Positions 1 to 64,000 of a stretch of 64,000 bases of DNA are shown here, piece by piece. Source of the stretch: Actinomycetota bacterium (GTDB lineage Bacteria; Actinomycetota; Actinomycetes; S36-B12); the NCBI GenBank assembly GCA_003456155.1, contig DMPC01000164.1, forward strand, positions 1,378-65,377, written 5' to 3'. Every line of letters begins with the position of its first letter. Within the stretch, counting starts at the first letter, position 1. Both the position numbers and the translations under genes were made by a program. Under the pieces are notes generated by a model. That model did no database searches. It saw nothing but the letters and a program-made list of their open reading frames with translations, and was not told the DNA's origin.

Positions 1-786
1 GCCCTCGAGCACGCTCAGCAGGCTGCTGACGAGATCGCCCGCCGCACCGGACAGCCGACCCACGACATCGCCGTTGTCCTGGGATCCGGATGGGCCCCCG
101 CAGCGGACCTCCTCGGCTCCACCATCGCCGAGATCCCGATCGCGGAGATTCCGCACTTCTCGGCGCCCGTGGTGGACGGTCATGGCGGACGACTCCGCAG
201 CGTCGACGCGGACGGGGTGAAGGTGCTCGTCTTCCTCGGCAGGACTCATCTCTACGAGGAGCGAGGGGTCGACGCCGTCACCCACGGCATGCGCACCGCG
301 GCGGCGGCCGGCTGCCGGGTCGTCGTGCTCACGAACGGCTGCGGCGGGCTCGATCCGAGCTGGACCCCGGGGACTCCGGTCCTGATCCGCGACCACCTGA
401 ACCTCACCGGAACCAGCCCACTTCACGGCGCGCACTTCGTCGACCTGACGGACCTGTACTCCACCCGGCTTCGGGGGATCTGCCGCGAGATCGATCCCTC
501 GCTCCCCGAGGGGGTCTATGCGCAGTTCCGCGGCCCGATGTACGAGACACCTGCGGAGATCGAGATGGTGCGGGCCATCGGCGGGACTCTCGTGGGCATG
601 AGCACCGCCCTCGAGGCGATCGTCGCGCGATCGACGGGAATGGAGATCCTCGGCCTGTCGCTCGTCACCAATCTCGCCGCGGGGATGTCCGGATCGCCGC
701 TGAACCATGAGGAGGTGCTCGCCGCCGGCCACGCAGCGGCAGAGCGGATGGGGGCGATCCTGGCCCAGGTGGTGAGGAGGGCATGA
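1..786 (+). CDS. punA: Purine nucleoside phosphorylase (trimeric PNP/PunA type); 5' end lies outside the window
   Basis: Frame 1 is open from nt 1 (ALEHAQQAADEIARRTGQPTHDIAVVLGSGW...HFSAPVVDGHGG). Track ORF 169..786 is its GTG-internal part. FRGPMYETPAEIEMVR and LVGMSTALEAIVAR are typical PNP motifs. Confidence 0.9.
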   Translation, partial: ALEHAQQAADEIARRTGQPTHDIAVVLGSGWAPAADLLGSTIAEIPIAEIPHFSAPVVDGHGGRLRSVDADGVKVLVFLGRTHLYEERGVDAVTHGMRTAAAAGCRVVVLTNGCGGLDPSWTPGTPVLIRDHLNLTGTSPLHGAHFVDLTDLYSTRLRGICREIDPSLPEGVYAQFRGPMYETPAEIEMVRAIGGTLVGMSTALEAIVARSTGMEILGLSLVTNLAAGMSGSPLNHEEVLAAGHAAAERMGAILAQVVRRA

Positions 787-787
787 C

Positions 788-2446
788 ATGGCCGACTCCC
801 TGATCGAGTCGGCCCGCGCCTGGCTCTCCGATGACCCGGACGCGGACATGCGCGCGGAGTTGGACGCACTGATGGATGCAGCAGCCGAGGGAGATCCCGC
901 CGCGCGGGACGAGATCGCCGACTGCTTCTCAGGCACCCTGGAGTTCGGCACAGCCGGCCTGCGCGGCCGCGTAGGACCGGGCCCGAACCGGATGAACCAG
1001 GTCGTCGTGGCACGTGCGGCGGCGGGTCTGGCCGCCTACCTGCGGGAGAACGGCGGCGGGACCGTCGTCATCGGTCATGACGCGCGCCACGGCTCTGCAC
1101 TGTTCGCGCGGGTGACCGCGGAGATCCTCAGCGGCGCAGGGCTCGACGTACTCCTGCTGCCACCCCATCTGCCCACACCGCTGCTCGCGTTCGCCATCCT
1201 CCACCTCCGCTGCGCTGCCGGCGTGATGGTGACGGCCAGTCACAACCCCCGTCGGGACAACGGCTACAAGGTCTACCTCGCCGATGGCATCCAGATCGTG
1301 CCGCCCGCCGATGCCGAGATCAGCGCGCACATCGCGCGAGCCACCGTGGCCGGACCGGTCGACGAACTGCCACGCGGGACCACCTGGACCACTCTGGGTG
1401 ACGAGGTCCAGCAGGCGTATGTCGCACGGGCAGCCAGCCTCGTCGAGGCCCCGTCGCCACAAGCACTCAAGGTCGCCTACACACCCGTGCACGGCGTCGG
1501 GGGCGCCACCTTCCTGCGCTGCATGGATGCTGCAGGGTTCGCCGCACCACACGTGGTGACCTCGCAGTTCGAGCCGGATCCGGACTTCGGCGGCATGCCC
1601 TTCCCCAATCCCGAGGAGCCGGGCGTCATGGACGCCGTGATCGAGCTGGCCCGCGCGCAGGGATGCGACCTCGCCCTCGCGAATGATCCGGATGCGGATC
1701 GCTTCGCCGTCGGGATCCCGGATGCGGGGAACTGGCGGATGCTGAGCGGTGACGAGGTGGGATGGCTGCTCGGCTGGTGGATCTCTGCCGGTCATCGCCG
1801 GCGCCAGGGACGCCACGTCCTGGCCCAGTCGATCGTCTCCGGATCCATGCTCGAGGCGATCGCCGACGATGCGGGTGTCCCGTACGCCCAGACCCTCACC
1901 GGATTCAAGTGGATCGCCCGTGTGCCCGATCTCGCCTTCGGGTACGAGGAGGCCCTGGGCTACTGCGTGGATCCCGCCGCCGTCCGTGACAAGGACGGAA
2001 TCACCGCAGCGCTGCTGTTCACCGAGATGGCTGAACACCTCGCCCGGCGCGGAGCCACCCTTCCGCAGATCCTCGACGACCTTGCGCTGCGCCATGGCGT
2101 GTACGCCACCGGTCAGGTGTCGATCCGCCATTCCGATGTGTCACGGATCGCGCAGGTGATGTCCCACCTCAGGGCCCATCCGCCCGCGCAGCTCGGCGGC
2201 CTTGCCGTGGAGCGTGTCGAGGATCTCGAGGAGCCGACAGGAGACCTGCCGCCCACGGACGGCCTGCGCTACTCCCTCGCCGGCAACAGTCGCGTCATCG
2301 TGCGGCCCAGTGGCACGGAGGCCAAGGTGAAGTCCTACCTCCAGGCGCGCGTGCCCGTCGAGAGCGGTGACCTCGCCGGAGCGCGCGCCCGCGCCCAGGG
2401 CTGCCTGGACGCTCTGACGCAGGACCTTCGGGCCCTCCTGACCTAG
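788..2446 (+). CDS. Phospho-sugar mutase (alpha-D-phosphohexomutase superfamily; PmmB/phosphopentomutase-like)
   Basis: 552-aa ORF with its ATG 1 nt after the punA stop. Phosphoserine loop TASHNPRRDNGYKVY and metal loop ANDPDADRF. Its position next to PNP mirrors deoD-pmmB in mycobacteria. Confidence 0.85.
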   Translation: MADSLIESARAWLSDDPDADMRAELDALMDAAAEGDPAARDEIADCFSGTLEFGTAGLRGRVGPGPNRMNQVVVARAAAGLAAYLRENGGGTVVIGHDARHGSALFARVTAEILSGAGLDVLLLPPHLPTPLLAFAILHLRCAAGVMVTASHNPRRDNGYKVYLADGIQIVPPADAEISAHIARATVAGPVDELPRGTTWTTLGDEVQQAYVARAASLVEAPSPQALKVAYTPVHGVGGATFLRCMDAAGFAAPHVVTSQFEPDPDFGGMPFPNPEEPGVMDAVIELARAQGCDLALANDPDADRFAVGIPDAGNWRMLSGDEVGWLLGWWISAGHRRRQGRHVLAQSIVSGSMLEAIADDAGVPYAQTLTGFKWIARVPDLAFGYEEALGYCVDPAAVRDKDGITAALLFTEMAEHLARRGATLPQILDDLALRHGVYATGQVSIRHSDVSRIAQVMSHLRAHPPAQLGGLAVERVEDLEEPTGDLPPTDGLRYSLAGNSRVIVRPSGTEAKVKSYLQARVPVESGDLAGARARAQGCLDALTQDLRALLT

Positions 2447-3213
2447 TAGCCCCCCGCCGAGGCACCGTCGGCGGGAAGTTCGCCCGACGCGATCGCGATG
2501 GACGCCGACGCGCCGATCCGGTCAGCACCCGCCGCGATCATCGCCACGGCATCCTGCGTCGTGCGGATGCCACCCGATGCCTTCACCCCGAGATCGTCGC
2601 CGACCACGGCGCGCATGAGCGCGACATCAGCCGCGGTCGCGCCACCCGTCGACATTCCCGTCGACGTCTTGACGTAGGCAGCGCCCGCCCGAGCGGCGAT
2701 CTCGCAGGCGACGGCCTTCTGAACGTCGTCGAGCAGGCAGGTCTCGATGATGACCTTGACCGGTCGACCCTGCGCCGCGATCACCACAGCGCGGATGTCG
2801 TCGTGGACTCCGTGAAGGTTCCCCTCCTTCAGGTCACCGACGCTGATCACCATGTCGATCTCGTCAGCACCCCCCGCAACGGCGAGGGCTGTCTCGTCGG
2901 CCTTGGCCTGCGAGGCCATTGCTCCCAGCGGGAAGCCCACGACGGAACAGGTGAGCACCCCCGAACCGGCCAACTCAGCCGCGACCAACGGCACCCACCG
3001 GGAGTTCACGCAGACCGAGGCGAAAGCATGCTCGCGTGCCTCGTGGCAGACCCGGACGATCTCGGAAGACGTCGCAGCAGCGCCGAGGAGAGTGTGATCG
3101 ATGCGCCCGGCCAGGGATGCGGCGTCGCGCAGGGCCCGGGGACGATCGATGGGCCCCACCGGACCGAGCTCGGCGTCGACCAGGGAGCGGGCACGGGCGA
3201 TAGCGTCTTCCAT
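2443..3213 (-). CDS. deoC: Deoxyribose-phosphate aldolase
   Basis: Track ORF 2443..3351. Start moved to Met47 (3213) so it clears the thiolase stop at 3278. Motifs DHTLLG, KVIIETCLL and YVKTSTG. The stop overlaps the mutase stop in the tetranucleotide CTAG. Confidence 0.85.
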   Translation of the reverse strand: MEDAIARARSLVDAELGPVGPIDRPRALRDAASLAGRIDHTLLGAAATSSEIVRVCHEAREHAFASVCVNSRWVPLVAAELAGSGVLTCSVVGFPLGAMASQAKADETALAVAGGADEIDMVISVGDLKEGNLHGVHDDIRAVVIAAQGRPVKVIIETCLLDDVQKAVACEIAARAGAAYVKTSTGMSTGGATAADVALMRAVVGDDLGVKASGGIRTTQDAVAMIAAGADRIGASASIAIASGELPADGASAGGY

Positions 3214-3277
3214 GGGATCAGGGTATGCCGTGGGGTCACCCCGCCGTGAGCCTGCGGGCCGCGCCCCTCGACCGGCA

Positions 3278-4480
3278 CTAGATCCGTTCGACCACCATGG
3301 CTGCACCTTGGCCAACACCGATGCACAGGGACGCCACCCCGTACCGACCACCGGTCCGCTCGAGATGACCCAGGAGTGTGATCAGCATGCGGGATCCGCT
3401 CGATCCGAGCGGATGACCCAGCGCAATAGCCCCACCCGTGGGATTGAGCCGTTCGCGGGGGATGCCCAATTGCCGTTCGCATGCGATCACTTGAGCGGCG
3501 AAGGCCTCGTTGATGTCCACACAGTCCATGTGATCCATCGTCAGACCTGCCTTGTCGAGGGCAGCTCGGATGGCGGGTACCGGGCCAAGCCCGAAGAGGC
3601 TTGGTGCGACTCCCGCGACGGCGTAGCTCACCACTCGAGCACGAGGTCGCAGACCGTGTTGGCGCACAGATGCATCGCCGGCAACGATCAGGGCAGATGC
3701 TCCGTCCGAGAGCGGCGACGAATTGCCCGCCGTGCATAGACCATCCCGGGCAAAGGCAGGATCCAGGGCCGTCAAGGAGTCGATGGTCGTCCCTGCCCGC
3801 ACCGTCTCATCCCTGGTGATCTCACCCTTGCGGGTGGCTACCGGCACGATCTCGTCATCGAACCAGCCCTGCTCCCACGCGTGAGATGCGAGGGTCTGCG
3901 AGCGCAAGGCATAGGTGTCCGCCTCTTCCCGGGTCACACCTGCCATTCGAGCCAGCTTCTCCGTGCATTCCCCTAGGGACAGGGTCGCTTCGCCTCCATC
4001 GAGTGCTGCCATCCGCGGATTGACGAACCGCCAGCCCAGAGCGCTGTCGAACACGTGGTCCGGCTTCGCCCAGGCCCGAGAGGGTTTGCCGGTCACCCAC
4101 GGCGCTCTCGTCATCGACTCAACCCCACCCGCAACGGCGAGATCAATGTCCCCTGCCCTGATGGCCTGGGCTGCAGACGCCACCGCCTGCAGGCCGGAAG
4201 CACAAAGGCGGTTGACGGTGAGGCCCGGCACCGTGTCCGGAAGTCCCGCCAGCAGGGCCGCCATCCTGGCCACGTTCCGATTGTCGTCGCCCGCTTGGTT
4301 GGCTGCTCCTAGGATCACGTCATCGATGGCATCGCCGGGGATCGAGTTTCGGGCCACCGCCTCACCCACCACCATGGCGGCGAGGTCATCGGCTCGAACC
4401 TCGGCGAGGGCTCCCCCATAGCGACCCACAGGTGTCCGGACTCCGCCGACCAGATATGCCGTCTCCGCCACGGAGGCCAC
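3278..4480 (-). CDS. Acetyl-CoA C-acyltransferase (thiolase II/I family)
   Basis: 400 aa. Active-site Cys context NRLCASGLQAV. C-terminal GGAIALGHPLGSSG and CIGVGQGAAMVVERI. Confidence 0.9.
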   Translation of the reverse strand: MASVAETAYLVGGVRTPVGRYGGALAEVRADDLAAMVVGEAVARNSIPGDAIDDVILGAANQAGDDNRNVARMAALLAGLPDTVPGLTVNRLCASGLQAVASAAQAIRAGDIDLAVAGGVESMTRAPWVTGKPSRAWAKPDHVFDSALGWRFVNPRMAALDGGEATLSLGECTEKLARMAGVTREEADTYALRSQTLASHAWEQGWFDDEIVPVATRKGEITRDETVRAGTTIDSLTALDPAFARDGLCTAGNSSPLSDGASALIVAGDASVRQHGLRPRARVVSYAVAGVAPSLFGLGPVPAIRAALDKAGLTMDHMDCVDINEAFAAQVIACERQLGIPRERLNPTGGAIALGHPLGSSGSRMLITLLGHLERTGGRYGVASLCIGVGQGAAMVVERI

Positions 4481-4622
4481 CTCATCCCTCTCCTGATCAC
4501 TGTGGATGCAGGCTAGAAGGCTCCCAGAGGCGTGAGCGTCCCATCGTGGGGCACTCCATTGCGCCTCACGGGCAGCAGGATGCGACTGTCAGAGTTATCG
4601 GCACCAGCTGGAGGGAAGAAGC

Positions 4623-5360
4623 GTGAGACTACTCGACGGGCGCGTAGCCGTCGTTACCGGGGGGGCCCAGGGCATTGGGCTGGCCATCACCAAGGCCTTC
4701 GTGGCCGAAGGAGCCAAAGTCGTCATTGGCGACATCAATGCCGACACGGCGATGCAGGCAGCCGCGTCGATCGGCGAGACTGACTGCCAGCCCGAGGCGT
4801 GCGACGTGACGGACGCAGAGGCCGTTCAGCGCCTCCTGGATCGCGCAGTAGACCGCTTCGGCGGACTCGACATCATGGTGAACAACGCCGGCATCACCCG
4901 CGACGCAACCATGCGCAAGATGACCGAGGCCGACTTCGACACCGTGATCGCCGTGCACCTCAAGGGGTGCTGGAATGGAACTCGCCTGGCGGCCGGAATC
5001 ATGCGTGAGGCCGGCAGCGGTTCGATCATCAACCTGTCCTCCATCTCAGGAAAGGTGGGGTTCTTCGGCCAGACGAACTACTCCGCCGCGAAGGCCGGGA
5101 TCGTGGGGCTGACGAAGGCGGCAGCCAAGGAAGTGGCCGCCGCAGGAGTGCGGGTGAATGCCATCCAGCCCGGCCTCATCCGTACCGCCATGACAGAGGC
5201 CATGCCTCAGGACATCTGGGATGCGAAGCTTGCCGAGGTCCCCATGCGGCGAGCGGGCGAGCCGGAGGAAGTGGCGAGTGTGGCGCTGTTCCTGGCAAGC
5301 GGGATGAGCAGTTACCTCACGGGAACGGTGCTCGAGGTCACCGGCGGCCGCTACATGTAG
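4623..5360 (+). CDS. SDR oxidoreductase, 3-oxoacyl-ACP/CoA reductase (FabG)-like
   Basis: 245 aa, GTG start preceded by [22 protein letters not shown] cofactor motif, NNAG, catalytic YSAAKAG. Confidence 0.85.
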
Positions 5361-5372
5361 GGCCGCAGGCCC

Positions 5373-6920
5373 TCAGGAACCCTCCGACTGCAGGCGAGCA
5401 CGAAGTGCGAACTTCTCGATCTTTCCCGTGCTGGTCTTGGGCAGGTCCGCGAAGATCACATCTTTGGGCGCCTTGAAGTGCGCGAGTCGATCTCGACACC
5501 ACTGGATGAGTTCATCGCCGGTGCACTCCGCCCCAGTCCGCAGCGTCACGAACGCGACCGGAACCTCGCCCCAGCGCGCGTGAGCACCTGCAATGACGGC
5601 CGCCTCCGCCACAGCTGGGTGCGACACCAGCACCTGCTCCACTTCGATGGAGCTGATGTTCTCGCCACCGCTGATGATGATGTCCTTCGACCGGTCACGC
5701 AGTTCAATCATGCCGTCAGGGTGCCAAACCGCTAGGTCGCCTGTGCGGAACCATCCATCCGCATACGAGATCTCCGTTTGTTCACTGTCGTTGAAGTAGC
5801 CGAGCGTGACGTTGTTACCGCGCAGCCATAGCTCCCCCATGGAAGAACCGTCCTTGTCGACGACACTCCCATCGGGGGCCACGACACAGAGCGGCTGGGA
5901 GATGATGTTGGGAGCTCCCTGCCTCGCCCGTAACCGTGCACGCTGATCTTCGGGCAACTCGTCCCATTCCGGGTACCACGGCGACACGATGACAGGGCCG
6001 AAAGTCTCGGTCAGGCCATACATGTGGATGACGTCAAACCCCAGACGATCCATCTCCGAGAGAAGCGTCGGTGACGGTGGCGACCCACCGGTCCCCACCG
6101 TGACGCGGATCTCCAGGGGCGACGCTTCCGGGGCACGGGCAAGGTCAGCCAGCACAACGGGTGCCGCACAGAGGCAGTTGACGCCCTCCTCCCGGATGAG
6201 GCGCCAGCTCTCGCTCGGCACGACCTTGCGCTGGCAGACATGCGTTCCACCGGCCGCGACAACGGCCCAGGGGAAGGTCCAGCCGTTGCAGTGGAACATC
6301 GGCAGAGTCCACAGGTACACCGTGCTCACACTCAGCCCTAGGTGATAGGCCATGGCCACGGACTGCAGGAAGGCGCCGCGGTGGTGGTACATGACCCCCT
6401 TGGGGCGACCCGTGGTGCCGCTGGTGTAGTTCAGGGTGACCAGGGATCGCTCATCCGCGACCGGCCGATGCAGGTACGACGACCCTGCGGCCAGGATTCG
6501 GAACTCCTCTGCTGGCATGACACGTGCTTGAATCTCCGCCGCCTTGGGCAGCAGGTCCTCATCGACGATGACGAGTACAGCTCCACTGTGCTCCACGATG
6601 ACGGCGATCTCGTGTGCCGCCAACCGGGTGTTCAGTGCCACCAGCACTCCCCCAGCCATAGGAACGCTGTAGTGGGCCTCGAGGAGGATCGAGGTGTTGG
6701 GCGCAAGAACGGCCACCCGGTCGCCCGGTGCTATACCCAGCGCCGCGAGAGCTCCTGCCTGTCGCCCACACTCATCCAGGAGTTCGGCATACGTGAGTCT
6801 TCGGTCGCCATCAACGACCGCGAGCCTCGAAGCGTGGACGGCAGCTGAGCGAATCAGATGATCGACAGGGGTGAGCTCCGCGCTCCACGCCATGGAAGAG
6901 ATCTCCGGCCTGCCGCTCAT
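5373..6920 (-). CDS. AMP-forming acyl-CoA synthetase / fatty-acid-CoA ligase
   Basis: Track ORF 5373..7085. Start moved to Met56 (MSGRPEISS...). AMP-binding motif LNYTSGTTGRPKGV, plus GWFRTGDL and a C-terminal PKTSTGKI. Confidence 0.85.
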   Translation of the reverse strand: MSGRPEISSMAWSAELTPVDHLIRSAAVHASRLAVVDGDRRLTYAELLDECGRQAGALAALGIAPGDRVAVLAPNTSILLEAHYSVPMAGGVLVALNTRLAAHEIAVIVEHSGAVLVIVDEDLLPKAAEIQARVMPAEEFRILAAGSSYLHRPVADERSLVTLNYTSGTTGRPKGVMYHHRGAFLQSVAMAYHLGLSVSTVYLWTLPMFHCNGWTFPWAVVAAGGTHVCQRKVVPSESWRLIREEGVNCLCAAPVVLADLARAPEASPLEIRVTVGTGGSPPSPTLLSEMDRLGFDVIHMYGLTETFGPVIVSPWYPEWDELPEDQRARLRARQGAPNIISQPLCVVAPDGSVVDKDGSSMGELWLRGNNVTLGYFNDSEQTEISYADGWFRTGDLAVWHPDGMIELRDRSKDIIISGGENISSIEVEQVLVSHPAVAEAAVIAGAHARWGEVPVAFVTLRTGAECTGDELIQWCRDRLAHFKAPKDVIFADLPKTSTGKIEKFALRARLQSEGS

Positions 6921-6999
6921 GCGCCCCTCACCCGTCGACGCGGCCGACTGCGGCCGTTGCAACGCCACCATTGTGGGGCAGATCGGCTTGCTTCCCGTC

Positions 7000-7016
7000 G
7001 TGTCGGATTGGGACAC
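7000..7016. promoter_or_regulatory. Candidate operator: dyad GTGTC-N7-GACAC carrying an ATTGGGACAC box
   Basis: Read directly as cGTGTCGGATTGGGACACcc. It is centred about 90 bp from both divergent starts (6920 minus, 7103 plus). The same box recurs at 14716, 26452 (reverse), 29154 and 38098. Confidence 0.35.
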
Positions 7017-7102
7017 CCACAGAAAGCCCCGGTGCTGGACGCTGCCCTGACCGGACACGGTCCATCCTGAACCGTGGATCCACACCGCGAGGAGGACGTG
7101 AC

Positions 7103-9202
7103 ATGAGCTCGGGCGGCTTGGAGTTTCTGCACAATCCGTCGAGCGTCGCCGTCATTGGGGCATCGGATGATCCTGACAAGATCGGAGGCCGCCCGATCGC
7201 CTTCATGCAGCGATTCGGCTATCAGGGAACCATCATGCCGGTCAATCCGTCCAGAGCGACCGTGCAGGGACTCACCGCCTACCCGGACGTGGCCTCCCTT
7301 CCCTCAGTCCCCGACGCCGTCATCGTGGCACTTCCCGGCCAGGCAGCCGTCGACGCCGTCGACGCCTGTGCGGCATTGGGGGTGAAGGGCGGCGTCGTGA
7401 TGGCCTCCGGATTCGGGGAAACCGGTCGAGCAGACGACCTCGCGCGACAGCAGGATCTCGTTGCGCGGGCGAATTCCCGGGGCATGCGACTGGTGGGCCC
7501 CAATTCCCAGGGGCTGGCGAATTTCGGGACCGGCACCATCCTCAGCTTTTCGACGATGTTCGTCGAGCAGGAGCCGCTTGACGGCCCGATCGCCATCGTG
7601 AGCCAGAGCGGTGCCATGGCCTCCGTTCCCTACGGGCTGCTGCGTCGCCGCGGGCTGGGTGTGCGCTATGTGCACGGCACCGGCAACGATGCTGATCTGG
7701 GTGTGGGCGACCTGGCTGAGGCGGTGCTGCATGATCCTGACATTCGACTCGTCCTGCTGTATCTCGAGGACATTCGCGACCCACGTGCGCTGGAGCGGGC
7801 GGCGGCTCTAGCACTGGAGCGCGACGTGCCGATTGTCGCGATGATGGGGGGGCGTAGTGCGGACGGCCGACGCGCTGCGTCCTCGCATACCGGCGCCCTC
7901 GCCAACGAGCAGCGAGTAGTGGATGCCTTCCTGGCTCGCACCGGAATCTGGCGCGCTCGATCTCTCGCCGGGATGGTGGATACCGCAGCCCTGTACCTGC
8001 AGGACTGGCGCCCGAGGGGACGCAGACTGGCCATCGTCAGCAACTCCGGCGCCATCTGCGTTCTCGGAGCGGACGCGGCGGCCGACAACGATCTCGAACT
8101 GAGCACGTTTGCAGGCGAGACGACCGAGGCGCTGGCAACGGTCCTTCCTGCCTTCGCAACCAAGGCAAATCCTGTGGACATCACGGCGGCGCTCCTCACC
8201 GACAGCAGCCTCTTCAGCAAGGTACTGCCGATTCTCGCCGGGGATCCGGAGGTGGACGCGGCATTCATCGGCATCCCGGTCTCTGGCAAGGGATACGACT
8301 TCCCCCGATTCGCCGCTGATACTGCAGAGTTTGCCCGGCGCGACAACAAGCCAGTCGTCGTGGCGGTCCCTCAGGAGACAGTCGCGGCAGAGTTTCGTGC
8401 GCGTGGCCTGGTTGTCTTCGATGACGAGGCCACTGCTCTGACCGCGTTGGGCCAGTACCTGCACCACAGGGACTTGATGGCGAACGCCCTCGCCAACGGC
8501 CCTCTGCACACGCGCCGACCCGTCAGCGGGCAAACCGAGGTCCTCAGTGAGGCAGCTGCCCTCTCAGTCCTGCGCGACGCCGGTATCCCCACCGTTGAGG
8601 TAGCTGTGTGCTCGACGGCAGAGGAAGCCCGGGCAGCCTTCGAGCGCTTCGGTGACGTCCCGGTCGCCGTGAAGGGTTGCCCGAACGAGGCCACGCACAA
8701 GAGCGAACTTGGACTCGTCCGCCTCGGACTCACCACCGTCGATGCGGTGGCAGACGCAGCGGACGATCTGCTGCGCACCATGGATGCGCTCGGGCTTGAG
8801 GCCGAGGGGGTCCTCGTTTCCCCGATGGTGTCGGGCATCACAGAGGGACTCATCGGAGCACATGTGGACCCGGTGTTCGGACCTGTCGTGCTGGTCGGCG
8901 CTGGCGGGAAGTACGTCGAGGCCCTGGACGACGTACAGGCGCTGATCCCGCCCTTCAGCGCAGCGGATGCTCGAGCAGCCATTGGCCGTCTCCGGATCGC
9001 CCCGCTTCTGGCGGGAGTTCGCGGTGAACCACCCACCGATATCGAGGCATGGGTGAGTGCCACCCTCGCTCTCAGCCGCCTCATCCTGGCTGACCCGGCG
9101 ATCCAAAGCGTGGACGTCAACCCCTTGATGGTGGGCGCCGCCGAGGGCGAATCCGCCTTCGGGGCGCTAGCAGTCGATGCCGTCGTTGAGCGCATCGCCT
9201 GA
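7103..9202 (+). CDS. ADP-forming acyl-CoA synthetase (fused CoA-binding/succinyl-CoA-synthetase-like + ATP-grasp domains)
   Basis: Track ORF 6971..9202. ATG at 7103 is preceded by GGAGGA. CoA-binding N-terminus SVAVIGASDDPDKIGG. About 700 aa with a C-terminal ATP-grasp region and no GNAT domain. Confidence 0.8.
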   Translation: MSSGGLEFLHNPSSVAVIGASDDPDKIGGRPIAFMQRFGYQGTIMPVNPSRATVQGLTAYPDVASLPSVPDAVIVALPGQAAVDAVDACAALGVKGGVVMASGFGETGRADDLARQQDLVARANSRGMRLVGPNSQGLANFGTGTILSFSTMFVEQEPLDGPIAIVSQSGAMASVPYGLLRRRGLGVRYVHGTGNDADLGVGDLAEAVLHDPDIRLVLLYLEDIRDPRALERAAALALERDVPIVAMMGGRSADGRRAASSHTGALANEQRVVDAFLARTGIWRARSLAGMVDTAALYLQDWRPRGRRLAIVSNSGAICVLGADAAADNDLELSTFAGETTEALATVLPAFATKANPVDITAALLTDSSLFSKVLPILAGDPEVDAAFIGIPVSGKGYDFPRFAADTAEFARRDNKPVVVAVPQETVAAEFRARGLVVFDDEATALTALGQYLHHRDLMANALANGPLHTRRPVSGQTEVLSEAAALSVLRDAGIPTVEVAVCSTAEEARAAFERFGDVPVAVKGCPNEATHKSELGLVRLGLTTVDAVADAADDLLRTMDALGLEAEGVLVSPMVSGITEGLIGAHVDPVFGPVVLVGAGGKYVEALDDVQALIPPFSAADARAAIGRLRIAPLLAGVRGEPPTDIEAWVSATLALSRLILADPAIQSVDVNPLMVGAAEGESAFGALAVDAVVERIA

Positions 9203-9298
9203 ATCAAGCCTGTTCCAAACTAGAACAACGGCGGGCACCCGCCCGATGGTGTGATCACCTTGGCCGACAGAGGCCGCAACAAGGCGGAGGAGCACACG

Positions 9299-10387
9299 GT
9301 GAAGGGTCGTCTCGTCGCACTCGTCGGGCCGGATCAGGTCGAAATCCACGAATATGACCTACCTGAGCTTCCCCCGGGGGCCGTTCTTCTGAAGGTCAGG
9401 CGTGCCAATGTGTGCGGCTCTGACCTGCACATCTGGCACTTTCTCAGCGTGGCCTTCCGGGACGTGGCCATGGGCCACGAGTTCGTAGCGGAGATCGCCG
9501 AGCTTGGGCCAGGCGTGACCACCGACTCGGGCGGACAGCTGATCTCCGTTGGCGATCGCGTAGCCGCTGTCTACTACCACACCTGCTTGAAGTGCCCGGC
9601 ATGCGGACGCGGCGACTTCGCCATGTGCCACAACTCCGGGCGGAACATGGGTCTGCCCCCCACAACGCCTCCACACTTCAATGGCGCCTTCGCCACCCAC
9701 TACTTCGTGAGTCCGGGCCAGTTCTTCTACAAGGTGCCCGACAACGTCACTGATGCAGCGGCTGCCGGCGCGAACTGCGGTCTCGCGCAGATGATGTGCA
9801 GCATCGACAAGTTGAATGTCCGGCGAGGACAGAACGTGGTGGTTCAGGGTGCCGGCGGACTGGGGCTCTATGCCTCAGCCGTGGCAAAGAGCACGGGAGC
9901 GACCGTCATCGTCGTGGAGAAGGAGCCCGTGCGCATCGAGTCAGCTCGAACCTTTGGCGCCGATCACATCATCGACATCAATGAGTTTCCCACCGTCGAG
10001 GCTCGAACCGCCCGCATCCTCGAACTCACCAACGGAATCGGAGCAGATGCAATCATCGAGGTGACCGGCCGTCCATCCGCGTTCGCGGAAGCCATTGACT
10101 ACTCCCGCGTCGGAGCGAGCATCGCCTCCATCGGCAATCTGAATGTGGGCAAGGATTTTGAGATCAGTTTTGCCCCAGCACTGATCACGCGCAAGCAGCT
10201 GACCATTGTTGGGATACTCAGATATGACCCCTGGTACCTGAAAGACGCGCTCAATTTTCTGGCAGAGTACCGCGACGACTTCCCCTTCGACGCACTCAGC
10301 GATCGGGTCTTCAGCATGGACGACATCAACCAAGCGCTCGAGTTGAGTGAGGCCCGCGTGGTAGCGCGCGCCGCCATCATTCCCTGA
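9299..10387 (+). CDS. Zinc-dependent alcohol dehydrogenase (MDR family)
   Basis: Track ORF 9251..10387. GTG at 9299 is preferred because GGCGGAGGAG sits just upstream. Catalytic Zn motif GHEFVAEI, structural Zn CLKCPACGRGDFAMC, Rossmann VQGAGGLG. Confidence 0.85.
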   Translation: MKGRLVALVGPDQVEIHEYDLPELPPGAVLLKVRRANVCGSDLHIWHFLSVAFRDVAMGHEFVAEIAELGPGVTTDSGGQLISVGDRVAAVYYHTCLKCPACGRGDFAMCHNSGRNMGLPPTTPPHFNGAFATHYFVSPGQFFYKVPDNVTDAAAAGANCGLAQMMCSIDKLNVRRGQNVVVQGAGGLGLYASAVAKSTGATVIVVEKEPVRIESARTFGADHIIDINEFPTVEARTARILELTNGIGADAIIEVTGRPSAFAEAIDYSRVGASIASIGNLNVGKDFEISFAPALITRKQLTIVGILRYDPWYLKDALNFLAEYRDDFPFDALSDRVFSMDDINQALELSEARVVARAAIIP

Positions 10388-10423
10388 CCTCTGACCTGCA
10401 CAGCCCGAGCGGAAGAAGGCATC

Positions 10424-11869
10424 ATGATCTACGGCAACTACATCGCAGGTGAGTGGCAGGACCCGGGAGCCTCTGGCACCTTCCCGGTCATCAACCCCGC
10501 CACAGGCGAGGTGATCGCTGAGGTCGCGTGTGCAACAGCGGACGACATCCGCCGCGCCATCGATGGGGCGGACGCTGCGCGAGCGGCGTGGGCTGCCACG
10601 CCCGCCATCGAGCGCTCGGTCGTCATGCGCCGCGCAGCTCAGATCATGATGGATCGGATTGACGAGCTCGCTGCGATCCTCGTCAAGGAGCAGGGCAAGC
10701 CGCTGGCCCAGGCCAAGGGCGAGATCACTTACGGCTGCGGCTTCATCGACTGGTTCGCAGAAGAGGGACGGCGCGCCTACGGCACGACCATCCCCGCAAG
10801 CGTTCCTGACAAGCGGATCGTGATCATCCGCCAGCCGATAGGGATCAGTGTTGCGATCACTCCGTGGAACTTCCCGTCGCTCCAGTTGCTCAGGAAACTA
10901 GGTGCGGCTCTGGGAGCCGGTTGTCCCATGATCGCAAAGCCCGCGGAACTGACACCCCTGTCGGCGCTGGAGATCGCGCGGGCCTTCGACGAGGCTGGAC
11001 TGCCCAAGGGCCTTCTCTCCGTGGTGTGTGCACCAGAGCCGTACGAGTTCACGGACGTGATCATGGCTGATCCGCGCGTACGTGCAGTGTCGTTCACCGG
11101 ATCCACCGAAGTCGGCAAGCTGCTCATGCGGCGGGGAGCTGACCACGTGAAAAAGGTGTCCCTCGAGCTGGGAGGCCAGGCTCCCACCATCGTCTTCGAG
11201 GACGCTGACCTCGACGCTGTCGTCGTCGAGACCATGGCTTCGAAGTTTCGCAACATGGGGCAGACATGCGTGTCCGTGAACCGGATCTACGTCCACGAGT
11301 CGATCATTGACGAGTTGGCTGACCGCCTCAAGGCCGCCATGGCCCAGATGCCCATCGGCGACGGACTCGAGCCCGACACCGCGGTCGGCCCACTGGTGGA
11401 GCCTGCCGCCCTGGAGAAGGTCCAGAGGCACGTCGATGATGCCGTAGCCAAGGGTGCCAGGGTTGTCGTCGGAGGAAACCGGGCAACAGCAGCGCACCTG
11501 AAGTCAGATCAGTTCTTCGAGCCAACCCTCCTGGTCGGGGTCGACGAGTCCATGCAGGTGATGCAGGAGGAGACATTCGGCCCGGTCGCGCCGCTGGTCC
11601 CGTTCACCGACGAGGCAGACGTGGTCGCTCGCGCGAACGGAACGCCGTTCGGGCTCTCAGCCTACGTGTTCACTCGGGATATCAACCGGGCAATCCGGGT
11701 CAGTGAGGCGTTGGAGTTCGGCACTGTGGGAATCAACGACTCGACCTTCTCCGCGGTTCAGGCGCCATTCGGTGGGTACAAGGAGAGCGGCCTTGGGCGT
11801 GAGGGCGGCTTCCTCGGTCTCGATGAGTTCATGGAGTACAAGTTCATCTCGATCGGGCATGTCGGCTGA
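10424..11869 (+). CDS. NAD(P)-dependent aldehyde dehydrogenase (succinate-semialdehyde / omega-oxoacid dehydrogenase-like)
   Basis: 481 aa. ELGGQAP motif, catalytic Cys context GQTCVSVNRIYV, and EETFGPV. Confidence 0.9.
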   Translation: MIYGNYIAGEWQDPGASGTFPVINPATGEVIAEVACATADDIRRAIDGADAARAAWAATPAIERSVVMRRAAQIMMDRIDELAAILVKEQGKPLAQAKGEITYGCGFIDWFAEEGRRAYGTTIPASVPDKRIVIIRQPIGISVAITPWNFPSLQLLRKLGAALGAGCPMIAKPAELTPLSALEIARAFDEAGLPKGLLSVVCAPEPYEFTDVIMADPRVRAVSFTGSTEVGKLLMRRGADHVKKVSLELGGQAPTIVFEDADLDAVVVETMASKFRNMGQTCVSVNRIYVHESIIDELADRLKAAMAQMPIGDGLEPDTAVGPLVEPAALEKVQRHVDDAVAKGARVVVGGNRATAAHLKSDQFFEPTLLVGVDESMQVMQEETFGPVAPLVPFTDEADVVARANGTPFGLSAYVFTRDINRAIRVSEALEFGTVGINDSTFSAVQAPFGGYKESGLGREGGFLGLDEFMEYKFISIGHVG

Positions 11870-11884
11870 TCAGGTGAGCACACG

Positions 11885-13018
11885 ATGAAGGCTGCGATCC
11901 TTGGCGCGGGTGAGTCGAATCGGACACCCCGACCCGGCCGCACTGCCATCGACATGGCTGTCGAATCATCGCTGGCAGCCTTGGCAGATGCCGGCGTCGA
12001 GCTCGGAGAGGTCGACGGTGTCGTCACCGGCTACTCCTTGGCAGAGCGCCACTTGGACTTCAGCGCAAGCCTCAGCGAGGCGCTGGGGCTTCGCCCCTAT
12101 TGGTCCCAGACCATCTCGCGCAGCGGAGCCACAGGAGCATCTATCGTTGTCGATGCCGCGCTTGCTGTCCTCGGGGGCGCGTGTACCACCGCACTGGCGG
12201 TATGGGCGGACAATCGAGTCTCCGGAGAGCCGGAGGACATGGCGGGTGCTCTCGCTGCATCCCTGAATCCCTTCGAGCTCGCCAATGGCCCTCTGATCAC
12301 TACGCAGTATGCGCTCATCGCACAGGCATACCTCAACAGGACTGGCGCCACAGAGGAAGACCTCGCCTCCGTGGCGGTCCAGTTTCGCAAACATGCCGCC
12401 CTCAATGAGAGCGCGAAGTACCGAGCCCTCATCACGATCGATGACGTCCTCGGTTCACCCATGGTCTCCTCACCACTGCACCGTCTGGAGTGTGCGCTGG
12501 TCACCGACTATGGCGGAGCTGTTGTCGTCACTCGCTCTGACCGAGCGGGAGCCGATGCGGTGGATGTCCTCGGGTTCGGCGAGGCCTTGTCCCATTCGTC
12601 CATCCTGCGCAACCCGGAGCTCTTCACCACCGGGCGCACCGCCGCCGCGGACTCCTCGCGACTGGCCTACCAGATGGCGGGCATCGGTCCGGCTGACCTG
12701 CAGATGGCTCAGATCTACGACTGCTTCACACCCACAGTGCTCCTGCTGATGGAAGACTTCGGACTGTGTGAGCGGGGAGAGGCTGGAGCGGCCGTTCGCT
12801 CCGGTCTCCTCGACAGGGACGGGCCCCTTCCCAGCAACACGCATGGCGGCCTGCTGTCGTGCGGCTCTGGTGGAATCCTCCACGTGACCGAAGCAGTCCG
12901 CCAGATGCGGGGAACGGCAGGCGCACACCAACTGGACTCTCGCCCCGACACTGCTCTGGTCCACGGAAACGGTGGGATTCTTGGAGCTCAGACCACTCTC
13001 ATCCTGGGCAGGAGGTAG
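11885..13018 (+). CDS. Thiolase-like protein, SCP-x / nonspecific lipid-transfer type
   Basis: 377 aa. Thiolase C-terminal signature NTHGGLLSCGSGGILHVTEAVRQMRG. It is followed 2 nt later by a DUF35 partner, the usual pairing for this family. Confidence 0.75.
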   Translation: MKAAILGAGESNRTPRPGRTAIDMAVESSLAALADAGVELGEVDGVVTGYSLAERHLDFSASLSEALGLRPYWSQTISRSGATGASIVVDAALAVLGGACTTALAVWADNRVSGEPEDMAGALAASLNPFELANGPLITTQYALIAQAYLNRTGATEEDLASVAVQFRKHAALNESAKYRALITIDDVLGSPMVSSPLHRLECALVTDYGGAVVVTRSDRAGADAVDVLGFGEALSHSSILRNPELFTTGRTAAADSSRLAYQMAGIGPADLQMAQIYDCFTPTVLLLMEDFGLCERGEAGAAVRSGLLDRDGPLPSNTHGGLLSCGSGGILHVTEAVRQMRGTAGAHQLDSRPDTALVHGNGGILGAQTTLILGRR

Positions 13019-13020
13019 TC

Positions 13021-13413
13021 ATGGCAGTGGACCCGACGGACCCGAGCGCACGTGTGTGGCAGGCATGGGCTGACGATCGACTCTGCCTGCAGGGTTGCCG
13101 TTCGTGTGGACGCCTCCAACATCCACCTTCGCAGGTCTGCGCGGCCTGCAAATCAACGGATTGGGACTTGTGCGACATCACGCCGGAGGCAACGCTGGTG
13201 TCCTGGTCCAACGTCCATCGCGCTCCCGCGCCTCAATTCGCGGATGAGGTTCCGTACCTCATTGCGCTGGTCACGGTCAGTGAAGGCACGCTGCTGGAGG
13301 CTAGGGTGCATACCTCGCTCGCCATGACCGAGTTCCGCTCGGGAATGCCGGTGCAACTCGCCATGGGTGCCGTGGCGGGCCGCGCCATGCCCATCGTGAT
13401 TTCCGCCGGATAG
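13021..13413 (+). CDS. DUF35 OB-fold / zinc-ribbon acyl-CoA-associated protein (partner of the SCPx thiolase)
   Basis: Internal Met55 of track ORF 12859..13413, preceded by GGAGG. Zn-ribbon CRSCGRLQHPPSQVCAACKS followed by an OB-fold-like segment PYLIALVTVSEG. Confidence 0.75.
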   Translation: MAVDPTDPSARVWQAWADDRLCLQGCRSCGRLQHPPSQVCAACKSTDWDLCDITPEATLVSWSNVHRAPAPQFADEVPYLIALVTVSEGTLLEARVHTSLAMTEFRSGMPVQLAMGAVAGRAMPIVISAG

Positions 13414-13448
13414 GCTGACGCACGTCCGGTGCGGTTACCCCAAGGCTC

Positions 13449-13856
13449 TCAAGCCGTCGACTGCGCCTGCGGCGCCGCCGGCTCGTGGTGATGGTGGTGC
13501 GAGATCGCATCCTCGAGCACGAAAGGCTTCTCCTTGGCCATGCTCTCCTGGCGCTCGCTCTCACGGTCAATGGCTCGGTCGTCACCCTTGTACTTCGCGA
13601 CCCACATTCGGCCGGCATCCTCCGACATGTGGCACAGGCCCGGAACCATGGGATAGCGGCTGCACATCGAGGGTTTGGGCGCAGGGCTCGAGGCCGTCGG
13701 CTTCGGCGCCAGACCGCCGAGGCGAGCAGCAGCAAGAAGCCGTTTGGCCTCGGCACCGCAGAACTGGCAGGTTAGGCTGGACGGAGCCGGACTCTCTGTC
13801 CAGCGCTCGCCCGTGGCCCCGCAGCCCGCACAGCGATAGTCGTTGAGGATGCCCAT
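13449..13856 (-). CDS. FmdB-family zinc-ribbon protein with a C-terminal extension and His-rich tail
   Basis: Track ORF 13449..13901. Start moved to Met16 (MGILNDYRCAGCG...TCQFCGAEA, a CxxC...CxxC ribbon), whose ATG lies 1 nt after the MBL stop. Tail is ISHHHHHEP. Confidence 0.6.
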   Translation of the reverse strand: MGILNDYRCAGCGATGERWTESPAPSSLTCQFCGAEAKRLLAAARLGGLAPKPTASSPAPKPSMCSRYPMVPGLCHMSEDAGRMWVAKYKGDDRAIDRESERQESMAKEKPFVLEDAISHHHHHEPAAPQAQSTA

Positions 13857-13857
13857 G

Positions 13858-14649
13858 TCACTCGTAGCAGTAGGGGGCATGCTGGTACTGAGCCCAATCA
13901 TCCGGATCGTGATTGATCCATAGGCTCAGTTCCTCCGACTCGGCCATGCGCTTGATGCGCAGCAGACTGTGCACAGCCGACAGCGTGTCGTAGTCGAGCG
14001 GGAAGGGCCATTCGAGGTCGAGAGCGGCGCGCAGGTGAATCGCATCGCCAGTGAGCAGAAACGTGCGGTTGGCGAGTCGAACCTTGAGGCTGACCTCACC
14101 GGGCGTGTGGCCAGGCGTGGACATGATGATCATGCTGCCGTCACCGAAGAGATCCAGGTCAGTGCGAGCAGCCACCTCCCGCCACGTCCAGTTCTTGTAC
14201 TGGGCGACCTGCTCCGGAATGAAGCAGAAGCTGCCCAGCTTGGCAGGGAAGTGAGCAAAGGCAAGCTCGCCCTGTCCGGCATAGAAGGTCGCATTGGGGA
14301 ACAGGAAATGGCCGCCGGCATGATCGAAGTGAAGATGCGAGGAGATGACGTGCGTGACATCCGAGGTCTTGTAGCCGAGCGCCTCGATCTGACGATCGAT
14401 CCGCTGGTCGATCGTCCCGCCGATACCCAGGCCGTCAGCGAGCTCCTGCCCATAGATCGAGACCGGATCCTCGATCGCATCAGGGTGGATGCCAGTGTCG
14501 AACAGGACAAGACCCTTGGGATGCTCGATGAGAAAGGCGGGCATCGGGATGGTCATCTTCCCGGTGAGCCCGTACATCAAGGTGACTGCGTCGACGGTGA
14601 GCGTAGGGCAGTCAAGTGCCCACATCTTGCGCGCGAATCCGACAGACAT
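13858..14649 (-). CDS. MBL-fold metallo-hydrolase, N-acyl-homoserine-lactonase-like (lactonase)
   Basis: Track ORF 13858..14745. Start moved to Met33. Metal motif HVISSHLHFDHAGGH and a later TPGHTPGE. Confidence 0.8.
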   Translation of the reverse strand: MSVGFARKMWALDCPTLTVDAVTLMYGLTGKMTIPMPAFLIEHPKGLVLFDTGIHPDAIEDPVSIYGQELADGLGIGGTIDQRIDRQIEALGYKTSDVTHVISSHLHFDHAGGHFLFPNATFYAGQGELAFAHFPAKLGSFCFIPEQVAQYKNWTWREVAARTDLDLFGDGSMIIMSTPGHTPGEVSLKVRLANRTFLLTGDAIHLRAALDLEWPFPLDYDTLSAVHSLLRIKRMAESEELSLWINHDPDDWAQYQHAPYCYE

Positions 14650-14709
14650 CCTGGATCCTTCCGTGAGTGCCGATGCCGCCAGCATCGCCACCCTCGAAAG
14701 GGGCCGGAC

Positions 14710-14726
14710 GTGCCAGTTTGGGACAC
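14710..14726. promoter_or_regulatory. Candidate operator: dyad GTGCC-N7-GACAC carrying a TTTGGGACAC box
   Basis: Read directly as acGTGCCAGTTTGGGACACgc. It is centred about 70 bp from both divergent starts (14649 minus, 14788 plus). Confidence 0.35.
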
Positions 14727-14787
14727 GCAACCATCGGGCCCCCACGACACGATGTGGTCGAATCCCTGCTCACTTCGGAGGTGCCCG

Positions 14788-15642
14788 ATGATGACTGCCT
14801 CAGGCGTCACCACAACAGACATCGACATGTTGCGGCTGCGTGCCTACGACCTCCGGGTCGCCATGTTGGAGATGGCAGCAGGCAAGGGTGAGGGATACGT
14901 GGCCCAGGGGCTGGGCATGGCTGACTGCCTGGCCGCTCTGTACTTCCACGAGATGCACCACGACCCCGCAAACCCTGATTGGGATGACCGCGACCGATTC
15001 CTGCTGTCCACCGGACACTACTCAATAGCCATGTATGCGGTTCTTGCGGAGGCCGGCTACCTCGACCGTGCAGAGTTTCCGAGTTACGGCCTGAACGGCT
15101 CACGACTCCCCATGAGCACCTTCGATGACCTCCCAGGCCTCGAGATCGTCGGCGGTTCACTCGGCCAGGGACTCGGCCAGGCAGTCGGCATGGCCCTCGG
15201 CCTGCGGCTCGACGGTCGCGAGGCTCGGGTGTTCTGCGAGGTCTCTGATGGGGAGCTTCAGGAGGGGTCGACCTGGGAGGCCCTCATGTCTGGGGCAACC
15301 TTCGGCTGCGACAACCTGGTCGCACTGTTCGACTGCAATGGAGTTCAGGCAGACGGACCGGTGCACGTCCAACTTGAGCCCGTCCTGGACAAGATCTCCG
15401 CCTTCGGCTGGTCATCGATCGAGATCAATGGTAACGACATGGAGGCACTTGTCAGGGCTCTCGAGGTCTCACGGGTGCGCGACGGCAAACCCAAGGCGAT
15501 CATCATGCGGACGCAGCCAGGAAGTGGCGTTCCGACCCTGGAAAAGAGGGAGCGGGCGCACTTCGTGCGAATCACCGATGAGGAGTGGCAGGTCATGCGC
15601 GACGAACTTGAAGCCGGGCGTCCAGGAGCGACCCGTGGCTGA
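14788..15642 (+). CDS. Transketolase, N-terminal (ThDP pyrophosphate-binding) subunit of a split transketolase
   Basis: 3' part of track ORF 13969..15642. The 5' part of that ORF is antisense to the MBL gene. ATGATG at 14788. Motifs STGHYSIAMYAVLAEAGY, GSLGQGLGQAVGMAL and SDGELQEGSTWEA. Confidence 0.85.
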   Translation: MMTASGVTTTDIDMLRLRAYDLRVAMLEMAAGKGEGYVAQGLGMADCLAALYFHEMHHDPANPDWDDRDRFLLSTGHYSIAMYAVLAEAGYLDRAEFPSYGLNGSRLPMSTFDDLPGLEIVGGSLGQGLGQAVGMALGLRLDGREARVFCEVSDGELQEGSTWEALMSGATFGCDNLVALFDCNGVQADGPVHVQLEPVLDKISAFGWSSIEINGNDMEALVRALEVSRVRDGKPKAIIMRTQPGSGVPTLEKRERAHFVRITDEEWQVMRDELEAGRPGATRG

Positions 15643-16606
15643 GGTGGCGGGTCGCACCCGCGGCATGGGCGAGCTCATCGATGTCGCCGACAAGGCCAGC
15701 GACTTCGCTCCTTTCGGACGAGAGCTCGCAGCGCTGGCCCGAGAGCGGGATGACATCGTGGGTTTGACCGCAGATATGGGCCGATACAGTGACATCCTGC
15801 CCTTCAGGGACGAGTACCCCGACCGCTTCTTCAACGTGGGCATGGCTGAGCAGAATCTGATTGCCGTCGCTGCCGGCCTCGCCAAGACCGGCAAAGTCGC
15901 CTACTGCACGACGTATTCCGTGTTCGTCACGCGGCGCGCCTATGACTTCGTGGCCATCGCATGCGCTCATTCACAGGCCAACGTCAAGATCTTCGCTGGG
16001 ATGCCAGGCCTGATGAACGGCTACGGAGCCACGCATCAGGCAACTGAGGACCTCAACATGATGAGGGGTATCGCGGACCTCACCATCATCGATCCCTGTG
16101 ATGCCGTGGAACTGCGCCAGGTGGTTCGGGCAGTGGCCGACATCAAGGGCACCGTCTACGTCCGACTGCTGCGCGGCAACGTCCCCGTGGAATTGGACGC
16201 GTCCTATCGATTCGTTCCGGGCAAGGCTCAGGTACTGCGTCCTGGCGGGACCATCGGCATCATCTCGACCGGCTACATGACTGGACGAGCGCTCGACGCA
16301 GCCAAGGAGGTCGCTTCGCGCGGCGTGCAGGTGGGCGTACTGCATGTACCCACCATCAAGCCGTTCGACACCGCGGGGGTGCTCGACTTTGTCGCTCGTT
16401 ACGACAGGCTCATCGTTGCCGAGAATCACAAGACGACTGGTGGCTTGGGCACTCTGGTGACCGAGGCCATGTTCGACGCAGGTGTCCTCAAGCCGGTCGA
16501 GCGCATCGGCCTCGCTGACTCCTTCTTCGAGTGCGGCTCGCAGGAGTACTTGGAGGCCCGCTACGGGCTTGACCTGCCCCGATTCATCCGCGCGATCATG
16601 GGCTAG
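15635..16606 (+). CDS. Transketolase, C-terminal (pyrimidine-binding) subunit of a split transketolase
   Basis: 3' part of track ORF 15125..16606. GTG at 15635 overlaps the upstream TGA (alternative ATG at 15665). Motif FFNVGMAEQNLIAVAAGLA. Confidence 0.85.
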   Translation: MAEVAGRTRGMGELIDVADKASDFAPFGRELAALARERDDIVGLTADMGRYSDILPFRDEYPDRFFNVGMAEQNLIAVAAGLAKTGKVAYCTTYSVFVTRRAYDFVAIACAHSQANVKIFAGMPGLMNGYGATHQATEDLNMMRGIADLTIIDPCDAVELRQVVRAVADIKGTVYVRLLRGNVPVELDASYRFVPGKAQVLRPGGTIGIISTGYMTGRALDAAKEVASRGVQVGVLHVPTIKPFDTAGVLDFVARYDRLIVAENHKTTGGLGTLVTEAMFDAGVLKPVERIGLADSFFECGSQEYLEARYGLDLPRFIRAIMG

Positions 16607-17703
16607 AGGGTTCGCACACCTGCGCGCCGGTCAACCTCTGCGATCGCGGCAACTACGTCGTCTGCGGTGAGCCGCATGGGGAGATTGGCCAGGTGAGGTG
16701 CGGTCATTGTGCCTTCGGCGATGAGCACGTGCTGATCATGCCAGGGAGCCCTGAGCCCGAGATCAGCCGAGGAGACCGGTAGACCTACCGATCCCAGGAA
16801 ATCGGCCAGTGCACCCACCTCTGACTCTGAGCGACCTTCAGCCACTACCTGAACGAGCGCACCCCATCCGACGTGATAGCCATGGAGCAGCATCTGCGCC
16901 CCCTCGACACGCATCAGCCCGCGCGTCAGCGAGTGCGCCAGCGACAAGCCACCATTCTCGAAGGCCAAACCACTCATCAAGATGGAGGCCTCGACAACCC
17001 GCTCAAGCGCATCGGACACCCGTCCGGCTTCGCAGTCATCCAGAGCCTGCACCGCATCAGCCTGCAGCGTGTCAAAGCAGGCGCGACCGATCGCCAGCGC
17101 AATCCCGAGCGGTCTGGTGCCGAGAGGAGTGACCCCCGTGCCCCGCGCGCATCCCTCCGCTTCGAACACCTTGGCCACCGCGTCGCCGATCCCTGACCGG
17201 AGAAACCGCGTCGGTGCACCGGCGATCAACTGGGTGTCCACGAGAACGAGCGCAGGGTTGGCAGGCAGCATGTCGACGGCAATGAGCCGATGCTGCTCGT
17301 CGTACATCGCGATCGCACTGCTCGTGGGACTGTCGTTCGACGCAATCGTGGGTACCGTGATCACAGGAACACTCAGCCGTCCAGCCAAGGCCTTTGCCGT
17401 GTCGAGCACCTTGCCACCACCAAGACCCACCACGGACGACACATCGAAGCCCGCGCATTCGAGGAGGGCGTCCTCGACGGCGGCGTACGTGATCTCCCCC
17501 TTCGCGATGACGAGTCGAGGCCGTAGGCCCGCCTCCTGGCACGAGCGCAGGATCCGCTCCCCGATCAACTCCTGCACTGGTGGGTCGACGACCAGGACGG
17601 GGCTCTCGCCAAAGCGGACGAGGTGACCACCCAAGTGGTCCAAGACACCAGGGCCTTGGACATAGCGCGCCGGGCTGACAAACACTCGGTCGGTGCCGCG
17701 CAT
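16603..17703 (-). CDS. gldA: Glycerol dehydrogenase-like iron-containing alcohol dehydrogenase
   Basis: Track ORF 16603..17754. Start moved to Met18 to clear the upstream stop at 17711. Motifs GLGGGKVLDTAKA and the His cluster HSLTRG...LLHGYHVGWG. Stop shares CTAG with the transketolase stop. Confidence 0.8.
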   Translation of the reverse strand: MRGTDRVFVSPARYVQGPGVLDHLGGHLVRFGESPVLVVDPPVQELIGERILRSCQEAGLRPRLVIAKGEITYAAVEDALLECAGFDVSSVVGLGGGKVLDTAKALAGRLSVPVITVPTIASNDSPTSSAIAMYDEQHRLIAVDMLPANPALVLVDTQLIAGAPTRFLRSGIGDAVAKVFEAEGCARGTGVTPLGTRPLGIALAIGRACFDTLQADAVQALDDCEAGRVSDALERVVEASILMSGLAFENGGLSLAHSLTRGLMRVEGAQMLLHGYHVGWGALVQVVAEGRSESEVGALADFLGSVGLPVSSADLGLRAPWHDQHVLIAEGTMTAPHLANLPMRLTADDVVAAIAEVDRRAGVRTL

Positions 17704-17710
17704 CCGAAGC

Positions 17711-20269
17711 TCAGTTCTGGGCGCGGGCCCTGCGCCGCTTGAACACGCCCCCACCGCTGGAGTACGCGAGCAGGGCTATCAGGGTGAGGCTGCCGATGAT
17801 GAGGAAACTCACGGCATCCGACAGCTTCAGGGCCGGGACGACAGCAGTCGCCAGTGCCAGCATGACGGCACCGACCAGACACCCGATGAAGGAGCCTCGT
17901 CCCCCGAGGAGGCTCGCACCGCCGAGAACAGGAGCTGCAATAGCCAGAAGGGTGTAGCCGGAACCCACAGTTCCATCACCTGTCCCCACTTGGCCAGCGA
18001 CCACAATGCCTGCCAGGCCGGCAATCACCGAGCATGCGAGATAGGACATCACGCGCATCCGGCGGACACTCAGCCCGAGGCGGACCGCGTAGTTCGGTTC
18101 AAGACCAGCGGTGCGGACCTCCAAACCGAACCTGCTGCGCCACAACAGCAGGTCTCCAAGGATCAGGAGGGGGACGATGACCAGGAAGGGAAGAGGAATG
18201 AACCCCACTTTCTGGGTCATCAGATTCATCACATCGAAGTTGATCAGGCCTGAGGCCGTCGGCCTCAGAAGGAGCGCCAAACCTCCTACGATGCCCAGAG
18301 TTGCAATGGTCGCGATGACAGGTGAGAGCTTCGCACCTTCGGTCAGCAAGGCATTGATGCCTCCCACGGCGAGCCCCAGCACGAGGGCGATCGCCAATGA
18401 GAGCAGCACGAGAGGCCAGAGTCCTCCCTCGGTGATGAAGAAGGACATCACCACGACCGTGAGGCTGACCATGGCTCCGACCGAGACATCGATCCCGCCA
18501 AGCAGGAGAACGCAGAATTGGGCCACTGCCAGTACGGTCAAGGGAAGCGCAAGCAGGAAGACGTTGTAGATATTGAGCATCGACCCGAAGTTGGGCTCGA
18601 TGAGGATCGCTGCCCCCCAGATCGCCAGCACGATCAACGTCAGGATCGCCAAGCGGACGAAGTCCTCGGTACCGCCCAGCAGTTTGCGCAGCCGCCCGCG
18701 GGAACTTGCGGCTGCCTCCGTGGCTTTCCCTTGTGCGACTTCTTCCACCTGAGAGGCAACGGCGAAACTGCCGACGATGACTTCCTCGGATGAGCCGATG
18801 CCCGGCATCTCATGGATGATCTTGCCGCGCGACATGACGACAATGCGATCGGCAAGTCCAGCGAGCTCCCCTGCGTCGGACGACTCGACCACGACACCGA
18901 TGCCACCGTCAGCGGCGGATCGAAGCATGCGATAGATGTCCATACGCGAGCGCACGTCAACACCCTGAGTCGGTTCCTCGATCAGGATGACGTTGGGATC
19001 GGTGGCCAGTGCCCGGCTCAGCGCAACCTTCTGCTGATTTCCGCCGGACAAAGAGGTGATGGGAAGGGATGGGCTGCCTGCCTTGATACCGAAGGTGTCA
19101 ATCTCTGCCTGCACCGCATCCCGTTGCCGTGTGGGACTCACGACACCGGCGCTTGAGATGCGTCGAAGAATTCCCACCATGAGGTTCTCTCGGATTGACA
19201 GGGACTGGAAGAGCGACTCGCGACGCCGGTCCCCGCTCAGGAAGAGCACTCCATTTCTCACGGCCTCACCGTAGGAGCGGATCGTGGTTCCCTTGGTCGT
19301 CAGATCGCCTTGCGGATCCCCGATGCCCGCCAGCCCTCGCATGAACTGACGTTGGCCGTTGCCATCCGCTCCAGCAATACCCACGATCTCTCCGGCCCGA
19401 ATGTCCAGATCCGCAGGGCCGAAGCCGTCTCCGACGAGTCGATGGGCGGACAGGAGCACCGGAGCATCCCCGGGGATCAGGCCGCGTTCCGGGAACTCCA
19501 GCTCCACCGAGCTTCCCGCCATGAGTTCGACCAGTCCCTTGTAGTCCGTGTCGACGGTCGGCATGGATCCCCGCACGATGCCGTCACGAAGCACGGTGAT
19601 CTGCTGAGCAACGCGGAAGACCTCGCCGAGCCGATGCGTGACCAGGAGCACGGCCGAGCCGGAACCGGCCACCTGCTCCACCAGAGCGAGAACGCGATCA
19701 ACACCAGCAGAGTCCAGTGCCGAGGTAGCCTCGTCGAGGATGAGCAGTCGCGGCTGTGCCGCTACAGCCCGGACGATCTCGATGAGCTGCCGGTCACCCG
19801 GCGCGATTGTGGCGGTCTTGGCCTCCGGATCGATGCTGCCGAGACCAAAGGATTCCAGCAGATCCCGGGACCAGCTGACCATCTCTCGGTAACGGGGACG
19901 CAGATGCTGGGGCGTGCCGACGAAGAGGTTGTTTGCGACCGAGAGACCGGGCACCAGGGAGCCATCCTGGAAGACCGTGAGAGCACCCGCACGCTGGGAG
20001 CTTCGCGGCGAGCCTGTGCGGATGGCGACCCCGCCAATCCTGACCGTTCCGCTGTCCGGCTTGACGGTGCCGGAGACGATACCGACGAAGGTGGACTTTC
20101 CCGACCCATTCTCCCCCACCAGCGCGTGAATCTGACCGGGAGGCATCGACAGGCTCATGTCCTTGAGCGCCTGGACAACCCCATAGCTCTTTGACGCGCC
20201 CGTCACTTCCACAACATCCGTGGAGTGGGACGGCGCCGGCTCGAGGTCGCCTCTGGTTTCCGTCGACAC
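17711..20269 (-). CDS. Fused ABC importer component: double ATPase (NBD-NBD, CUT2 sugar type) joined to an RbsC-type permease domain
   Basis: Uninterrupted 852-aa ORF. Walker A GENGSGKST. NBD2 signature LSGGNQQKVALSRAL and Walker B ILIEEPTQGVD. The C-terminal ~330 aa are polytopic with the permease motif LLGGIDVSVGAM. Confidence 0.85.
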   Translation of the reverse strand: MSTETRGDLEPAPSHSTDVVEVTGASKSYGVVQALKDMSLSMPPGQIHALVGENGSGKSTFVGIVSGTVKPDSGTVRIGGVAIRTGSPRSSQRAGALTVFQDGSLVPGLSVANNLFVGTPQHLRPRYREMVSWSRDLLESFGLGSIDPEAKTATIAPGDRQLIEIVRAVAAQPRLLILDEATSALDSAGVDRVLALVEQVAGSGSAVLLVTHRLGEVFRVAQQITVLRDGIVRGSMPTVDTDYKGLVELMAGSSVELEFPERGLIPGDAPVLLSAHRLVGDGFGPADLDIRAGEIVGIAGADGNGQRQFMRGLAGIGDPQGDLTTKGTTIRSYGEAVRNGVLFLSGDRRRESLFQSLSIRENLMVGILRRISSAGVVSPTRQRDAVQAEIDTFGIKAGSPSLPITSLSGGNQQKVALSRALATDPNVILIEEPTQGVDVRSRMDIYRMLRSAADGGIGVVVESSDAGELAGLADRIVVMSRGKIIHEMPGIGSSEEVIVGSFAVASQVEEVAQGKATEAAASSRGRLRKLLGGTEDFVRLAILTLIVLAIWGAAILIEPNFGSMLNIYNVFLLALPLTVLAVAQFCVLLLGGIDVSVGAMVSLTVVVMSFFITEGGLWPLVLLSLAIALVLGLAVGGINALLTEGAKLSPVIATIATLGIVGGLALLLRPTASGLINFDVMNLMTQKVGFIPLPFLVIVPLLILGDLLLWRSRFGLEVRTAGLEPNYAVRLGLSVRRMRVMSYLACSVIAGLAGIVVAGQVGTGDGTVGSGYTLLAIAAPVLGGASLLGGRGSFIGCLVGAVMLALATAVVPALKLSDAVSFLIIGSLTLIALLAYSSGGGVFKRRRARAQN

Positions 20270-20318
20270 GCGATAGCCCTTCGTTACGTGGGTCGGTCAG
20301 ACAGGGTTGGGGGAAGGT

Positions 20319-20352
20319 GCTGCGTGCCGGCCCCGAAGGGCCGGCACGCAGC
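20319..20352 (-). other. Intercistronic perfect stem-loop (15-bp GC-rich stem, 4-nt loop) between the SBP and ATPase genes
   Basis: gCTGCGTGCCGGCCC cgaa GGGCCGGCACGCAGc read directly. It starts 9 nt downstream of the SBP stop, with no U-tract. The likely role is mRNA stabilisation or partial termination. Confidence 0.6.
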
Positions 20353-20360
20353 CTGTTCCA

Positions 20361-21716
20361 TCAGGAACCGCTCAGCATTCCCGACATCACGGAACCGGGT
20401 ACCAGGGTCGGGCCCGGGTAGTCAGCACCGAAGTTCGGGTCGTACAGACCAGCCGTCGCGTTGACGAATGGCAGCGGGTAGATCACCAGCTCAGGAGCAG
20501 GAGTTCCCGAGGCGATCTGGTCCATCAGGGCCGTCACCGAAACACGAGCCGGCCAGTTGATGGAGTTGGTGTCCGCGAGAGCGAACTCCGTCTCCGTGCC
20601 CTGGTTCTCCTCCCAGACGCGGTAGAGGTCGTTGTTGCTCGTCCACGTGACCATGTCGGGCGAGCCCTTGCCGGCCTGCTCGTACGCCTTGACGATCTGC
20701 GGCATCGGGTCCGCGTAGTCGTAGAGCACGACCTGCGGGTCCTGGCCAGAGGCGAGCATGGCTGTGGCGGCCTCGAAGGCACCCTGCAGGGTCCAGCCGG
20801 TGTCGTACTTGCCCACGACCTTGACATCGGGGAAGTTCGCCGCCAGCTCGTCCTCAGCGCACTTGTTCCACGTCGCACCCTGCGGATTGCCGGGGGTGCC
20901 GTTGAAGAACACGATGTCGCCCTTGTTGCTGACCAGCTCAGCGGCCTTCTGGGCCATCTCCACGCCGATAGCGCACACGTCACCCGTCACCTGGGTGGTG
21001 ATGGAGCCGGGAGGCGCATCCGGGGCCGGGCCAACGAATGTCGAGACCAGTGCCCCGCCGTCCTGAGCCTGCTTGAACGCAGGAGCAAGAGCCGCTCCGA
21101 AGTCGTTGTAGCCAACGATGACCTGTGCGCCATCAGCCGCGAGGCTGCGGACGCCGGCCTGCATCTGGGCAAGGTCGAACTCCGGGGTCACCGAGATGAT
21201 TCGGCCGACCTCGGGGTACGTCAGCGCCTGAAGGATGGCCTCCATGCGGCTGACCTTGCGCCAGGTGTTGACCTCGGGCGAGATGTAGCCCACGGTCACG
21301 TCGCCGCCACCCGGAACCTCACAGTCCATGCTCTTCCAGCACTCGAGTGCCAGGTCGAGCTGTTCCTGCGACAACGGCTCTGACGCGCGGGTGAGCGCTG
21401 ACTGGATCACCGGATCCAGACTGTCAGCGGGGATGGCGTTCGTGCGCAGCGCCTGATCGACGATGCTCTGGATCGCCCCTGCGTCGGCGGGAGCCTCGGC
21501 AGCGGGAGCCTCTTCGGCGGGAGCCTCAGCGGCAGGAGCCTCTTCGGCGGGAGCCTCGGCGGCAGGAGCCTCCGATGCGGGCGTTTCGGTTGCGGAATCA
21601 CTGGAGCTGCAGGCCGCAAGGACGAGGGAGGCAGCTGCGCCTAACGCCAGTGCAGCTGCGATCCTCCGGCTCCGATGCTTCGGAGAGCGGCCCCCGAGAG
21701 GTGTGCTGTGGACCAT
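20361..21716 (-). CDS. ABC transporter substrate-binding lipoprotein (PBP1 sugar-binding type) with a long Pro/Ala/Glu linker
   Basis: 451 aa. Signal peptide plus lipobox SLVLAAC. Then EAPAAEAPAEEAPAAEAPAEEAPAAEAPA repeats, then a periplasmic-binding fold. Confidence 0.8.
   Translation of the reverse strand: MVHSTPLGGRSPKHRSRRIAAALALGAAASLVLAACSSSDSATETPASEAPAAEAPAEEAPAAEAPAEEAPAAEAPADAGAIQSIVDQALRTNAIPADSLDPVIQSALTRASEPLSQEQLDLALECWKSMDCEVPGGGDVTVGYISPEVNTWRKVSRMEAILQALTYPEVGRIISVTPEFDLAQMQAGVRSLAADGAQVIVGYNDFGAALAPAFKQAQDGGALVSTFVGPAPDAPPGSITTQVTGDVCAIGVEMAQKAAELVSNKGDIVFFNGTPGNPQGATWNKCAEDELAANFPDVKVVGKYDTGWTLQGAFEAATAMLASGQDPQVVLYDYADPMPQIVKAYEQAGKGSPDMVTWTSNNDLYRVWEENQGTETEFALADTNSINWPARVSVTALMDQIASGTPAPELVIYPLPFVNATAGLYDPNFGADYPGPTLVPGSVMSGMLSGS
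21485..21572 (-). repeat. In-frame 15/30-nt tandem repeat encoding (A/E)APA(A/E)E linker units
   Basis: gggagcctc(g/t/a)(g/t)c(a/g)gc(g/a)g units are visible directly. They lie inside the SBP CDS just after the lipobox. Confidence 0.8.
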
Positions 21717-21731
21717 CTACGATTTCCTTTC

Positions 21732-22745
21732 CTAGTGGACTGAGCCCAGGAGGGCCCCTTCTCCCTGGGCGCGACGGGAGAAAGCACGGCTAAGGAGCCG
21801 CTTGTCGCGCAGGAGAAAGACCAAGGTGAGTCCAAGGGCCAGAACCAGACCCTGGACAAGGGCGGGCATCCCGCCGGTGAACCCAGCGACCGCCAGGTTG
21901 AGGTTGAGCAGCGAGACGAAGACCGCACCCAACAGCGTTGCCACGAAACTGACTCGCCCGCCGGTGAGCACTGCGCCGCCAAGGACGACGGCAACGATGG
22001 GTGCCAGCAGGTAGGGCTCACCGATGGCAAGATCCGGCGTGGTCAGCAGGCCTGACAGCATGATCCCGGCAATGCCATAGAGAACCCCGGCCACCGCATA
22101 GGCCGTGATGCGGTACGCCGTCGCGCGGAGCCCGACGAGGGTGCCGGCCGCAGCGGAGGCGCTGCTGGCAACGAGCCGACGACCAGGGACTGTCAGCCAC
22201 ACGAAGAAGGTCGCCAGAGCCGCCAGCGCGATGCTCGCGAGCAGCACAAAGCTGATTCCCCCGAAGTTGCTGCCGCTGAAAGCGACCAGGGGCTCCGGAA
22301 CTCCCACCACAGACAGCAGCTTTCCGCGGTAGAGGCGACCCAGACCGATGGCAAGCAACCCAACCGCCAAGGTCACCACGAGGGAGTTGAGGCCGAAGAC
22401 CTCCACCAGGATGCCGTTGACCAGACCCATCAGGATGACGGCGATCAGAACGATGACGATGGCTGGTGCAAGCTTGCTGGCATCGCCGTCCGTGTACGTG
22501 GTCAGGATGATGCCCGTCACCGTGATCGCCGCGGGGACGCTCAGGTCAATGCCGCCGGTTCCGATGACGAGCGCCTGCCCGGCTGCGGCAAGGATCATCA
22601 CGCCGATCAGCGGGGTGAAGGCCGAGAGGATGCTCTGTGAGAAGACCGCTCCCTGCGTCTGGAGCGCGGCAAGGAGCAGCATCGCGATGACACCGATCGA
22701 GATCACGGTGAGCGGAGTGACGAACCCGCGTGCCGGACGATGCAC
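21732..22745 (-). CDS. ABC transporter permease (RbsC/ribose-type, second TMD of locus 1)
   Basis: 337 aa, polytopic. Motif TGGIDLSVPAAITV. GTG start. Confidence 0.85.
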   Translation of the reverse strand: MHRPARGFVTPLTVISIGVIAMLLLAALQTQGAVFSQSILSAFTPLIGVMILAAAGQALVIGTGGIDLSVPAAITVTGIILTTYTDGDASKLAPAIVIVLIAVILMGLVNGILVEVFGLNSLVVTLAVGLLAIGLGRLYRGKLLSVVGVPEPLVAFSGSNFGGISFVLLASIALAALATFFVWLTVPGRRLVASSASAAAGTLVGLRATAYRITAYAVAGVLYGIAGIMLSGLLTTPDLAIGEPYLLAPIVAVVLGGAVLTGGRVSFVATLLGAVFVSLLNLNLAVAGFTGGMPALVQGLVLALGLTLVFLLRDKRLLSRAFSRRAQGEGALLGSVH

Positions 22746-22966
22746 CCTGACCTGCCCTTCCTTGCGTACCGAGCATCCCCTACTGCTCGGAAGGTGTCAT
22801 ATTGGCAAGAATGGGCACTGTGTCATTGTGAGACGAGCGACACCTTCGCTCGACACCCGGATCGAATCGTTATCCCGCTGAGACTTTCGGCAGCCGCACG
22901 TTCCTTTATGGGACATTCACAAGGCCGTCTGATGCGGTGCCATGTCGGAGACCAGAGGAGGTCCCC

Positions 22967-23824
22967 ATGCAGGTTGGCGTCTACGCTTTTGCCACCCAAG
23001 ACGGTCTTCGACCAGACGAGCTCGGACGTGAGGTCGAAGACCGCGGCCTGGCCGCCCTCATGTTCCCCGAGCACTCCCACATCCCCGTGTCCCGAGCCAC
23101 CAATTACCCCGAGGTCTACGGCGGCGGCGAGCTTCCGGGTTTCTACATGCGTACTTTCGATCCCTTCGTGAGTTGCACCCTCGCAGCCTCGGCCACGTCC
23201 ACCATTCGCGTGGGCACCGGCATCGCGCTCCTGGCTCTGCGCGAGCCGGTGAATACGGCGAAGGAGGTGGCATCGGTCAGCTACCTGTCTGGCGGGCGCT
23301 TCAACTTCGGGGTCGGGTTCGGCTGGAACGCCGACGAGTTCGAGAACCTCGGTGTCCCCTTCAAGGGGAGGCACCGCCTCGTCAAGGAGAAGGTCCAGCT
23401 GATGAAGCGTCTCTGGGAGGACGACGTCGCCAGCTATGAGGGGGATCTGGTCTCACTGAAGCCGAGCTGGTCCTGGCCCAAGCCCATCGACGGTCCACCC
23501 ATCTTCCTGGGCGGGAACGGACCGATCACGATGAAGAATGCAGCCGAGTGGGCTGATGTCTGGTACCCCACCCCTCCCGGAGACGATCCGCTGCTGACGA
23601 AATCGGCTCCAGCCTTCAGGGCCCTCGTCGAGGAGGTCGGGCGTGACCCCGAGTCCGTCGCCATCGGCTGCGCACCGGGCGATGCGACTCGCGAAGACCT
23701 GAACACCTACGCATCCAATGGCGTGGCCTACGTGAACATCGGCCTCGTGACGACGTCACGCGATGACGACCTGAGGCGACTGGACGAGATCGCAGAGCGC
23801 GCGCAGGACTATCTGGCCCGCTGA
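22967..23824 (+). CDS. LLM-class (luciferase-like) F420-dependent oxidoreductase
   Basis: Track ORF 22937..23824. ATG at 22967 is preceded by GAGGAG. Sequence MQVGVYAFATQDG...FPEHSHIPVSR...GRFNFGVGFGWN is typical of the actinobacterial LLM F420 family. Confidence 0.75.
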   Translation: MQVGVYAFATQDGLRPDELGREVEDRGLAALMFPEHSHIPVSRATNYPEVYGGGELPGFYMRTFDPFVSCTLAASATSTIRVGTGIALLALREPVNTAKEVASVSYLSGGRFNFGVGFGWNADEFENLGVPFKGRHRLVKEKVQLMKRLWEDDVASYEGDLVSLKPSWSWPKPIDGPPIFLGGNGPITMKNAAEWADVWYPTPPGDDPLLTKSAPAFRALVEEVGRDPESVAIGCAPGDATREDLNTYASNGVAYVNIGLVTTSRDDDLRRLDEIAERAQDYLAR

Positions 23825-23875
23825 CCTCATCGTCTGGGCAGAGCACACCTCACCAAGCGAAACCGGAGTTACCCG

Positions 23876-24613
23876 ATGTCCAACCGCGTCGCCCTGATCA
23901 CCGGCAGCAGTCGGGGCATCGGCTTCAGCATCGCCGAGCGACTTGTCGAGGATGGCTGGCAGGTGGCGATAACGGGGCGGACGGCGGCCACACTGGAGGA
24001 GTCCGTCGCTCACCTGGGAACAGCCGCTGTGGGCTTCGCCGGCAAGGCCGACGATCCCGTGCATCAGGAGGCGGCAGTCGCAGGGGTAGTTGAGGCGTTC
24101 GGGCGCCTTGACCTTCTGGTAAACAACGCCGGCATCAATCCGGTCTACGGCCCGCTCATGGATGTTGACATCGGAGCGGCTCGGAAGGTTTTCGAAGTCA
24201 ACGTGGTCTCGAGCCTGCGCTGGAGCCAACTCGCGTACCACGCGTGGATGGAGACCCACGGCGGGTGCATCGTGAACGTGGCCTCTGTGACAGGGTTGAC
24301 AGCTGCACGGGGACTCGGCGTCTACGGTACGAGCAAGGCCGCTCTGATCGCCCTTACTCGACAGCTTGGTGACGAGCTCGGTCCGAAGGTAAGGGTCAAC
24401 GCTGTGGCTCCGGCAGTGATCAAGACGGACTTCTCACGCGCGTTGTACGAGGGCAATGAGGAGGCGGTCGTAGCCACCTACCCACTTGGCCGACTCGGTA
24501 CGCCCCAGGATGTGGCCGGAGCAGTGTCCTTCCTCGCCTCCGAGGACGCGGAGTGGATCACCGGACAAACGATCGTCGTCGACGGTGGCCTCACTCTGGG
24601 AGGAAAGCTCTAG
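23876..24613 (+). CDS. SDR family oxidoreductase
   Basis: 245 aa. Motifs ITGSSRGIGFSIA, NNAG and catalytic YGTSKAAL. Confidence 0.85.
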   Translation: MSNRVALITGSSRGIGFSIAERLVEDGWQVAITGRTAATLEESVAHLGTAAVGFAGKADDPVHQEAAVAGVVEAFGRLDLLVNNAGINPVYGPLMDVDIGAARKVFEVNVVSSLRWSQLAYHAWMETHGGCIVNVASVTGLTAARGLGVYGTSKAALIALTRQLGDELGPKVRVNAVAPAVIKTDFSRALYEGNEEAVVATYPLGRLGTPQDVAGAVSFLASEDAEWITGQTIVVDGGLTLGGKL

Positions 24614-24616
24614 GCA

Positions 24617-26419
24617 TTAGAAGTAGTCGGCGTCCGGGTCGATTCGATAGGAGCTGAGTTTGCGGTAGAGGGTCGAACGAGATACCCCGACAATCTTGGC
24701 CGCCAGCACCTTGTTGCCCTGAGCCTGCTTGAGGGCATCGAGGATGGCACGAAGCTCGACGTGCTCCAACGTGGTGAGTTGTCGACGCGTTGCGCATGCC
24801 TGAATCTCGGATGGCAGATCGGAAGCCTGAATCTCGCCTGATACTTCGGCAGGGAATGAACGCAGCATTGTCTTCATCTGCATCACGTTTCCGGGCCACG
24901 GAGCTCGGACCAATGCCCGAAGCGCACCTGATGACAGAGTCAATCGCCGAGTTGACGCATCTGCCAGAATCGCATGGGCAACATAGGGGATGTCCTCAGC
25001 ACGCTCCCGAAGCGGTGGCACATGAACAGCATGACCGCCGAGCGCAGCGAGCAGCCTCTCATGCTCAGGGGTGGCAGCGGTCCCTGTGGCGGAGGTGAAG
25101 GTGGCCACGAACCGAACGTCGTGCCCTCCGTCGAGTATCCGGGACGCCAACGCCATCGCGACCTGTTGAGGAAGCGCCTCAATGTGCTTCAGGAGCACCA
25201 CATCAGGACGGCGATTGGTCACCTCATCCAGGGCGGACATGGCACTTGCGAGCTCGTTCCATGCGGCACTGGCCAGCTCGACCGTCTCCACCCGTGACGG
25301 TTCATGCTGTTCGGCCAGGGCCCGGAGCAGAAGTGTCGTCTTGCCCAATCCCATCTCCCCAGAGACAAGAACTGGGTCGCCGGAGGCCACAGCTGATCGC
25401 ACGGATGCCACCGCCTCAAGCCACGCGACAGAGGTACCCACGAGCCCGGGCATGCTGGGAGCCCTCTGCACCGTGCGACCGACCGTTGCGGCTGCTACTC
25501 GACGCGTCATCGGGTTGCCGAAGTCAACAAGCGCACCAATGATCTGTCCCTGATTGGTGATAGGCGTGCAGCTGATGGGCACCACCTGCTCATCGTCGAC
25601 CCTCAGTTCAGCCGTTGCCGATGCACGGCCACCCAGCGCCTCCCGCACCGTCTCCCAGAGCACCACCTGATGCGTACCGCCAAGAAGCGTCGTCACTCGG
25701 GGCCCCGCGATGAAGATTCCCTGACCAACTCCGGCGACCCTGCGACTGCCGCCGCGGCTGGCTTCGAGATAGGCGTCCAAGACCATGCGCTCCCGGCGCG
25801 AGGCCTGCTCGAGCATGCGGTGCTCGACGTCCGCAGCCGCGCTCATCATGAGCGGAGTCAGGAGGGCACTTCCCGCATCGGCCCGGCACGACATGGTGAT
25901 GATTCCCTCAGGCCGATGCGTGATCGGATGGAAGACGGGAACCCCGACACAGGCGAAGGGAGTCATGGACTCCATCAGATGCTCGTGGCCGACGATCTGC
26001 ACCGGTCGACTCGTCTCTGCGACCGTGCCGATGCCATTGGTGCCCACGATCTCCTCCGAGCCCGTGAAGCCCGCGTCCGACCGTAGGGAGTCCAGCAGGG
26101 GAAGAATGTTCGCGTCCGAGACCCAGCGCCGCAGAATCCTTGCGTTGCGGTCGGCGAGCAGCACTCCCGCGCCTAAGCCTGAGAGGCGATCGGCGAGCTT
26201 GCTCAGGACAGGATCGGCCGCCGCGCAGAGCGCATTCTCCGTATCCAGCTCGCCCACGAAAGGCAGTTCCGGGCGGCTCACCTCAGCTCCGCTGAGCAGG
26301 GACCGACGCCAGGAGGTCACCACCTCCGGTCGGACGGTTCGAGCAACAACCTCAGGGATATCCCCCTCGGACAGCACAATTTCGCGAGCCCGCTCCAGCG
26401 TCAACTTCGCCATTGCCAC
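24617..26419 (-). CDS. bEBP-like transcriptional regulator (GAF-type sensor + degenerate AAA+ + Fis-type HTH; AcoR/MimR-like)
   Basis: 600 aa. Sensor motif EEIVGTNGIGT, Walker A GEMGLGKT, no GAFTGA loop. The Walker B position reads VVLLKHIE. C-terminal HTH is GNKVLAAKIVGVSRSTLYRKL. Confidence 0.8.
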   Translation of the reverse strand: MAMAKLTLERAREIVLSEGDIPEVVARTVRPEVVTSWRRSLLSGAEVSRPELPFVGELDTENALCAAADPVLSKLADRLSGLGAGVLLADRNARILRRWVSDANILPLLDSLRSDAGFTGSEEIVGTNGIGTVAETSRPVQIVGHEHLMESMTPFACVGVPVFHPITHRPEGIITMSCRADAGSALLTPLMMSAAADVEHRMLEQASRRERMVLDAYLEASRGGSRRVAGVGQGIFIAGPRVTTLLGGTHQVVLWETVREALGGRASATAELRVDDEQVVPISCTPITNQGQIIGALVDFGNPMTRRVAAATVGRTVQRAPSMPGLVGTSVAWLEAVASVRSAVASGDPVLVSGEMGLGKTTLLLRALAEQHEPSRVETVELASAAWNELASAMSALDEVTNRRPDVVLLKHIEALPQQVAMALASRILDGGHDVRFVATFTSATGTAATPEHERLLAALGGHAVHVPPLRERAEDIPYVAHAILADASTRRLTLSSGALRALVRAPWPGNVMQMKTMLRSFPAEVSGEIQASDLPSEIQACATRRQLTTLEHVELRAILDALKQAQGNKVLAAKIVGVSRSTLYRKLSSYRIDPDADYF

Positions 26420-26451
26420 CTCCTGCTGAGGCTAGCCGGGCGGCTGGGAAG

Positions 26452-26463
26452 GTGTCCCAAAAT
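26452..26463 (-). promoter_or_regulatory. ATTTTGGGACAC box (reverse orientation) in the regulator/TetR divergent region
   Basis: The plus strand reads GTGTCCCAAAAT. It lies 33 bp upstream of the regulator start (26419) and 90 bp upstream of the TetR start (26553). Confidence 0.3.
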
Positions 26464-26468
26464 CCGAC

Positions 26469-26478
26469 CGACCGGTCG
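26469..26478. promoter_or_regulatory. Perfect 10-bp palindrome CGACCGGTCG, candidate TetR operator
   Basis: Read directly. A TTGACG hexamer follows immediately, and the site is 75 bp upstream of the TetR start. Confidence 0.3.
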
Positions 26479-26552
26479 ATTGACGATAACCTACGATGCC
26501 GGTCATGGGAAGTGCTGCGAAACCGCTGAATTCGCCTCGGGAGGGGGGCGGC

Positions 26553-27182
26553 ATGGTCCATCAGCGTGTGGCGGACAAGCGCAAGGAGATCATCGACTCA
26601 GCTGCGGCGCTGTTCGAGACCGAGGGCTACACCATCACCACCATGGCTGCCATTGCGCGTGCCTCAGGCCTCGCCAAGGCGAGCCTTTACCACTACTTTG
26701 CCAGCAAGGACGAGATCCTCTTCGCCATTCACGAGGAGTTCATCGGCCTGCTGATCTCCCGCCGGGACCAGAGGGCGGCGACGGGGCTGAATCCCGAGGA
26801 CGAACTGCGCGAGGTGTTCGGAGATGTGTTCGAACTTATGGATTCTCACCGTGGACACGTGCGCGTCTTCTTCGAGCACTACCGGGAACTGCCCGCGGCC
26901 CAGCAGCGCGTGATCCGGGCGAAAAGGGACAACTACGAGTCCTGGGTCGAGGACACAGTACGGGCAGGTGCTGCCTCTGGATCCTTCCGCGACGTGGACC
27001 CCCGTTTGGTCACCCTCGCCCTCTTCGGCATGGCCAACTGGTCGTACCAGTGGTACCGAAGTGGAGGGCCACTCACATCCCGACAGATCGCTGTTCACTT
27101 CTGGGACTATCTCATCCGTGGCATCGAGGGCCCCGGCCCTCTGGCTTCTCCCTCGTCATGGACCGAGGCGCTGGTTCAGTGA
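26553..27182 (+). CDS. TetR/AcrR family transcriptional regulator
   Basis: Track ORF 26496..27182. Met20 start is preceded by GGGAGGGGGG. HTH is TTMAAIARASGLAKASLYHYFASKDEIL. Confidence 0.85.
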   Translation: MVHQRVADKRKEIIDSAAALFETEGYTITTMAAIARASGLAKASLYHYFASKDEILFAIHEEFIGLLISRRDQRAATGLNPEDELREVFGDVFELMDSHRGHVRVFFEHYRELPAAQQRVIRAKRDNYESWVEDTVRAGAASGSFRDVDPRLVTLALFGMANWSYQWYRSGGPLTSRQIAVHFWDYLIRGIEGPGPLASPSSWTEALVQ

Positions 27183-28315
27183 CCTCCCCACAAAACCGAC
27201 CCACGGGTCGGTTTTCCTCTCTCGATGGCCAAGCGCACCAAGACAGCCCACCCGGCCTACCCCTGGAGCTGCTCACCCCCTGGCTGTCAAGGCATGTCCC
27301 GGTACTCGACTCCTCTGCTCCGCTCACGGCACGGTTGCTGACCGGCGGCCGATCGAACCTGACGTACGAGATTGTCGACGCGGCCGGTCAGCGGTTCGCC
27401 CTGCGTCGCCCCCCTCTGGGCCATGTCATGCCAAGAGCACATGACATGGCCCGCGAGTATCGCGTCCTAGCCGGACTAGGAGCCGTGAACTTCGCCGTAC
27501 CAGACGTGCATGCGCTCTGCGAGGACGAGACCGTCATGGGAGTGCCGTTCATGCTCATGGGATTCGTCGACGGCCGCGTGATCGCCGACAGCGCGGACAC
27601 CGCGACACTCACACCGGAGCAGGCAGACACCGTCTCCGCCACCCTCATCGCAGGCCTTGCAGCACTCCATAAGGTGGACATCGCTTCTGCGGGACTTTCG
27701 GACTTCGGTCGACCGGAGGGCTACTTGCAGCGCCAGGTCGCGTTGTGGGGTCGCCAGTGGGAGAACACCAAGACGCGAGACATGCCGGAGATCGAAGCCC
27801 TGGCGCGGTGGTTGGCCCAACACGTGGCATACCTTCCGACCCTGCTTCCCACGTCCCTCGTGCATGGTGACTACCGGCTGGACAACGTCATCCTCGACCC
27901 AGGTCTGCGCAGTCTGCGCGCAGTGCTCGATTGGGAGATGTCCACACTGGGCGACCCCGTTACCGACCTGGCGATCACCCTCGTCTACTGGACGGAGTCC
28001 GGCGACGTGCTGCGCAGGGCCGTTCCGGTCGCACAGGACCTGATGTCCGGTCCCGGCTTCTGGTCACGTGAGCGAGTGATCGACGAGTACGCGAGCGCCA
28101 CAGGCTTCGACCTCTCCCATCTTCAGTTCGCAGTGGCTCTCGCCTGCTACAAGCTTGCCGTGATCATGGAGTCCATCCATTACCGGAGCCGAGCCGGACA
28201 CCAGATGGGAGCCACGACAGAACGCAACGAGGACATGGGTGCCGCCGCAGAGGGCCTTGCGGCGCTTGGCGTAGAGGTCATGAGCCGCGGGGCGCTCGAG
28301 GGCTTGCGTGCCTAG
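27179..28315 (+). CDS. Phosphotransferase-family (APH/ChoK-like) kinase
   Basis: 3' part of track ORF 26480..28315. GTG at 27179 overlaps the TetR TGA (alternative ATG at 27158). Catalytic loop LVHGDYRLDNVIL and metal motif VLDWEMSTLGDP. Confidence 0.8.
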   Translation: MTSPQNRPTGRFSSLDGQAHQDSPPGLPLELLTPWLSRHVPVLDSSAPLTARLLTGGRSNLTYEIVDAAGQRFALRRPPLGHVMPRAHDMAREYRVLAGLGAVNFAVPDVHALCEDETVMGVPFMLMGFVDGRVIADSADTATLTPEQADTVSATLIAGLAALHKVDIASAGLSDFGRPEGYLQRQVALWGRQWENTKTRDMPEIEALARWLAQHVAYLPTLLPTSLVHGDYRLDNVILDPGLRSLRAVLDWEMSTLGDPVTDLAITLVYWTESGDVLRRAVPVAQDLMSGPGFWSRERVIDEYASATGFDLSHLQFAVALACYKLAVIMESIHYRSRAGHQMGATTERNEDMGAAAEGLAALGVEVMSRGALEGLRA

Positions 28316-29070
28316 CCGGGGCGGAAATCACCAGAGATCGTGATCCCGCCATCGGCCGAGAGCATGATGCCGGTCACGAAGGATGCATCCGAGGAAGCAA
28401 GGAAGGACGCAACACCAGCGATCTCTTCGGGTCTGCCGAGTCGACGCAGAGGTGTCCTTCGAAGGATTGCCTCCTCAGCAAGAACTCCCTGATCGAACCC
28501 TGACCGCATGAGGTCCGTGTCGATGTAGCCGGGCGCAATGGCGACCACGCGAATCCCATGCTCGCCCCACTCTGCGGCGAGCGTTCGAGTGAGGCCGGTG
28601 ATCCCACTCTTCGTCGTGCTGTATGCGAGCCGGAGAGGAAGCCCGAAGGTCGAGGCGACCGATGCCAAGTTGATGATCACCGCGTTGTCGCCCTGCTGAA
28701 GAAGCGGGAAGGCAGAGCGGCAGCACCGCATCGTTCCCCCGAGGTTCACATCCAGCTCACGCTGCCATCCTGAGGTCTCGGTCTCCTCTGCCGGACGCCT
28801 GCTGATGATTCCCGCACTGTTGACGAGGACGTCCAGCCGACCGAAGCGCTCCTGAACCTCTGAAACGGCGTGGGCGACGCTTTCGTCCAGCGTCACATCC
28901 ATGACGATCCCGATCGACTCGTCCGCAGAGCCCAGTTCCTCCGCCAGCGCCACCGCCCCGACGCCGTTGACATCGGCAATCGCAACAGCGAGCCCGTCCA
29001 GCCGGAGGCGCCGTGCGACCGCAGCGCCCAGGCCCTGGGCGCCACCGGTCACGAGCGCGACCCGAGGCAT
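28312..29070 (-). CDS. SDR family oxidoreductase (candidate secondary-alcohol/cycloalkanol dehydrogenase)
   Basis: Track ORF 28312..29205. Start moved to Met46 (MPRVALVTGGAQGLGAAVA). Catalytic YSTTKSG. Divergent from the BVMO gene. Confidence 0.8.
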   Translation of the reverse strand: MPRVALVTGGAQGLGAAVARRLRLDGLAVAIADVNGVGAVALAEELGSADESIGIVMDVTLDESVAHAVSEVQERFGRLDVLVNSAGIISRRPAEETETSGWQRELDVNLGGTMRCCRSAFPLLQQGDNAVIINLASVASTFGLPLRLAYSTTKSGITGLTRTLAAEWGEHGIRVVAIAPGYIDTDLMRSGFDQGVLAEEAILRRTPLRRLGRPEEIAGVASFLASSDASFVTGIMLSADGGITISGDFRPG

Positions 29071-29144
29071 GGGAGGAGGGTCGCAGCCGACGATGGCCGC
29101 CCACTGACCCAGTTTCGGACGCCTGTCTCTCCCGCTCTGGCGAC

Positions 29145-29163
29145 GTGTCCAGAGATGGGACAC
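29145..29163. promoter_or_regulatory. Candidate operator: perfect dyad GTGTCC-N7-GGACAC carrying a GATGGGACACCC box
   Basis: Read directly as acGTGTCCAGAGATGGGACACcc. It is centred about 85 bp from both divergent starts (29070 minus, 29243 plus). It shares the 10-mer TGGGACACCC with the site at 7009. Confidence 0.4.
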
Positions 29164-29242
29164 CCGCCGCTGAACGAGGGTCTCAGGATGAAGTCTGCCG
29201 CCCAAGACGGGGCACGATGGCTCGGCTCGATGAGAGAGGACC

Positions 29243-30871
29243 GTGGAAGCGATGCCGGATGTAGTGGATGTCGATGTTGTCGTTATCGGTACGGGATTCA
29301 GCGGTATCTACGCCCTTCACAAGCTTCGGGATGGGCTGGGGCTGAACGTCCAGTCCTTCGAGGAGGCCGATGGCGTCGGCGGCACGTGGTACTGGAACAC
29401 ATATCCGGGCGCCCGCTCCGACACAGAAGTCAACGCCTACTGCTATCTCACCGACAAGGAGCTCTTCGAGGAATGGAAGTGGAGTGAGCGGTACCCGCGC
29501 CAGAAGGAGATCCTCGCCTACCTCAACCACTGCACTGACCGATGGGATCTTCGCCGCAGCATCCAGTTCAGCACACGGATCGAGAGCACTCGTTTCAACG
29601 AGGAGACTGGCCGCTGGGAGATCGAGACGAACAAGGGTCAGAAGTTCACGGCGCAGTTCGTGATTGAGGGAGTGGGTCTGCTCTCCTCCACGAACTACCC
29701 GGATTTCCCGGGCCAGAGCACCTTTGCCGGGCAGATCTACCACACCGCCCGCTGGCCCAAGGAGAAGGTGGACGTCACGGGCAAGCGCGTCGGCGTGATC
29801 GGTACAGGATCGAGCGGCACTCAGGTGATCGTCGAGATGGGGAAGGAGGCACAAGAGCTCTTTGTCTTCCAGCGGACACCGCAGTACTGCGTGCCTGCCA
29901 ACCACGGCCCGCTCGACCCGGAGAAGATGAAGCGGATCCTTGATGACTTCGAGGGCTACCGCGAGTCGGTTCTGCGATCCATCACCTCGTTCGGCTTCGA
30001 AGAGAGCCCGGTCCCGGCCATGAGCGTGTCCGCGGAGGAGCGCGAACGGGTGTTCGAGGACTCCTGGAGACAAGGGAACGGATTCCGGTTCATGTTCGCC
30101 TCGTTCAGCGACATTGGGGTGGACCCGGAGGCAAACAAGGCGGCCACCGACTTCCTGAAGAAGAAGATGGCCGAGACCATCAAGGACAAGAAGACTCTGG
30201 AGACGCTTACTCCCAAGGACCTCTGGGCCAAGAGGCCGCTGTGCAATGACGGCTACTTCGAGACCTTCAACAAGGATCATGTGCACCTTGTCGACGTCAA
30301 GGCAGATCCGATTGCAGCGATCACCGAGAAGGGGATCCGGCTCGAGAGCGGCGCCGAGTACGAGCTTGACGTCATTGTCCTTGCCACAGGGTTCGATGCA
30401 GTCTCAGGCATGTACCTGAAGATCGACCAGACAGGGCGCAAGGGCATCACCCTCCAGCAGAAGTGGGAGGAACGGCCACGCACCGCCTACGGGATGATGA
30501 GTGCCGGTTTCCCGAACATGTTCATGGTCTATGGCCCCATGGGACCGTTCACCAACCAGCCGCCGGTCCACGAATGGCAGGTGGACTGGATGGCTGACGC
30601 GATTCAGTACGTCCGAGACAATGGACTGCAGACCATTGAGCCCACCGAGGAGTTCGAGGAGGAGTGGATGCAGACCTGCGATGACATCGCCTACCAGACA
30701 CTCTTCATGAAGGTGAACTCCTGGATCAATGGTTCCAATGTCGTCGGCAAGCCTGTGACGAACTACTTCTACATGGGCGGCATGGGCGCCTACAACGATG
30801 TGGTCGGCGGGGCCAAGGAAGCCGGCTACCCCGGCTTCCGCACTGGCGGGGCCCTGTCGCATTCGGCGTAG
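29243..30871 (+). CDS. Type I Baeyer-Villiger monooxygenase (cyclohexanone/phenylacetone monooxygenase-like flavoprotein)
   Basis: 542 aa. FAD Rossmann VVIGTGFSG, the GGTWYWNTYPGARSD motif, BVMO fingerprint FAGQIYHTARWP (FxGxxxHxxxWP), and NADPH Rossmann GVIGTGSSG. Confidence 0.9.
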   Translation: MEAMPDVVDVDVVVIGTGFSGIYALHKLRDGLGLNVQSFEEADGVGGTWYWNTYPGARSDTEVNAYCYLTDKELFEEWKWSERYPRQKEILAYLNHCTDRWDLRRSIQFSTRIESTRFNEETGRWEIETNKGQKFTAQFVIEGVGLLSSTNYPDFPGQSTFAGQIYHTARWPKEKVDVTGKRVGVIGTGSSGTQVIVEMGKEAQELFVFQRTPQYCVPANHGPLDPEKMKRILDDFEGYRESVLRSITSFGFEESPVPAMSVSAEERERVFEDSWRQGNGFRFMFASFSDIGVDPEANKAATDFLKKKMAETIKDKKTLETLTPKDLWAKRPLCNDGYFETFNKDHVHLVDVKADPIAAITEKGIRLESGAEYELDVIVLATGFDAVSGMYLKIDQTGRKGITLQQKWEERPRTAYGMMSAGFPNMFMVYGPMGPFTNQPPVHEWQVDWMADAIQYVRDNGLQTIEPTEEFEEEWMQTCDDIAYQTLFMKVNSWINGSNVVGKPVTNYFYMGGMGAYNDVVGGAKEAGYPGFRTGGALSHSA

Positions 30872-30873
30872 CC

Positions 30874-31770
30874 ATGGGACTCGGAAAGGGGGCTGAGGAA
30901 GGTGGCCCAGCCCCCTTTCACACGCTGATCAGCGTTGCGGAGTTCCATGAGCATCGCGATGCGACGTGGGTCGTCATCGATGCCCGGCACGATCTCCACG
31001 ACCCCCGAGCGGGTCATGCCGGCTACGAGAGCGGGCACATACCCGGAGCGATATTCGCGCATCTGGATCGTGACCTGACGGGCATTCGGGTCCCAGGCGA
31101 GACCGGTCGCCGCCCTCTGCCGGAGGCCGGTGACCTCACCGAGGCCATCCGCCGCTGGGGTATCGGCCCCCGAACCCAGGTCGTCGTCTACGACAATCAT
31201 GGCGGCTCCATGGCTGCAGCCCGCCTCTGGGTGCTGTTGCGCTGGCTCGGACACGAGGACGCTGCTGTGCTCGATGGCGGATTGGGGGCTTGGCAGGCAG
31301 CTGGCCTCCCCTTGTCACGGGCGGTGCCTCGACCGACCCATGGGGCCTTCGAGCCACGTCTTCAGCCTCACTGGATAGCGGACACCGATCAGGTCCGATC
31401 GGCACTCATCGATCCACACACTGTCCTGATCGATGCACGACCCACCGAGGTGTACCGGGGAACTCAGCCGTCCGAGGACCGGGTGCCGGGCCACATCCCC
31501 GGGGCACGATGCCTACCTCTGCAGGCGATCCAAGCACCGGACGGCACACTCGCCTCAGCACAGACTCTGGTCCTGCGCTACCAGTCACTGGGGGCATTGG
31601 ACGAGCCGGTCACCACGCGAATTGCCTATTGCGGGGGTGGCGTGTGGTCAGCACAGCATGTGCTGGCCATGACGCATGCCGGAATCATGGATGCACGGCT
31701 CTATATCGGATCGTGGAGCGAGTGGATTGCCAGCGGGGATCGTCCCGCCCAGACGTCATTGGCCTCCTAG
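30874..31770 (+). CDS. Two-domain rhodanese sulfurtransferase (thiosulfate/3-mercaptopyruvate sulfurtransferase-like)
   Basis: 298 aa, ATG 2 nt after the BVMO stop. GHIPGA appears in both halves. Active-site loop is AYCGGGVWSAQH. Confidence 0.8.
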   Translation: MGLGKGAEEGGPAPFHTLISVAEFHEHRDATWVVIDARHDLHDPRAGHAGYESGHIPGAIFAHLDRDLTGIRVPGETGRRPLPEAGDLTEAIRRWGIGPRTQVVVYDNHGGSMAAARLWVLLRWLGHEDAAVLDGGLGAWQAAGLPLSRAVPRPTHGAFEPRLQPHWIADTDQVRSALIDPHTVLIDARPTEVYRGTQPSEDRVPGHIPGARCLPLQAIQAPDGTLASAQTLVLRYQSLGALDEPVTTRIAYCGGGVWSAQHVLAMTHAGIMDARLYIGSWSEWIASGDRPAQTSLAS

Positions 31771-31808
31771 CACCACCCTTCTGCCAGGCGAGAGACGGAG
31801 AGGTGCGT

Positions 31809-31822
31809 GCCCCGGCCGGGGC
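31809..31822. terminator. Possible bidirectional terminator hairpin (palindrome GCCCCGGCCGGGGC)
   Basis: Read directly. It sits between the convergent stops at 31770 and 31881. The stem is short with a weak T-run (ttcgg). Confidence 0.25.
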
Positions 31823-31880
31823 TTCGGACCGGACCGATGCCCCCCGAACCATCGCTGCATGGCCCGTACATGGTGACCGA

Positions 31881-33179
31881 TCAATCGGCTGCCTCGCTCG
31901 CGAGAACATCGCGGGTGACAGCAACAATCTCTTCGACGTTGCGGCGGGAGAAGGGGAGCGGAGGTCGAATCTTGATCGATGTGTTGTCCGGTCCACACTG
32001 ACCGACAAGGATTCCGGCGCGGCGATAGGCATTCAACGCTCGTAGACATGCCTTCGGGTCCAGCTCACCCTTCGCATCAGCGAACTCAATTGCCGCGAAG
32101 AGGCCACTCCCCCGAACCCGCGCGCGCGCTCCGCTAGCACGGGCAACGGAGCGCAGGCCCCCTTGCAGTTCAGCGCCCACGAGGCCAGCATGGTCGAGCA
32201 GACATTCATCCTTGATGACGTCAAGAACCGCCTCTGCCGCAGCCATGCAGACCGGGTTGCCCCCGTAGGTGTTGAAATAGCGCCCCTGGGATCCGAACCC
32301 GTCCACCAGCTCCGCGGTTCCCACGATCCCTGCCACGGGAAGGCCATTGGCCATGGACTTTCCCATGACGACGAGGTCCGGAGTCACTCCTTGGCGCTGG
32401 TGCCCCCAGAAGTGCGTCCCGGTTCGGCAGAAGCCGGCCTGCACCTCATCGGCGATCACGATTCCACCTGCGGCCTGCGCCTCCCGGGAGGCGGGCCCCA
32501 GCAGGCCCTCTGGCTCCAACCACACGCCGTCCGAAGCGAGCGCCATGTCCAGGAGAAGGGCGGAGAACCCGAATTCCGATCTCTGGAGGTCATCGATTGC
32601 CTCGCGCACGATTCGGGCGAATGCCTCGCCACGGTCCTCGTCATTGATCTCGCGAGGGAACGTCACGGTCCGGATCCACGGTTCCCGCTGCCAGGACGCG
32701 CCCAGAGAGGGGGTTACGGACGCAGCCAGTGCGGTCACTCCGTGATAGGCATGGGATGAGATGACTATGCCCTGAGGTCGTCCAGGCATGCGTGCCATGC
32801 GCAAAGCCAAGTCGATCGCCTCGCTGCCGGTACACGTGAACATGCTCCGTTCGAGAGGCTCATCGAAGGTGGCCAGCAGCTTCTCCGCATATCTGACGAT
32901 GTCCTCGGTGAGGTAGCGCGTGTGCGTATTCAGGATGGCAGCCTGCCGACACTGCGCCTCCACCACTCGAGGATGACAGTGACCGACTACGGGAACGTTG
33001 TTGTAAGCGTCCAGCAGTCGGGAACCGTCCGCCTCGATGATCTCGACACCCAAGGCGCGGACCGGCACCACGGGTGACTCATAGAACAGGCGGTAGGCGC
33101 GTCCCAAGACCTTCTGGCGGCGTTGCAGCAAATCCTCGCGCATCTCGGAGCGTCCCAGATCCTCGGGCAGCGGTGTCAC
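31881..33179 (-). CDS. Class III PLP-dependent aminotransferase-fold enzyme, AGXT2L (phospho-lyase)-like
   Basis: Track ORF 31881..33512. Start set at GTG 33179, which overlaps the kinase TGA (alternative ATG at 33143). Motifs AYNNVPVVGHCHPRVV, LNTHTRYL, HAYHG, DEVQAGFCRTG, and PLP-Lys context VMGKSMANGLPV. Confidence 0.8.
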   Translation of the reverse strand: MTPLPEDLGRSEMREDLLQRRQKVLGRAYRLFYESPVVPVRALGVEIIEADGSRLLDAYNNVPVVGHCHPRVVEAQCRQAAILNTHTRYLTEDIVRYAEKLLATFDEPLERSMFTCTGSEAIDLALRMARMPGRPQGIVISSHAYHGVTALAASVTPSLGASWQREPWIRTVTFPREINDEDRGEAFARIVREAIDDLQRSEFGFSALLLDMALASDGVWLEPEGLLGPASREAQAAGGIVIADEVQAGFCRTGTHFWGHQRQGVTPDLVVMGKSMANGLPVAGIVGTAELVDGFGSQGRYFNTYGGNPVCMAAAEAVLDVIKDECLLDHAGLVGAELQGGLRSVARASGARARVRGSGLFAAIEFADAKGELDPKACLRALNAYRRAGILVGQCGPDNTSIKIRPPLPFSRRNVEEIVAVTRDVLASEAAD

Positions 33180-34174
33180 GTCTTCACTCCTGTGCTCCTC
33201 CATGCCATGAGGGCATGGTCCTCGTTCAGGGCGCCCAGGGCATCCATCCGTCGACGGGCGCGATCCGCGTGCCTGAGCACGTACTCTGCCCTCTCCGGGC
33301 GATAGTGGGCTCGGGCGAGCGCATTGCCGAGAGCGAGGGCCAGACGACCCCGCATGAGTCCCGGAAGCACACGGAGTTCGTCGGGTCTGAGTGCAACGAC
33401 ACTGCCGTAGCCATGGATGAGAGACGCGAGCGCCGAATCCGGTGACGATGGGTCTCCTATGTCGGCAAGGTACGACCCGGTAACGGCAAGTTCGACGATG
33501 CGGGGTGCCCACACCGCATCGCCGAAGTCGATGAAGCCGACTCCTCCGCCGATCTGGAGAAGCACGTTGTCGGGATTGGCGTCATTGTGGATCGGCTGAC
33601 GCGGCAAGTCGTGCAACGCGGGGAGGACCGTGTCCTGAAGCTCCAGGAGAGACGCACGGATGCGCCCGTCATCCGAGCCCAGCGGCACCTGGTCGATGAG
33701 CGTCAGGGCTCCATCGGGTCGAGTGAGGTCCCACGGGGTTCGTCCTGATGACGAGGGAGCAGGCGCCTCTGCCAGGCACTGGTCCAGATGGGCGAGCCCT
33801 CGACCTACAACGGCGGCCGCCCCAGGCCGGTCGAGCAGCTCCGACCACGGCGTTCCGTGAACGAACGTCGTCACCCAACTGCGTCGCTCGTGTCCTGCTC
33901 CATCACGCATGAGGAGGTCGATGGCGCCGTCTGTGGCGGGCACGAGGGCTGGGCACGCGATGGCAGAACCCTCGAGAGCCCGAAGCAGCGCCAGGACAAA
34001 ACGGTCACGCTCCTCCTCCTGATCACGAGCGACGACTCGAAGGACAGACCGCTCCCCGGCCGAGTCGACGAGGAAGTTGTCGTCATGCTCGCCCGGGAGG
34101 CAGGAGACGGTGCCCCCCATTCCGTACCTCGCGCGCAAGTGGTCCACCACGAGGTCGAGGGGCATTCCCGTCAC
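33176..34174 (-). CDS. APH/homoserine-kinase-II-type small-molecule kinase (hydroxylysine/amino-alcohol kinase-like)
   Basis: 332 aa. GTG start 2 nt after the hyuB stop. Catalytic loop QPIHNDANPDNVLL and metal motif GFIDFGD. Confidence 0.75.
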   Translation of the reverse strand: MTGMPLDLVVDHLRARYGMGGTVSCLPGEHDDNFLVDSAGERSVLRVVARDQEEERDRFVLALLRALEGSAIACPALVPATDGAIDLLMRDGAGHERRSWVTTFVHGTPWSELLDRPGAAAVVGRGLAHLDQCLAEAPAPSSSGRTPWDLTRPDGALTLIDQVPLGSDDGRIRASLLELQDTVLPALHDLPRQPIHNDANPDNVLLQIGGGVGFIDFGDAVWAPRIVELAVTGSYLADIGDPSSPDSALASLIHGYGSVVALRPDELRVLPGLMRGRLALALGNALARAHYRPERAEYVLRHADRARRRMDALGALNEDHALMAWRSTGVKT

Positions 34175-34176
34175 GA

Positions 34177-35970
34177 TCAGCCCACGCCTGAGGCCTGGTG
34201 CCGCTGGCGGAGCTCTCGAGTCGCGACGTCGTCCACCTGAAGGCTGTCGTCGAGCGTCGTGCCGGTGAAGATCACCCCATAGACATCCCTTGCGCGCTCG
34301 GGGCTGACAAATCGGGCGAGGACGTCCAGCCGGACGGATTCGGGCTCCCGCTCGTATGGGCTGCCGTAGCCACCTCCCCCACTGAGGCGGTGCCCGAGGG
34401 TCTCTCCTACCGACATCGTCACGCCCCCAACGGCCGGAACCGGGTGCTCCTGCCCAAGGGGGTCGAGCAGAAAGGGCTCCTGCGGTGCGGCATCTCCTCC
34501 TCCTTGGGCACCGCGAGGCGGGTAGACGACTCCGTCGTTCGCATAGAAGGCCTGCATGGTTCCCGTCTTCGGTCCGAACCTCAGCACCGTTCCCGGCGCC
34601 CCGCGTCGTCTCCCGGCCCCCTCGGAATCAGTCCTGATCCGCAGCTCCTCGATTCTGATCGGGTACTTCTGCTCGTCAATCTCGATGCTGTCGCGAAACA
34701 TCAGACCGTTGGTCACGGCATTTCCGTAGGTCAGCCAGCCATCCACCTCAGGGCCGCCAGGCCCTCCCTGCGAACCGAGAAAGACCTGGTTGACATAGGG
34801 GCGGGCGGGGACATGCCGCTCGTCCATTCCGGAGATGACCGAGAAGCCCGTTCCGACGCTGCAGGCGCCTTCCGCGAGCCCCATACCCCCCCAGTGGTCC
34901 GCAAAGGTCTTCTGCGTGATGGTGACAAGCCGCTCACCCAGATTGGTCGTCGCTACGGACGTCGAGTGCGGGAAGGTGGGAATGCCGACAACGCACCCCT
35001 CGCGCAGCAGGATGTCTATGCGGCGGAAGCTTCCGCTGTTGCGCGGGATATCCGCATCAAGGCTGTTCAGAAGCCCCGTCATCACGTTATTGCGAGAGCA
35101 GGTCTCGGACTCGTTGAGTCCAGCCTCGAGACAGTCGATGTTGTCGCGCAGGTCAAGGGTGATGCGCTGCTCACCGGGATCCACGGTGATCGTCACTTGG
35201 ATAGGAATTCCATCGGGCATCACAGGCTCCAGCGGATCAGCCATTCCATGACCCGTGACTGTCCCTGCCGAGAGCTTCCCGATGGCGTGAGCCATCTTTC
35301 GCTCGGAGTAGTCGAACCACTGCTCGATGAACGCCTTGACCGTGTCCTTGCCGTGGCGCTTGCACACCTCCTTGAGTGCCGATTCGCCGATGCGGGCGGC
35401 GCCAATCATTGCGAGGTAGTCGCCGTACCATTGCTCGGGTACACGGATCCGTCTCTTGCACATTCGGATGATGTCGTCAATGTCACGGCGATCCCGCTGC
35501 ACCCGAACAGCAGGGAAGATCAAGGCTCCTTCCTCGTAGATGTCCTTGGCGAAGGGCATGTAGGTCGTCGGCTGTGAGTTTCCGATGTCTGCCTGATGCG
35601 CCTTGGCGAGGGCAGTGAAGATGTGCTCTCCCTCATAGAAGACGGGGACGAGGATGGTGTGATCGGCTGCGTGAGTGTTGCCTAGGTATGGATCGTTGTG
35701 GAGAAAGGCGTCTCCTTCGGAGATGTCGTCATGAAACTCTGCCACGGCAGCGCCAAGGCGCTCCCCGCCGATGACGTGAACGGGAAGTCCTTCAGCGGTG
35801 GCCAGCAGTCGGTGATCTGCGGTGATGATGGAGCAGGAGAAGTCCCTCGCCATGTTGAGCACTGCCGATCGGCCGCTGCGCAGCAGCGTGTTCTCCATCT
35901 CGCGGACGATTCCATCCAGGCGATTCGCGATGACTGTCATCTGAACGAGGTCGATGTCAGGCATGCTCAT
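34177..35970 (-). CDS. hyuB: Hydantoinase B/oxoprolinase-family subunit (ATP-dependent amidohydrolase/carboxylase family)
   Basis: Track ORF 34177..35997. Start at Met10 (MSMPDIDLVQMTVIANRLDGIVREMENTL), overlapping the hyuA stop by 14 nt. About 597 aa, typical HyuB length. Confidence 0.8.
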   Translation of the reverse strand: MSMPDIDLVQMTVIANRLDGIVREMENTLLRSGRSAVLNMARDFSCSIITADHRLLATAEGLPVHVIGGERLGAAVAEFHDDISEGDAFLHNDPYLGNTHAADHTILVPVFYEGEHIFTALAKAHQADIGNSQPTTYMPFAKDIYEEGALIFPAVRVQRDRRDIDDIIRMCKRRIRVPEQWYGDYLAMIGAARIGESALKEVCKRHGKDTVKAFIEQWFDYSERKMAHAIGKLSAGTVTGHGMADPLEPVMPDGIPIQVTITVDPGEQRITLDLRDNIDCLEAGLNESETCSRNNVMTGLLNSLDADIPRNSGSFRRIDILLREGCVVGIPTFPHSTSVATTNLGERLVTITQKTFADHWGGMGLAEGACSVGTGFSVISGMDERHVPARPYVNQVFLGSQGGPGGPEVDGWLTYGNAVTNGLMFRDSIEIDEQKYPIRIEELRIRTDSEGAGRRRGAPGTVLRFGPKTGTMQAFYANDGVVYPPRGAQGGGDAAPQEPFLLDPLGQEHPVPAVGGVTMSVGETLGHRLSGGGGYGSPYEREPESVRLDVLARFVSPERARDVYGVIFTGTTLDDSLQVDDVATRELRQRHQASGVG

Positions 35971-38047
35971 GGGGAGTCTCCATGTAGTAGTTGCCACTGG
36001 GCATCACGGTGATCGTGTGTCCGGGGTACAGGACGATCGTGGTGGTGGGCTCATGCACGATCGCCGGCCCGAGCAGCGAGTGCCCTACCGGCATGCTGGG
36101 ACCCCAGTAGACGGGGACAGGCACCAGATGGACCCCGTCAAAACTGGAATCCTGCACACGCAAAGGCTCAAGAACAGGCTGCCGCTCTGCGTCAGGCACT
36201 GAGCGTGACGGGTGCCGTAGGCGTGCGGTGGCGCGAGCCGTCCACGAGAGGATCTCCAGGGTCTGGTTCGGCTCACGCACTCCGAACATCCGTTCGTGAG
36301 TATCGTGAAATGTCTCCTCGATGAGGGCCACATCGCCATCGCTGAGTGCAGCATCGGGCAGGGGCACCGTGAGCTCCCAGGCCTGCTGTCGGTATCGAGC
36401 CTCAGCAGCGAACTGCACCTCCGTCTCAATGGCGAGCCCCGGGCTCAGTCCCGACAGAAAACGGTCAGCAGATTCGCTCACTTGCGCGAGGGCTGCGTTG
36501 GCTGCCCGACTGTCGAAGGCTGCGGTCTCCACGTAGGCCACGCAGGTGAACTCGTGGATGACATCCGCGAAGAGGGCGCCGCATGCGCTCATCGCTCCGG
36601 CCGTCTGTGGGATGAGCACTCCACGAGTACCGAGCTCCTCCGCGATCCGACCGATACTCATGCCGGAGCCTCCGCCTCCAGCGACGATGACCACCTCACG
36701 CGGGTCTATTCCGCGAGCAACCGTGGCCTCGCGCGACGACGCCGCAATGTTGTCGCATGCGATCGTCAGGGTGGCATGGGCCATCTGAAGGAGAGTCATG
36801 CCCAGGGCTTCGGAAAGGGGCGCGAAGGCTCTCTCTGCGGCATCACGGTCCAGGTGGAGGCTGCCCTCCATGAAGTTGCTCGAATCGAGGTAACCCAGGA
36901 GCAGAGCGGCGTCCGTGACAGTCGGCAGGGAGCCACCGCGCCCGTAGCAGGCAGGTCCCGGACTGCTCCCCGCACTCTGAGGCCCCACCTTGAGGAGCCC
37001 CCCGGAGTCGATCCAGGCGATGGACCCTCCCCCAGCCCCGATGCTCTTGACATCGACGGCTCGTGTTCCCGTGATGTTCCCGATCCATCGACCGCCAAGC
37101 CAAGTCTCGTTGGTGAACTCGATTTGCCCCGAGCGCACAATTCCGATGTCAAAGGTCGTTCCACCGGTGTCCGCGACGAGGAGGTCGAATTCCGCAGCAC
37201 CGCCCTCTAGATCGCGATTCGCCTCATGGACGGCACTGACGGGTGCCATCGAGGGACCCGATCCGATGGAGTACACCGGCCGTTCAGCAACGTCCTGCGG
37301 TGACCAAGAGCCCCCGTAGGACGTGGAGATGAAGAGGTTTCCCATGAAGCCCTCGCCACGAAGATCCTGCTCCAGACCTCTGATGAACTGCTGCATCAAG
37401 GGCTTCAGGGAGGCATCGATCACCGTGGCAGAGGCCCGTCTGTACTCGCGGACTACGGGATTGAGCTGGTGCGAGAGTGTGAAGGCCAAGTCTGGAGCAT
37501 GCTCTTCCATGAGTTGGCCCACCCGCAGTTCATGGGCAGAGTTGGCAATCGACCAGAGAAGGCAGACTCCGACAGCCTCCACTTCCTGCTCCTGAGCGGA
37601 CCTGATCGCAGTGATGACCGAGGCCTCGTCAAGGGGTCGGAAGACGGTGCCCTCCGCGTCCATGCGCTCATCGATCTCAAAGGTGAGGTGCCGAGGAACG
37701 TACGGCTGCCCGTAGGGAATCTGTCGGAAGGGATCGGGCTTTCCTCCCTCGCGCAGCAGGAGGACGTCCGGGAATCCCTTGGTCGTGAAGAATGCCGTCC
37801 TGCTCGCCTTGCCCTCCACGACGGCGTTCGTCGAGCGCGTGGTGCCGTAGTTGAATCGTGCCGCCTGCTCGAGAAGAGCCCCCCTGGAGGTGGACATGCG
37901 TCGGGCAATGGCGTCGAGTGCCTCTGCTATCGCGTCATAGGCGCGGTCACGAGACGTCAGCGCCTTGGCGATCTGGAGCTGCCCGCTCTCATCCGCCACG
38001 GCGACATCCGTGAAGGTCCCTCCCGTGTCGACAGAGATGGTGAGCAC
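35957..38047 (-). CDS. hyuA: Hydantoinase A/oxoprolinase-family subunit
   Basis: 696 aa. The N-terminus MLTISVDTGGTFTDV and a second ADTGGTTFDIG motif form the actin-like ATPase folds typical of HyuA. Confidence 0.85.
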   Translation of the reverse strand: MLTISVDTGGTFTDVAVADESGQLQIAKALTSRDRAYDAIAEALDAIARRMSTSRGALLEQAARFNYGTTRSTNAVVEGKASRTAFFTTKGFPDVLLLREGGKPDPFRQIPYGQPYVPRHLTFEIDERMDAEGTVFRPLDEASVITAIRSAQEQEVEAVGVCLLWSIANSAHELRVGQLMEEHAPDLAFTLSHQLNPVVREYRRASATVIDASLKPLMQQFIRGLEQDLRGEGFMGNLFISTSYGGSWSPQDVAERPVYSIGSGPSMAPVSAVHEANRDLEGGAAEFDLLVADTGGTTFDIGIVRSGQIEFTNETWLGGRWIGNITGTRAVDVKSIGAGGGSIAWIDSGGLLKVGPQSAGSSPGPACYGRGGSLPTVTDAALLLGYLDSSNFMEGSLHLDRDAAERAFAPLSEALGMTLLQMAHATLTIACDNIAASSREATVARGIDPREVVIVAGGGGSGMSIGRIAEELGTRGVLIPQTAGAMSACGALFADVIHEFTCVAYVETAAFDSRAANAALAQVSESADRFLSGLSPGLAIETEVQFAAEARYRQQAWELTVPLPDAALSDGDVALIEETFHDTHERMFGVREPNQTLEILSWTARATARLRHPSRSVPDAERQPVLEPLRVQDSSFDGVHLVPVPVYWGPSMPVGHSLLGPAIVHEPTTTIVLYPGHTITVMPSGNYYMETPHEHA

Positions 38048-38097
38048 GTCCTCATCACAGCATGCGGCAGCCGTCAGCCGGATGGAAAACCCATCAC

Positions 38098-38109
38098 ATT
38101 TTGAGACAC
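38098..38109 (+). promoter_or_regulatory. ATTTTGAGACAC box in the hyuA/SDR divergent region
   Basis: Read directly. ATTTTGAGACACTTCC differs at only two positions from the reverse complement of 26448-26463 (ATTTTGGGACACCTTCC). Confidence 0.3.
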
Positions 38110-38142
38110 TTCCGCCCGAATCGGTGGTGCCACAATCAGGCT

Positions 38143-38889
38143 GTGCCGAAGCGTAGGGTCCTCATCACGGGGGCCTCTCGCGGCATCGGAGCCGCCATCG
38201 CCAGGGCTTTCGCCCAGGAGGGTGACCGCGTCGCCATCCACTATTCCACGGCCAAGTCCGATGCGGAAGCCGTCCTGGAAGCCCTAGCGGGCGAGGGGCA
38301 CCTCGTGGTGGGGGCGGACCTGCGGCGCCGCGACGAGATCCAGGCGCTCATGGAGGCAATACAGCAGGAGTGGGGTGGCCTCGATGTTCTCGTCAACAAT
38401 GCCGGGATCGTTCATCGGGTCGACACTGCGTGTGAGGACGTGGCTGAGTGGTCCATGGCGTGGGATGACACGTTCGAGGTCAATGTCCTGGGCCCCGCGG
38501 TGCTCACATGGCATGCCCTACGCCTCATGGGTCCGGGAGGCCGGATCGTGAACATGGCATCCCGCGCAGCCTTTCGAGGGATGCCAGACAGCATTCCCTA
38601 CGCCGCCAGCAAGGCGGCCGTGGCGGCCATGTCGCAATCACTGGCGCAGTCGCTGGCGGAACGGGGTATCGCCGTCACGGCGGTGGCACCGGGCTACGTG
38701 GAAACCGACATGGGACGTCTCGTGCTCGACGGTGAGCAGGGCGAGGCTATTCGTCGGCAGAGTCCGTTCCATCGAGTCGCCACGAGCGAGGAGATCGCTC
38801 ACGCCATTCTCTATCTCGCGAGTCCGGCCGCCGAGTGGGCTTCAGGGGCCATCCTCGACCTCAATGGCGCCTCGCACCTGCGCATGTAG
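38143..38889 (+). CDS. SDR family oxidoreductase (divergent from the hyu operon)
   Basis: Track ORF 38062..38889. GTG at 38143 gives VPKRRVLITGASRGIGAAIA. Catalytic YAASKAAV. Confidence 0.8.
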   Translation: MPKRRVLITGASRGIGAAIARAFAQEGDRVAIHYSTAKSDAEAVLEALAGEGHLVVGADLRRRDEIQALMEAIQQEWGGLDVLVNNAGIVHRVDTACEDVAEWSMAWDDTFEVNVLGPAVLTWHALRLMGPGGRIVNMASRAAFRGMPDSIPYAASKAAVAAMSQSLAQSLAERGIAVTAVAPGYVETDMGRLVLDGEQGEAIRRQSPFHRVATSEEIAHAILYLASPAAEWASGAILDLNGASHLRM

Positions 38890-38952
38890 CCACCTGGGCG
38901 ACACAGCCGTTGCACGCCGCAAGGCCGGCGAATCTCAGACATCCGAGCGCCT

Positions 38953-39993
38953 TCAGGCAGGAGCACGGGCCTCTTCTCGCGGACGTGCCTCCTCCATCGA
39001 CGCCGTTCTCCTCCGGGCACGTGCGGAGAGAAGGCGGTACACCGACTCCCTGATGATCACGACGATCAGGATGACCAGTGACTGAACGATGAATTGAGTC
39101 GACGTCGGCCATCCCGCAGCAAGAACGATCTGGTTCAGTTGCGTGAGAAACAGGGCGGCGACACTGCTGGCGATCACGGAGGCGATTCCACCGCTGAGGG
39201 CAGTGCCTCCCAGAACCACAGCCGCAACAGAGGGTAGGAGGTAGGGGTCACCGATGAAGATGTTCGGAGTCTGTACGTAACCAGCAAGCAGAGCACCCGC
39301 AATTCCGTAGCATGCACCAGCAGCCGCATAGGCGAGGGTCTCGTAACGCACCACTCGAAGCCCGAGAACCTCCGCTGCCGGGGGGCTCACGCCCATCGCC
39401 GTCAAGCGCCATCCGACCGTCGTCTTCTTCGTGATGAAGGCAATGACCACGATCACGACAAGCGCGATGGCCAGGGTGTTCGGGATTCCGAGAGCGCGCT
39501 CGAGGGTGAACGACTTGAGCGCTTCGGTAGCACCATAAGGGGTGCCCTGCGTGATCCACAGAACAAAGCCGTAGAGGACAGCATTCATGGCCAGCGTCAC
39601 GATCAGCGAGGTGGCCTTGAGCCATGAGACCGTGATACCCGAGATGAGCCCAAAGGCCGCGGGAACCAGGACCGCAGCGAGCACACCCAGCCAGAGCCTG
39701 CTGTCGTCGTTGTTGGGGAGGGCTGTCACCAGAACAGCAGCCAAGGACATCATCCCGGGGACGGAGAGGTCGAATCCCCTCTGCTGAACCACCAGCGTCT
39801 GCCCGATGGCAACAAGCGCGAGCACGGCAGCGAACGGAAGCATGCCGTTGATGGCAGGCCACGATGTGCTCCCTGGAGCAAGGAGTGGACTGATGAGAAA
39901 GAGAGCCACCGTGGCTATCACGATGGAGGCGGTACTCCCGTAGAAGAGGCTCCAGATATTGAACCCGCGAGGGCGTCCAGCATTCTCGTCCAT
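38953..39993 (-). CDS. ABC transporter permease (RbsC type, second TMD of locus 2)
   Basis: 346 aa, polytopic. Motif QRGFDLSVPGMMSL. ATG lies 1 nt after the stop of the fused gene. Confidence 0.85.
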   Translation of the reverse strand: MDENAGRPRGFNIWSLFYGSTASIVIATVALFLISPLLAPGSTSWPAINGMLPFAAVLALVAIGQTLVVQQRGFDLSVPGMMSLAAVLVTALPNNDDSRLWLGVLAAVLVPAAFGLISGITVSWLKATSLIVTLAMNAVLYGFVLWITQGTPYGATEALKSFTLERALGIPNTLAIALVVIVVIAFITKKTTVGWRLTAMGVSPPAAEVLGLRVVRYETLAYAAAGACYGIAGALLAGYVQTPNIFIGDPYLLPSVAAVVLGGTALSGGIASVIASSVAALFLTQLNQIVLAAGWPTSTQFIVQSLVILIVVIIRESVYRLLSARARRRTASMEEARPREEARAPA

Positions 39994-39994
39994 G

Positions 39995-42478
39995 TCAGGC
40001 CTTCTTCCGTCGCGTAGCCGCGAACAGGACGGTGGAGCCCAGGAGGAGTATGCCCATGAGCCAGTACTGCCATGACTGTCCGAGCTGTAGGAACGTCGTC
40101 ACAGTCTGGACCTGAACGATGAGAAAGGCGCCGAAGAATGCACCGATGTACGAACCCCGGCCTCCCATGACTCTGGCTCCACCCAGGACGACAGCGGTGA
40201 TGCTGGCCAAGGTATACGTGATCCCCGAAGACGGATCTCCGATGCCCACCTGAGCCATTAGGAGAATGCCGGCCGGGATCACGAGGGCTGACGTGGCGAC
40301 GTAGGACCAGAACCGGACTCTTCCGACGCGAACTCCGATACGAGCAGCCGCCTCAGGGTTGGAGCCGATGGCCCGAAGTGCGAGGCCCGCGCGCGATCTT
40401 CTCAGGAGCACTTCCAAGCAGAGCATGCCGACGATCACCACGATGATGGCCACCGGGATTGGCCCGATCGTCGCGCTGATGATGTCGGTGACACGCTCAT
40501 CGATCGATCCCTCCGGCCGATCTCGCAGCGTGAGGGAAAGGCCTCTGAGCAGCATGAACATCGCGAGGGTCACGATCACCGCGTTGACATTCAGTCCTTG
40601 GATGATTCCGCCATTGATGGCTCCAACGGCGAGCCCCACGAGAATCACGAGCACGAAGCCGACCGCGATCCAGTAGGAAGCAACGCCTTCAATGATGTAG
40701 AACGATCCGACGACGAGCATGAAGCCGGATAAGGGACCGACGGAGAGGTCGAATCCACCCCCGAGCATTGCCGTCTGCTGGGCCATCGCTACCACCGCGA
40801 GAGGCGCGAGAAGCGCCAGAAGGCCCGTGAAGTTGCGAGCCGTCAGGTAGAACTCGTTCTGGGAGGCAACGTAGGCGCCCAGGGCCACAATGAGGAAGAC
40901 CAGAACGATTGACGCCGCGTAGTCACCTCGAAGCCAGGCAGGGATCTGAATCCGTCGACGCGTGGACGCCACCCTCTCGCGCACGGATGTGGATACAAGT
41001 GCTGCTGTCGTGATCGCTGTCTCGCTGATGTCATCGCCCGTGAGCTCACTCACGATTCGTCCCCGCGAAAAAATCACGACACGATCGCACAACCCTGCAA
41101 GTTCGAGGTTGTCAGACGACTTCACGACCACGGCAGCGCCATCATCGGCTGCCTGACGGATGATGTTGTAGATCTCCACCCTTGCTCCGGCATCGACGCC
41201 CTGAGTCGGTTCGTCAGCGATGATGACCGACTTCTGAGCGGATGTGCGCCCCATGAGAATCTTCTGCTGATTCCCACCCGAGAGCGATGAGACCGCGGTG
41301 GTCAGACTCGGGGTCTTGATGGCGAAGCGATCAACGGCCGTAGACGCCACGGTCCGCACTTGTCCTGCCCGCACAACTCCACCCGTGGCAGTAGCGGAGA
41401 TGTCTCCGAGAGCGAGGTTGTCGGCCACGCTGAGGGGCATGAAGACACCCTCGGCATGACGATCAGCAGGAATGAAGGCGAGCCCTGCCGATGCCAAGGC
41501 TGCTGCCGATCCACTGCGAACGGCATGGTCATTCACCCGAAGGCTTCCAGAGGACTCGCGAAGACCGCAGAGGGCCCTCAGGAATTCGTCCTGCCCCTCA
41601 CCCTGCACGCCGGCAATGCCGACAACCTCTCCGCTCCTCGCATGGAAGTCAACCGATCCGAAGCCCTCTCCACGGAAGTTCTTTACCTCGATCCCACCCC
41701 CTGTTATCGACGACTCATCGGCCTTCCGCGGGAAGACAGCATCAAGTTCCCGGCCGATAACCAGCGAGATGATCTGGTGCTCATCAACATCATCAGCTTG
41801 GAAGGTGCCTCGAACCTTGCCGTCTCGCAGCACGGTGATGCGATCGGCGATCGCCTTCACTTCATGGATGCGGTGCGAGATGTAGACGACGGATCCGCCA
41901 GCTGAGACGAGTTCACGTACCTTGGCAAAGAGACGCTCGGACTCCTCCAGATTGAGGTGCTCCGTTGGCTCATCCAGAATGAGAACGAGCGGCGCGGCAG
42001 CCAGCGCCCGGGTCATCTCGACGATCTGCTTCTGCTCGACAGTGAGATCCTCGACACGGGATGACGGATCCACGTTGAGTTCCCAGGGGTCGAGGCATTC
42101 CCGCGCCCATGCGCGGGCTCGCTTGGCGCTGGAGATCCAGCGCGTGCCCCGTGAGAGCTCCATGTTCTCCAGGACCGTCAACTGCGGGAGCAGGGCTGGA
42201 GTCTGGCGAACGATGGCAAGCCCATATGCCTGCGCCAGCATCGGATCAGCCGTCTCCAGCGTGTGTCCACAGATGACAACGGACCCTGTGTCTGGGGTGA
42301 GCGCCCCTGAAGCCACCGCCATCAGCGTGGACTTCCCGGCACCGTTCTCGCCTACCAGGGCGTGAACCTCGCCCCTGCGCACTTCGAGTGACACGTCGGA
42401 CAGAGCGCGAACGCCCGGGAACGACTTCGATACACCCTCAAGCGACAGGAGGAGCTCCCCAGACACAGGATCCGTCAT
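39995..42478 (-). CDS. Fused ABC importer component: NBD-NBD (CUT2 type) joined to an RbsC-type permease domain; paralog of 17711-20269
   Basis: Uninterrupted 827-aa ORF. Walker A GENGAGKST, NBD2 signature LSGGNQQKILMGR, Walker B VIIADEPTQGVD. C-terminal polytopic domain with LGGGFDLSVGPL. Confidence 0.85.
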   Translation of the reverse strand: MTDPVSGELLLSLEGVSKSFPGVRALSDVSLEVRRGEVHALVGENGAGKSTLMAVASGALTPDTGSVVICGHTLETADPMLAQAYGLAIVRQTPALLPQLTVLENMELSRGTRWISSAKRARAWARECLDPWELNVDPSSRVEDLTVEQKQIVEMTRALAAAPLVLILDEPTEHLNLEESERLFAKVRELVSAGGSVVYISHRIHEVKAIADRITVLRDGKVRGTFQADDVDEHQIISLVIGRELDAVFPRKADESSITGGGIEVKNFRGEGFGSVDFHARSGEVVGIAGVQGEGQDEFLRALCGLRESSGSLRVNDHAVRSGSAAALASAGLAFIPADRHAEGVFMPLSVADNLALGDISATATGGVVRAGQVRTVASTAVDRFAIKTPSLTTAVSSLSGGNQQKILMGRTSAQKSVIIADEPTQGVDAGARVEIYNIIRQAADDGAAVVVKSSDNLELAGLCDRVVIFSRGRIVSELTGDDISETAITTAALVSTSVRERVASTRRRIQIPAWLRGDYAASIVLVFLIVALGAYVASQNEFYLTARNFTGLLALLAPLAVVAMAQQTAMLGGGFDLSVGPLSGFMLVVGSFYIIEGVASYWIAVGFVLVILVGLAVGAINGGIIQGLNVNAVIVTLAMFMLLRGLSLTLRDRPEGSIDERVTDIISATIGPIPVAIIVVIVGMLCLEVLLRRSRAGLALRAIGSNPEAAARIGVRVGRVRFWSYVATSALVIPAGILLMAQVGIGDPSSGITYTLASITAVVLGGARVMGGRGSYIGAFFGAFLIVQVQTVTTFLQLGQSWQYWLMGILLLGSTVLFAATRRKKA

Positions 42479-42508
42479 CTCATACTTCCCTTCGTTTGCG
42501 CGGATCCC

Positions 42509-43735
42509 CTACTGGAACAGCACCGTCAGCTGTTCTGGGGTGAGCTGCGACGAGAGGATGGCGTCCGGAGGAAGGTCCTTGTTGCAGACCGGTGCCGGGG
42601 CATCCTGCTCCGTGGAGTCCTCGCTCAGGGGAAGGCTGATGATGGAGGGCTCAGGGTTGTCGATTCCCTGGAACTCCGCGACAGCGCGGCGAAGAGCCAA
42701 GCGAGAGATCCACGTCCGCGAGGAGATCGTCGCGATCTGGTAGTCGGGATTATCCGGACCCTTGTTCTCGTACCAGAGGCAGGCGAACTCGTTGGAGTCA
42801 TTAGCCGACCACGGTGGGATCGGCTTCCCCGCTGCCTGGAAGGCTCGGATGCCACCCACTGATCCGCCGCCGTAGTCAGACACGATTCCGTCGATCTCGC
42901 CGTACTTCGTGATGAGACCGGCCACCACCTTTTGAGTCTCGCCCGGCTCCCAGTTGGTCACCGCGAACCCTTCATCCCGGTTGAGGAGCGTCACACCCGG
43001 GTTGGCCTCCACCGCCTCAAGGACGCCGTCGAAGACGGCCTGGGAGTATCCGTTGCCGGCTGTACCACCGAGCATGACGAGATTGCCTTCCCCGCCCATC
43101 TGCTTGATGGTCCACTCGGCGAGGGACTTCCCGTAGGCCTTGACGTCCTCTGCCACGAAGCCTGCGTAGTCCTCACCGGGCGTGCCTCCGGGACCGGCCA
43201 CGTAGGGCACTACCGCGACGCCCGCCTCGGTCGCCGCCTTGACTGCAGGCAGGAGCGCCTCGGAGGCATCAGCGAACGTGATGATCACATTGGCGCCCTG
43301 AGCCACGAGGCCGTTCATGTCCGCGATGGCCTTCTGGGGATCAGCCTGACCGTCCGTGTAGAGCACCTTTGTGATGTTGGGGCACTTCGCTGCTTCGTCC
43401 TCAAACTCCGCGCGTGTGATCTTCCGCCAGGAGTTGCCTCCGAAGCCATCGGCAAGCGCCACGACCATCTCCTTGTCACCGCACAGGGAGGTGATGTCGG
43501 GGAGAAGGTCGGCCGTTGTGCCCGTCGTGGGCCCGGCCGCTGCAGCCTCCTCTGCGGGAGCCTCCTCTGCCGGGGCCTCCTCTGCGGGAGCCTCCTCCGC
43601 AGGAGCCTCCTCTGCCGGAGCCGCCGCCTCGGAGGACGCGCCGCCCTCGGAGTCTGCACTCGGTGTGGCGCAACTCGCGACGAGCAGTGCGCCAGCCGCG
43701 AGTGCCACCACCATTCCCTTCGTACTTGTCCTCAC
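42509..43735 (-). CDS. ABC transporter substrate-binding lipoprotein (PBP1 sugar-binding type) with an APAEE repeat linker
   Basis: 408 aa. Lipobox LLVASC, five APAEE units, then a binding fold with FGGNSWRK. Confidence 0.8.
   Translation of the reverse strand: MRTSTKGMVVALAAGALLVASCATPSADSEGGASSEAAAPAEEAPAEEAPAEEAPAEEAPAEEAAAAGPTTGTTADLLPDITSLCGDKEMVVALADGFGGNSWRKITRAEFEDEAAKCPNITKVLYTDGQADPQKAIADMNGLVAQGANVIITFADASEALLPAVKAATEAGVAVVPYVAGPGGTPGEDYAGFVAEDVKAYGKSLAEWTIKQMGGEGNLVMLGGTAGNGYSQAVFDGVLEAVEANPGVTLLNRDEGFAVTNWEPGETQKVVAGLITKYGEIDGIVSDYGGGSVGGIRAFQAAGKPIPPWSANDSNEFACLWYENKGPDNPDYQIATISSRTWISRLALRRAVAEFQGIDNPEPSIISLPLSEDSTEQDAPAPVCNKDLPPDAILSSQLTPEQLTVLFQ
43545..43622 (-). repeat. Five in-frame 15-nt tandem repeats (gcctcctc(t/c)gc(g/c/a)g(g/a)(a/g)(g/c)) encoding APAEE
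   Basis: Visible directly in the sequence. Located just after the lipobox of the SBP CDS. Confidence 0.85.
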
Positions 43736-43822
43736 TGGTACCTCCTGATAGTGCCCGGGTCGGAAGCCCGTCCCTCGGCGGTTGATGGTTCAGCCGTGCT
43801 CCCCCATGGGGCCACGGACGAT

Positions 43823-44548
43823 CTACTGAGCGAGGTAGCCACCGTCGATGACCAGCTCTGAGCCCGTGACGAACTTGGCCTCGTCAGATGCGAGGTACAA
43901 GCAGCCATAGGCGATCTCAACGGGGAGGCCTGCCCGCTTCATGGGCGTGGCGCTTACGACCCAGGCATTGATGTCAGGATCCTGCGACTGCGTCAGAGGC
44001 GTGTCGATGAAGCCGGGATGCACGGAGTTGCAGCGGATTCCCTGCTCCGCGAACGTGATCGCCACATTCTTGGACATGTTGCGAACTGCACCCTTGGTGG
44101 CGTGGTACGCGTGGGCTCCAGCGACAGCGACGTTGCCCCATATGGACGAGATGTTGATGATGGAGCCGCCACCCTGGTTGAGCATGTGCGGAATCACGGC
44201 CTTCATCCCCAGCCAGGTTCCGGTCTGGTTCACGGCCACAACCCGGTCCCACCCCTCCTGGGTGAGCTCGTGTACAGGTTCATAGACGATGATCCCGGCA
44301 TTGTTGACGAGCACGTCGACAGCGCCGAAGCGATCGACTGTCGACTCGACGACCCGACTCCAGGCAGCTGGATCGGAGACCTCAAGTTCCTCGAAGTGAA
44401 CAGGACCCCGGTAGGGGTCCCTCTGCTGGGGACCAGTGGCGACCACCGTCGCCCCATGGTCAGCGAACAACTGGGCGACGGCGTAGCCGATGCCGCGGGC
44501 CGCACCGGTCACGATCGCGACTTTGCCCTCCAGACGACTCATGCTCAT
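43823..44548 (-). CDS. SDR family oxidoreductase (first gene of the locus-2 transcription unit)
   Basis: 241 aa. Motifs VTGAARGIGYAVA, NNAG and catalytic YHATKGAV. Confidence 0.85.
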   Translation of the reverse strand: MSMSRLEGKVAIVTGAARGIGYAVAQLFADHGATVVATGPQQRDPYRGPVHFEELEVSDPAAWSRVVESTVDRFGAVDVLVNNAGIIVYEPVHELTQEGWDRVVAVNQTGTWLGMKAVIPHMLNQGGGSIINISSIWGNVAVAGAHAYHATKGAVRNMSKNVAITFAEQGIRCNSVHPGFIDTPLTQSQDPDINAWVVSATPMKRAGLPVEIAYGCLYLASDEAKFVTGSELVIDGGYLAQ

Positions 44549-44632
44549 CCCTTCGCATCAGACTCGGGGTCCATGACCCGTCGTGCACGTGGGGCAAGAA
44601 TGCTTCGGTTTGCCTTCGACCACGGTTCGCAC

Positions 44633-44690
44633 TTTGAGACGTCCGGAACGTAGGTCGTTCTCAGCCTGAGACGTTCTGGTAACGAACTGG
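44633..44690. promoter_or_regulatory. Imperfect 32-bp direct repeat with a TGAGACGT core, plus the 13-bp palindrome TCTCAGcCTGAGA (candidate upstream activating/operator region)
   Basis: TTTGAGACGT at 44633 and CCTGAGACGT at 44665. Palindrome at 44659-44671. GTTC-N7-GAAC at 44674-44688. The region lies 85-140 bp upstream of the SDR start at 44548. Confidence 0.35.
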
Positions 44691-44776
44691 TCACGGGCCT
44701 GGGCCGTGGTGCCGGCAGGCTGGGCTCCCCCACCCTCGGGAGGCCGATGGGGGCGTGACCTACTGCTCGGGGAGGT

Positions 44777-46579
44777 TCAGGACAAACGGTAGGTCTTGAT
44801 CTTGCGGTAGAGCGTTGCGCGCGAGACACCCAGTTCCTCGGCAGCCGTGCTCTTGTTCCCGTGGCATCGGGCGAGGGCGTTCACGATCGCCTGTCGCTCC
44901 AGGCGCTCGATTTCGCCAAGCTTCCTGCGATCGATGAGTCGCATATCCGTCGGGAGATCACCGACACCGGTGGTGCCGTGCGGATCCGCAGTCCTCGTCA
45001 TCTGCACAAAACGCTTCAATTGCTTGAGATTGCCCGGCCAGGCATATGAACGCAGGGTCTGCATCGCATCTGGGGTCAACTGCAGGGGGCTTACTCCCAG
45101 TTGCTCCGCAAAGCGATACAGGAGACAGGCGAGGTCTCCGGTCCGGTCCTGCACGCGGGGCAGGGTGATGATGTGGGCAGCGAGGAGATCCTGAAGGGCT
45201 TGATTGATCTCGACGACATCGGGGTCACCCGCGAGGGTCGACAGAATCTGACGACCCTCGATGCGACTCGCTTCTTCGATCAGGGTCGCCAGAATCTCAG
45301 CAGCATGCTCACCCAGGGCATTCACGTGCTCTACGAGAATGGTTCCTGGTTCACGCAGGTACTCCCGCGCATGGGCCAACCACCGACGCGTGCCCGAGAT
45401 GTCCGCTAGGTCAGCGTTGAGGACGATCAGGGGTGTTGACGGGTGGGTGCACTCGTGCAGCGCTCGGGCGAACTCGGCCTTGCCCGAGCCTCTTTCCCCA
45501 GCGATGAGGACGGGAGCCTGCACATCCACCGCGTTCAGTACCGGATCAAGAAGTGTGTCCCACACACTGTCGTGAGCGCACACGCGATCACGCAGCTCGA
45601 CGAGCAGCTCCGACCGTGAGTCTGTCGGGGCATTGTGGTCGTCAGGATCCTCGGCCAGGACAAGCCTGACGAGGGTGCCCACTTCAAGTTCCTCATCATT
45701 CACCGACCTGACCGTCGCAAATGCATGGCGACCACCGGGGAGCTCAACGGCGTCACCGGAAGACGTCTTGCCCCCTTCTCTTTGAGCGAGGCTCCACAGA
45801 ATCTCTGGGTCTGCCTCACCAAGCAGATCCGCACCCTGGGCATTGGCAATGACGTAATTGTCGCCGAACATCAACGTGGGATGACGGGAGTTTCGCGTCG
45901 CCGCGCGGAACTCATGGAATGCCCGCTTGTCCTGGCGCTCACTGGCACTGGTGATTCGCTCAGCGACCTGCGCTGACGTCGTCGCCACGAACGGAAGCAT
46001 GAGGGGACTTGAGTCCTTCACCCGGCAGACGAAGGTCAGCACCCCCTCAAGCCGCCCGGTGCGGGGATGAACGATCGGCGCCCCGTAGCACGCATAGTCC
46101 ACAAAGAGATCCGCGTAGTGCTCGGGCCCGATGACGGCATAGGGACGCAGTTCCTCGATGACGCTCCCCAGACCATTGGTGCCGATGACCTCTTCGCTCA
46201 GGGAGAAGCCAGGGGCCGAGTTGGTCCGATCCATGAGCCGTGTCAGGGCCTTTTGGCCGACCCACCTTCCGATGATGATGCCGTCGCGGTCAGCAAGCAG
46301 GAGAGCTGTGGACATGTCCGCCAGATGGCGTGACATGTCATCGAGAATCGGCTGAGCGGCGTGGAGCAACTTCGTCCGTGACCCGATGGACGACTTGAGG
46401 GGCAGTTCGCGCCGGCTTGGGTCTACGCCGAACTGGGCGCTGCGCAGCCAACTCGTCGCGATGACGCTGCGGACGGCCTCGGAGCCCCCCTCGAGGAGCC
46501 GCTCGTGGTCCCCGCTGAGAAAGCGATCACGCGCCCTGGCGGTCTGACGCAGGCCATCGGCATTGATAGCCGTGCTCAT
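44777..46579 (-). CDS. bEBP-like transcriptional regulator (GAF-type sensor + degenerate AAA+ + Fis-type HTH); paralog of 24617-26419
   Basis: Track ORF 44777..46618. Start probably Met14 (MSTAINADG). Sensor EEVIGTNGLGS, Walker A GERGSGKA, no GAFTGA. The Walker B position reads TILVEHV. HTH is GNKSTAAEELGVSRATLYRKI. Confidence 0.8.
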   Translation of the reverse strand: MSTAINADGLRQTARARDRFLSGDHERLLEGGSEAVRSVIATSWLRSAQFGVDPSRRELPLKSSIGSRTKLLHAAQPILDDMSRHLADMSTALLLADRDGIIIGRWVGQKALTRLMDRTNSAPGFSLSEEVIGTNGLGSVIEELRPYAVIGPEHYADLFVDYACYGAPIVHPRTGRLEGVLTFVCRVKDSSPLMLPFVATTSAQVAERITSASERQDKRAFHEFRAATRNSRHPTLMFGDNYVIANAQGADLLGEADPEILWSLAQREGGKTSSGDAVELPGGRHAFATVRSVNDEELEVGTLVRLVLAEDPDDHNAPTDSRSELLVELRDRVCAHDSVWDTLLDPVLNAVDVQAPVLIAGERGSGKAEFARALHECTHPSTPLIVLNADLADISGTRRWLAHAREYLREPGTILVEHVNALGEHAAEILATLIEEASRIEGRQILSTLAGDPDVVEINQALQDLLAAHIITLPRVQDRTGDLACLLYRFAEQLGVSPLQLTPDAMQTLRSYAWPGNLKQLKRFVQMTRTADPHGTTGVGDLPTDMRLIDRRKLGEIERLERQAIVNALARCHGNKSTAAEELGVSRATLYRKIKTYRLS

Positions 46580-46856
46580 CGTCGCCCCCTCTCCGGAGGG
46601 TCGTGCACCGGCTTCCACGTCCCTCTGGGCCGTGGTGAGTTCCTCTTCTGGGTGGCTGACCGGGGCACATCACCGCCTTGGGGATCATCCTCGGGGCAGA
46701 GTCCACCCCGGGCGCTGTCTCATCTCAGGACAGGGTCTGGATGGTCGTCCCCGACTCGGCACCGGCCGGGGGGCGCACAGGCGCCCTTCCCGGATTTACC
46801 CAGGGAGGACTCCACTCCCGCATCCCTTGAACGAGGACATCCAGCAGGCTCACCGT

Positions 46857-47108
46857 CTACTCGTCTCGCCGGCGTGCCCTCCATACGAGGACGACAGCGA
46901 CAGCGGCAACAGCCACGCCCACGACAGAAATGACGACTGGTGCCATCCTTCGCGAGGTCTCGATAGCGTGCTCCGCACGCACCAGGGCCTCATCCGTGAC
47001 CCCGAGGACGGCATCGGTGCGATCGAGGGCCTCTCGAACCCGGCCCAACTCGTGGCGCAGGTCCGTGACGTGCCCGTGCCCGTTCTCCATGACCTCAAGG
47101 ATCGCCAT
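46857..47108 (-). CDS. Small hypothetical tail-anchored membrane protein (83 aa)
   Basis: ATG is preceded by GGAGG at 7 nt. The N-terminal half looks charged and helical. A single C-terminal TM segment (APVVISVVGVAVAAVAVVLVW) is followed by RARRRDE. No family recognised. Confidence 0.5.
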   Translation of the reverse strand: MAILEVMENGHGHVTDLRHELGRVREALDRTDAVLGVTDEALVRAEHAIETSRRMAPVVISVVGVAVAAVAVVLVWRARRRDE

Positions 47109-47160
47109 GTCGTGCCTCCGATCGTTCGCCGTGACGCCCAGTGACCGTTCGCGATGGCGG

Positions 47161-48285
47161 TTAGCTGGCCAGTCGGTCGGCCAGCTCGCTGCGAAGTTCA
47201 GCGTACCCCGGCTTGATCCGGTGATTGATCAGTTCAAGTCGTTCCTCGAAGGGCAGGAATGCGCTCTTCATGGCGTTGATCGTGAACCACTGCAGGTCGT
47301 CCAGTCCGTAGCCGAAAGCCTCGCTCAGCAGCTGCATCTCCCTGGTCATCGAGGTCCCGGACATGAGTCGGTTGTCGGTGTTGACCGTGACGCGGAAGCC
47401 AAGCCGGCGCAGCAGTCCGATGGGATGCTCGCCAATGCTCGCCGCAGCGCCTGTCTGGACGTTGGATGACGGGCACATCTCCAGGGGTATGCGGCGATCA
47501 CGCACGTACGACGCTAGTCGGCCGAGCTTGGCATGCCCGTCGGCATCGATCTCGATGTCGTCGACGATACGAACACCGTGGCCGAGCCGATCCGCGCCGC
47601 ACCACTGGATCGCCTCCCAGATGCTGGGGAGCCCGAAGGCCTCCCCCGCGTGGATAGTGAAGTGAGCGTTCTCCTTGCGCAGATACTCGAACGCGTCAAG
47701 GTGACGCGTCGGCGGGAATCCCGCCTCGGCGCCCGCGATGTCGAAGCCCACGACTCCCTCATCCCGGAACTCAACAGCCAGCTCAGCGATCTGGCGGGAG
47801 TGCGTGGCGGTGCGCATGGCCGTCAGGAGGGCGCCGATGCGGATCGGGTGCCCCTGCGCAGCGGCGCGGGCCTGACCCTCCTCGAACCCGACCAGCACCT
47901 CACGAACGACCTGGCGCTCAGTCAGCCCGCGCTGGAGATGCAGCTCAGGGGCGAAGCGAACCTCCGCGTACACCACGCCATCAGCCGCCAGATCCTCCGC
48001 GCACTCCCGGGACACCCGACGCAGCGCCTCGGGAGTCTGGGTGACCCCTACCGTGTGGCGGAAGGTCTCCAGGTACCGCTCCAGGGAGCCCGAGAATGCT
48101 GCCTCGGCGAACCAGCTCCCGAGGGACTCGGCGTCGTGCGCGGGCAGGTCGGCGTACCCGCTCTCGGCAGCCAGATCCAGGATCGTCTGGGGCCGGAGAC
48201 CACCATCGAGGTGATCGTGCAGCAGCACCTTGGGTGCGCGGGCGATGAGGTCCTCAGGTACGGGGGCGACGCGTCCGGCTTCCAC
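47161..48285 (-). CDS. add: Adenosine deaminase
   Basis: 374 aa. Motifs [21 protein letters not shown] and [14 protein letters not shown]. Confidence 0.9.
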
Positions 48286-48406
48286 GCACCGAACCTAGCC
48301 CATCACCTCTCACCGCCGAGAAGCAGCGAGTGGTCGCGTAGGAGGTGATTCCCTCGGCGTGTCGCGACCCCTGGCTGCCTCTCGGCGGACGCGGGGTGAG
48401 AACGGG

Positions 48407-49270
48407 ATGGCACGCTACAGTCCGGCGGTGATCAGCATCGTCTTCGGTCTCGGCACGGCGGTCTGCTTCGCCAGCAGCTCCCTGTTCTCCTCCCGGGCCG
48501 TCCGCATGATCGGGCCCTGGTCGGTCGCCGCGTGGACCATGCTCATCGGCCTGCTGCTGAGCCTGCCGTTCGTCGTCCTGGCCGGAATCCCGGAGGACCT
48601 GGGCGACCATGTGGGCTGGATGCTGCTCGCCGGAGCCGGCAACGTCACGGGCCTCGTACTCGCCGCGGCCGCTTTCCGCGTCGGCAAGGTTGGCGTGGCC
48701 ACCCCGATCCTGGCCACCGAGGGTGCAGTCGCCGCCGTGGCGGCCGCCATTCTGGGTGAGAGCATCGCGCCCATTGTCGCCCTGCTTCTCATGGCCATCG
48801 TGCTCGGCATCGTCATCTCCGCGACCGCTCCGGATCCCGAGCCCCTCCCTCATGAGCGACCCGTGCTGACCGTGGTGCTGTCCAGCGCGGGGGCACTCGC
48901 CTTCGGCCTCTCGCTCTACGCCACCGGCACGATCAGCGACGACCTCCCGATCGCCTGGGTGCTGCTCCCCGCTCGCGTCGTCGGAGTCGTGGCCCTCGCC
49001 ATACCCCTGCTCATCCTCGGTCGCCTGCTGCTCACCCGGAGGGCGCTTCCCCTCGTGGGAGCCATGGGCGTCCTGGAAGTCGTCGGCTTCGTCCTCTTCG
49101 CCATCGGAGCCCAGTACCAGGTCGCCGTGACCTCAGTGATGGCCTCCCAGTTCGCGCCGATCGCAGCCTTGCTGGCCTATTTCATCTTCCGGGAGAAACT
49201 GGGACGGCTGCAGATCACCGGCGTGGCGATCCTGGTGGTCTCCGTGACTGCGCTCACCCTCGTCAGCTGA
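48407..49270 (+). CDS. EamA/DMT-family transporter
   Basis: Track ORF 48359..49270. Start moved to Met17. About 10 hydrophobic segments in two EamA-like halves. Confidence 0.7.
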   Translation: MARYSPAVISIVFGLGTAVCFASSSLFSSRAVRMIGPWSVAAWTMLIGLLLSLPFVVLAGIPEDLGDHVGWMLLAGAGNVTGLVLAAAAFRVGKVGVATPILATEGAVAAVAAAILGESIAPIVALLLMAIVLGIVISATAPDPEPLPHERPVLTVVLSSAGALAFGLSLYATGTISDDLPIAWVLLPARVVGVVALAIPLLILGRLLLTRRALPLVGAMGVLEVVGFVLFAIGAQYQVAVTSVMASQFAPIAALLAYFIFREKLGRLQITGVAILVVSVTALTLVS

Positions 49271-49295
49271 TGTCGCCTACGCCGACGACTCTTCG

Positions 49296-49676
49296 TCACT
49301 CCACCGGATCGCGGTCGTACTCGTCGTCATCCTCCCGGTGCACGAGGTCACCGTGGAAGGCCGGCAGGCAGACTGCGATGTAGCGTGCACCCTCCGACGT
49401 CGTGTACCGGATCCGCTCCCCCGCCCGAGTGATGATCGCCTGCCCTGAACGGACGTGGACGACGCCATCGTCATGCTCGACGTCGATCGAGCCCTCGAGG
49501 ACCACGGTGAACTCGTCGAACTCGGGCTCCTGGGCAGGCTCCTCCCATCCCGCGGGAGCGAGCATCTGTGCCACGGACACCGCATCGTCACCACTCGATG
49601 CGTGCCCCACGTACTCCTCGATGACCTTGCCGCCGGGGACGGGAACGATTGCAGGACCGGGAATCAGCTCGGGCAT
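49296..49676 (-). CDS. Cupin-domain protein
   Basis: 126 aa. Small beta-barrel-type sequence (FTVVLEGSIDVEHDDGVVHVRSGQAII). Lies 12 nt downstream of the Gfo/Idh/MocA gene. Confidence 0.6.
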   Translation of the reverse strand: MPELIPGPAIVPVPGGKVIEEYVGHASSGDDAVSVAQMLAPAGWEEPAQEPEFDEFTVVLEGSIDVEHDDGVVHVRSGQAIITRAGERIRYTTSEGARYIAVCLPAFHGDLVHREDDDEYDRDPVE

Positions 49677-49688
49677 GTCTCTCCTCGT

Positions 49689-50690
49689 TCAGATGACGGA
49701 AACCGGATGTGCGGGGATGCCGGCAGCCGTATAGAGCTCGTCGATCGTCTGCATGTTCTGGACCGCATCGTCACCGTCGGTGATCATCGGGACTCCCTCG
49801 CGAACCAGCCGAGCCATCGCCTCGAGCTGGTAGGTGTAGGTCGATCGCGTGCCATGCTGCTCCACCCGCTGCTGGGTGCCGACGGTGACGATGACACGGT
49901 CGTCCGTCTGAGGCAGGACGAATGCCGGGGCGAAGACCTCGCCCCGCGTGCCCACGATCCGCAACGAGAAGTCCCAGGCTCCGTGGGTCATCGACGACTC
50001 CAGGTGAGCCGGGACGCCGTTCGGGAACTCCAGGTCACCGGCGATCCAGGCATCCACGCCGGGATGCTCCGGCAGCGATCCCCCCGCCGCCCGGATGACC
50101 CGGGGCTCGCCACCCATCAGCGGAGCGAGGTCGCGAATTCCGTGGACGGCGTAGCAGCCGACATCCATGAGGCTTCCCCCGGCGAGGGCACCGATCCATC
50201 GAGGGTCCCCCGCCCCCGGAGGTGGCATCAGCATCCGCGCATCCACGTAGGTGATGTCGCCGATCTCCCCACTCGCTGCGACCTCGAGCAACCGGTTCAT
50301 CACCGGGTGGTATCGGTAGTGGAACGCCTCGATGACGTGCATCCCTGCCGCAGCGGCTGCGTCCCGCACTCGTCGAGCCTCGTCGACATTGCTCGCATAG
50401 GGCTTCTCGGTCAGGACGTGCTTGCCTGCCGCGATGGCGCGCAAGTTCCAGGGCCCGTGCAATCCATTGGGCAGGGGGTTGTAGACAACCTCGACCTCTG
50501 GGTCGTGGATGACTTCGTCGTAGGAGCTGACCACCCTCTCCACGCCCGATTCGGCCGCGAAGGCCTCCGCGCGACCATGGTCACGCGCTGCTGTGACGAC
50601 CAGACGAGCGCCTGTGGCACGTGCCGGCTCGACGATGGCGGAACCGCTGATGCGAGCAGCGCCCAGGACGCCGATCCGCAGCGGCTCCAT
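49689..50690 (-). CDS. Gfo/Idh/MocA-family NAD(P)-dependent oxidoreductase
   Basis: 333 aa. N-terminal Rossmann LRIGVLGAARISGSAIVEP. EKP motif LTEKPYASN. Confidence 0.8.
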   Translation of the reverse strand: MEPLRIGVLGAARISGSAIVEPARATGARLVVTAARDHGRAEAFAAESGVERVVSSYDEVIHDPEVEVVYNPLPNGLHGPWNLRAIAAGKHVLTEKPYASNVDEARRVRDAAAAAGMHVIEAFHYRYHPVMNRLLEVAASGEIGDITYVDARMLMPPPGAGDPRWIGALAGGSLMDVGCYAVHGIRDLAPLMGGEPRVIRAAGGSLPEHPGVDAWIAGDLEFPNGVPAHLESSMTHGAWDFSLRIVGTRGEVFAPAFVLPQTDDRVIVTVGTQQRVEQHGTRSTYTYQLEAMARLVREGVPMITDGDDAVQNMQTIDELYTAAGIPAHPVSVI

Positions 50691-50693
50691 CGA

Positions 50694-50888
50694 CTAGTCC
50701 TTGCCGAGGGAGAAGACGGCGTAAAGGCCGAACAGGAAGAGGAGCCCGCCGGGAATGAGAGCCGAGACGGTGTCCCCGCCGTTCATGGTGCCGATGCCGA
50801 GCACCACCAGCGCAGCGAGGATGAGGAGCATCACGATTGCTCCGACCGAGGCCTGCTTGTTGTCGCTGTGCTCGCTGTGCTCGCTCAC
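50694..50888 (-). CDS. Small hypothetical two-TM membrane protein (64 aa)
   Basis: GTG start preceded by GGAGGAG at 5 nt. Two hydrophobic segments. Wedged between the ABC ATPase and the oxidoreductase on the same strand. Confidence 0.5.
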   Translation of the reverse strand: MSEHSEHSDNKQASVGAIVMLLILAALVVLGIGTMNGGDTVSALIPGGLLFLFGLYAVFSLGKD

Positions 50889-50950
50889 GTCTCTCCTCCA
50901 CGTGGTCTGCCGCTCGTTGCGCAGCGGCCTTCCCCCCCATCGTAGGGCCC

Positions 50951-52477
50951 TCAGGTGTGGGCGTCGCCGCCAGCCATGAGTCGCCCGATCCGGGCCCGGT
51001 CCACGTCGGCGGAAGCCATCTGCGCCACCAGCTCGCCGCCGTACATGACGGCCACTCGATCCGCCAGGCCGAGCACCTCGTCCAGCTCTGCCGAGACGAG
51101 GAGGACGGCCGCGCCACGGTCGCGGGCCTCGATGATCCGCGAGTGGATGAACTCGATCGACCCGACATCGACGCCCCGCGTCGGCTGAGATGCGATCAGC
51201 AGGTCCGGCTTCGCTGCCAGCTCACGGGCGATCACGACCTTCTGCTTGTTGCCACCGGAGAGTGACTCGACCGTGGTGGCGATGGACGGGGTGCGCACGT
51301 CAAACTCATCAACCAGGCCCACCGCCAGCGCATCGACCGCCGCTCGGTTGCGCACGCCTCGCGAAGCGAACTCCGCCTCGTCGAATCGATTGAGCACCAT
51401 GTTGTCGGCAATCGAATAGGGCCCGACGAGTCCGTCCTTCTCGCGGTCCTCAGGCACGTGCCCCACGCCCATGGCGTGTATGGCATGCGGAGTCGCACCC
51501 GCGATTGAGCGTCCTGCCACGGTCATGGTGGAGGAGCTGGACGGCCTGAGTCCTGTGAGAGCCTCGACCAGCTCGCGCTGTCCGTTCCCCTCGACCCCGG
51601 CGATTCCGAGGATCTCCCCGGCCCGCACCTGGAGGCTCACATCGCGAACGGCAGGCAGGCCGAGATCGTTGTTCGCGCTGAGTCCGGCCACGTCGAGGAT
51701 GACGTCCCCCGGTGTCGCCGCATTCTTGGCCACCGTCAGCAGCACGCTTCGTCCCACCATCATCTGCGCGAGTCCCGCTTGATCGGTCTCTGCCGGGACG
51801 GTCGTGCCGACGACCTTGCCGTCGCGCAGCACCTCGATGGAGTCCGCCACCGCGAGCACCTCACGAAGCTTGTGCGTGATGAAGATGACGGCCACGCCGG
51901 AGTCTGCGAAGGCACGCATCGTCTTCAGCAGTTCATCGGTCTCCTGAGGAGTCAGCACCGCAGTGGGCTCGTCCATAATGAGGATGCCCGCCTTGCGATA
52001 GAGCGCCTTCAGGATCTCGACTCGTTGCTGTGCACCTACCGGGAGGTCCGCCACCCGCGCATCGACATCGACCTGCAGCCCGTACTCCTCGGCCAGCCGT
52101 GCGACATCCTCGCGAGCCTTGCGCATGTTGACGAAGGGCCACCGCCGCGGCTCGTCACCGAGGACCACGTTCTCAGCCACCGTGAACACCGGCACGAGCT
52201 GGAAGTGCTGATGCACCATCCCGATGCCCGCGCGGATGGCGTCGCGCGAGCTCGAGAAGCTGACCGGCGTGCCATGGACGAGGATCTCGCCCTCATCCGG
52301 GGTGTAGAGCCCGTAGATCATCTTCACGAGGGTGCTCTTGCCGGCACCGTTCTCCCCGAGCAGTGCAACGATCTGACCGGACCGGACAGTCAGGGAGACG
52401 TCCTCGTTCGCCACGACGCCCGGAAACCGCTTCGTCAGGCCCCGTGCCTCGAGCACGATTTCGCCGATGTCTGTCAT
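50951..52477 (-). CDS. ABC transporter ATP-binding protein (double NBD) of the BMP-family nucleoside importer
   Basis: 508 aa. Walker A GENGAGKST. Second-half signature LSGGNKQKVVIAREL. Confidence 0.9.
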   Translation of the reverse strand: MTDIGEIVLEARGLTKRFPGVVANEDVSLTVRSGQIVALLGENGAGKSTLVKMIYGLYTPDEGEILVHGTPVSFSSSRDAIRAGIGMVHQHFQLVPVFTVAENVVLGDEPRRWPFVNMRKAREDVARLAEEYGLQVDVDARVADLPVGAQQRVEILKALYRKAGILIMDEPTAVLTPQETDELLKTMRAFADSGVAVIFITHKLREVLAVADSIEVLRDGKVVGTTVPAETDQAGLAQMMVGRSVLLTVAKNAATPGDVILDVAGLSANNDLGLPAVRDVSLQVRAGEILGIAGVEGNGQRELVEALTGLRPSSSSTMTVAGRSIAGATPHAIHAMGVGHVPEDREKDGLVGPYSIADNMVLNRFDEAEFASRGVRNRAAVDALAVGLVDEFDVRTPSIATTVESLSGGNKQKVVIARELAAKPDLLIASQPTRGVDVGSIEFIHSRIIEARDRGAAVLLVSAELDEVLGLADRVAVMYGGELVAQMASADVDRARIGRLMAGGDAHT

Positions 52478-52482
52478 CCCGG

Positions 52483-53457
52483 TCAGTCCTTCTCATACGG
52501 CTTGCCCACAGCCGCGGGCGGAGAGATCCGACCGGAGACCGCGGCGAGCAGGACGATGGTGAGCACGTACGGCAGCATGTTCACGAACTGAGGCGGGATC
52601 GCCAGCACCTCGTCGGCCTGGAGCTGGCTGGCGACGCCCTGCGTGAGGCCGAAGAAGATGGCCGCGAACATCGCCCCCAGCGGGTTCCACGCACCGAAGA
52701 TCATGATGGCCAGCGCCGTGAATCCGCGTCCGGCCGTGAAGCCCCGCTCGAAGGTGCCTGCAGCCTCGAGCGCGAGGTAGGCGCCGGCGAGACCGGCAAG
52801 GCCACCGGCGAAGGTCACGTTCACGAAGCGAAGTCGCTGCACCCCGATGCCGGAGGTGTCGGCAGCGCTCGGCTTCTCGCCGACGGACCGGGTCCGCAGA
52901 CCCCAGATGGTCCTGAAGAGCAGTCCCCACAGGACGATCGAGATGATGATCGCCGCATAGGTGAACAGGCCGTTGTTGAACAGGACCGGTCCGACCAGCG
53001 GGATGTCGGCCAGCAGCGGGATGCGCACAGTCGGCGTCACGCCGGGCAGGACGTAGCCCTGCGCATAGAGGAAGCTGGTCAGTCCTGTGGCGAGGATGTT
53101 GATGATCGTGCCGGCAATGATCTGGTCCATCTTCCAGGTCACTGCCCCGACGGCGAGGAAGCCGCCCATGATCATGCCGGTGCCGATTCCGATGAGGGTG
53201 CCGAGGATCAGGTTTCCGGTGATCGCCGCGCCGAAGAATCCCGCGAAGGCGCTCATCAGCATCTGGCCCTCGATGCCGATGTTGATGACTCCCGATCGCT
53301 CGCAGATGATGCCGACCATCGCCGCGAGGATGAGAGGCACGGCGTACCGCAGCGAGAAGGACAGGACGGAGACGGTGCGGATCTCGTCCATGAAGAAGGC
53401 GACGACGATCCCGGCGACGATGACGCCACCAAGGATGTATGCCCAGCGCGCGCTCAC
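52483..53457 (-). CDS. ABC transporter permease (BMP/nucleoside importer, TMD 2)
   Basis: C-terminal 324 aa of track ORF 52483..54690. GTG at codon 412 overlaps the upstream TGA. Begins VSARWAYILGGVIVAGIVVAFF and is polytopic. Confidence 0.8.
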   Translation of the reverse strand: MSARWAYILGGVIVAGIVVAFFMDEIRTVSVLSFSLRYAVPLILAAMVGIICERSGVINIGIEGQMLMSAFAGFFGAAITGNLILGTLIGIGTGMIMGGFLAVGAVTWKMDQIIAGTIINILATGLTSFLYAQGYVLPGVTPTVRIPLLADIPLVGPVLFNNGLFTYAAIIISIVLWGLLFRTIWGLRTRSVGEKPSAADTSGIGVQRLRFVNVTFAGGLAGLAGAYLALEAAGTFERGFTAGRGFTALAIMIFGAWNPLGAMFAAIFFGLTQGVASQLQADEVLAIPPQFVNMLPYVLTIVLLAAVSGRISPPAAVGKPYEKD

Positions 53458-54569
53458 GAGCCCCACCTCGAGGTGACGGTGGTCTGCTTCATGGCACGCC
53501 GGCGGAAGAGCAGGCGGGCCACGATGGGGGCCGCGACGAGGAGCAGCGTGATCGCAAGGATCACGTCCACGACCTCCGGCTCGATGCCGGTTTCGAACTG
53601 GAGGGTGGCCGCACCCGCCCGCAGCGTGCCGACCAGGAGCGCTGCCGGGATGGCCGCGATCGGATTCGCTCGTGCCAGCAGCGCGATCGTGATGCCGTCG
53701 AATCCCAGGCCGGCATTGAAGGCGGGCTCGAACCTGCCAGTCACGCCCAGGGTCTCGATCGCGCCGCCCATGCCGGCAAGGGCGCCGCTCACGGCCATGG
53801 CCAGCACGATGGTGCCCTTGACCGAGATGCCGGCGTAGCGCGCCGCGTTGGGGTTGAGACCGACGGTGTTGAAGCGGAATCCGCTCGTGGTGCGCACGAG
53901 GAACCAGCCGAAGAAGAGCGCGACGATGACGGCGAGGACGAATCCCGAGGGGATGATGCCGAACGAGGGCAGGGCAGCGGACTCGGCGATGGCTGGCGTG
54001 CGCGACAGGGGCTGGTCTGGCTCCTTCAGGGGGCGGCTGGCCAGATAGTCGACCAGGGCGATGGCGATGCTGTTGAGCATGATGGTCGTGATGACCTCGG
54101 AGACGCTCCGGTAGGCGCGCAGGACACCGGCGATGGACGCCCAGGCTGCCCCGCAGAGCATGCCGAAGATGATGGCCACGGGCAGGTGGATGATGGCGGG
54201 GACCGTGAAGGCGTATCCCGCCCAGGCCGCTCCCACGGCACCCACCAGGAGCTGCCCCTGGGCTCCGATGTTGAACAGGCCCGCCCTCAGGCCGACGGTG
54301 ACAGCGAGTCCGGTCAGGATCAGCGGGGTCGACTTCTCCATGACGCGGATGAGGCCCTCGCTCGAGCCCAGCGCGTTGCTGAAGAGCACCCAGTAGGCGT
54401 AGAAGGGGTTGACGCCCTGCAGCCAGATGAGGATGCCGCCGATCGCGAAGGCGAGCAGGACCGAGACGATCGGCAGCAGGATGCCCGGGATCCGATCGAG
54501 GGGTCCGGATCGGCGGGGATCGGGGTCGGTGAACCCCAGATCCGTCCGTGCCGGGTCGGTGGTCGTCAT
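53454..54569 (-). CDS. ABC transporter permease (BMP/nucleoside importer, TMD 1)
   Basis: 371 aa, polytopic. Motif FNIGAQGQLLVGA. Confidence 0.85.
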   Translation of the reverse strand: MTTTDPARTDLGFTDPDPRRSGPLDRIPGILLPIVSVLLAFAIGGILIWLQGVNPFYAYWVLFSNALGSSEGLIRVMEKSTPLILTGLAVTVGLRAGLFNIGAQGQLLVGAVGAAWAGYAFTVPAIIHLPVAIIFGMLCGAAWASIAGVLRAYRSVSEVITTIMLNSIAIALVDYLASRPLKEPDQPLSRTPAIAESAALPSFGIIPSGFVLAVIVALFFGWFLVRTTSGFRFNTVGLNPNAARYAGISVKGTIVLAMAVSGALAGMGGAIETLGVTGRFEPAFNAGLGFDGITIALLARANPIAAIPAALLVGTLRAGAATLQFETGIEPEVVDVILAITLLLVAAPIVARLLFRRRAMKQTTVTSRWGS

Positions 54570-54662
54570 GATCGAAGAATCCTGTCACAGACGAGGCTGT
54601 CGCGGAACGCCAAGGGCAAGAGCAGCGAGGGCCGGTTTCGGAATGCCCCGGGGAACAGGGAA

Positions 54663-54696
54663 CCGGGGGTGACGCGCCGCTGCGCATCACCCCCGG
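54663..54696 (-). other. Intercistronic GC-rich stem-loop between the SBP and permease genes
   Basis: CCGGGGGTGAcGCGC cgct GCGCaTCACCCCCGG read directly (10+4 bp stem with one mismatch). It starts 18 nt downstream of the SBP stop. Confidence 0.55.
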
Positions 54697-54713
54697 TCCC
54701 GTCGTGCGACGTG

Positions 54714-55874
54714 CTAGCCGAGCGTCACGCCCGTCTCGATGGAGCCATCGGCGAGACCCGCGATGACGGCATCGACCTGGGACTTCACGTCATCAGGAAC
54801 AACCGCCTCGGTGTTGTGGTACGGGGCCAGGCCGGTGTTTCCGAGGAAGTTGCCACCGGGGAAGGCGCCGTCCTTGGCCGCGAGGATGAGGTCGGCGGTG
54901 CCCTGCTTGAGCTTCTTCTCCGCCGAGGTCAGCAGGCACTTCTGCGCCTGCGGAACGGTGAAGAACTGATCGGTGTCGACGCCGATGCAGAAGATGGTCT
55001 CGCCTGCACCCGGCGCCTTCGCGATCTCGATGAGCGCCCCGTTGCCGGTGTTGCCACCCGCACCGAAGATGATGTCGGCGCCCTGGGAGAGCTGCTTCTT
55101 GGCCTCGGCCGCACCCCACTCAGGATCGTTGAAGGCGTTGTTCGGCTCGTGGTAGACGATCGTCACGTCCGCCTCAGGGTTCGCGGCCAGCACGCCCGCC
55201 TTGTAGCCCTCACCGAAGAGCTTGACCGGGGGAACCGTGTCGGTGCCCAGGACAGCCCCCAGCTTGTTGGTCTTGGTCATCAGGCCGGCGAGGTAGCCGG
55301 CGGCGTAGCCCGCCTTGTCCTCGGGGAAGACCAGCCCGGTCAGGTTCGGGATCGCCTCACCCTGGAACTGGTCGACACCGACGAAGTTGGTGGTCGGGTT
55401 GGCCTTGGCCGCCTCGATGGAGGCCTCGCCCATGAGGAAGCCGACGGTCACGATGACGTCGTAGGCCTTCGAGGTGAACTGGGCGATGTTGTTCAGGTAG
55501 TCCTTGGGATCGGTCGTCTCGATGAACTTCGCGAAGCCACCGGTGACGTTGGCAGCCTCCTGGGCCCCCTCCCACGCGGACTGGTTGAAGGACTTGTCGT
55601 CGACCTTGCCGGTGTCGGTGACCAGGCCGATGCAGAAGTTCTCCGGCGCGGCGCAGTTGCTGTCGTCGGTCGTGAGGGCCGGGGCCGCGTCGGCCGGAGC
55701 CTCTTCGGCCGGAGCCTCTTCGGCCGGAGCGGCCTCGGTCGACTCGGCCGGAGCTGCCTCGGAGGCGGCGGCGGTGGAGTCAGTGGCGGCCTCGTCCGTG
55801 CTGCTGCTGCAGCTGGCGAGCACCAACGCGGCTGCGATCACTCCGGCAGCCAGGAGCTTGCGATGCATATGCAT
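54714..55874 (-). CDS. BMP-family (PnrA/Med-like) nucleoside-binding ABC lipoprotein
   Basis: 386 aa. Lipobox LVLASC, an AAPAEEAPAEEAPA linker, and the BMP motif VTDTGKVDDKSFNQSAWEG. Confidence 0.85.
   Translation of the reverse strand: MHMHRKLLAAGVIAAALVLASCSSSTDEAATDSTAAASEAAPAESTEAAPAEEAPAEEAPADAAPALTTDDSNCAAPENFCIGLVTDTGKVDDKSFNQSAWEGAQEAANVTGGFAKFIETTDPKDYLNNIAQFTSKAYDVIVTVGFLMGEASIEAAKANPTTNFVGVDQFQGEAIPNLTGLVFPEDKAGYAAGYLAGLMTKTNKLGAVLGTDTVPPVKLFGEGYKAGVLAANPEADVTIVYHEPNNAFNDPEWGAAEAKKQLSQGADIIFGAGGNTGNGALIEIAKAPGAGETIFCIGVDTDQFFTVPQAQKCLLTSAEKKLKQGTADLILAAKDGAFPGGNFLGNTGLAPYHNTEAVVPDDVKSQVDAVIAGLADGSIETGVTLG
55691..55760 (-). repeat. In-frame 15-nt repeat units (cggccggagcctctt) encoding APAEE-type linker
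   Basis: Visible directly. This is the third lipoprotein in the window with the same repeat type just after the lipobox. Confidence 0.7.
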
Positions 55875-55998
55875 CCCCTTCTGATAGGTGAATCTCGTAA
55901 GCGAGAGTTGCCGTCACCCTAACTGAGGAAATCGGCCGCCAGCACCCCGGGCAACAGGAAGAAACCACTTCGTGACCTGCCTCACCCGGTCCCCGGGT

Positions 55999-56781
55999 TC
56001 ACACTCCGCGAAGGGGCCCACTCGTGCGTGCGGACGACGCCCAGCCGCCATCGACAGGGAGTGTGACTCCTGTGATTCCTGAGGCTGCCGGCGACGACAG
56101 GAAGGCCACAGCATCGGCCACCTCGCGGCCCTCGACAGGGCGGCGCAGCGGGGTCACGTCGGCCCACCACTCCACTCCCGTCGACCATGCCTCCGCGAGT
56201 CCCGGCCGACCGATGAGGCCTGGAGCGACGGCATTGATGCGCGATGGTGCCAGTTCTCCGGCAGCAGCCGCGGTGAACGACACCAGGGCAGCCTTGGATG
56301 CCGCGTACGCCGCGTGACCCGGAAAGGGAGCCAGCGCCTCGACGGACGCCACATGGACGACGCTCACCTCCGCGGGGTGATGGGATCGCTGGCAGACCAG
56401 ACGGGTCAGCTCCACGGCAGCAAGCAGGTTGACCTCGAGGATCTGCCTCCACAGGTCCAGGGCACAGGTCGCTCCCCCGTCCTGTCGCTGGTCGGCGGCA
56501 CAGTTGACCAGCAGATCGACCGTGCCCAGTTCCGCCTCTGCCTGGTCGACCAGTCGGGGAGCCGCCGCTGCGGCATCGGCCAGGTCAGCGTGGACGCCCA
56601 CCGCTGCACCTCCCGAGCCCGTGATGAGCGCGACGACCGCGGCCGTGGCCTCCGGGGTGCGTCCGTGAACCGCCACTCGGGCACCGCGGGCCGCGAGGGT
56701 CAGGGCGATCGCGTGACCCACGCCGGAGGTCGCCCCCGTCACGAGTGCGGTCCGGCCGGCGAGGTCAGTGATGTCAGCCAC
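55999..56781 (-). CDS. SDR family oxidoreductase (last gene of the methionine-salvage transcription unit)
   Basis: 260 aa. Motif VTGATSGVGHAIA and catalytic YAASKAAL. Its start overlaps the cupin stop by 8 nt. Confidence 0.8.
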   Translation of the reverse strand: MADITDLAGRTALVTGATSGVGHAIALTLAARGARVAVHGRTPEATAAVVALITGSGGAAVGVHADLADAAAAAPRLVDQAEAELGTVDLLVNCAADQRQDGGATCALDLWRQILEVNLLAAVELTRLVCQRSHHPAEVSVVHVASVEALAPFPGHAAYAASKAALVSFTAAAAGELAPSRINAVAPGLIGRPGLAEAWSTGVEWWADVTPLRRPVEGREVADAVAFLSSPAASGITGVTLPVDGGWASSARTSGPLRGV

Positions 56782-57235
56782 GGATGAGCTCCTGGATGCG
56801 CGCCGATTCTGTCGGCCATGCAGTCAGGTCGGTATCCGGGCCGGCGAGCTCGAAGCCACTGAACGCCGGCGCCAGCGCGCACACCACCAGCGCCCAGTCG
56901 CCCGACGTGCTCGATCCCTGCCATGAGCCCGCGGGCACCAGCGCGTGGAGAACCTCGCCTTCGGCCCGTCCCAGCCGCACCCGCTCCGAACGACCGTCGG
57001 GATGAAGCTGCAGCATGTCGATCGATGCCCCCGCCACATGCACCCAGAGCTCGTCCTCGGCGAGACGGTGCAGGGCGGAGAAGTCCGTCGGCGTCACCAT
57101 CCCGTAGATGGCATTGCCCGAGTCATTGCGCCACAGCAGCCTGATCCAGACTCCCTCGCCCTCCAGCGGCTCCAGGCCGAGGCGCTCGATGACCTCCGCA
57201 GCCGTCAGTGCCGCCCAGTCGCCCGTCACGCTCAC
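56774..57235 (-). CDS. Cupin-superfamily protein, DUF985-like
   Basis: 153 aa. Motifs LEPLEGEGVWIRLLW, FSALHRLAEDELWHV-like and VPAGSWQGS. Start overlaps the mtaD stop (ATGA). Confidence 0.6.
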   Translation of the reverse strand: MSVTGDWAALTAAEVIERLGLEPLEGEGVWIRLLWRNDSGNAIYGMVTPTDFSALHRLAEDELWVHVAGASIDMLQLHPDGRSERVRLGRAEGEVLHALVPAGSWQGSSTSGDWALVVCALAPAFSGFELAGPDTDLTAWPTESARIQELIRG

Positions 57236-58545
57236 GATCCGACCCTCGCCTGCGCAGCAGCCAAGATTGCGTCGACATCGACGCGCATCACCCGGCGATC
57301 GTCCACGACCACCTGCCCGGCCACCAGAACATGCCGCACGTCCGAGCGACCGGCCGCGAACACGACCGCCGTGTAGGGGTCATGCAACGGGGTCAGGTGC
57401 GGGACCCGCGCGTCGATCAGGACGAGGTCCGCCTCCTTGCCGACCTCGACCGATCCGAGGCGATCGCCCAGACCCAGGGACCGGGCCCCCTCCAGGGTCG
57501 CCATCCGTACGACGTCTGCCGCGGATATCGCCGCGGGATCGTCCCGGACGAGCCTGGCCAGATTCGCCGCAAGCCGCATCACCGCGAACATGTCCAGATC
57601 GTTGCTGGACGAGCAGCCATCCGTGCCCAGGCCGACCCTGATGCCATCTGACCGGTAGCCCACGATGTCCGCGGCACCACTGGCCAGCTTCAGATTCGAT
57701 CCCGGGCAGTGCGCGACGCTGGCTCCCGCGGCCGAGATCACCCGCCTGTCGTCCGCATCGAGCCGGACACCGTGAGCCAGCACCGGCTGAAGCGAGAGGA
57801 CGCCGCTCACATCGAGGCAGGCTGTCGGGCGCATCCCCCGGGACTCCAACGTGTCGCGGTTCTCCGACTCGTTCTCCGACGTGTGCGTCGTGATGATGCC
57901 CTCGGTCTCACGAGCAAGCTCGGCGATCTGGGAGAGATTCTCGATGTCGACCGTGAAGGGTGCATGCGGCATGTAGGCGACGGGCACGTATGGTCCCCCG
58001 ATGCGCCGGACGACCTCCGGCCAGGCGCGCGCGATCTCCATCCGCTGCTCCCACGACAGCCCGTCAGGGCCGGGGAAGGAGAAGAACACGGGCCCGATCA
58101 CATGACGCAGACCCGCCGAGACCGCACCGCGATGCGCCGCCTCGGGATGGAAGTACATGTCCAGCGCCGTCGTGGTGCCACCGAGCAGAGCCTCGACAGC
58201 GCCCAGACGAGCACCGAGCTCGACGCCCTCCGGATCCATCACGCGGGCCTCCTCAGCCCACACCAGAGACAAGAATCCCTGCAGGTCGACGTTCTCCGCG
58301 ACTCCGCGCAGGAGGGTCATGGGCAGATGCGTATGGAGGTTCACGAGGCCGGGCAGAATCAGATGCCCTCGGGCGTCGATCACCCGATCAGCCTCGATCG
58401 CGTCCCTCAGCTCCGTCGCCGGACCCATCGCCACGATGCGGCCGTCGGCGATCGCCACAGACGTATCCGGGAGCGCCGTGGCCTGCTCGTCGCACACCAG
58501 CACGAAACGCGCGGAATCGAGCAGCAGGTCAGCCCGCATCGGCAA
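57232..58545 (-). CDS. mtaD: 5-methylthioadenosine/S-adenosylhomocysteine deaminase-like amidohydrolase
   Basis: 437 aa. Motifs LPGLVNLHTHLPMTLLRG, HTSENESE, HCPGSNLKLASG and GTDGCSSSNDLDMF. Confidence 0.8.
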   Translation of the reverse strand: MPMRADLLLDSARFVLVCDEQATALPDTSVAIADGRIVAMGPATELRDAIEADRVIDARGHLILPGLVNLHTHLPMTLLRGVAENVDLQGFLSLVWAEEARVMDPEGVELGARLGAVEALLGGTTTALDMYFHPEAAHRGAVSAGLRHVIGPVFFSFPGPDGLSWEQRMEIARAWPEVVRRIGGPYVPVAYMPHAPFTVDIENLSQIAELARETEGIITTHTSENESENRDTLESRGMRPTACLDVSGVLSLQPVLAHGVRLDADDRRVISAAGASVAHCPGSNLKLASGAADIVGYRSDGIRVGLGTDGCSSSNDLDMFAVMRLAANLARLVRDDPAAISAADVVRMATLEGARSLGLGDRLGSVEVGKEADLVLIDARVPHLTPLHDPYTAVVFAAGRSDVRHVLVAGQVVVDDRRVMRVDVDAILAAAQARVGS

Positions 58546-59269
58546 GCCTCCGCGCTGCCTCCACGAGGATCCTGCTCACCGTCTCCGCTCCGTCGGCGAC
58601 GACGGCCATCACGTCCTCGATCGTGATCTCCGGCCCCAGCCCCGCCGCCGGATTCGCCACGAGGCAGATCGACGCGTAGGGCAGTCCGCGCTCCTTGGCG
58701 AGGACCACCTCCGGCACGCCCGTCATGCCGACCACGGTCGCTCCCATCGCCTGCGCCATGCGGATCTCCGCCCGCGTCTCGAAGCGCGGTCCCTCGAATG
58801 CGGCGTAGATGCCGGTGTCCTCGACCGCGATCCCGAGGGCGTCGGCAGCCTGGAGCAGGACTGCCCTCAGACGCCTGTCGTAGGGCTCGGTCATGTCGAC
58901 ATGGACGACGCCCTCCGGAGTCGAGCCGTCGAAGAAGGTGGACGGACGTGACTTCGTGAAGTCGAGGAAGTCGTCGACCACCGCGATGGCACCCGAGTCG
59001 AGGCCGATGCCACCGACGACGTTGACGGCGATGACCTCCGTGACCCCGAGCATGCGCAGGGCGTCGATGTTGGCCCGGTAGTTGACCAGGTGGGGCGGAA
59101 CGGAGTGGTCAGCGCCGTGGCGGGTGAGGAAGACGACCCGTCGACCGTGCATCCCTCCCACGACCGCCCGCGCCAGCCCGTACGACGTGTCGACGTCGAT
59201 CTGCTCGGGATCGTCCAGGGAGTCCAACGAGTAGAAGCCGGTACCGGCGATCACGCCGAGGGCGCTCAC
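58529..59269 (-). CDS. MTAP-family nucleoside phosphorylase (candidate S-methyl-5'-thioinosine / MTA phosphorylase)
   Basis: Track ORF 58529..59494. GTG at codon 76 overlaps the cdd TGA. Motifs VIAGTGFYSL, FLTRHG, NYRANIDALRMLGV, EGPRFETRAEI and VVGMTGVPE. Confidence 0.8.
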   Translation of the reverse strand: MSALGVIAGTGFYSLDSLDDPEQIDVDTSYGLARAVVGGMHGRRVVFLTRHGADHSVPPHLVNYRANIDALRMLGVTEVIAVNVVGGIGLDSGAIAVVDDFLDFTKSRPSTFFDGSTPEGVVHVDMTEPYDRRLRAVLLQAADALGIAVEDTGIYAAFEGPRFETRAEIRMAQAMGATVVGMTGVPEVVLAKERGLPYASICLVANPAAGLGPEITIEDVMAVVADGAETVSRILVEAARRLADAG

Positions 59270-59676
59270 GGGAGCTGATCCGGGCCGAAGCCGTCGGGGA
59301 GGAGAAAGGACAGCGGCACGGGGCCGCCCTCGCGGTCGACCAGCAGATCGCCGCCACCGTGCTCGAAGAGAAGCTGACGGCAGCGACCGCAGGGCAGCAG
59401 TGCACCGGGGTTGGGGCCGACGCAGGCGAAGGCGACCAGCCGCCCGCGGTCTCCCGGGCGTCCCGTGCGGACGAGATCCCCGAGCATCGAGCACTCAGCA
59501 CACAGCGTCACCCCGATGGAGGCGTTCTCGACATTGCTGCCGGTCACGATCCGGCCGTCATCCGTCAGGGCCGCAGCGCCCACCGGGTGGTTCGAATAGG
59601 GCGCATAGGCGAGAGTGCGGGCGCTGCGGGCTGCCTGCCGGAGCTGCTCCCACATGCCCTCGTCGATCTCATGCAT
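59266..59676 (-). CDS. cdd: Cytidine deaminase
   Basis: 136 aa. Zinc ligand motifs CAECSMLG and PCGRCRQLL. Confidence 0.9.
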   Translation of the reverse strand: MHEIDEGMWEQLRQAARSARTLAYAPYSNHPVGAAALTDDGRIVTGSNVENASIGVTLCAECSMLGDLVRTGRPGDRGRLVAFACVGPNPGALLPCGRCRQLLFEHGGGDLLVDREGGPVPLSFLLPDGFGPDQLP

Positions 59677-60259
59677 TACTGGGAGCCTGGGTCAACTCGT
59701 CGAAGGTCGGGAATCGAGAGGCGATGTCGCTTCCCGTGAAGGAGCCGACCCAGCCGTCATCGCTGCGGAAGAAGCGGATCGCCGTGAAGTCGGGCAGCGT
59801 CCCCATGTCGAACCAGTGCGTGGTGAGGGCGGGAACACTGAGCAGGTCGCCCTTGGTGCACAGCATCGCGAGCACACGCTCCCCGATGTGCAGGTAGAAC
59901 ACTCCGCTGCCGTGGGCGAAGAAGCGGATCTCCTCCTCATCATGGGTGTGCTCGTTCAGGAAACGGGCACGTGCGGCGGTCGCCGTCTCCAGCAGCTCCT
60001 CGGGGCTCTCCGGCGTCAGGTGGAGCTGGGCGACATCGACGAGTGTGTAGCCCTGTGATGCGCAGAGACGCTCGATCAGCGCGGCATACGAGTCGAGAAC
60101 CTGCTCCTGGCTGCTCGACGCATCGACATCGTCACGCACCTCGAGTCGGTCGAAGGTGATGCCCACGGCAGCCAGCTCGTCGCCGATGCGGAGGGGATCA
60201 GAGGTGCGCAGCACCGGCTCGGTCGGCTCTGTTTCGGACCAGATGGTGAGCATCGTCAT
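59669..60259 (-). CDS. mtnD: Acireductone dioxygenase (ARD cupin)
   Basis: Track ORF 59669..60469. Start at Met71 (MTMLTIWSE). Metal motif EHTHDEEEIRFF and a later WFDMG. Stop overlaps the cdd start by 8 nt. Confidence 0.8.
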   Translation of the reverse strand: MTMLTIWSETEPTEPVLRTSDPLRIGDELAAVGITFDRLEVRDDVDASSSQEQVLDSYAALIERLCASQGYTLVDVAQLHLTPESPEELLETATAARARFLNEHTHDEEEIRFFAHGSGVFYLHIGERVLAMLCTKGDLLSVPALTTHWFDMGTLPDFTAIRFFRSDDGWVGSFTGSDIASRFPTFDELTQAPSNA

Positions 60260-60290
60260 GACGGGAACCTCCGGGGTGTCGTGGAGATCA

Positions 60291-60914
60291 TTATGGACGG
60301 CGCCCCGGGGGCGCGACGAGATCGAGAAGCAGCGCGTGCTGCAGCAGCCAGTCGGCGCTCTCGGTGCGATTCGCCGCATCGTCCAGCGAGGCGCCCCAGA
60401 CATACATGCCGTGGTCGGCGACCAGCACCACGGGCACGGCGGGGTTGAGAGCCCTCCGGATGCGCTCACTGAGGACAGCCATGTCCTGGCTGTTCTCCAC
60501 CACAGGAACGGTGTAGACGTCCCCTTCCGCCGAGCAGCCGAGCCCCTTCATCTGCTCGACCCCGGTGAGTGCCACGCCGCTCGGCCAACGGGCCGCTGCG
60601 AGCACCGACGACATCGCATGCACGTGGACCACGGACCTCGCCCCCGAGACGTCGACGATGGCCGCATGGACGGGCGCCTCCGCGCTGGGGGCGTGGCTCT
60701 GGCCCTCCAGGGCTTGTCCCATCGCATCCGTGATCACCGCATGCTCAGGCTGGGTCGCGTGCTTGGCGATGCCGCTGGCGCTGACCAGCAGGTGGCGAGG
60801 GTCCTCCTGGGCGACCACGGAGACATTGCCGGAGGTTCCGCGCATCCAGCCGAGGTCGTACAGGTGCCGGGTGGTGGCGGCCAGCCGCACCGCGCGTCCA
60901 TGCTCGAGGGACAT
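60291..60914 (-). CDS. mtnB: Methylthioribulose-1-phosphate dehydratase (class II aldolase/adducin fold)
   Basis: 207 aa. Motifs WMRGTSGNVSV and VVHVHA. Confidence 0.75.
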   Translation of the reverse strand: MSLEHGRAVRLAATTRHLYDLGWMRGTSGNVSVVAQEDPRHLLVSASGIAKHATQPEHAVITDAMGQALEGQSHAPSAEAPVHAAIVDVSGARSVVHVHAMSSVLAAARWPSGVALTGVEQMKGLGCSAEGDVYTVPVVENSQDMAVLSERIRRALNPAVPVVLVADHGMYVWGASLDDAANRTESADWLLQHALLLDLVAPPGRRP

Positions 60915-60988
60915 GCCCGGACACTAGCGCCCGTGCCACGGGGCTAGCGTTCGATCCTCGGGGGGAACGACAGCACGAGGAGGGAGCC

Positions 60989-61723
60989 ATGGAGCCGATC
61001 ACCTGCGACGCGATCGTCGTCGATATCGAGGGGACGACGAGTGCAGCGAGCCACGTCTACGACGTCCTGTTCCCCTACGCCCGCAGACGCCTGCGCGAGT
61101 GGATCGCCTCCCACCCCGATGACCCGGCAACTGCGGATGCGGTGGCGCGGGTCGCCGAGCAGATCAACGCCTCCCCAGAGGACATCGACGCGATCGTCGC
61201 CGAGCTTCAGCGCTGGATAGACCAGGACATCAAGGCTGAGCCGCTCAAGGCACTACAGGGCCTCATCTGGTCGGACGGCTACGCCCGTGGGGATCTCACC
61301 TCCCATGTCTTCGACGATGTGCCTGCCTCCCTCGCCGCTTGGGCCGACCAGGGCCTGCTGCTGGCCGTCTACTCGTCGGGCTCGGTTGCCGCTCAGCGGG
61401 CCCTCTTCGCGAATGCCCCCGGAGGTGACCTCAACCCGCTGTTCTCGGCGAACTTCGACCTGTCGACTGCGGGCCCCAAGAAGGAGCCCGATTCCTACCG
61501 CCGCATCTCCTCGGCGCTCGGCATCCCTGCGGATCGACTGCTGTTCCTCTCCGACATCCAGGCGGAGATCGACGCAGCACGCACTGCCGGCTGGCAGGCC
61601 GTGGGGGTGCTGCGCGCCGGGGAGGCACAGGCGACGGTCACGGGCGCACCACGACTCTCGCGATTCGACGAGCTGGCCGTCGTCAGAGCGGGACGCGACG
61701 ACTCTCGGGCTGGCCGTACGTGA
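60989..61723 (+). CDS. mtnC: Enolase-phosphatase E1 (HAD superfamily)
   Basis: 244 aa. HAD motif I IVVDIEGTT, plus KALQGLIWSDGYARGDL and YSSGSV. Confidence 0.8.
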   Translation: MEPITCDAIVVDIEGTTSAASHVYDVLFPYARRRLREWIASHPDDPATADAVARVAEQINASPEDIDAIVAELQRWIDQDIKAEPLKALQGLIWSDGYARGDLTSHVFDDVPASLAAWADQGLLLAVYSSGSVAAQRALFANAPGGDLNPLFSANFDLSTAGPKKEPDSYRRISSALGIPADRLLFLSDIQAEIDAARTAGWQAVGVLRAGEAQATVTGAPRLSRFDELAVVRAGRDDSRAGRT

Positions 61724-62330
61724 GGAAGCTGTCCCGAGCGATGTCCATCTGCTCGTCGGTGAGCAGGACGGGCGAGCCCGCCGCACGAGCGATCAGGTAC
61801 TGACGGCACAGCACCTCGACCTCCAGCGCCAGGGACACGGCCTTCTGCAGATCCGGGCCGAGGGCCAGCATCCCGTGGTTGGCCATCAGGCAGGCGCGAC
61901 GGTCGCCGAGAGCGGCCTTGACGGCATCGGAGAGCTCTTGGGTGCCGTAGGGGGCGTAGGCGGAGCAGACGATCTCGCGCCCTCCCGCCTTGGCCACCTG
62001 GTAGTGGAAAGGGGGAAGGTTCTCCCGCAGGGACGCCAGCGCGGTGGCATAGGTCGAGTGCGTGTGCACGATGGCGCCGGCATCAGGCCGGGCCAGGTAG
62101 ATGTCGCGATGAATCCGCCACTCGCTCGTCGGCACGCCGTCCGAACGACAGGCACCATCGAGGCCGAGCAGGACCATCCGTTCCGGTGAGAGCTCCGACG
62201 GCGGTATGGCGGACGGCGTCACAAGCAGGCCATCGTCGACGCGGATGGAGAGATTGCCGGACGTGCCCGCGTTCAGGCCCCGCTCGTCGAGCCAGCGCAG
62301 GGCGTCGTTCAGCGCCTCGGCGGCGGTCAT
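61683..62330 (-). CDS. Class II aldolase (FucA-like); candidate 5-methylthioribulose-1-phosphate aldolase
   Basis: Track ORF 61683..62390. Met21 start overlaps the mtnA stop (ATGA). Motifs GTSGNLSIR, EWRIHRDIY, AIVHTHSTYATA and MANHGMLALG. Confidence 0.7.
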   Translation of the reverse strand: MTAAEALNDALRWLDERGLNAGTSGNLSIRVDDGLLVTPSAIPPSELSPERMVLLGLDGACRSDGVPTSEWRIHRDIYLARPDAGAIVHTHSTYATALASLRENLPPFHYQVAKAGGREIVCSAYAPYGTQELSDAVKAALGDRRACLMANHGMLALGPDLQKAVSLALEVEVLCRQYLIARAAGSPVLLTDEQMDIARDSFLTYGQPESRRVPL

Positions 62331-63358
62331 GGTCTCTCCGCCACGAGGGCATCGACATGCTTCACACCGTCCGGCTCGACGACGCAACACTCGGTCACGA
62401 GGGCATCGATGAGACGCGATGGGGTCACGTCGAAGGCCGGATTGAATCCCCGCGCACCCGGGGGCGCCGTGGCCACACCGGCGAGGGACGTGACCTCGGC
62501 ACCGTCGCGGAGCTCGATGTGGATGTCATCGCCCGACGGCGTCGACAGGTCGACCGTCGAGGAGGGGGCGGCCACCACGAAGGGGATTCCGGCATCAGCG
62601 CAGGCCAGGGCCACGCCGAGCGAGCCGATCTTGTTCGCCGTGTCGCCGTTGCGCGCGATGCGGTCGGCTCCAATGATGGCGACGTCGACGAGACCGCGAA
62701 GGATGGTGCTTGCGGCCGCTCCGTCGACCTGGACGACGTAGTCGATCCCGTCCTCCTGCAGCTCCCAGGCCGTGAGCCGCGAGCCCTGCAGCAGCGGCCT
62801 GGTCTCGTCCGCGTAGACGATCTCGAGGGCATCCCGGGCATGCAGCTCACGCACGATCCCGAGGGCAGTGCCCCAGGCGGTCGTCGCCAGGAAGCCGGTG
62901 TTGCAGTGGGTCAGGACGCGCACGCGACCCCTCCCGGTGCGCGCCAGGATCCAGTCGGCGCCGAGCCGGGACAGCTCACGGTTGGCCGCCTCGTCCTCAC
63001 GCATGATGGCGTCGGCCTCCGCGAGGACGGCCTCGACGCCCCGGTGGATGAGCGGGGATACCCGATCGGCGCCCCAGGCGAGGTTGACGGCCGTGGGTCG
63101 CGCATCACGGATCCGACGCACCTCACCCGCCAGCCGCCCCGGTGCCCATCCCTCGCGGGCACCCTGGAGCATGGCCACGGCGACCCCGAACCCACCGACA
63201 GCGCCGAGTGCGGGAGCGCCGCGGACGACCAGCCGCTGGACGGCATCGACGACCTCGTCGACCGAGCGGCACCTCGCGTAGACCAGCTCCCCCGGGAGCC
63301 GGGTCTGGTCGATCAGCACCAGGCTGCCGTCCTGCACATCCCACTCGACCGCACGCAT
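62327..63358 (-). CDS. mtnA: S-methyl-5-thioribose-1-phosphate isomerase (eIF-2B-like family)
   Basis: Track ORF 62327..63622. Start at Met89 (MRAVEWDVQDGSLVLIDQTRLP). Motifs RGAPALG, HCNTGFLAT, ETRPLLQGSRLTAWEL and GADRIARNGDTANKIG. Confidence 0.85.
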   Translation of the reverse strand: MRAVEWDVQDGSLVLIDQTRLPGELVYARCRSVDEVVDAVQRLVVRGAPALGAVGGFGVAVAMLQGAREGWAPGRLAGEVRRIRDARPTAVNLAWGADRVSPLIHRGVEAVLAEADAIMREDEAANRELSRLGADWILARTGRGRVRVLTHCNTGFLATTAWGTALGIVRELHARDALEIVYADETRPLLQGSRLTAWELQEDGIDYVVQVDGAAASTILRGLVDVAIIGADRIARNGDTANKIGSLGVALACADAGIPFVVAAPSSTVDLSTPSGDDIHIELRDGAEVTSLAGVATAPPGARGFNPAFDVTPSRLIDALVTECCVVEPDGVKHVDALVAERP

Positions 63359-63514
63359 GCCCCTCAGGCTAGTCCGCTCCCCCACCGCCTGTGACCCACG
63401 ACATAGGACGTCCACATATATCCGGCCGCGCCGCCCCTCCCGAACCTCGCTAGTCTGGGCGCAACCCCGGGCACCAGAAGCCAGGACCCGGCGAGCGAGA
63501 CCAGAGGAGGTCGC

Positions 63515-63910
63515 GTGGCCACGCTTTCGGTCGGCACGCTGTATCGCGGCGGCGAGGGGATGTGGACCTGGGTCCTCCACCGCATCACCGGCGTCTCGGT
63601 CTTCTTCTTCCTGCTCGTCCACGTCATGGACACGGCGCTCGTGCGGGTCTCTCCTGAGGCCTACGACCTTGTGATCGCGACCTACAAGACGCCGATCGTG
63701 AACCTGCTCGAGGTCGGACTAGTGGGGGCAGTGCTCTACCACGCGTTCAACGGTCTGCGCATCGTGCTCATCGACTTCTGGTCCAAGGGCCCGCGCTACC
63801 AGCGGCAGATGACCTGGGTGATCGCGGCCATCTGGCTCGCCCTCATGGTCCCCGGCACCTTCTTCATGATGAAGCACACCGTCGAGGCCATGTTCGGGAG
63901 CACCGTATGA
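63515..63910 (+). CDS. sdhC: Succinate dehydrogenase cytochrome b subunit
   Basis: 131 aa. GTG preceded by AGAGGAGG. Heme-His context HRITGVSVFFFLLVHV. Three TM segments. Confidence 0.85.
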   Translation: MATLSVGTLYRGGEGMWTWVLHRITGVSVFFFLLVHVMDTALVRVSPEAYDLVIATYKTPIVNLLEVGLVGAVLYHAFNGLRIVLIDFWSKGPRYQRQMTWVIAAIWLALMVPGTFFMMKHTVEAMFGSTV

Positions 63911-64000
63911 GCACCACAGCCCAGCCTGGTCCCGTCAGCATCCCCGCTCCCCGGTCGAGCCAGCGCACCCGGCAGCGCAGCAACTTCGAGCTCTACTCGT
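63907..64000 (+). CDS. sdhD: Succinate dehydrogenase membrane anchor subunit, 3'-truncated by window edge
   Basis: ATG overlaps the sdhC TGA (ATGA). Translation MSTTAQPGPVSIPAPRSSQRTRQRSNFELYS is open to the window end. The call rests mainly on its position after sdhC. Confidence 0.55.
   Translation, partial: MSTTAQPGPVSIPAPRSSQRTRQRSNFELYS

Follow-up and report, generated by a model that had tools for sequence, protein, structure and literature searches.

A probable 19-bp palindromic operator and a predicted MimR-family regulon in a catabolic island of an uncultured freshwater actinobacterium

A 19-bp imperfect palindrome recurs at about a dozen places between the genes of a catabolic island in an uncultured freshwater actinobacterium, and is very probably, judging from sequence comparison, the docking site of two local MimR-type regulators. 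The regulon and the operator are new and well supported, and they belong to a regulator family that is known but poorly characterised; the kind of regulation itself is familiar. Within the window (the whole 64,000-nucleotide stretch of contig DMPC01000164.1 that was analysed), the motif links enzymes and transporters scattered over about 40 kb and makes of them a single unit at pathway level. Propane, acetone, dioxane-related compounds and other small oxygenates are oxidised by actinobacteria under the control of MimR-type regulators, and these reactions are relevant to bioremediation and to biosensors. To our knowledge, MimR of Mycolicibacterium smegmatis is the only genetically characterised member of the family. 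Since a literature search found no published MimR operator or promoter mechanism, the DNA motif and the multi-promoter regulon described here represent new information.

Form and distribution of the motif

A preliminary description of the window had counted five to seven copies of the TTGGGACAC box; the recurrence is real, and the copy number is about 12. The box is the better-conserved half of the palindrome GTGTCyCA-N3-TGrGACAC (consensus of 33 sites), and one 19-bp frame, with GT at positions 3-4, C at 7, T at 12, G at 15 and ACA at 16-18, is common to all sites. Every string quoted in the earlier account is present in the window, namely GATTGGGACAC at 7006-7016, within GTGTC-N7-GACAC at 7000-7016; GTTTGGGACAC at 14716-14726, within GTGCC-N7-GACAC; ATTTTGGGACAC at 26452-26463 on the minus strand; ATTTTGAGACAC at 38098-38109; TTTATGGGACAT at 22905-22916; and TGGGGCAC, which lies at 4547-4554 and not, as had been given, at 4548-4555. 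Reading of the sequence likewise confirmed the dyad GTGTCCAGAGATGGGACAC at 29145-29163 and the string TGGGACACCC common to 7009 and 29156. The difference in dyad spacing that had been described is a parsing effect, as the single 19-bp frame accommodates every site, and the idea that the half-box outweighs the dyad is contradicted by perfect 8+3+8 palindromes in distant relatives. Within the window, sites S1, S5, S7 and S9 have only one good half each. Two sites that had been regarded as weak, 4536-4554 and 22898-22916, both score well, and the latter is kept in four relatives.

By itself, GGGACAC is not enriched over the entire window (12 seen versus 15 expected). The longer TTGRGACAC occurs four times against an expected 0.59, a count reached in 1 of 100 shuffles, and eight of 12 TG[GA]GACA cores are intergenic, the intergenic share of the window being about 9.9 % as mapped (binomial p ~3e-6). 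A 19-bp matrix, trained exclusively on sites outside the window that were our own selection and include orthologous sites as non-independent observations, gave 14 oriented matches at or above the threshold of 12 bits, compared with 1.4 in shuffles. These matches represent 10 distinct places spanning 4.5-46.7 kb, and all 10 are intergenic (p ~9e-11). Past position 46733 in the window, the matrix scan gave nothing at or above 8 bits. Two additional degenerate sites at 44.6 kb bring the total to about 12.

Predicted target promoters and their conservation

The motif lies at a fixed distance from -10-like hexamers. Among 87 oriented matches, an xAxxxT hexamer starts 21, 22 or 23 nt past the site end in 7, 21 and 14 cases, respectively, against a background of about 2.3 per offset, which would place the operator at about -52 to -34 of sigma-A-type promoters and, from predicted transcription starts, its centre at about -43. 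The -10 hexamers are weak (cAnnaT), 34 of 40 beginning with C or G, and no -35 consensus is recognisable at the site-linked promoters. Three start codons (38143, 29070 and 26505) are situated 34-35 nt past the site end, i.e. at the predicted transcription start. Phylogenetic footprinting, which had been put forward as a check and which covered the sites from S2 rightwards, found them to be the main conserved blocks of orthologous promoters in four to five relatives with regulators of 65-81 % identity.

Beginning at the left, S0 (4536-4554; GCGTCCCATCGTGGGGCAC; 14.2 bits on the plus strand, 13.4 bits on the minus strand) is intergenic and apparently serves both directions, with the SDR gene 4623-5360 (+) on one side (-10 CAGGAT at 4576-4581, 22 nt past the site end) and the thiolase gene 3278-4480 (-) on the other (-10 TAGCCT at 4510-4515, 21 nt past the site end). 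S1 (6998-7016; TCGTGTCGGATTGGGACAC; 16.4 bits) also faces both ways, towards an ADP-forming acyl-CoA synthetase/Zn-ADH/ALDH/thiolase-like operon at 7103-13018, perhaps extending to ~13413 (-10 GACGCT at 7038-7043), and towards an AMP-binding ligase from 5373 to ~6922 (-10 CACAAT at 6970-6975); the flanking genes were typed by Pfam. S2 (14708-14726; ACGTGCCAGTTTGGGACAC; 19.6 bits on the plus strand, 12.9 bits on the minus strand) is placed between a split transketolase at 14788-16606 (-10 CACGAT at 14748-14753) and an MBL-fold lactonase at 13858-14650 (-10 GATGCT at 14681-14686). In the transketolase promoter, all 19 bases of GTGCCAGTTTGGGACACGC are identical in the related loci L001 and L003, and the flanks have diverged. 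S3 (22818-22836, minus strand; TCGTCTCACAATGACACAG; 15.2 bits) precedes a sugar-type ABC transporter and glycerol-dehydrogenase-like (GldA) operon that runs from 22745 down to 16603 (-10 CACCTT at 22791-22796), and its orthologues in L083, L002, L001 and L003 have the palindrome CGTCTCACAATGAGACA. Kept in the same four loci is S4 (22898-22916, plus strand; ACGTTCCTTTATGGGACAT; 18.9 bits), which is upstream of an F420/LLM oxidoreductase-SDR pair at 22967-24613. Its hexamer, TGCCAT at 22938-22943, 22 nt past the site end, is non-canonical, having no A at position 2, and, as T-N3-AT, stands at an identical offset in all five loci.

S5 (26452-26470; GTGTCCCAAAATCCGACCG on the plus strand; 12.4 bits on the plus strand, 15.6 bits on the minus strand) can be read on both strands. 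Going forward, it has the standard geometry to the TetR-APH operon, with a -10 of TACGAT at 26492-26497 and the TetR ATG at 26505, positions from which a leaderless mRNA is probably to be expected. On the minus strand it stands 18 nt, not 22, before TAGCCT at 26429-26434, upstream of regulator 1. In L083 the box, the -10 (TAGAGT) and the ATG are retained with unchanged spacing, and the box in L002 is degenerate. S6b (29104-29122, minus strand; GCGTCCGAAACTGGGTCAG; 13.4 bits) serves the SDR gene 28312-29070 (-10 GACCCT at 29077-29082); with its ATG (29070) falling exactly 34 nt past the site end, the mRNA is probably leaderless. A counterpart, GCGTCCGATTCTGAGCCAC, is present at an equal offset in L001 and L003. 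The window's best site, S6 (29145-29163, plus strand; 21.3 bits), lies ahead of a Baeyer-Villiger monooxygenase (BVMO)-rhodanese pair at 29252-31770 (-10 CAGGAT at 29184-29189), and in a five-locus alignment of this promoter TGTCCAGA..TGGGACACC is the sole invariant block besides the ribosome-binding site and the start.

Towards the right end of the island, S7 (38091-38109, plus strand; CCATCACATTTTGAGACAC; 12.1 bits) is linked to the SDR gene 38143-38889 (-10 CACAAT at 38131-38136), whose GTG at 38143, 34 nt past the site end, again implies a probably leaderless mRNA. In L093, 18 of the 19 bases are identical, next to the orthologous SDR/hydantoinase pair, and the standard spacing to the -10 is not retained there. 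S9 (44624-44642, minus strand; ACGTCTCAAAGTGCGAACC), with a strong distal and a degenerate proximal half, precedes the SDR gene 44548-43823 and a second ABC transporter operon reaching down to 38953 (-10 CATTCT at 44597-44602). Its score is under the matrix threshold, and it was therefore detected by footprinting only; it is kept in L093, with CATTGT beginning 22 nt past the site end, and a related GCGTCTCAAAGTGAGATGC is found in L094. The upstream tandem site S9' (44656-44674, minus strand; ACGTCTCAGGCTGAGAACG), 32 bp from S9 centre to centre and also under the threshold, is kept in L093 as ACGTCTCAGGCTGAGATCG. Finally, S8 (46715-46733, minus strand; CTGTCCTGAGATGAGACAG; 14.0 bits) is upstream of regulator 2 (46579-44777; -10 GAGGAT at 46687-46692), and its counterpart in L093, ATGTCCGGAGATGGGACAG, precedes the BVMO-regulator 2 unit, where AATAAT starts 23 nt past the site end. 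Among the units that had been linked earlier, the hyu operon is without a site at the standard geometry. The list now also includes the ABC transporter/GldA operon, the LLM oxidoreductase-SDR pair, the thiolase 3278-4480, the SDR 28312-29070, the second regulator and the SDR/second ABC operon.

Fixed distance and orientation to a -10-like hexamer might also be expected if the box were a -35-like promoter element read by an alternative sigma factor, and TTGGGACA is loosely like TTGACA. However, the 21-23 nt between box and hexamer exceed the 16-18 nt of a -35/-10 spacer, and the element is palindromic, perfectly so in distant loci. A single palindrome, moreover, apparently serves both directions at S0, S1, S2 and S5, and the strong half is the distal half in S5 and S9. 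Such an element is thus very improbable.

The local regulators and their family

The island encodes two paralogous MimR-family regulators of identical architecture and ~600 aa each, regulator 1 (24617-26413, minus strand; by Pfam) and regulator 2 (44777-46579, minus strand; by Pfam and sequence), in which an N-terminal MimR_N/GAF module is followed by a degenerate AAA+ domain and a Fis-type HTH (HTH_8). Pfam matches in both comprise GAF, Sigma54_activ_2, AAA_lid_14 and HTH_8, and PF26965 (MimR_N) is assigned to P0001, a protein 100 % identical to regulator 1, as well as to homologues of each regulator. Walker A is present in each (GEMGLGKT and GERGSGKA). The GAFTGA motif, sought as G[AS][FY][TS]G[AG], is absent from regulator 1, regulator 2 and 120 homologues (122 members), and neither regulator has a match to Walker B hhhhDE (VVLLKHIE in regulator 1, ILVEHV in regulator 2). 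A structure model of regulator 1, confident for residues 320-598, has a compact AAA+ core without the L1 insertion and a plain helix (388-400) between strands 2 and 3; good alignment to ZraR and NtrC is confined to the lid and HTH. Promoters of the -24/-12 type (TGGCA[CT]-N5-TTGC[AT]) are absent from the window, and Actinobacteria are without sigma-54 (PMC3162934). Regulators 1 and 2 are descendants of sigma-54 enhancer-binding proteins in which the parts that contact sigma-54, the GAFTGA loop and Walker B DE, have been lost. In having neither of these, nor -24/-12 promoters in the window, they depart from canonical sigma-54-dependent enhancer-binding proteins.

The tie between motif and regulator family extends well beyond close relatives. 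A matrix trained on close orthologues only was applied to 27 independent distant loci, whose regulators are 25-52 % identical. In 22 of them it located a site no more than 450 bp from the regulator gene, and in the other five no site was detected. Site density in these loci is 1.05 per kb near the regulator versus 0.052 per kb elsewhere (~20-fold). Loci L020 and L021 have the perfect palindrome GTGTCCCACATTGGGACAC, and plasmids of Rhodococcus, Cnuibacter and Mycolicibacterium also contain sites. The prmA promoter mapped in Rhodococcus BCP1 is accompanied by a divergent Fis-family regulator gene and shows conserved palindromes at or over its -35 region (PMC4428276). The original proposal of a shared cis-element and regulon under a local regulator thus holds, on the strength of footprinting, intergenic confinement and co-occurrence with the regulator family. 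Recurrence by chance or composition in GC-rich intergenic DNA, for which the unenriched GGGACAC might speak, is refuted by that confinement, by the retention of sites across diverged promoters and by their density beside regulator genes in independent loci, and its probability is negligible.

As to the protein that binds, three local regulators had been named as candidates. The two GAF/AAA+/HTH_8 proteins are likely binders, and their sites are mutually indistinguishable. The third, a TetR-family regulator (26505-27182, plus strand; Pfam), is probably not a binder of the box. Its own predicted operator is likely to be the TetR-type palindrome CGACCGGTCG at 26469-26478, which lies between S5 and the -10, overlaps the promoter-proximal half of S5 and is kept in L002 and L083. 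It is quite unlikely that the box belongs to this neighbouring TetR, to a CRP/GlxR-type global regulator or to a DosR-type response regulator, since the motif tracks MimR-family genes in the distant loci and the window's 17 kb of non-island genes are without sites. The TetR gene does adjoin S5, but in several annotated loci the regulator has no TetR gene next to it, and CGACCGGTCG is a separate conserved element. The DosR half-site, TTSGGGACT, is similar to TTGGGACAC, but its arms stand in the opposite order (GGGAC...GTCCC), and the DosR/DevR box GGGACT-N2-AGTCCC, allowing up to two mismatches, occurs three times in the window versus 4.06 expected, in no case at the sites. While conserved elements near the prmA -35 region were taken as CRP-like by Cappelletti et al. 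(PMC4428276), the CRP box TGTGA-N6-TCACA is a 16-bp dyad with TGT-N10-ACA, compared with TGT-N11-ACA and a CCCA/TGGG core here.

Proposed regulation and related systems

We consider it probable that the palindrome is a MimR-family operator through which regulator 1, regulator 2 or both bring about class II-like activation of the island. A dimer would bind the operator via its Fis-type HTH domains, at promoters with a weak -10 and no recognisable -35, and the N-terminal MimR_N/GAF module would sense a small oxygenated compound, whereupon the bound protein, behaving like a class II activator, would recruit RNA polymerase or activate it. For inducer-dependent activation of the adjacent catabolic genes, the support comes from gene neighbourhood. 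In this way, ~12 operators may drive up to ~15 transcription units of one catabolic island, encoding the BVMO, the lactonase, several SDRs, the split transketolase and the LLM oxidoreductase, as well as two ABC transporters, acyl-CoA synthetases, ADH, ALDH, thiolases, the TetR-APH pair and regulator 2.

The same operator and regulators could instead act in repression, with the -35 region blocked until an inducer releases the protein. In keeping with this, the site borders on or reaches into the -35 region, the box in the regulator 1 promoter is 4 nt nearer the hexamer, as autorepression would have it, and the sign of regulation is not readable from sequence alone. Nevertheless, repression is unlikely, as weak -10 hexamers and a missing -35 consensus are typical of activator-dependent promoters, simple occlusion needs no fixed phase to the -10, and DhaR and TyrR, the closest named relatives, include activators. 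Also counting against it, acetone induction in M. smegmatis is reportedly abolished by deletion of mimR. Returning to activation, we lean, with some reserve, towards a wider picture in which the palindrome would be the operator of the whole family across Actinomycetota, with class II-like sigma-A activation from about -43, and in which the two paralogues here would share the ~12 operators in a cross-wired regulon in which a TetR repressor is embedded. A 19-bp operator at a fixed position relative to the -10 is a testable mechanism, and the motif permits regulon prediction from sequence only and supplies parts for inducible expression systems. If the picture is true family-wide, one matrix would predict MimR-family regulons in any actinobacterial genome, including propane/acetone monooxygenase, acetone-carboxylase-like, methanol-dehydrogenase and copper-monooxygenase clusters.

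MimR of M. smegmatis and M. goodii (PF26965), which responds to acetone and activates mimABCD, the genes of a propane/acetone monooxygenase, has the same domain architecture and Pfam N-terminal family, an actinobacterial host without sigma-54 and a gene that adjoins, often divergently, oxygenase or ketone-catabolic operons. The present proteins differ in being no more than ~30 % identical to the mycobacterial plasmid relatives compared and in their targets, a BVMO/lactonase/transketolase/ABC-transporter island as opposed to a di-iron monooxygenase. DhaR and TyrR of E. coli, which act at sigma-70 promoters, similarly combine a sensor, an AAA+-derived core and HTH_8 without a functional sigma-54 contact loop, and have palindromic operators near the promoter; the operator sequence differs, and the regulators described here have also lost Walker B. 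DhaR (NF008485) is the best NCBIfam match of both regulators, yet their scores of 129 and 147 bits fall short of the 551-bit cut-off, so that neither qualifies as a DhaR equivalog. At the N-terminus there is a weak match (E 8.5e-4) to 4lrx, a structure of the DhaR sensor.

In its predicted promoter layout, the system resembles CRP/FNR class II promoters, where a palindrome abutting or overlapping the -35 region stands at a fixed distance from a weak -10 and a -35 consensus is missing. The protein families are unrelated, and the centre lies at about -43 from predicted transcription starts versus -41.5. NtrC, NifA, ZraR and NorR share a homologous HTH_8 and AAA+ lid, and the TGT-N11-ACA dyad is about as large as the site of NifA (TGT-N10-ACA) and those of NtrC (17 bp). 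Unlike the systems of those proteins, the present one has no GAFTGA, Walker B DE or -24/-12 promoter, and its operator is at about -43 (predicted starts) rather than at -80 to -150 as for canonical enhancer-binding proteins. MimR-type proteins are still annotated as 'sigma-54-dependent', although the phylum is without sigma-54.

A palindromic operator candidate in the window

All box strings of the preliminary description were recovered in place with the single exception of TGGGGCAC, which is present but lies at 4547-4554 rather than 4548-4555. GGGACAC shows no enrichment across the whole window (12 copies observed, 15 expected); the cores are concentrated in intergenic DNA, with 8 of the 12 TG[GA]GACA copies falling within the ~9.9 % of the window mapped as non-coding (p ~3e-6), and the longer TTGRGACAC is enriched in the window (4 observed versus 0.59 expected). 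Intergenic DNA was defined here by a curated gene map, a first GC3-based gene caller having been dropped as too strict. Loci encoding relatives of regulator 1, a protein of 600 aa (24617-26413, minus strand), reveal the box as half of an imperfect palindrome of 19 bp, GTGTCyCA-N3-TGrGACAC. Since all window sites share a common frame in the matrix (GT at 3-4, C at 7, T at 12, G at 15 and ACA at 16-18), the two dyad spacings described earlier are an effect of parsing, and a division into two spacing classes (N7 versus N9 between GTGTC and GACAC) was discarded, as the single 19-bp frame suffices.

Scanning with the 19-mer consensus at up to four mismatches proved too noisy (68 matches versus ~47 in shuffles), and a matrix trained on 33 sites, all outside the window, was therefore used instead. 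At 12 bits or more, this matrix yields 14 oriented matches in the window versus 1.4 in shuffles, which occupy ten distinct places (starting at 4536, 6998, 14708, 22818, 22898, 26452, 29104, 29145, 38091 and 46715), and all ten are intergenic (p ~9e-11); recurrence of the box by chance is excluded. Footprinting contributes a further tandem pair of degenerate sites (44624-44642 and 44656-44674), and no match of at least 8 bits occurs in the window beyond 46733. Elsewhere, within an operon, the 48 bp that separate the acyl-CoA synthetase gene from the ADH gene contain the palindrome CTGTTCCAAACTAGAACAA (TGTTC-N9-GAACA, 9210-9228), to which the operator matrix assigns 9.6-9.7 bits. Additionally, the coding region of regulator 2 (44777-46579, minus strand) holds at ~45547-45563 a perfect 7+3+7 palindrome, AGTGTGT-GGG-ACACACT, which includes GGGACAC, is unflagged by the matrix and may be due to chance.

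Conservation and association with MimR-family genes

The phylogenetic footprinting proposed in the preliminary description was carried out, and the sites are conserved at orthologous promoters. At the BVMO promoter, in five loci whose regulators are 65-76 % identical, TGTCCAGA..TGGGACACC is the sole invariant block besides the ribosome-binding site and start codon. At the transketolase promoter, GTGCCAGTTTGGGACACGC is identical in two comparison loci (L001 and L003) while the flanks have diverged, and the sites at the LLM oxidoreductase and ABC transporter promoters, the latter with one mismatch in the window, are kept in L083, L002, L001 and L003. L093 (81 % identical) has a counterpart of the site at the regulator 2 promoter, and in this locus the site of the SDR gene at 38143 also keeps 18 of 19 bases; the box between regulator 1 and the TetR gene is retained in L083 and degenerate in L002. 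The sites do not separate into one set for regulator 1 and another for regulator 2, and TGGGAC and TGAGAC variants coexist in loci with only one known regulator.

A genome scan gave two relatives, and a metagenome scan covering up to 600 stretches gave mostly distant or partial ones, which served as independent test loci; P0003, a protein 85 % identical, was represented by its gene map, and megablast of 24-31 kb against plasmids gave zero matches. Relatives with only ~30 % identity have perfect or near-perfect palindromes ahead of the regulator gene, at a distance of 150-260 bp, with the sequences GTGTCCCACATTGGGACAC (L020 and L021), GTGTCTCACATTGGGACAC (L019) and ATGTCCCAGATTGGGACAC (L017). 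That the local MimR-type regulators are the probable binders of the box is supported by an association with MimR-family genes: a matrix trained solely on close-orthologue sites was applied to 27 independent loci with regulators 25-52 % identical, and in 22 of these it detects a site no more than 450 bp away from the regulator gene, at a density of 1.05 per kb near the regulator versus 0.052 per kb elsewhere, and many of the matches elsewhere sit at promoters of neighbouring catabolic operons. The locus set extends to cultured organisms, among them R. aetherivorans and Cnuibacter physcomitrellae, the latter with a gene set as in the window, and further sites were located in four others. In Rhodococcus sp. 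DMU1 the site separates the regulator from a BVMO-like gene, and on pRHL2 of R. jostii RHA1 it separates the regulator from an acetone-carboxylase-like operon (between RHA1_RS41495 and RS41500); it lies upstream of hmoCAB in Mycolicibacterium chubuense NBB4 and upstream of an ALDH gene in Mycobacterium dioxanotrophicus. The variant operator of the last two, GTGTCCAAnAGTCGAACAG (L091 9693-9711 in M. dioxanotrophicus, L092 9697-9715 in M. chubuense NBB4, both on plasmids), follows closely after a MimR-family gene, itself divergent from mdo (methanol dehydrogenase), and precedes the ALDH gene or the copper monooxygenase genes hmoCAB; a -10-like hexamer begins 21-22 nt past the end of the operator. 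One subgroup of distant relatives has another variant palindrome, GTGCGTCAnTTTGCGACAC (L011 7137, L013 3333, L015 12485), on the downstream side of the regulator gene at ~850 bp, and L011 and L015 carry an additional site upstream of this gene.

Binding of the box by another factor, whether TetR (26505-27182, plus strand), CRP or DosR, is unlikely. The motif travels with MimR-family genes, several annotated relatives have no TetR gene beside the regulator, and TetR owns a separate palindrome, CGACCGGTCG (26469-26478), which is conserved at ~9940-9960 of L002 and ~9930-9950 of L083. Because CGACCGGTCG sits between the site at 26452-26470 and the -10 hexamer of the TetR-APH unit (TACGAT), this promoter may, as read from its sequence, combine MimR-type control with TetR autorepression. 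A CRP box differs in frame and core, and a DosR box has its arms in the opposite order, with no enrichment of the DosR pattern.

Regulators, promoter layout and probable mode of action

Both regulators have a GAF domain, a Sigma54_activ_2-like core, AAA_lid_14 and HTH_8 in Pfam, and PF26965 (MimR_N) appears in the precomputed Pfam annotation of a protein identical to regulator 1 and of its homologues. The family is already known, through MimR and proteins annotated 'acetoin/glycerol metabolism regulator'; the top NCBIfam match is DhaR, far under its cut-off. Walker A is retained in the two regulators, the Walker B motif hhhhDE is absent from both, and GAFTGA occurs in neither regulator nor in 120 homologues. 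Good alignment to the ZraR and NtrC structures is limited to the lid and HTH, and the AlphaFold model, confident at residues 320-598, has a compact AAA+ core without the L1 insertion, while the N-terminal sensor is poorly modelled (pLDDT <50 at residues 110-204). TyrR and DhaR are known activators derived from enhancer-binding proteins that act without sigma-54. The window has no -24/-12 consensus, and a sigma-54 reading of TGGGACAC as a -24/-12 element was rejected; Actinobacteria are without sigma-54 (PMC3162934).

Every oriented match of at least 14 bits in all loci was taken without hand-picking. In this set, starts of xAxxxT hexamers peak sharply 21, 22 and 23 nt past the site end (7, 21 and 14 of 87 matches, versus a background of ~2.3 per offset), and such a hexamer is present at that spacing in 39 of 62 distinct sites. 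These hexamers are weak, and 34 of 40 open with C or G (e.g. CAGGAT, CACGAT, GACGCT, CACAAT). If the hexamer is set at -12 to -7 of the predicted starts, the operator would occupy about -52 to -34 and be centred near -43; the box as a sigma-factor -35 element fails, being contradicted by spacing and palindromy. For Rhodococcus BCP1, one report describes a mapped prmA promoter with conserved palindromes at -35 and a divergent Fis-family regulator, an arrangement that agrees with the position of the window operators (PMC4428276). By this layout, a MimR-type protein at the operator would carry out class II activation of sigma-A-type promoters. MimR itself is reportedly an activator, and from this role and the weak promoters we infer activation rather than repression; that a MimR-type protein acts as a repressor at the same operator seems improbable.

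Three start codons, GTG 38143 and ATG 29070 of SDR genes (each 34 nt past the end of its site, 38091-38109 and 29104-29122) and ATG 26505 of TetR (35 nt past 26452-26470, a layout kept in L083), fall ~7 nt after a -10-like hexamer. The predicted transcription starts coincide with these start codons, which suggests leaderless mRNAs. At 4536-4554, 6998-7016, 14708-14726 and 26452-26470, hexamers counted as correctly spaced flank the palindrome on both sides (18 nt on the minus strand at 26452-26470), so a single palindrome may serve divergent genes.

No published operator, promoter position or multi-promoter regulon was found for the MimR family, an absence that a literature search cannot prove; MnoSR, which came up in this search, is an unrelated two-component system. 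The finding is solid and directly testable, and useful for annotation and biosensor work; it introduces no new principle of regulation.

Proposed regulon members and the catabolic island

Units with a site are the thiolase gene (3278-4480) and SDR gene (4623); the AMP-ligase gene and the ADP-forming acyl-CoA synthetase/Zn-ADH/ALDH/thiolase-like operon; the MBL lactonase and split transketolase genes; ABC transporter 1 with a GldA-like dehydrogenase; the LLM oxidoreductase with an SDR; TetR-APH and perhaps regulator 1; the SDR at 28312-29070; BVMO-rhodanese; the SDR at 38143; the SDR at 44548 with ABC transporter 2; and regulator 2. The hyu operon (caprolactamase/acetophenone-carboxylase-like), formerly listed among the linked units, lacks a site of standard geometry. 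Genes of the same families are grouped round the regulator of both L085 (52 % identical) and Cnuibacter, in support of a single pathway, and gene content suggests small ketones, hydroxy-ketones, lactones or polyols as substrate. Since it has the window's gene set and operator-like sites, C. physcomitrellae XA(T), a cultured member of the Microbacteriaceae, could be used as an experimental model; on its plasmid (NZ_CP020716, 189784-203568; L088), such sites occur at 5868 and 9097, and the regulator, 36 % identical, is surrounded by genes for an ABC transporter, lactonase, Zn-ADH, ALDH, SDR and ADP-forming CoA ligase.

The catabolic island, in which all the sites lie, may have a separate history. 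At 0.61-0.66, its G+C (4000-46000) is below that of the flanks (1-4000 and 46000-64000; 0.66-0.70), and GC3 is ~0.9 for genes at 53-56 kb. The island includes two genes for APH-type phosphotransferases, at 27179-28315 after TetR and at 33176-34174 between hyuB and a class III aminotransferase gene, and an APH gene adjoining the regulator is also kept in L083 and L085.

Follow-up and report, generated by a model that had tools for sequence, protein, structure and literature searches.

The window analysed here, a 64,000-nucleotide stretch of DNA from an uncultured actinobacterium, contains an operon in which a predicted ATP-dependent lactamase/hydantoinase-type enzyme (HyuAB) is encoded together with a small-molecule kinase and a putative PLP-dependent phospho-lyase. 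This conserved combination was found in no paper in the literature searched, none of which joins HyuAB, the kinase and the phospho-lyase in one system, in line with the statement of an earlier first-pass annotation that no described pathway is known to combine all three activities in one operon. On balance, the operon is likely to degrade a small polar hydroxylated cyclic amide, namely a lactam or perhaps a cyclic carbamate.

Organization of the operon and its products

The genes for HyuA, HyuB, the APH-type kinase and the class-III PLP enzyme lie head-to-tail on the minus strand, as read directly from the open reading frames and their junctions (Table 1). The hyuB ATG sits 14 nt within the 3′ end of hyuA (junction −14 nt), the kinase GTG starts 2 nt past the hyuB TGA (+2 nt) and the GTG of the PLP enzyme shares a GTGA overlap with the kinase TGA (−4 nt). 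All four genes are thereby coupled translationally. The tight coupling described in the first-pass annotation agrees with all of these re-read junctions, and every motif that it quoted from the kinase and the PLP enzyme was found. Pfam assigns the four products to Hydant_A_N and Hydantoinase_A, Hydantoinase_B, APH and Aminotran_3, respectively, with E-values from 1e-22 to 1e-125. Shell proteins had been reported as absent; indeed, a tblastn search of the 64 kb with a PduA query detected no microcompartment shell homologue (best E-value 2.2).

Table 1. Coordinates of the operon and its flanking features in the window
Feature	Position	Strand	Remarks
Class-III PLP enzyme, phospho-lyase (ETNPPL/PHYKPL/A1RDF1) clade	31881-33179	-	432 aa
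APH-fold small-molecule kinase, hydroxylysine-kinase-like type	33176-34174	-	332 aa
hyuB, metal-binding hydrolytic subunit (predicted)	34177-35970	-	597 aa from ATG
hyuA, ASKHA ATP-binding subunit, lactamase/hydantoinase-type hydrolase (predicted)	35957-38047	-	696 aa
Divergent hyuA/SDR1 intergenic region, presumed promoter/operator	38048-38142	.	95 bp; gene arrangement only
Divergent SDR oxidoreductase (SDR1)	38143-38889	+	248 aa; Pfam adh_short_C2 4e-56
CUT2-type ABC permease	38953-39993	-	Pfam BPD_transp_2; best NCBIfam match AraH-like
Fused ABC ATPase (two cassettes) and permease	39995-42478	-	827 aa; Pfam ABC_tran x2 + BPD_transp_2
Lipoprotein-type solute-binding protein of the importer	42509-43735	-	Pfam Peripla_BP_4 1e-35
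Second SDR oxidoreductase (SDR2), head of the transporter genes	43823-44548	-	Pfam adh_short_C2 1.4e-63
GAF/degenerate AAA+/HTH_8 regulator (AcoR/DhaR/MimR-like)	44777-46618	-	Pfam HTH_8, AAA_lid_14, GAF

HyuAB is predicted to be a lactamase/hydantoinase-type enzyme, the nearest structures being those of caprolactamase and N-methylhydantoinase. The best solved relatives of HyuA, with its Hydant_A_N and Hydantoinase_A domains, are CapA (6yra_A, 9e-109) and an N-methylhydantoinase (7hk5), and its motifs DTGGTFTD (residue 7), DTGGTT (293) and GSSPGP (360) correspond to the ATP-site motifs of CapA (PMC8453981). HyuB (Hydantoinase_B, 9e-125) matches CapB (6yra_B, 1.3e-54), with Asp43, His100, Asp103 and His125, together with Tyr137, aligning to the CapB metal tetrad Asp41, His99, Asp102 and His124 and to Tyr136. 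Both the ATP motifs and the metal tetrad (D-H-D-H) are intact, and Pfam and the solved relatives agree on the ATP-dependent hydantoinase/lactamase family proposed earlier. The enzyme matches no named enzyme as an orthologue. Although CapAB is its best solved match, orthology to CapAB was ruled out, as HyuA and HyuB score 489 and 256 bits, far under the equivalog cut-offs of 1000; about ten of 15 CapB pocket positions also differ in the HyuB alignment, in which loops are aligned uncertainly.

The kinase (Pfam APH, 1.7e-22) carries IHNDANPDNVLL at residue 195 and GFIDFGD at 213, and the catalytic motifs HNDxNxxN and DFGD do not vary among 14 homologues. Its alignment with PRK06148, a model of fused kinase-aminotransferases, covers model residues 20-337 (2.4e-43), so that it matches the N-terminal kinase part of PRK06148 and PRK06149, and its homologues are labelled hydroxylysine kinase by JGI and UniRef, all of which fits the amino-alcohol kinase suggested previously. 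Among solved kinases, only homoserine kinase was detectably similar (5.5e-5).

By sequence, the PLP enzyme groups with the phospho-lyase clade rather than with transaminases. Motifs YNNVPVVGHCHPRVV, LNTHTRYL and VMGKSMANGLPV were located at residues 59, 83 and 271. Its closest solved relative is A1RDF1 from Arthrobacter aurescens (5g4i/5g4j; 289 bits, 5e-85, 39% identity to the 5g4i phospholyase), which has the same lyase-clade residues, followed by human ETNPPL (6tor; 241 bits, 1.5e-70, 36% identity), while the best transaminase match in the PDB reaches 157 bits (4.7e-45) and a neighbouring-type transaminase is 30% identical. Lys274 and Asp244 are retained, as are the lyase-clade residues Gln247, Gly273, Asn278, Tyr301-Phe302 and Asn308, and the arginine of neighbouring-type transaminases at alignment position 393 is absent. 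In a neighbour-joining tree (as are all trees here, none with support values), the enzyme is nested within the ETNPPL/A1RDF1 clade, as the first-pass annotation had anticipated. The substitutions S215A, T271V and S393G set the subclade of HyuAB-linked lyases apart from the other lyases, and A1RDF1 falls outside this subclade.

Conservation of the cluster and its neighbourhood

The association of HyuAB with the kinase-lyase pair is not a chance one. HyuAB adjoins the pair, in two layouts, at about 12 dereplicated independent loci, and the four-gene order was found again on many independent contigs, and is therefore far beyond chance juxtaposition. The linkage spans distant actinobacteria, one plasmid included. 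Of the proteins in the cluster, HyuB is conserved best (78-95% identity across the other kinase-linked loci); the kinase-linked HyuBs fall in one clade, and so do the HyuAB-linked lyases, whose clade has 17 tips, 13 with HyuAB on the contig. At the loci examined, the lyase was always preceded by the kinase. Loci and trees alike thus indicate that the pair is kept with this HyuAB clade. Seen from either partner, the linkage is specific: the pair was present at only one of 80 HyuB loci from public genomes (the best 80 of 214 confirmed relatives) and HyuAB at only one of 80 kinase relatives from metagenomes. For L172/L173, which belongs to the lyase clade, the 10 kb on either side lack HyuAB, and at the sister locus L017 of Leucobacter HyuAB and the same importer occur without the kinase-lyase pair.

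The operon belongs to a larger conserved unit that also includes a CUT2 ABC importer and dehydrogenases. The CUT2-type permease is kept upstream of hyuA in L001, L003, L002 (as a fragment), L167, L168 and a JGI contig. The fused ATPase-permease shares 75-89% identity with its counterparts in L001 and L003 (53% in L017), and the solute-binding protein, whose solved relatives are all distant (best 4pe6, 6.5e-16), is 89-94% and 63% identical in the same loci. SDR2 shows 98% identity over a fragment in L001 and 62% in L017, again beside the same transporter. L001 and L002 carry SDR1 orthologues (76-83% identity) in the equivalent divergent position, which in L167 and the JGI contig is occupied by an SDR of comparable length (248 and 258 aa) called by Pfam alone; SDR1 may have a role in the pathway. 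A sigma-70 consensus scan of the hyuA/SDR1 intergenic region found nothing. The regulator beyond SDR2 (best NCBIfam match DhaR-like) is tentatively a candidate regulator of the operon; the contigs of the related loci stop before this point, and the gene was therefore not recovered there. A paralogue of it lies at positions 24617-26419.

Proposed pathway and carbon skeleton

The compound would be imported, in this lineage by the adjacent CUT2 ABC system, and its ring opened by HyuAB with ATP, probably via an activated lactim hydrolysed at the HyuB metal site, to give an omega-amino acid hydroxylated at the carbon adjoining CH2-NH2. This hydroxyl would be phosphorylated by the APH-type kinase, and 1,2-elimination of phosphate by the PLP enzyme would yield an omega-aldehyde acid, ammonia and Pi, standing in for the transaminase step of ordinary lactam pathways. 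Oxidation of the aldehyde acid would lead into CoA-dependent metabolism. The sequences establish the gene identities, the intact active sites, the clade placements and the co-conservation; the order of the steps and the substrate are inferred, the latter from the neighbouring genes only. The scheme leaves the two SDRs and an Ahr-like zinc-dependent alcohol dehydrogenase without a place, which counts against it.

The sequence of cyclic amide, hydroxy-amine, O-phosphate and finally carbonyl, ammonia and Pi had been put forward in the first-pass annotation, and gains comparative support from two kinds of related cluster. The next HyuAB clade (Conexibacter/Patulibacter) combines HyuAB with a true class-III transaminase, an aldehyde dehydrogenase and an ABC importer, the classical lactam layout with a transaminase in place of the kinase-lyase pair. 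The HyuAB-kinase-lyase cluster also exists in a second architecture, in which HyuAB is followed by a 12-TM permease weakly similar to cytosine permease. On the 3′ side of the lyase in Rhodococcus fascians L171, L176 and an ENA contig are genes for a glutaryl-CoA dehydrogenase (3swo match, 3e-202), an aldehyde dehydrogenase best matching C5-semialdehyde types and a CoA-transferase best matching the succinate-glutarate type. These downstream genes suggest a route from glutarate semialdehyde through glutarate and glutaryl-CoA to crotonyl-CoA; by implication, the kinase would act on 5-amino-4-hydroxypentanoate and HyuAB on the delta-lactam of this acid, 5-hydroxy-2-piperidone.

The carbon skeleton is thus probably C5, and the substrate may be a compound such as 5-hydroxy-2-piperidone, whose occurrence as a natural nutrient was looked for and not found to be documented. 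In the window, a glutaryl-CoA dehydrogenase is absent and the closest aldehyde dehydrogenase is not adjacent but about 20 kb away, and the C5 assignment is therefore transferred from the Rhodococcus-type loci, to which the window is about 78% identical in HyuB, about 51-53% in the lyase and only about 34% in the kinase; window-type kinases form a deep branch apart from the Rhodococcus-type ones. Among window-type loci, L002 and L167 have a flanking thiolase, and L003 has a CoA-transferase and an SDR in this place.

Known systems and alternative explanations

Apart from the A1RDF1 phospholyase, three known systems share features with the operon. The M. smegmatis RMM pathway converts aminoacetone to 1-amino-2-propanol, its O-phosphate and then propionaldehyde. 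Its logic of dehydrogenase, amino-alcohol kinase, class-III phospho-lyase and aldehyde is shared, and an SDR adjoins the kinase-lyase pair in many loci; in contrast to the RMM microcompartment (PMC6787980; PMC8007038), the window has HyuAB and no shell proteins, and the proposed product is an acid entering CoA metabolism. As in the human HYKK/AGPHD1 and PHYKPL/AGXT2L2 pair (described with ETNPPL by Veiga-da-Cunha et al., 2012, as cited in PMC8154272), an APH-fold kinase is coupled to a class-III PLP enzyme that eliminates phosphate and ammonia from the phosphate ester of a vicinal amino alcohol, and glutaryl-CoA metabolism is where the carbon ends up, a fate that the Rhodococcus-type clusters also suggest here. 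Here, unlike the human pair, the two are in an operon with a lactamase-type HyuAB and an importer, and the lyase is 36% identical to ETNPPL. The aldehyde dehydrogenase and glutarate-type CoA-transferase, with no 2-aminoadipate enzymes, would argue for a C5 acid over hydroxylysine.

In the P. putida OplBA route, valerolactam is degraded through 5-aminovalerate, glutarate and glutaryl-CoA. There, as in the caprolactam catabolism of P. jessenii by CapAB and a class-III aminotransferase (PMC6061476; PMC8453981), a two-subunit ATP-dependent lactamase releases an omega-amino acid that is deaminated to a semialdehyde, the C5 route continuing with glutarate, a CoA-transferase and glutaryl-CoA dehydrogenase. 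Deamination in the operon would differ in using a kinase and a phospho-lyase instead of a transaminase.

An unlikely alternative is that the nutrient is an open-chain amino-hydroxy acid or its precursor, for instance 5-hydroxylysine, and that HyuAB reopens a lactam formed spontaneously. Omega-amino acids do cyclise, as is established chemistry; 5-oxoprolinase acts on the lactam of glutamate and the valerolactam-opening OplBA on that of 5-aminovalerate. Kinase-lyase-glutaryl-CoA dehydrogenase-CoA-transferase clusters without HyuAB exist (L154, L092), and L172/L173 pairs a lyase of the same clade with an amine-type ABC importer. Such a salvage role sits poorly with hyuAB being first in the operon and translationally coupled to the kinase, with HyuB as the best-conserved protein and with the cytosine-permease-like transporter of the other architecture, which suits a neutral heterocycle better than a zwitterionic amino acid.

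Somewhat less probable still is that two independent modules lie side by side, HyuAB acting on a lactam or hydantoin and the kinase-lyase pair drawing nitrogen from ethanolamine, 1-amino-2-propanol or hydroxylysine. The pair is widespread as a module in its own right: of the 80 kinase loci sampled, 38, often with an upstream SDR, have a lyase directly downstream and no HyuAB, S. meliloti L006 being an example, and A1RDF1, labelled a phospholyase in its PDB entry, presumably acts on O-phosphoethanolamine. Against such independence stand the overlapping or 2-nt junctions, a linkage that holds in two gene orders, distant actinobacteria and a plasmid, and the matching clades of linked HyuB and lyase sequences.

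It is very improbable that HyuAB is an acetone/acetophenone-carboxylase-type enzyme acting on a ketone made by an SDR or alcohol dehydrogenase, such as an amino-ketone. Carboxylases belong to the same superfamily (PMC8453981), and SDR/ADH genes and an AcoR/MimR-like regulator also occur in acetone and acetophenone carboxylase operons, but HyuA and HyuB score higher against the subunits of caprolactamase (368 and 189 bits) and N-methylhydantoinase (319 and 171) than against those of acetophenone carboxylase (223 and 80) and acetone carboxylase (155 and 51). The gene for a third small subunit is absent, as the junctions leave no room for it, and the sister clusters bear a lactam-type set of transaminase and aldehyde dehydrogenase. 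Hardly any weight is given to a genuine omega-transaminase as in the caprolactam pathway, with the kinase unrelated or regulatory: Pfam and NCBIfam place the PLP enzyme solely in Aminotran_3 and its relatives are publicly annotated as 'aspartate aminotransferase family' or 'GABA aminotransferase-like', but it is about 130 bits nearer to A1RDF1 than to the best solved transaminase, keeps the lyase-clade residues without the arginine at position 393 and is always preceded by the kinase.

Operon architecture and conservation of the linkage

The genes for HyuA, HyuB, an APH-type kinase and a class III PLP enzyme, the putative lyase, occupy consecutive positions on the minus strand. The tight coupling described by the first-pass annotation could be read directly in the sequence: hyuA and hyuB overlap by 14 nt (junction −14), with the hyuB ATG lying inside hyuA, the hyuB TGA is separated from the kinase GTG by 2 nt (+2), and the kinase TGA and the PLP-enzyme GTG overlap as GTGA (−4). 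The peptide motifs quoted in that annotation were all found in the operon proteins, and its family calls agree with Pfam, in which the four proteins match the expected families with E-values of 1e-22 to 1e-125. A scan for sigma-70 promoters and terminators returned nothing beyond shuffled expectation, and an exact-sequence look-up of the window kinase gave no match, the deposited protein having a different start.

Features of the operon and of its surroundings in the window
Feature	Position (nt)	Strand	Remarks
hyuA	35957-38047	minus	696 aa; Pfam
hyuB	34177-35970	minus	597 aa from ATG; Pfam
APH-type kinase	33176-34174	minus	332 aa; Pfam APH 1.7e-22
Class III PLP enzyme	31881-33179	minus	432 aa; Pfam Aminotran_3 2e-64
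SDR1	38143-38889		divergent from hyuA
Permease, CUT2-type importer	38953-39993	minus	upstream of operon
Fused ATPase-permease, CUT2-type importer	39995-42478	minus	upstream of operon
Solute-binding protein (SBP), CUT2-type ABC importer	42509-43735	minus	upstream of operon
SDR2	43823-44548	minus	upstream of operon
GAF/HTH_8 regulator	44777-46618	minus	upstream of operon
TetR gene, kinase, SDR and BVMO group	26496-30871		adjoins operon
Second APH-type kinase	27158-28315		outside operon
SDR beside BVMO	28312-29205		
Baeyer-Villiger monooxygenase (BVMO)	29243-30871		
Fe-ADH	16603-17754		second CUT2-type ABC locus
Fused ATPase-permease	17711-20269		second CUT2-type ABC locus
SBP	20361-21716		second CUT2-type ABC locus
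Permease	21732-22745		second CUT2-type ABC locus
GAF/HTH_8 regulator paralogue	24617-26419		

All-against-all ORF clustering and gene tables for related loci in other genomes and metagenomes revealed two layouts that join HyuAB to the kinase–lyase pair. Window-type loci (L001, L002, L003/L004, L167, L168-170 and one JGI contig) follow the order (SDR2)-SBP-ABC-permease-(Zn-ADH and/or divergent SDR)-hyuA-hyuB-kinase-lyase, with identities to the window proteins of 84-95% for HyuB, 69-86% for HyuA and 37-67% for the kinase, computed for L001-L004, and of 56-79% for the lyase, a range that includes the related proteins P0025, P0028 and P0029. Rhodococcus-type loci (L005, Pseudonocardia sp. MH-G8 L010, Rhodococcoides fascians L171, L176 and, in part, L087) carry hyuA, hyuB and a gene for a 12-TM permease, then a divergent PucR regulator gene and the kinase–lyase pair; their HyuB proteins are 73-79% identical to that of the window (computed for L005, L010 and L087). 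L005 is located on pDND3A, a 385-kb linear plasmid of Rhodococcus gordoniae (NZ_CP101468.1), where the cluster adjoins CoA-transferase, enoyl-CoA hydratase and Amidohydro_3 genes. The Zn-ADH gene upstream of hyuA in L168-L170 is split into ORFs of 139 and 188 aa (4006-5051) and the operon is followed by an rve-family transposase gene (11463-12332), which suggests that genes are decaying there and that the cluster is mobile.

In species-representative genomes, the best 80 of 214 HyuB relatives (52-73% identity) include a single locus with the kinase–lyase pair, L010; among 80 metagenomic loci with kinase relatives (28-37% identity), a lyase gene lay directly 3′ of the kinase gene in 38, and HyuAB was present in L087 only. 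In neighbour-joining trees, which here and throughout carry no support values, the kinase-linked HyuB proteins form a single clade and the HyuAB-linked lyases form one 17-tip clade inside the phospho-lyase clade. HyuAB is found on the same contig for 13 of these tips, while two (L174 and L175) lie on contigs that end before the HyuAB position. The other two, L172 and L173 from one organism, have no HyuAB within 10 kb and represent the only clear break in this association; 3′ of their kinase–lyase pair lie genes for an SBP_bac_1/8 binding protein and for a permease (8934-14035 in L172).

The genome-neighbourhood check therefore found the kinase to be co-conserved with this HyuAB clade, in two architectures. 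On balance, we lean towards a general scheme in which HyuAB supplies an amino alcohol to the kinase–lyase pair. A role of HyuAB in the salvage of a spontaneously cyclised intermediate is unlikely, and it is quite improbable that HyuAB and the kinase–lyase pair are two independent modules that travel together.

Predicted assignment of the three enzyme activities

The two-subunit architecture of the hydantoinase family is present in HyuA and HyuB (Pfam Hydant_A_N, 1e-69; Hydantoinase_A, 1.5e-41; Hydantoinase_B, 9e-125), and their closest solved relatives are the caprolactamase subunits of entry 6yra (9e-109 for HyuA against CapA and 1.3e-54 for HyuB against CapB), together with the fused N-methylhydantoinase 7hk5. 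The ATP-site motifs of CapA-type A subunits, DxGGTxTD, DxGGT and GxxPGP (PMC8453981), occur in HyuA as the ASKHA motifs DTGGTFTD at residue 7, DTGGTT at 293 and GSSPGP at 360. The metal site of CapB consists of an Asp-His-Asp-His tetrad and Tyr136 (PMC8453981), and both are kept in HyuB, in which D43, H100, D103, H125 and Y137 align with D41, H99, D102, H124 and Y136 of CapB. Domains, ATP motifs and metal tetrad thus uphold the initial placement of the pair in the ATP-dependent hydantoinase/oxoprolinase/caprolactamase family.

Ketone carboxylases are also matched by both subunits, and HyuAB might be one of them, which is nevertheless very improbable: HyuA scores 368 bits against caprolactamase and 319 against N-methylhydantoinase, but 223 and 155 against acetophenone and acetone carboxylase, and the corresponding values for HyuB are 189 and 171 versus 80 and 51. 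Moreover, no gene for a third (gamma) subunit is present, the gene junctions leaving no space for one. Orthology with CapAB is ruled out by scores of 489 (CapA) and 256 bits (CapB) against NCBIfam equivalog cut-offs of 1000. Comparison with the substrate pocket of CapB gave little guidance: about 10 of 15 positions are changed in HyuB, in an alignment that is weak in loops, and the pocket is still largely hydrophobic. HyuAB is therefore predicted to be a lactamase-type, ATP-dependent hydrolase that would work like caprolactamase, distinct from CapAB orthologues as well as from carboxylases. Hydantoin was rejected as the first-choice substrate, as there is no conserved N-carbamoylase and an Amidohydro_3 gene is found only in L005.

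The PLP enzyme had been likened to the phospho-lyases ETNPPL and PHYKPL. These enzymes convert H2N-CH2-CH(OPO3)-R into OHC-CH2-R, NH3 and Pi. Against all PDB sequences, the window protein matched the Arthrobacter phospholyase A1RDF1 (5g4i; 5e-85, 289 bits, 39% identity) and ETNPPL (6tor; 1.5e-70, 241 bits, 36% identity) ahead of the best transaminase (4.7e-45, 157 bits), its identity to a neighbouring-type transaminase being 30%. In the trees, computed without bootstrap, it is nested in the clade containing 5g4i and 6tor, among predicted phospho-lyases, with the neighbouring-type transaminases as outgroup, so that the original placement holds. The class III fold, the Schiff-base lysine (K274 in VVMGK) and the pyridine-N aspartate (D244 in DEVQ) are kept. 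These scores and this nesting make a true transaminase hardly credible. In an alignment of 38 lyase-clade sequences and nine transaminases, residues D211, Q247, G273, N278, Y301-F302 and N308 are common to at least 87% of the former and differ from the latter, and alignment position 393 is Arg in transaminases, Ser in other lyases and Gly in the window enzyme; a functional meaning for these clade-specific residues may be inferred. Changes specific to the HyuAB-linked subclade are S215A, T271V and S393G. More than 7,900 bacterial proteins of the ETNPPL/PHYKPL type were retrieved at E ≤ 1e-60 in one search; to our knowledge, almost none has an established physiological substrate, and HyuAB-type ATP-dependent amidases are just as under-characterised.

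The catalytic loop of the kinase (H196-N197-D198-x-N200-xx-N203) and its D216-F217-G218-D219 motif are invariant in 14 homologues. Both the kinase and the PLP enzyme have their best NCBIfam matches in PRK06148/PRK06149, proteins of about 1000 aa in which an N-terminal kinase is joined to a C-terminal domain of aminotransferase fold, the kinase aligning with positions 20-337 of PRK06148 (2.4e-43). Homologues at 66-70% and 33% identity carry the name hydroxylysine kinase in JGI and UniRef, and the sole PDB match at E ≤ 1e-3 is a homoserine kinase (2ppq, 5.5e-5). Unlike the HyuB and lyase trees, which unite window-type and Rhodococcus-type sequences, the kinase tree sets the window-type kinases apart from those of Rhodococcus type as a deep separate branch. 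Identity to the window proteins is 95% for HyuB versus 67% for the kinase in L001, and 84 versus 37% in L003, a divergence that could mean that the kinase has evolved rapidly or has been replaced.

Functional clues and a candidate pathway

In the next HyuAB clade, that of Conexibacter and Patulibacter (L007-L009 and L012), HyuAB is encoded together with a polyamine-type ABC importer, an aldehyde dehydrogenase and a class III enzyme that groups with true transaminases, which is the classical layout for conversion of a lactam through an omega-amino acid and a semialdehyde to a diacid. Whereas this pathway relies on a lactamase, an omega-transaminase and an aldehyde dehydrogenase, no true class III transaminase lies beside HyuAB in the window, where a lyase-type enzyme takes its place. 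Exchange of the transaminase for a kinase and a lyase would be expected if the ring-opened amine bears a neighbouring hydroxyl group.

The downstream genes of Rhodococcus-type loci match a 5-aminovalerate/glutarate route. In L171, L176 and an ENA contig, the lyase gene precedes three genes of the same orientation, which encode a glutaryl-CoA dehydrogenase (GCDH; 3swo, 3e-202; human GCDH, 1.7e-106), an aldehyde dehydrogenase matching C5 semialdehyde dehydrogenases best and a family III CoA-transferase best matching succinate–glutarate CoA-transferase, after which an EamA exporter or importer is encoded; the same GCDH occurs in L087 at 90% identity. The permease encoded 3′ of hyuB in this layout weakly matches a cytosine permease (NCS1-like) and contains about 12 hydrophobic segments, which fits a small neutral heterocycle. 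The flanks of window-type loci contain a thiolase gene in L002 and L167, and genes for a glutarate-type CoA-transferase and an SDR in L003. Within the 64-kb window no GCDH was found, and the nearest aldehyde dehydrogenase gene is 20 kb from the operon.

L174 (4405-5589) and L175 (4308-5492) have a 394-aa ORF after the lyase gene with both Acyl-CoA_dh_N and Aldedh matches, probably a deletion fusing the gcdH and aldehyde dehydrogenase genes that are intact in L171 and L176. In L154 (2592-8247) and L092 (10001-15467), a GCDH homologue (45-46% identity) is encoded after a kinase–lyase pair without HyuAB, and a CoA-transferase gene is also present there in L154; the tie of kinase–lyase pairs to glutaryl-CoA metabolism thus extends beyond the HyuAB-linked clade.

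Extending the scheme in which HyuAB feeds the kinase–lyase pair, we tentatively propose a new bacterial pathway for hydroxylated, iminosugar-like delta-lactams or cyclic carbamates, in which a lactamase would feed a 'phosphate-assisted deamination' leading to glutarate semialdehyde. After import of the substrate, HyuAB would open the ring at the expense of ATP, the kinase would phosphorylate the resulting amino alcohol and the lyase would eliminate phosphate and ammonia to yield glutarate semialdehyde, which would be oxidised to glutarate and pass through CoA transfer to glutaryl-CoA dehydrogenase. If glutarate semialdehyde is the product, the substrates would be 5-amino-4-phosphonooxypentanoate for the lyase, 5-amino-4-hydroxypentanoate for the kinase and, for HyuAB, the delta-lactam 5-hydroxy-2-piperidone or a cyclic carbamate giving the same amino alcohol. 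Assignment of this specific C5 substrate to the window's own cluster is doubtful. The two SDRs and an Ahr-like Zn-ADH may act on extra hydroxyl groups, should the lactam be more like a sugar (a substrate that would suit the CUT2 importer), or on the aldehyde product. The literature was searched for 5-hydroxy-2-piperidone and 5-amino-4-hydroxyvalerate as naturally occurring compounds, and nothing useful was returned.

Relation to known systems and genomic surroundings

The kinase–lyase pair would work like human HYKK/PHYKPL and like the kinase and lyase that act in the aminopropanol microcompartment pathway of mycobacteria. Shell proteins are a feature of this RMM-type locus, but none is apparent in the window, as had been reported at first reading: the best tblastn E-value for a BMC shell gene was 2.2, with an approximate PduA query, and no BMC domain was found among the Pfam-scanned neighbours. 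Nor did the window kinase match the aminopropanol kinase of M. smegmatis in the PDB at E ≤ 1e-3, a structure that we presume to be present there. In agreement with the initial remark that no described pathway holds all three activities, a search of 8 million full texts returned no relevant paper joining phospho-lyase, hydantoinase and kinase, and no description was found of HyuAB and a kinase–lyase pair joined in a single conserved unit. The cluster would represent a new pathway built from known enzyme families, unsurprising in principle but specific, conserved and testable.

The conserved operon ties the phospho-lyase family to the HyuAB family, its Rhodococcus-type relatives extend the tie to glutaryl-CoA metabolism, and the outcome is a concrete, testable pathway with a short list of candidate substrates. 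It points to a design option in which, where the amine has an adjacent hydroxyl, an irreversible phosphate elimination paid for by ATP would replace reversible transamination. If correct, the proposal would add new specificities to three families (a 5-hydroxy-2-piperidone lactamase, a 5-amino-4-hydroxypentanoate kinase and its phospho-lyase) and give the large bacterial HYKK/PHYKPL-like family a first physiological role, tied to heterocycle catabolism. ATP-dependent lactamases are of practical interest for the mild hydrolysis of stable five- to seven-membered lactams (PMC11033972, PMC8453981), and a specificity for hydroxylated lactams would widen this toolbox.

An SDR gene lies directly upstream of the kinase gene in many loci without HyuAB (L123, L134, L146, L147, L159 and L164), and on the S. 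meliloti megaplasmid (L006, 7254-11290) the pair adjoins an SDR gene and the four genes of an ABC transporter (substrate-binding protein, ATPase and two permeases). The recurrent SDR–kinase–lyase triad is similar in logic to the aminoacetone/aminopropanol route.

With its second CUT2-type ABC locus and regulator paralogue, the window gives the impression of an island in which paralogous units for the uptake and catabolism of small oxygenates are gathered. The SBP upstream of the operon has a repetitive (AEEAP)n low-complexity linker after a lipoprotein-type N-terminus; its PDB search returned distant sugar-binding relatives only, with no ligand clue. Rhodanese and BVMO genes lie downstream of the operon on the other strand and were rejected as core pathway members, having no counterparts in L002, L003, L167, L168 or any Rhodococcus-type locus. 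In the Leucobacter MAG locus L017, which is without the kinase–lyase pair, the same importer, SDR2 and a related HyuAB occur together with genes for an amidase, a GntR regulator and a BVMO; the BVMO, at 40% identity, is encoded between HyuAB and that importer (12712-15576).

Follow-up and report, generated by a model that had tools for sequence, protein, structure and literature searches.

Directly downstream of mtnA, the window (the whole 64-kb stretch of DNA analysed here) encodes a metal-dependent, FucA-like class II aldolase. With a probability of roughly three in four, we assume that this enzyme cleaves 5-deoxyribulose-1-phosphate and probably also 5-methylthioribulose-1-phosphate (DHAP shunt, EC 4.1.2.62), within a locus in which a shared trunk leads into two branches. 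Support for the DHAP-shunt reading comes from gene context and not from phylogeny. The genes concerned are the following, with positions counted from the first letter of the window.

62327-63358, minus strand: mtnA, 5-methylthioribose-1-P/5-deoxyribose-1-P isomerase, 343 aa (TIGR00512 salvage_mtnA, 382.6 bits, cutoff 279; PF01008)
61683-62330, minus strand: FucA-like class II aldolase, 215 aa (PF00596, 181.5 bits), putatively of Ald2/DrdA-type function
60989-61723, plus strand: mtnC, enolase-phosphatase (acireductone synthase), 244 aa (TIGR01691, 222.1 bits, cutoff 128.1)
60291-60914, minus strand: mtnB, methylthioribulose-1-P dehydratase, 207 aa (TIGR03328, 152.3 bits, cutoff 137.05)
59669-60259, minus strand: mtnD, acireductone dioxygenase, 196 aa, ATG at 60257-60259 (PF03079 ARD, 84.5 bits)
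59266-59676, minus strand: cytidine-deaminase-like gene (cdd), 136 aa (PF00383/PF08211)
58529-59269, minus strand: 5'-methylthioinosine/5'-deoxyinosine-type nucleoside phosphorylase, 246 aa (passes NF006599)
57232-58545, minus strand: TRZ/ATZ-family amidohydrolase, putative MTA/5'-deoxyadenosine deaminase, 437 aa (best PDB matches 4DZH, 4F0R, 4GBD)
56774-57235, minus strand: Cupin_5 (DUF985) protein, 153 aa (PF06172, 81.9 bits)
55999-56781, minus strand: SDR oxidoreductase, 260 aa (PF13561/PF00106; under all NCBIfam cutoffs), last gene of its operon

The aldolase and its neighbouring genes

As judged from its sequence, the product of the gene at 61683-62330 can be assigned to the FucA-like subfamily of the class II aldolase/adducin superfamily. 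A Pfam profile search gives 181.5 bits for PF00596 (gathering score 22.2), and the motifs GTSGNLSIR, AIVHTHS and MANHGML, by which the preliminary description had recognised the protein, are all present. The closest solved structure is E. coli FucA (1FUA; E=1e-50, residues 10-206), and the full-length identity of 44% fixes the fold. B. thuringiensis DrdA (6BTD) matches with E=4.5e-35 and 124.8 bits, compared with 175.9 bits for FucA. In the NCBIfam profile search the aldolase stays under every cutoff, be it of the FucA, epimerase, MtnB or decarboxylase models. It was correctly regarded earlier as distinct from mtnB, since the MtnB model TIGR03328 is passed by the mtnB product but not by the aldolase (65.8 bits).

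The alignment shows that the aldolase keeps all catalytic residues of FucA (E. coli FucA numbering throughout), namely the GT(S/A)GN phosphate loop, Ser72, Glu73, His92, His94, His155, Tyr113, Phe206 and Tyr209, and that the columns G25, T26, G28, N29, E73, H92, H94 and H155 are invariant. We take His92, His94 and His155 to be the metal ligands, Glu73 to be the catalytic residue and GT(A/S)GN to be the phosphate loop. The role of the catalytic Glu is taken from PMC6079011. Both the Tyr113 segment (FHYQV) and the C-terminal tail with Phe206 and Tyr209 (SFLTYG) are found in the aldolase, whereas in MtnB of the window the Tyr113 segment falls into an alignment gap and the C-terminal tail is missing. 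SEWR[IF]HRD and PPFHY are clade-specific motifs of the aldolase, the counterparts in FucA being SEWRFHMA and PAIHY. Among the conserved residues, Phe206 and Tyr209 form the lining of the lactaldehyde pocket in FucA; to our knowledge, no pocket rule for substrate preference has been established.

The junction of mtnA and the aldolase gene reads ...GCG GAG AGA CCA TGA with ATG ACC..., which is the ATGA overlap of stop and start described before, 4 nt long, and a GGAG lies 8 nt 5' of the aldolase ATG. mtnA heads this two-gene operon, in which translation of both genes is coupled. Its product does not pass the ribose-1,5-bisphosphate isomerase model (127.4 bits, cutoff 314.1), and no second mtnA homologue is present in the 64-kb window. 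The stop codons of the aldolase gene (61683-61685) and of mtnC (61721-61723) agree with the 41 bp that the convergent 3' ends had been said to share. The shared part covers the tail of mtnC beyond the conserved domain, as the TIGR01691 match stops at residue 228 of 244. At this junction, the relatives L002, L087 and L090 have gaps of 6 to 76 bp and L007 overlaps less, and the 41-bp overlap is specific to the window lineage.

Seven closely packed genes form an operon that starts with mtnB. Start and length of mtnD agree with L002 and L090, where the orthologues also have 196 aa. mtnB, mtnC and mtnD are each recognised by their models, and the full MtnBCD set is indeed encoded beside the mtnA-aldolase pair, as the preliminary description had it. 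The cdd gene lies between mtnD and the phosphorylase gene and is 88% identical in L002, L003 and L007; its stop overlaps the verified GTG start of the phosphorylase gene (GTGA), which is 2.4 kb away from the aldolase gene. The phosphorylase passes only the S-methyl-5'-thioinosine phosphorylase model NF006599 (254.2 bits, cutoff 223) and not the MTAP model TIGR01694 (262.6 bits, cutoff 274.85), and its best PDB match is 3OZB. The deaminase gene overlaps the 3' end of the phosphorylase gene by 17 bp. Its product matches best 4DZH and 4F0R (5-methylthioadenosine/S-adenosylhomocysteine deaminase, E=2.5e-81), followed by 4GBD, and stays under all NCBIfam cutoffs, including that of 5'-deoxyadenosine deaminase (305 bits, cutoff 522). 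4GBD and 3OZB are presumably both P. aeruginosa enzymes. Translationally coupled to the deaminase gene (GTGA) is the Cupin_5 gene, the PDB relatives of which are only the uncharacterised 1ZNP and 1YUD. A PnrA/Bmp-type binding protein and ABC permeases are encoded 3' of the window-type locus.

Comparison of the aldolase with FucA and Ald2

In the source databases the gene at 61683-62330 is labelled L-fuculose-phosphate aldolase. This label is uninformative, since PGAP gives the identical name to the validated Ald2 of E. coli, the sequence of which (locus L005) was recovered via the published deletion primer. The window aldolase shares 44% identity with E. coli FucA and 37% with E. coli Ald2, and the latter two are 58% identical to each other and pair with 100% bootstrap in a neighbor-joining (NJ) tree (92 sequences, 100 bootstraps; R. 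rubrum, R. palustris and B. thuringiensis aldolases not among them). Therefore, the phylogenetic test proposed in the preliminary description is not discriminating, because the validated Ald2 itself groups with FucA. The split of these two E. coli proteins from the mtnA-linked set has a bootstrap of 2% and the actinobacterial clade one of 38%, and due to this poor support the tree was not used for assigning the aldolase. The median identity to 64 non-actinobacterial mtnA-linked aldolases amounts to 48.9% for the window protein, compared with 45.5% for E. coli FucA. FucA and Ald2 are not separable by sequence alone, and it is the gene context, not the sequence similarity, that separates Ald2-type from FucA-type aldolases. 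E. coli Ald2 was also rejected as a sequence anchor, as it belongs to a FucA-proximal lineage and shares only 37% identity with the window protein. This low identity, together with the 58% between Ald2 and FucA, suggests that the window aldolase and E. coli Ald2 were recruited independently of each other within the FucA-like subfamily.

Gene context in related loci

To the aldolase we compared 88 loci from Actinobacteria and Proteobacteria (1.39 Mb in total) that encode relatives with 47-86% identity, including the 80 best matches of a scan of 185,579 species genomes. The preliminary description had set beforehand the absence of the mtnA-aldolase adjacency in relatives as an argument against its own reading; mtnA directly adjoins the aldolase gene, on either side, in 72 of the 88 loci (64 of the 80 best scan matches). 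The adjacency is far beyond chance and recurs across two phyla. Usually, the stop and start codons overlap, for example by 4 bp in L001, L087, L088 and L090, by 1 bp in L002 and by 11 bp in L004 and L089. Among the 16 loci where mtnA is not adjacent, three are truncated contigs and one has an FGGY kinase beside the aldolase. A homologue of mtnP is found within 2.5 kb in 11 further loci, six of which (L026, L043, L046, L059, L064, L070) show the order mtnP-mtnA-aldolase.

Moreover, some Actinobacteria contain a four-gene operon without mtnBCD, consisting of the genes for the aldolase, MtnA, an MTI-type phosphorylase and an MTA/5'-deoxyadenosine-type deaminase, which are separated by short gaps or overlap. 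It occurs in two orders, mtnA-aldolase-phosphorylase-deaminase (L001, L088), where the phosphorylase gene directly adjoins that of the aldolase, and phosphorylase-deaminase-aldolase-mtnA (L089), where the two belong to one operon. In the window type (L002, L003, L007, L087, L090), mtnC, mtnB, mtnD and cdd stand exactly between the aldolase and phosphorylase genes. The stand-alone operon and the adjacency in relatives together support the earlier proposal that the mtnA-aldolase pair marks a DHAP-shunt branch beside MtnBCD.

An SDR gene at 55999-56781 had also been noticed correctly, and its product was suggested to reduce the aldehyde formed by the aldolase. The context gives no support for such a role, since none of the loci with the aldolase but no mtnBCD contains the SDR gene; together with the Cupin_5 gene, which is found only in loci also carrying mtnBCD, it travels with the mtnBCD block and not with the aldolase. 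With regard to regulation, no Rfam match at E<=1 that would indicate a riboswitch or other RNA control was obtained in 55500-64000, and near both operons neither sigma-70-like promoters nor terminators exceeded the shuffled expectation. An imperfect palindrome of 24 nt (60924-60947), in the intergenic region of the divergent mtnB and mtnC, occurs once in the window; it was rejected as an operator, as 8 of 100 shuffles match too and none of the 91 fetched loci contains it.

Proposed two-branch pathway

In the trunk of the proposed pathway, the TRZ/ATZ-family deaminase would turn MTA or 5'-deoxyadenosine into the inosine analogues, the MTI-type phosphorylase would then free hypoxanthine and the 1-phosphosugar, and MtnA would isomerise the latter to the ketose-1-phosphate. 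Entry is thus probably through deaminase and MTI-type phosphorylase rather than through a plain MtnP, which the preliminary description had missed. From the ketose-1-phosphate the flux may be split: in one branch MtnB, MtnC and the O2-dependent MtnD would rebuild the methionine keto-acid from the methylthio sugar, and in the other branch the aldolase would yield DHAP and acetaldehyde or 2-(methylthio)acetaldehyde, with the carbon going to glycolysis. Since the first branch cannot recycle 5'-deoxyadenosine, disposal of this radical-SAM by-product is the most economical role for the aldolase. A dedicated aldolase is not strictly required for that, because MtnB-type enzymes such as DEP1 of A. thaliana can cleave 5-deoxyribulose-1-P (PMC6079011). 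The oxygen-based split of the branches put forward in the preliminary description is chemically true, as MtnD requires O2 and the aldolase does not, and hypothetical as a physiological division of labour; the DHAP shunt also runs aerobically, as known from R. palustris (PMC5893883) and E. coli (PMC10986504).

We see even chances that this actinobacterial lineage holds a third variant of entry into the bacterial DHAP shunt, that is, a conserved deaminase-phosphorylase-MtnA-aldolase operon that releases hypoxanthine instead of adenine, into which the window sub-lineage has mtnC, mtnB, mtnD and cdd placed between the aldolase and phosphorylase genes, with one isomerase and one phosphorylase for both branches and with a nucleoside ABC importer that may feed the locus. 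No description of a deaminase-first variant was found in the literature searched. If this entry is true, the locus would represent, besides a third variant, a clean case of one pathway inserted into the operon of another. The DHAP shunt itself, its wide distribution, its co-occurrence with universal methionine salvage and drdA inside salvage clusters are already published, and the window locus does not overturn the current understanding. It rather offers a defensible functional name for a gene that, in this MAG as in many relatives from freshwater and soil, is labelled L-fuculose-phosphate aldolase, and for uncultured Actinobacteria it implies a dedicated disposal of 5'-deoxyadenosine with carbon recovery as well as a sulfur-conserving methionine salvage, both from shared enzymes.

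Alternative functions of the aldolase

The protein might be a genuine aldolase of L-fuculose-1-phosphate or of another 6-deoxyhexulose-phosphate in sugar catabolism, next to mtnA without functional meaning. The best matches among curated models and PDB entries are indeed FucA (NF005984, 190.9 bits; 1FUA), the database name says the same and the lactaldehyde-pocket residues Phe206 and Tyr209 are conserved. However, all cutoffs of the canonical FucA models are missed (NF005984, cutoff 264; TIGR01086, 173 bits, cutoff 400.25; NF005302, 166.9 bits, cutoff 264), and the name carries no weight, being also that of the validated Ald2. Furthermore, the window contains none of fucI, fucK, fucP, fucU and fucO, and fucI, fucP and fucU are absent from the 88 related loci as well, where only one FGGY kinase (L030) and one distant FucO-like protein (L070) were matched. 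Together with the overlapping mtnA and aldolase codons across phyla, this makes a fuculose-phosphate aldolase unlikely. Quite unlikely, too, is a ribulose-1-phosphate aldolase that burns the ribose of nucleosides, which would be taken up by the adjacent nucleoside ABC transporter and converted by the phosphorylase to ribose-1-P, by MtnA to ribulose-1-P and by the aldolase to DHAP and glycolaldehyde. A haloarchaeal ribulose-1-phosphate aldolase is part of the non-carboxylating pentose bisphosphate pathway (PMC9700705), and its model NF053831 is the second-best NCBIfam match of the window protein (179.1 bits), although under the cutoff of 300; the cytidine deaminase and the downstream PnrA/Bmp-type transporter of the window-type locus would also fit. 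Yet the isomerase is of the MtnA type and not of the ribose-1,5-bisphosphate isomerase type, phosphorylase and deaminase match MTA/MTI-specific groups, and neither cdd nor the transporter is found in the four-gene operons of L001, L088 and L089 or in Proteobacteria.

There is only a very small chance that the enzyme works in the synthetic direction, joining DHAP and an aldehyde to a deoxy-sugar phosphate. The product might be a bioactive deoxysugar or a precursor like 6-deoxy-5-ketofructose-1-P, which has been proposed for M. jannaschii. DHAP aldolases of class II act reversibly and are promiscuous, DrdA takes diverse aldehydes (PMC6079011), and the diversion of 5-deoxyribose derivatives is known from archaea and cyanobacteria (PMC6079011, PMC8102628), but no locus has linked downstream biosynthetic genes and the simplest operon holds the degradative trio or quartet only. 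It is just as improbable that the protein is not an aldolase but a second MtnB-like dehydratase, a 4-epimerase or a decarboxylase, all of which are activities found in the same superfamily. The matches to the epimerase (121.5 bits), OtnC decarboxylase (114.6 bits) and MtnB models are weak, far under the cutoffs and under the FucA-type scores, and Glu73, Tyr113 and the C-terminal Tyr209 tail are kept, which the neighbouring true MtnB lacks.

Comparison with known systems

The trio of mtnP or mtnK, mtnA and an aldolase gene is the experimentally established DHAP shunt (PMC5893883, PMC10986504, PMC6079011). The window locus resembles the shunt of R. rubrum and R. palustris (MtnP-MtnA-Ald2) in its entry by a phosphorylase, followed by MtnA and a class II aldolase that forms DHAP and an aldehyde, and in being operonic; for R. 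rubrum the three shunt genes are reported in a single operon (PMC5893883), and the gene order of that shunt recurs in several proteobacterial relatives of the window aldolase. The likeness, also to Rru_A0359, is one of gene context. Unlike in R. rubrum and R. palustris, a deaminase precedes the MTI-type phosphorylase, the locus also carries mtnB, mtnC and mtnD, which use the same single mtnA, and no genes of the RLP/isoprenoid shunt were seen in the window. The shunt of E. coli ExPEC (Pfs, MtnK-MtnA-Ald2), validated experimentally for growth on 5'-deoxynucleosides (PMC10986504), likewise has mtnA adjoining a FucA-like aldolase gene (locus L005), but it uses a nucleosidase and a kinase for entry, lacks MtnBCD and has an aldolase that is 37% identical. 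E. coli FucA (1FUA) has the same fold and the same catalytic residues as the window aldolase, which in contrast has no fuc operon context, scores under the FucA cutoffs and carries its own clade motifs.

Entry by a deaminase followed by a phosphorylase, with release of hypoxanthine, is shared with the MTA deaminase and MTI phosphorylase of P. aeruginosa and with DadD and MTIP of M. jannaschii (PMC6302742). These systems, however, feed the universal methionine pathway or the archaeal synthesis of aromatic amino-acid precursors and have no operon-encoded DHAP-shunt aldolase. In Corallococcus coralloides, drdA lies inside a methionine-salvage cluster (Beaudoin et al. 2018, Supplementary Fig. 12; PMC6079011), which was taken to mean that the salvage kinase and isomerase serve two purposes (PMC6079011). 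This likeness is taken from the description of the cluster; the organism belongs to a different phylum, and no deaminase-first entry is reported for it. B. thuringiensis DrdK-DrdI-DrdA (6BTD) performs the same chemistry, with the aldolase branch handling 5-deoxyribose (PMC6079011, PMC10986504), and this organism carries the shunt in addition to universal methionine salvage (PMC10986504). Bacillus has separate paralogous kinase and isomerase genes at separate loci for this, whereas in the window one isomerase and one phosphorylase would serve both branches.

The mtnA-Aldolase Pair and the Adjacent Salvage Operon

Features of the locus (coordinates, strand where assigned, description; window G+C 65%)
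63515-63910 (+): sdhC (PF01127), first gene of a succinate dehydrogenase operon, divergent from mtnA
62327-63358 (-): mtnA, 343 aa, MtnA equivalog model 382.6 bits (cutoff 279)
61683-62330 (-): aldolase, 215 aa, PF00596 class II aldolase, full-length
60989-61723: mtnC, convergent with the aldolase
60291-60914: mtnB, MtnB model 152.3 (cutoff 137.05)
59669-60259: mtnD, 31-bp gap after mtnB
59266-59676 (-): cytidine-deaminase-like gene (cdd; PF00383/PF08211), 8-bp overlap with mtnD
58529-59269: phosphorylase, GTGA overlap with cdd
57232-58545: amidohydrolase (deaminase), 17-bp overlap with the phosphorylase
56774-57235 (-): Cupin_5/DUF985 gene, GTGA overlap with the amidohydrolase
55999-56781 (-): SDR, 8-bp overlap with the Cupin_5/DUF985 gene
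52483-55874 (-): PnrA/Bmp-type nucleoside ABC transporter, three genes (substrate-binding lipoprotein, two BPD_transp_2 permeases)

The 3' end of mtnA reads ...GAG AGA CCA TGA, with the three bases of TGA common to the aldolase ATG in a 4-nt ATGA overlap that is preceded by GGAG. This coupling had been pointed out in the preliminary description, all sequence statements of which are confirmed: the FucA-like motifs GTSGNLSIR, AIVHTHS, and MANHGML are present in the aldolase, its stop codon lies within the convergent mtnC, 41 bp from the 3' end of that gene, and it is distinct from the mtnB paralogue, as the MtnB model gives it a score of only 65.8. The same aldolase protein is recorded for a metagenome-assembled “Actinobacteria bacterium,” and close relatives are labeled Nanopelagicales or Actinomycetales.

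The seven genes from mtnB onward follow each other with overlaps or tiny gaps throughout. The cytidine-deaminase-like gene has mtnD on one side and the phosphorylase on the other, its stop and start codons overlapping with theirs, and is kept at 88% identity across the loci of window-type layout (L002, L003, L007, L087, L090). The importer directly downstream of the operon, which is kept in L002, L087, and L090, may take up nucleosides or 5'-deoxynucleosides. The sdh-mtnA neighborhood is common to L002, L003, L087, and L090, with or without genes between, and the far end of the window (310-780, +) carries a second PNP-family phosphorylase homolog, 33% identical to that of the locus. The 74-bp divergent mtnB/mtnC intergenic region contains an imperfect 24-nt palindrome, CTAGCGCCCGTGCCACGGGGCTAG (60924-60947, +), which is probably not a conserved operator, since no copy was found in any related locus; a search of the locus for a regulatory RNA, a promoter or a conserved operator detected none.

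Predicted Activities of the Encoded Enzymes

The best solved match of the aldolase is E. coli FucA (1FUA; E=1e-50, 44% identity), followed by S. pneumoniae FucA and B. thuringiensis DrdA (6BTD, 124.8 bits). It misses all curated NCBIfam models, scoring 190.9 and 173 on the FucA models (cutoffs 264 and 400) and 179 on that of the haloarchaeal ribulose-1-phosphate aldolase (cutoff 300), and far lower than these on the epimerase, OtnC, and MtnB models. Aligned with E. coli FucA, it retains the GT(S/A)GN phosphate loop, Ser72, Glu73, His92, His94, His155, and Tyr113 as well as the C-terminal Phe206/Tyr209 tail, whereas the MtnB of the window lacks both the Tyr113 segment and the tail. By these residues, the protein is predicted to be a competent metal-dependent DHAP aldolase and not a dehydratase or epimerase.

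The phosphorylase passes only the 5'-methylthioinosine (MTI) phosphorylase model (254.2, cutoff 223) and misses the MTAP model (262.6, cutoff 274.85). Its closest solved relative is 3OZB, which we take to be the MTI phosphorylase of P. aeruginosa. The amidohydrolase, a TRZ/ATZ-family protein, scores under every curated cutoff; its top matches are 4DZH, 4F0R, which was deposited as a 5-methylthioadenosine/S-adenosylhomocysteine deaminase, and 4GBD, presumably the methylthioadenosine (MTA) deaminase of P. aeruginosa. Based on the phosphorylase model and these structural matches, the trunk of the pathway probably runs from the deaminase via an MTI-type phosphorylase to MtnA. An entry by deamination followed by phosphorolysis has been described before (PMC6302742).

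The preliminary description had proposed the mtnA-aldolase pair as a branch of the DHAP shunt and a phylogeny against Ald2 and FucA as a way to refute it. The validated shunt aldolase of E. coli was recovered from E. coli genomes through a search with the published deletion primer; the ald2 3' primer sequence occurs in 1233 of 5426 complete genomes. In RefSeq/PGAP, this Ald2 (L005 4511-5152; strain 4/1-1, NZ_CP023844.1) goes by the name “L-fuculose-phosphate aldolase”; it shares 58% identity with E. coli FucA, but only 37% with the window protein. In a neighbor-joining tree, the only tree built, of 92 sequences, those of R. rubrum, R. palustris, and B. thuringiensis not among them, the two E. 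coli proteins pair at 100% bootstrap, but their split from the mtnA-linked aldolases is supported by 2% and the actinobacterial clade by 38%. Against the 64 non-actinobacterial mtnA-linked aldolases, the window protein reaches a median identity of 48.9% and E. coli FucA one of 45.5%. FucA and Ald2 thus cannot be distinguished from sequence. Evidently, the Ald2 function was recruited repeatedly within a single FucA-like subfamily, and therefore the proposed phylogeny does not discriminate. For assigning the function of the aldolase, gene context is decisive.

Gene Context across Related Loci

An alignment of the aldolase clade, run against one genome for each of 185,579 species, found at least 588 relatives. 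The top 80 were retained and joined by eight contigs fetched for metagenomic relatives. These 88 loci, thus selected by similarity to the aldolase clade, were examined by tblastn; the queries were the proteins of the window together with MtnK, MtnA, Ald2, and Fuc proteins of E. coli. The adjacency of mtnA and aldolase recurs in relatives: mtnA directly adjoins the aldolase, upstream or downstream, in 72 of the 88 loci (64 of the 80 best scan matches). An mtnP homolog also lies within 2.5 kb in 11 further loci; the order mtnP-mtnA-aldolase is seen in six of these (L026, L043, L046, L059, L064, L070). Throughout the 88 loci, fucI, fucP, and fucU are absent.

No adjacent mtnA was found in 16 loci, three of which are truncated contigs. 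A proteobacterial subgroup of this kind (L068, L076, L079, L081, L071, L073, L056, L066), which includes Methylobacterium, Methylorubrum, Dyella, Azospirillum, and Asaia, stands together in the tree; L066 has mtnA-mtnP 1.3 kb off. This resembles R. palustris, where ald2 is reportedly apart from mtnP-mtnA (PMC5893883). In a Rhodospirillaceae MAG (L030 9959-11882), the aldolase relative has no mtnA alongside and is followed by an FGGY-family sugar kinase, which suggests a role in another sugar pathway for part of the subfamily.

Among Actinobacteria, L001 (70% identity) and L088 (65%) have the operon order mtnA-ald-phosphorylase-deaminase, the genes overlapping or separated by short gaps, and contain none of mtnB, mtnC, and mtnD, L089 (60%) has the order phosphorylase-deaminase-ald-mtnA, and L004 (57%) the mtnA-ald pair by itself. 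The layout of the window is repeated in five loci (67-72% identity). When the layouts are compared, mtnC, mtnB, mtnD, and cdd fill exactly the ald-phosphorylase interval, and Cupin_5 and SDR are added after the deaminase. Within the 88 loci, mtnB, mtnC, and mtnD lie near the aldolase only in these window-type actinobacterial loci.

It had also been proposed that the SDR could reduce the aldehyde product. The SDR and Cupin_5 genes share the operon from mtnB to the deaminase, to which they are translationally coupled, but both are missing in every aldolase locus without mtnBCD and in all proteobacterial loci. The context therefore ties them to the mtnBCD block, or simply to the lineage, rather than to what the aldolase makes. 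The restriction of the pair to loci with mtnBCD hints at an accessory step not yet recognized, which would belong to methionine salvage and not to the aldolase branch. The solved relatives of Cupin_5, 1ZNP and 1YUD, are both uncharacterized.

Proposed Pathway and Comparison with Known Systems

MTA and 5'-deoxyadenosine would be deaminated and then phosphorolysed, and MtnA would isomerize the products to ketose-1-phosphates. MtnB, MtnC, and MtnD would convert 5-methylthioribulose-1-phosphate to the methionine keto-acid, with O2 required at MtnD, whereas the aldolase would cleave 5-deoxyribulose-1-phosphate to DHAP and acetaldehyde, and probably the methylthio analog to DHAP and 2-(methylthio)acetaldehyde. 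How the two branches divide the work we infer: disposal of 5'-deoxyadenosine is considered the main role of the aldolase, because succinate dehydrogenase is encoded on the other side of mtnA, the relatives of the organism are freshwater or soil aerobes, and in R. palustris and E. coli the shunt operates under aerobic conditions (PMC5893883, PMC10986504). An anoxic back-up of methionine salvage is considered less likely. B. thuringiensis also has both pathways and uses the shunt for 5'-deoxyadenosine disposal (PMC6079011, PMC10986504).

R. rubrum, R. palustris, E. coli ExPEC, and B. thuringiensis are already established examples of the DHAP shunt and its aldolase. In R. rubrum, mtnP, mtnA, and the aldolase gene reportedly form one operon, and homologs of the three shunt enzymes are estimated for ~6.5% of KEGG bacteria (PMC5893883). 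Beaudoin et al. described methionine-salvage clusters without their own isomerase, with drdA sitting with one, as well as drdA within a Corallococcus salvage cluster, and proposed a dual use of the salvage kinase and isomerase (PMC6079011). In the literature searched, no description was found of a conserved four-gene operon in bacteria in which a deaminase and an MTI-type phosphorylase provide the entry. The combined operon is thus the possibly new element, both halves of which are known separately: the deaminase and MTI phosphorylase entry is known from P. aeruginosa for methionine salvage, and a deaminase and phosphorylase entry from M. jannaschii for 5'-deoxyadenosine (PMC6302742).
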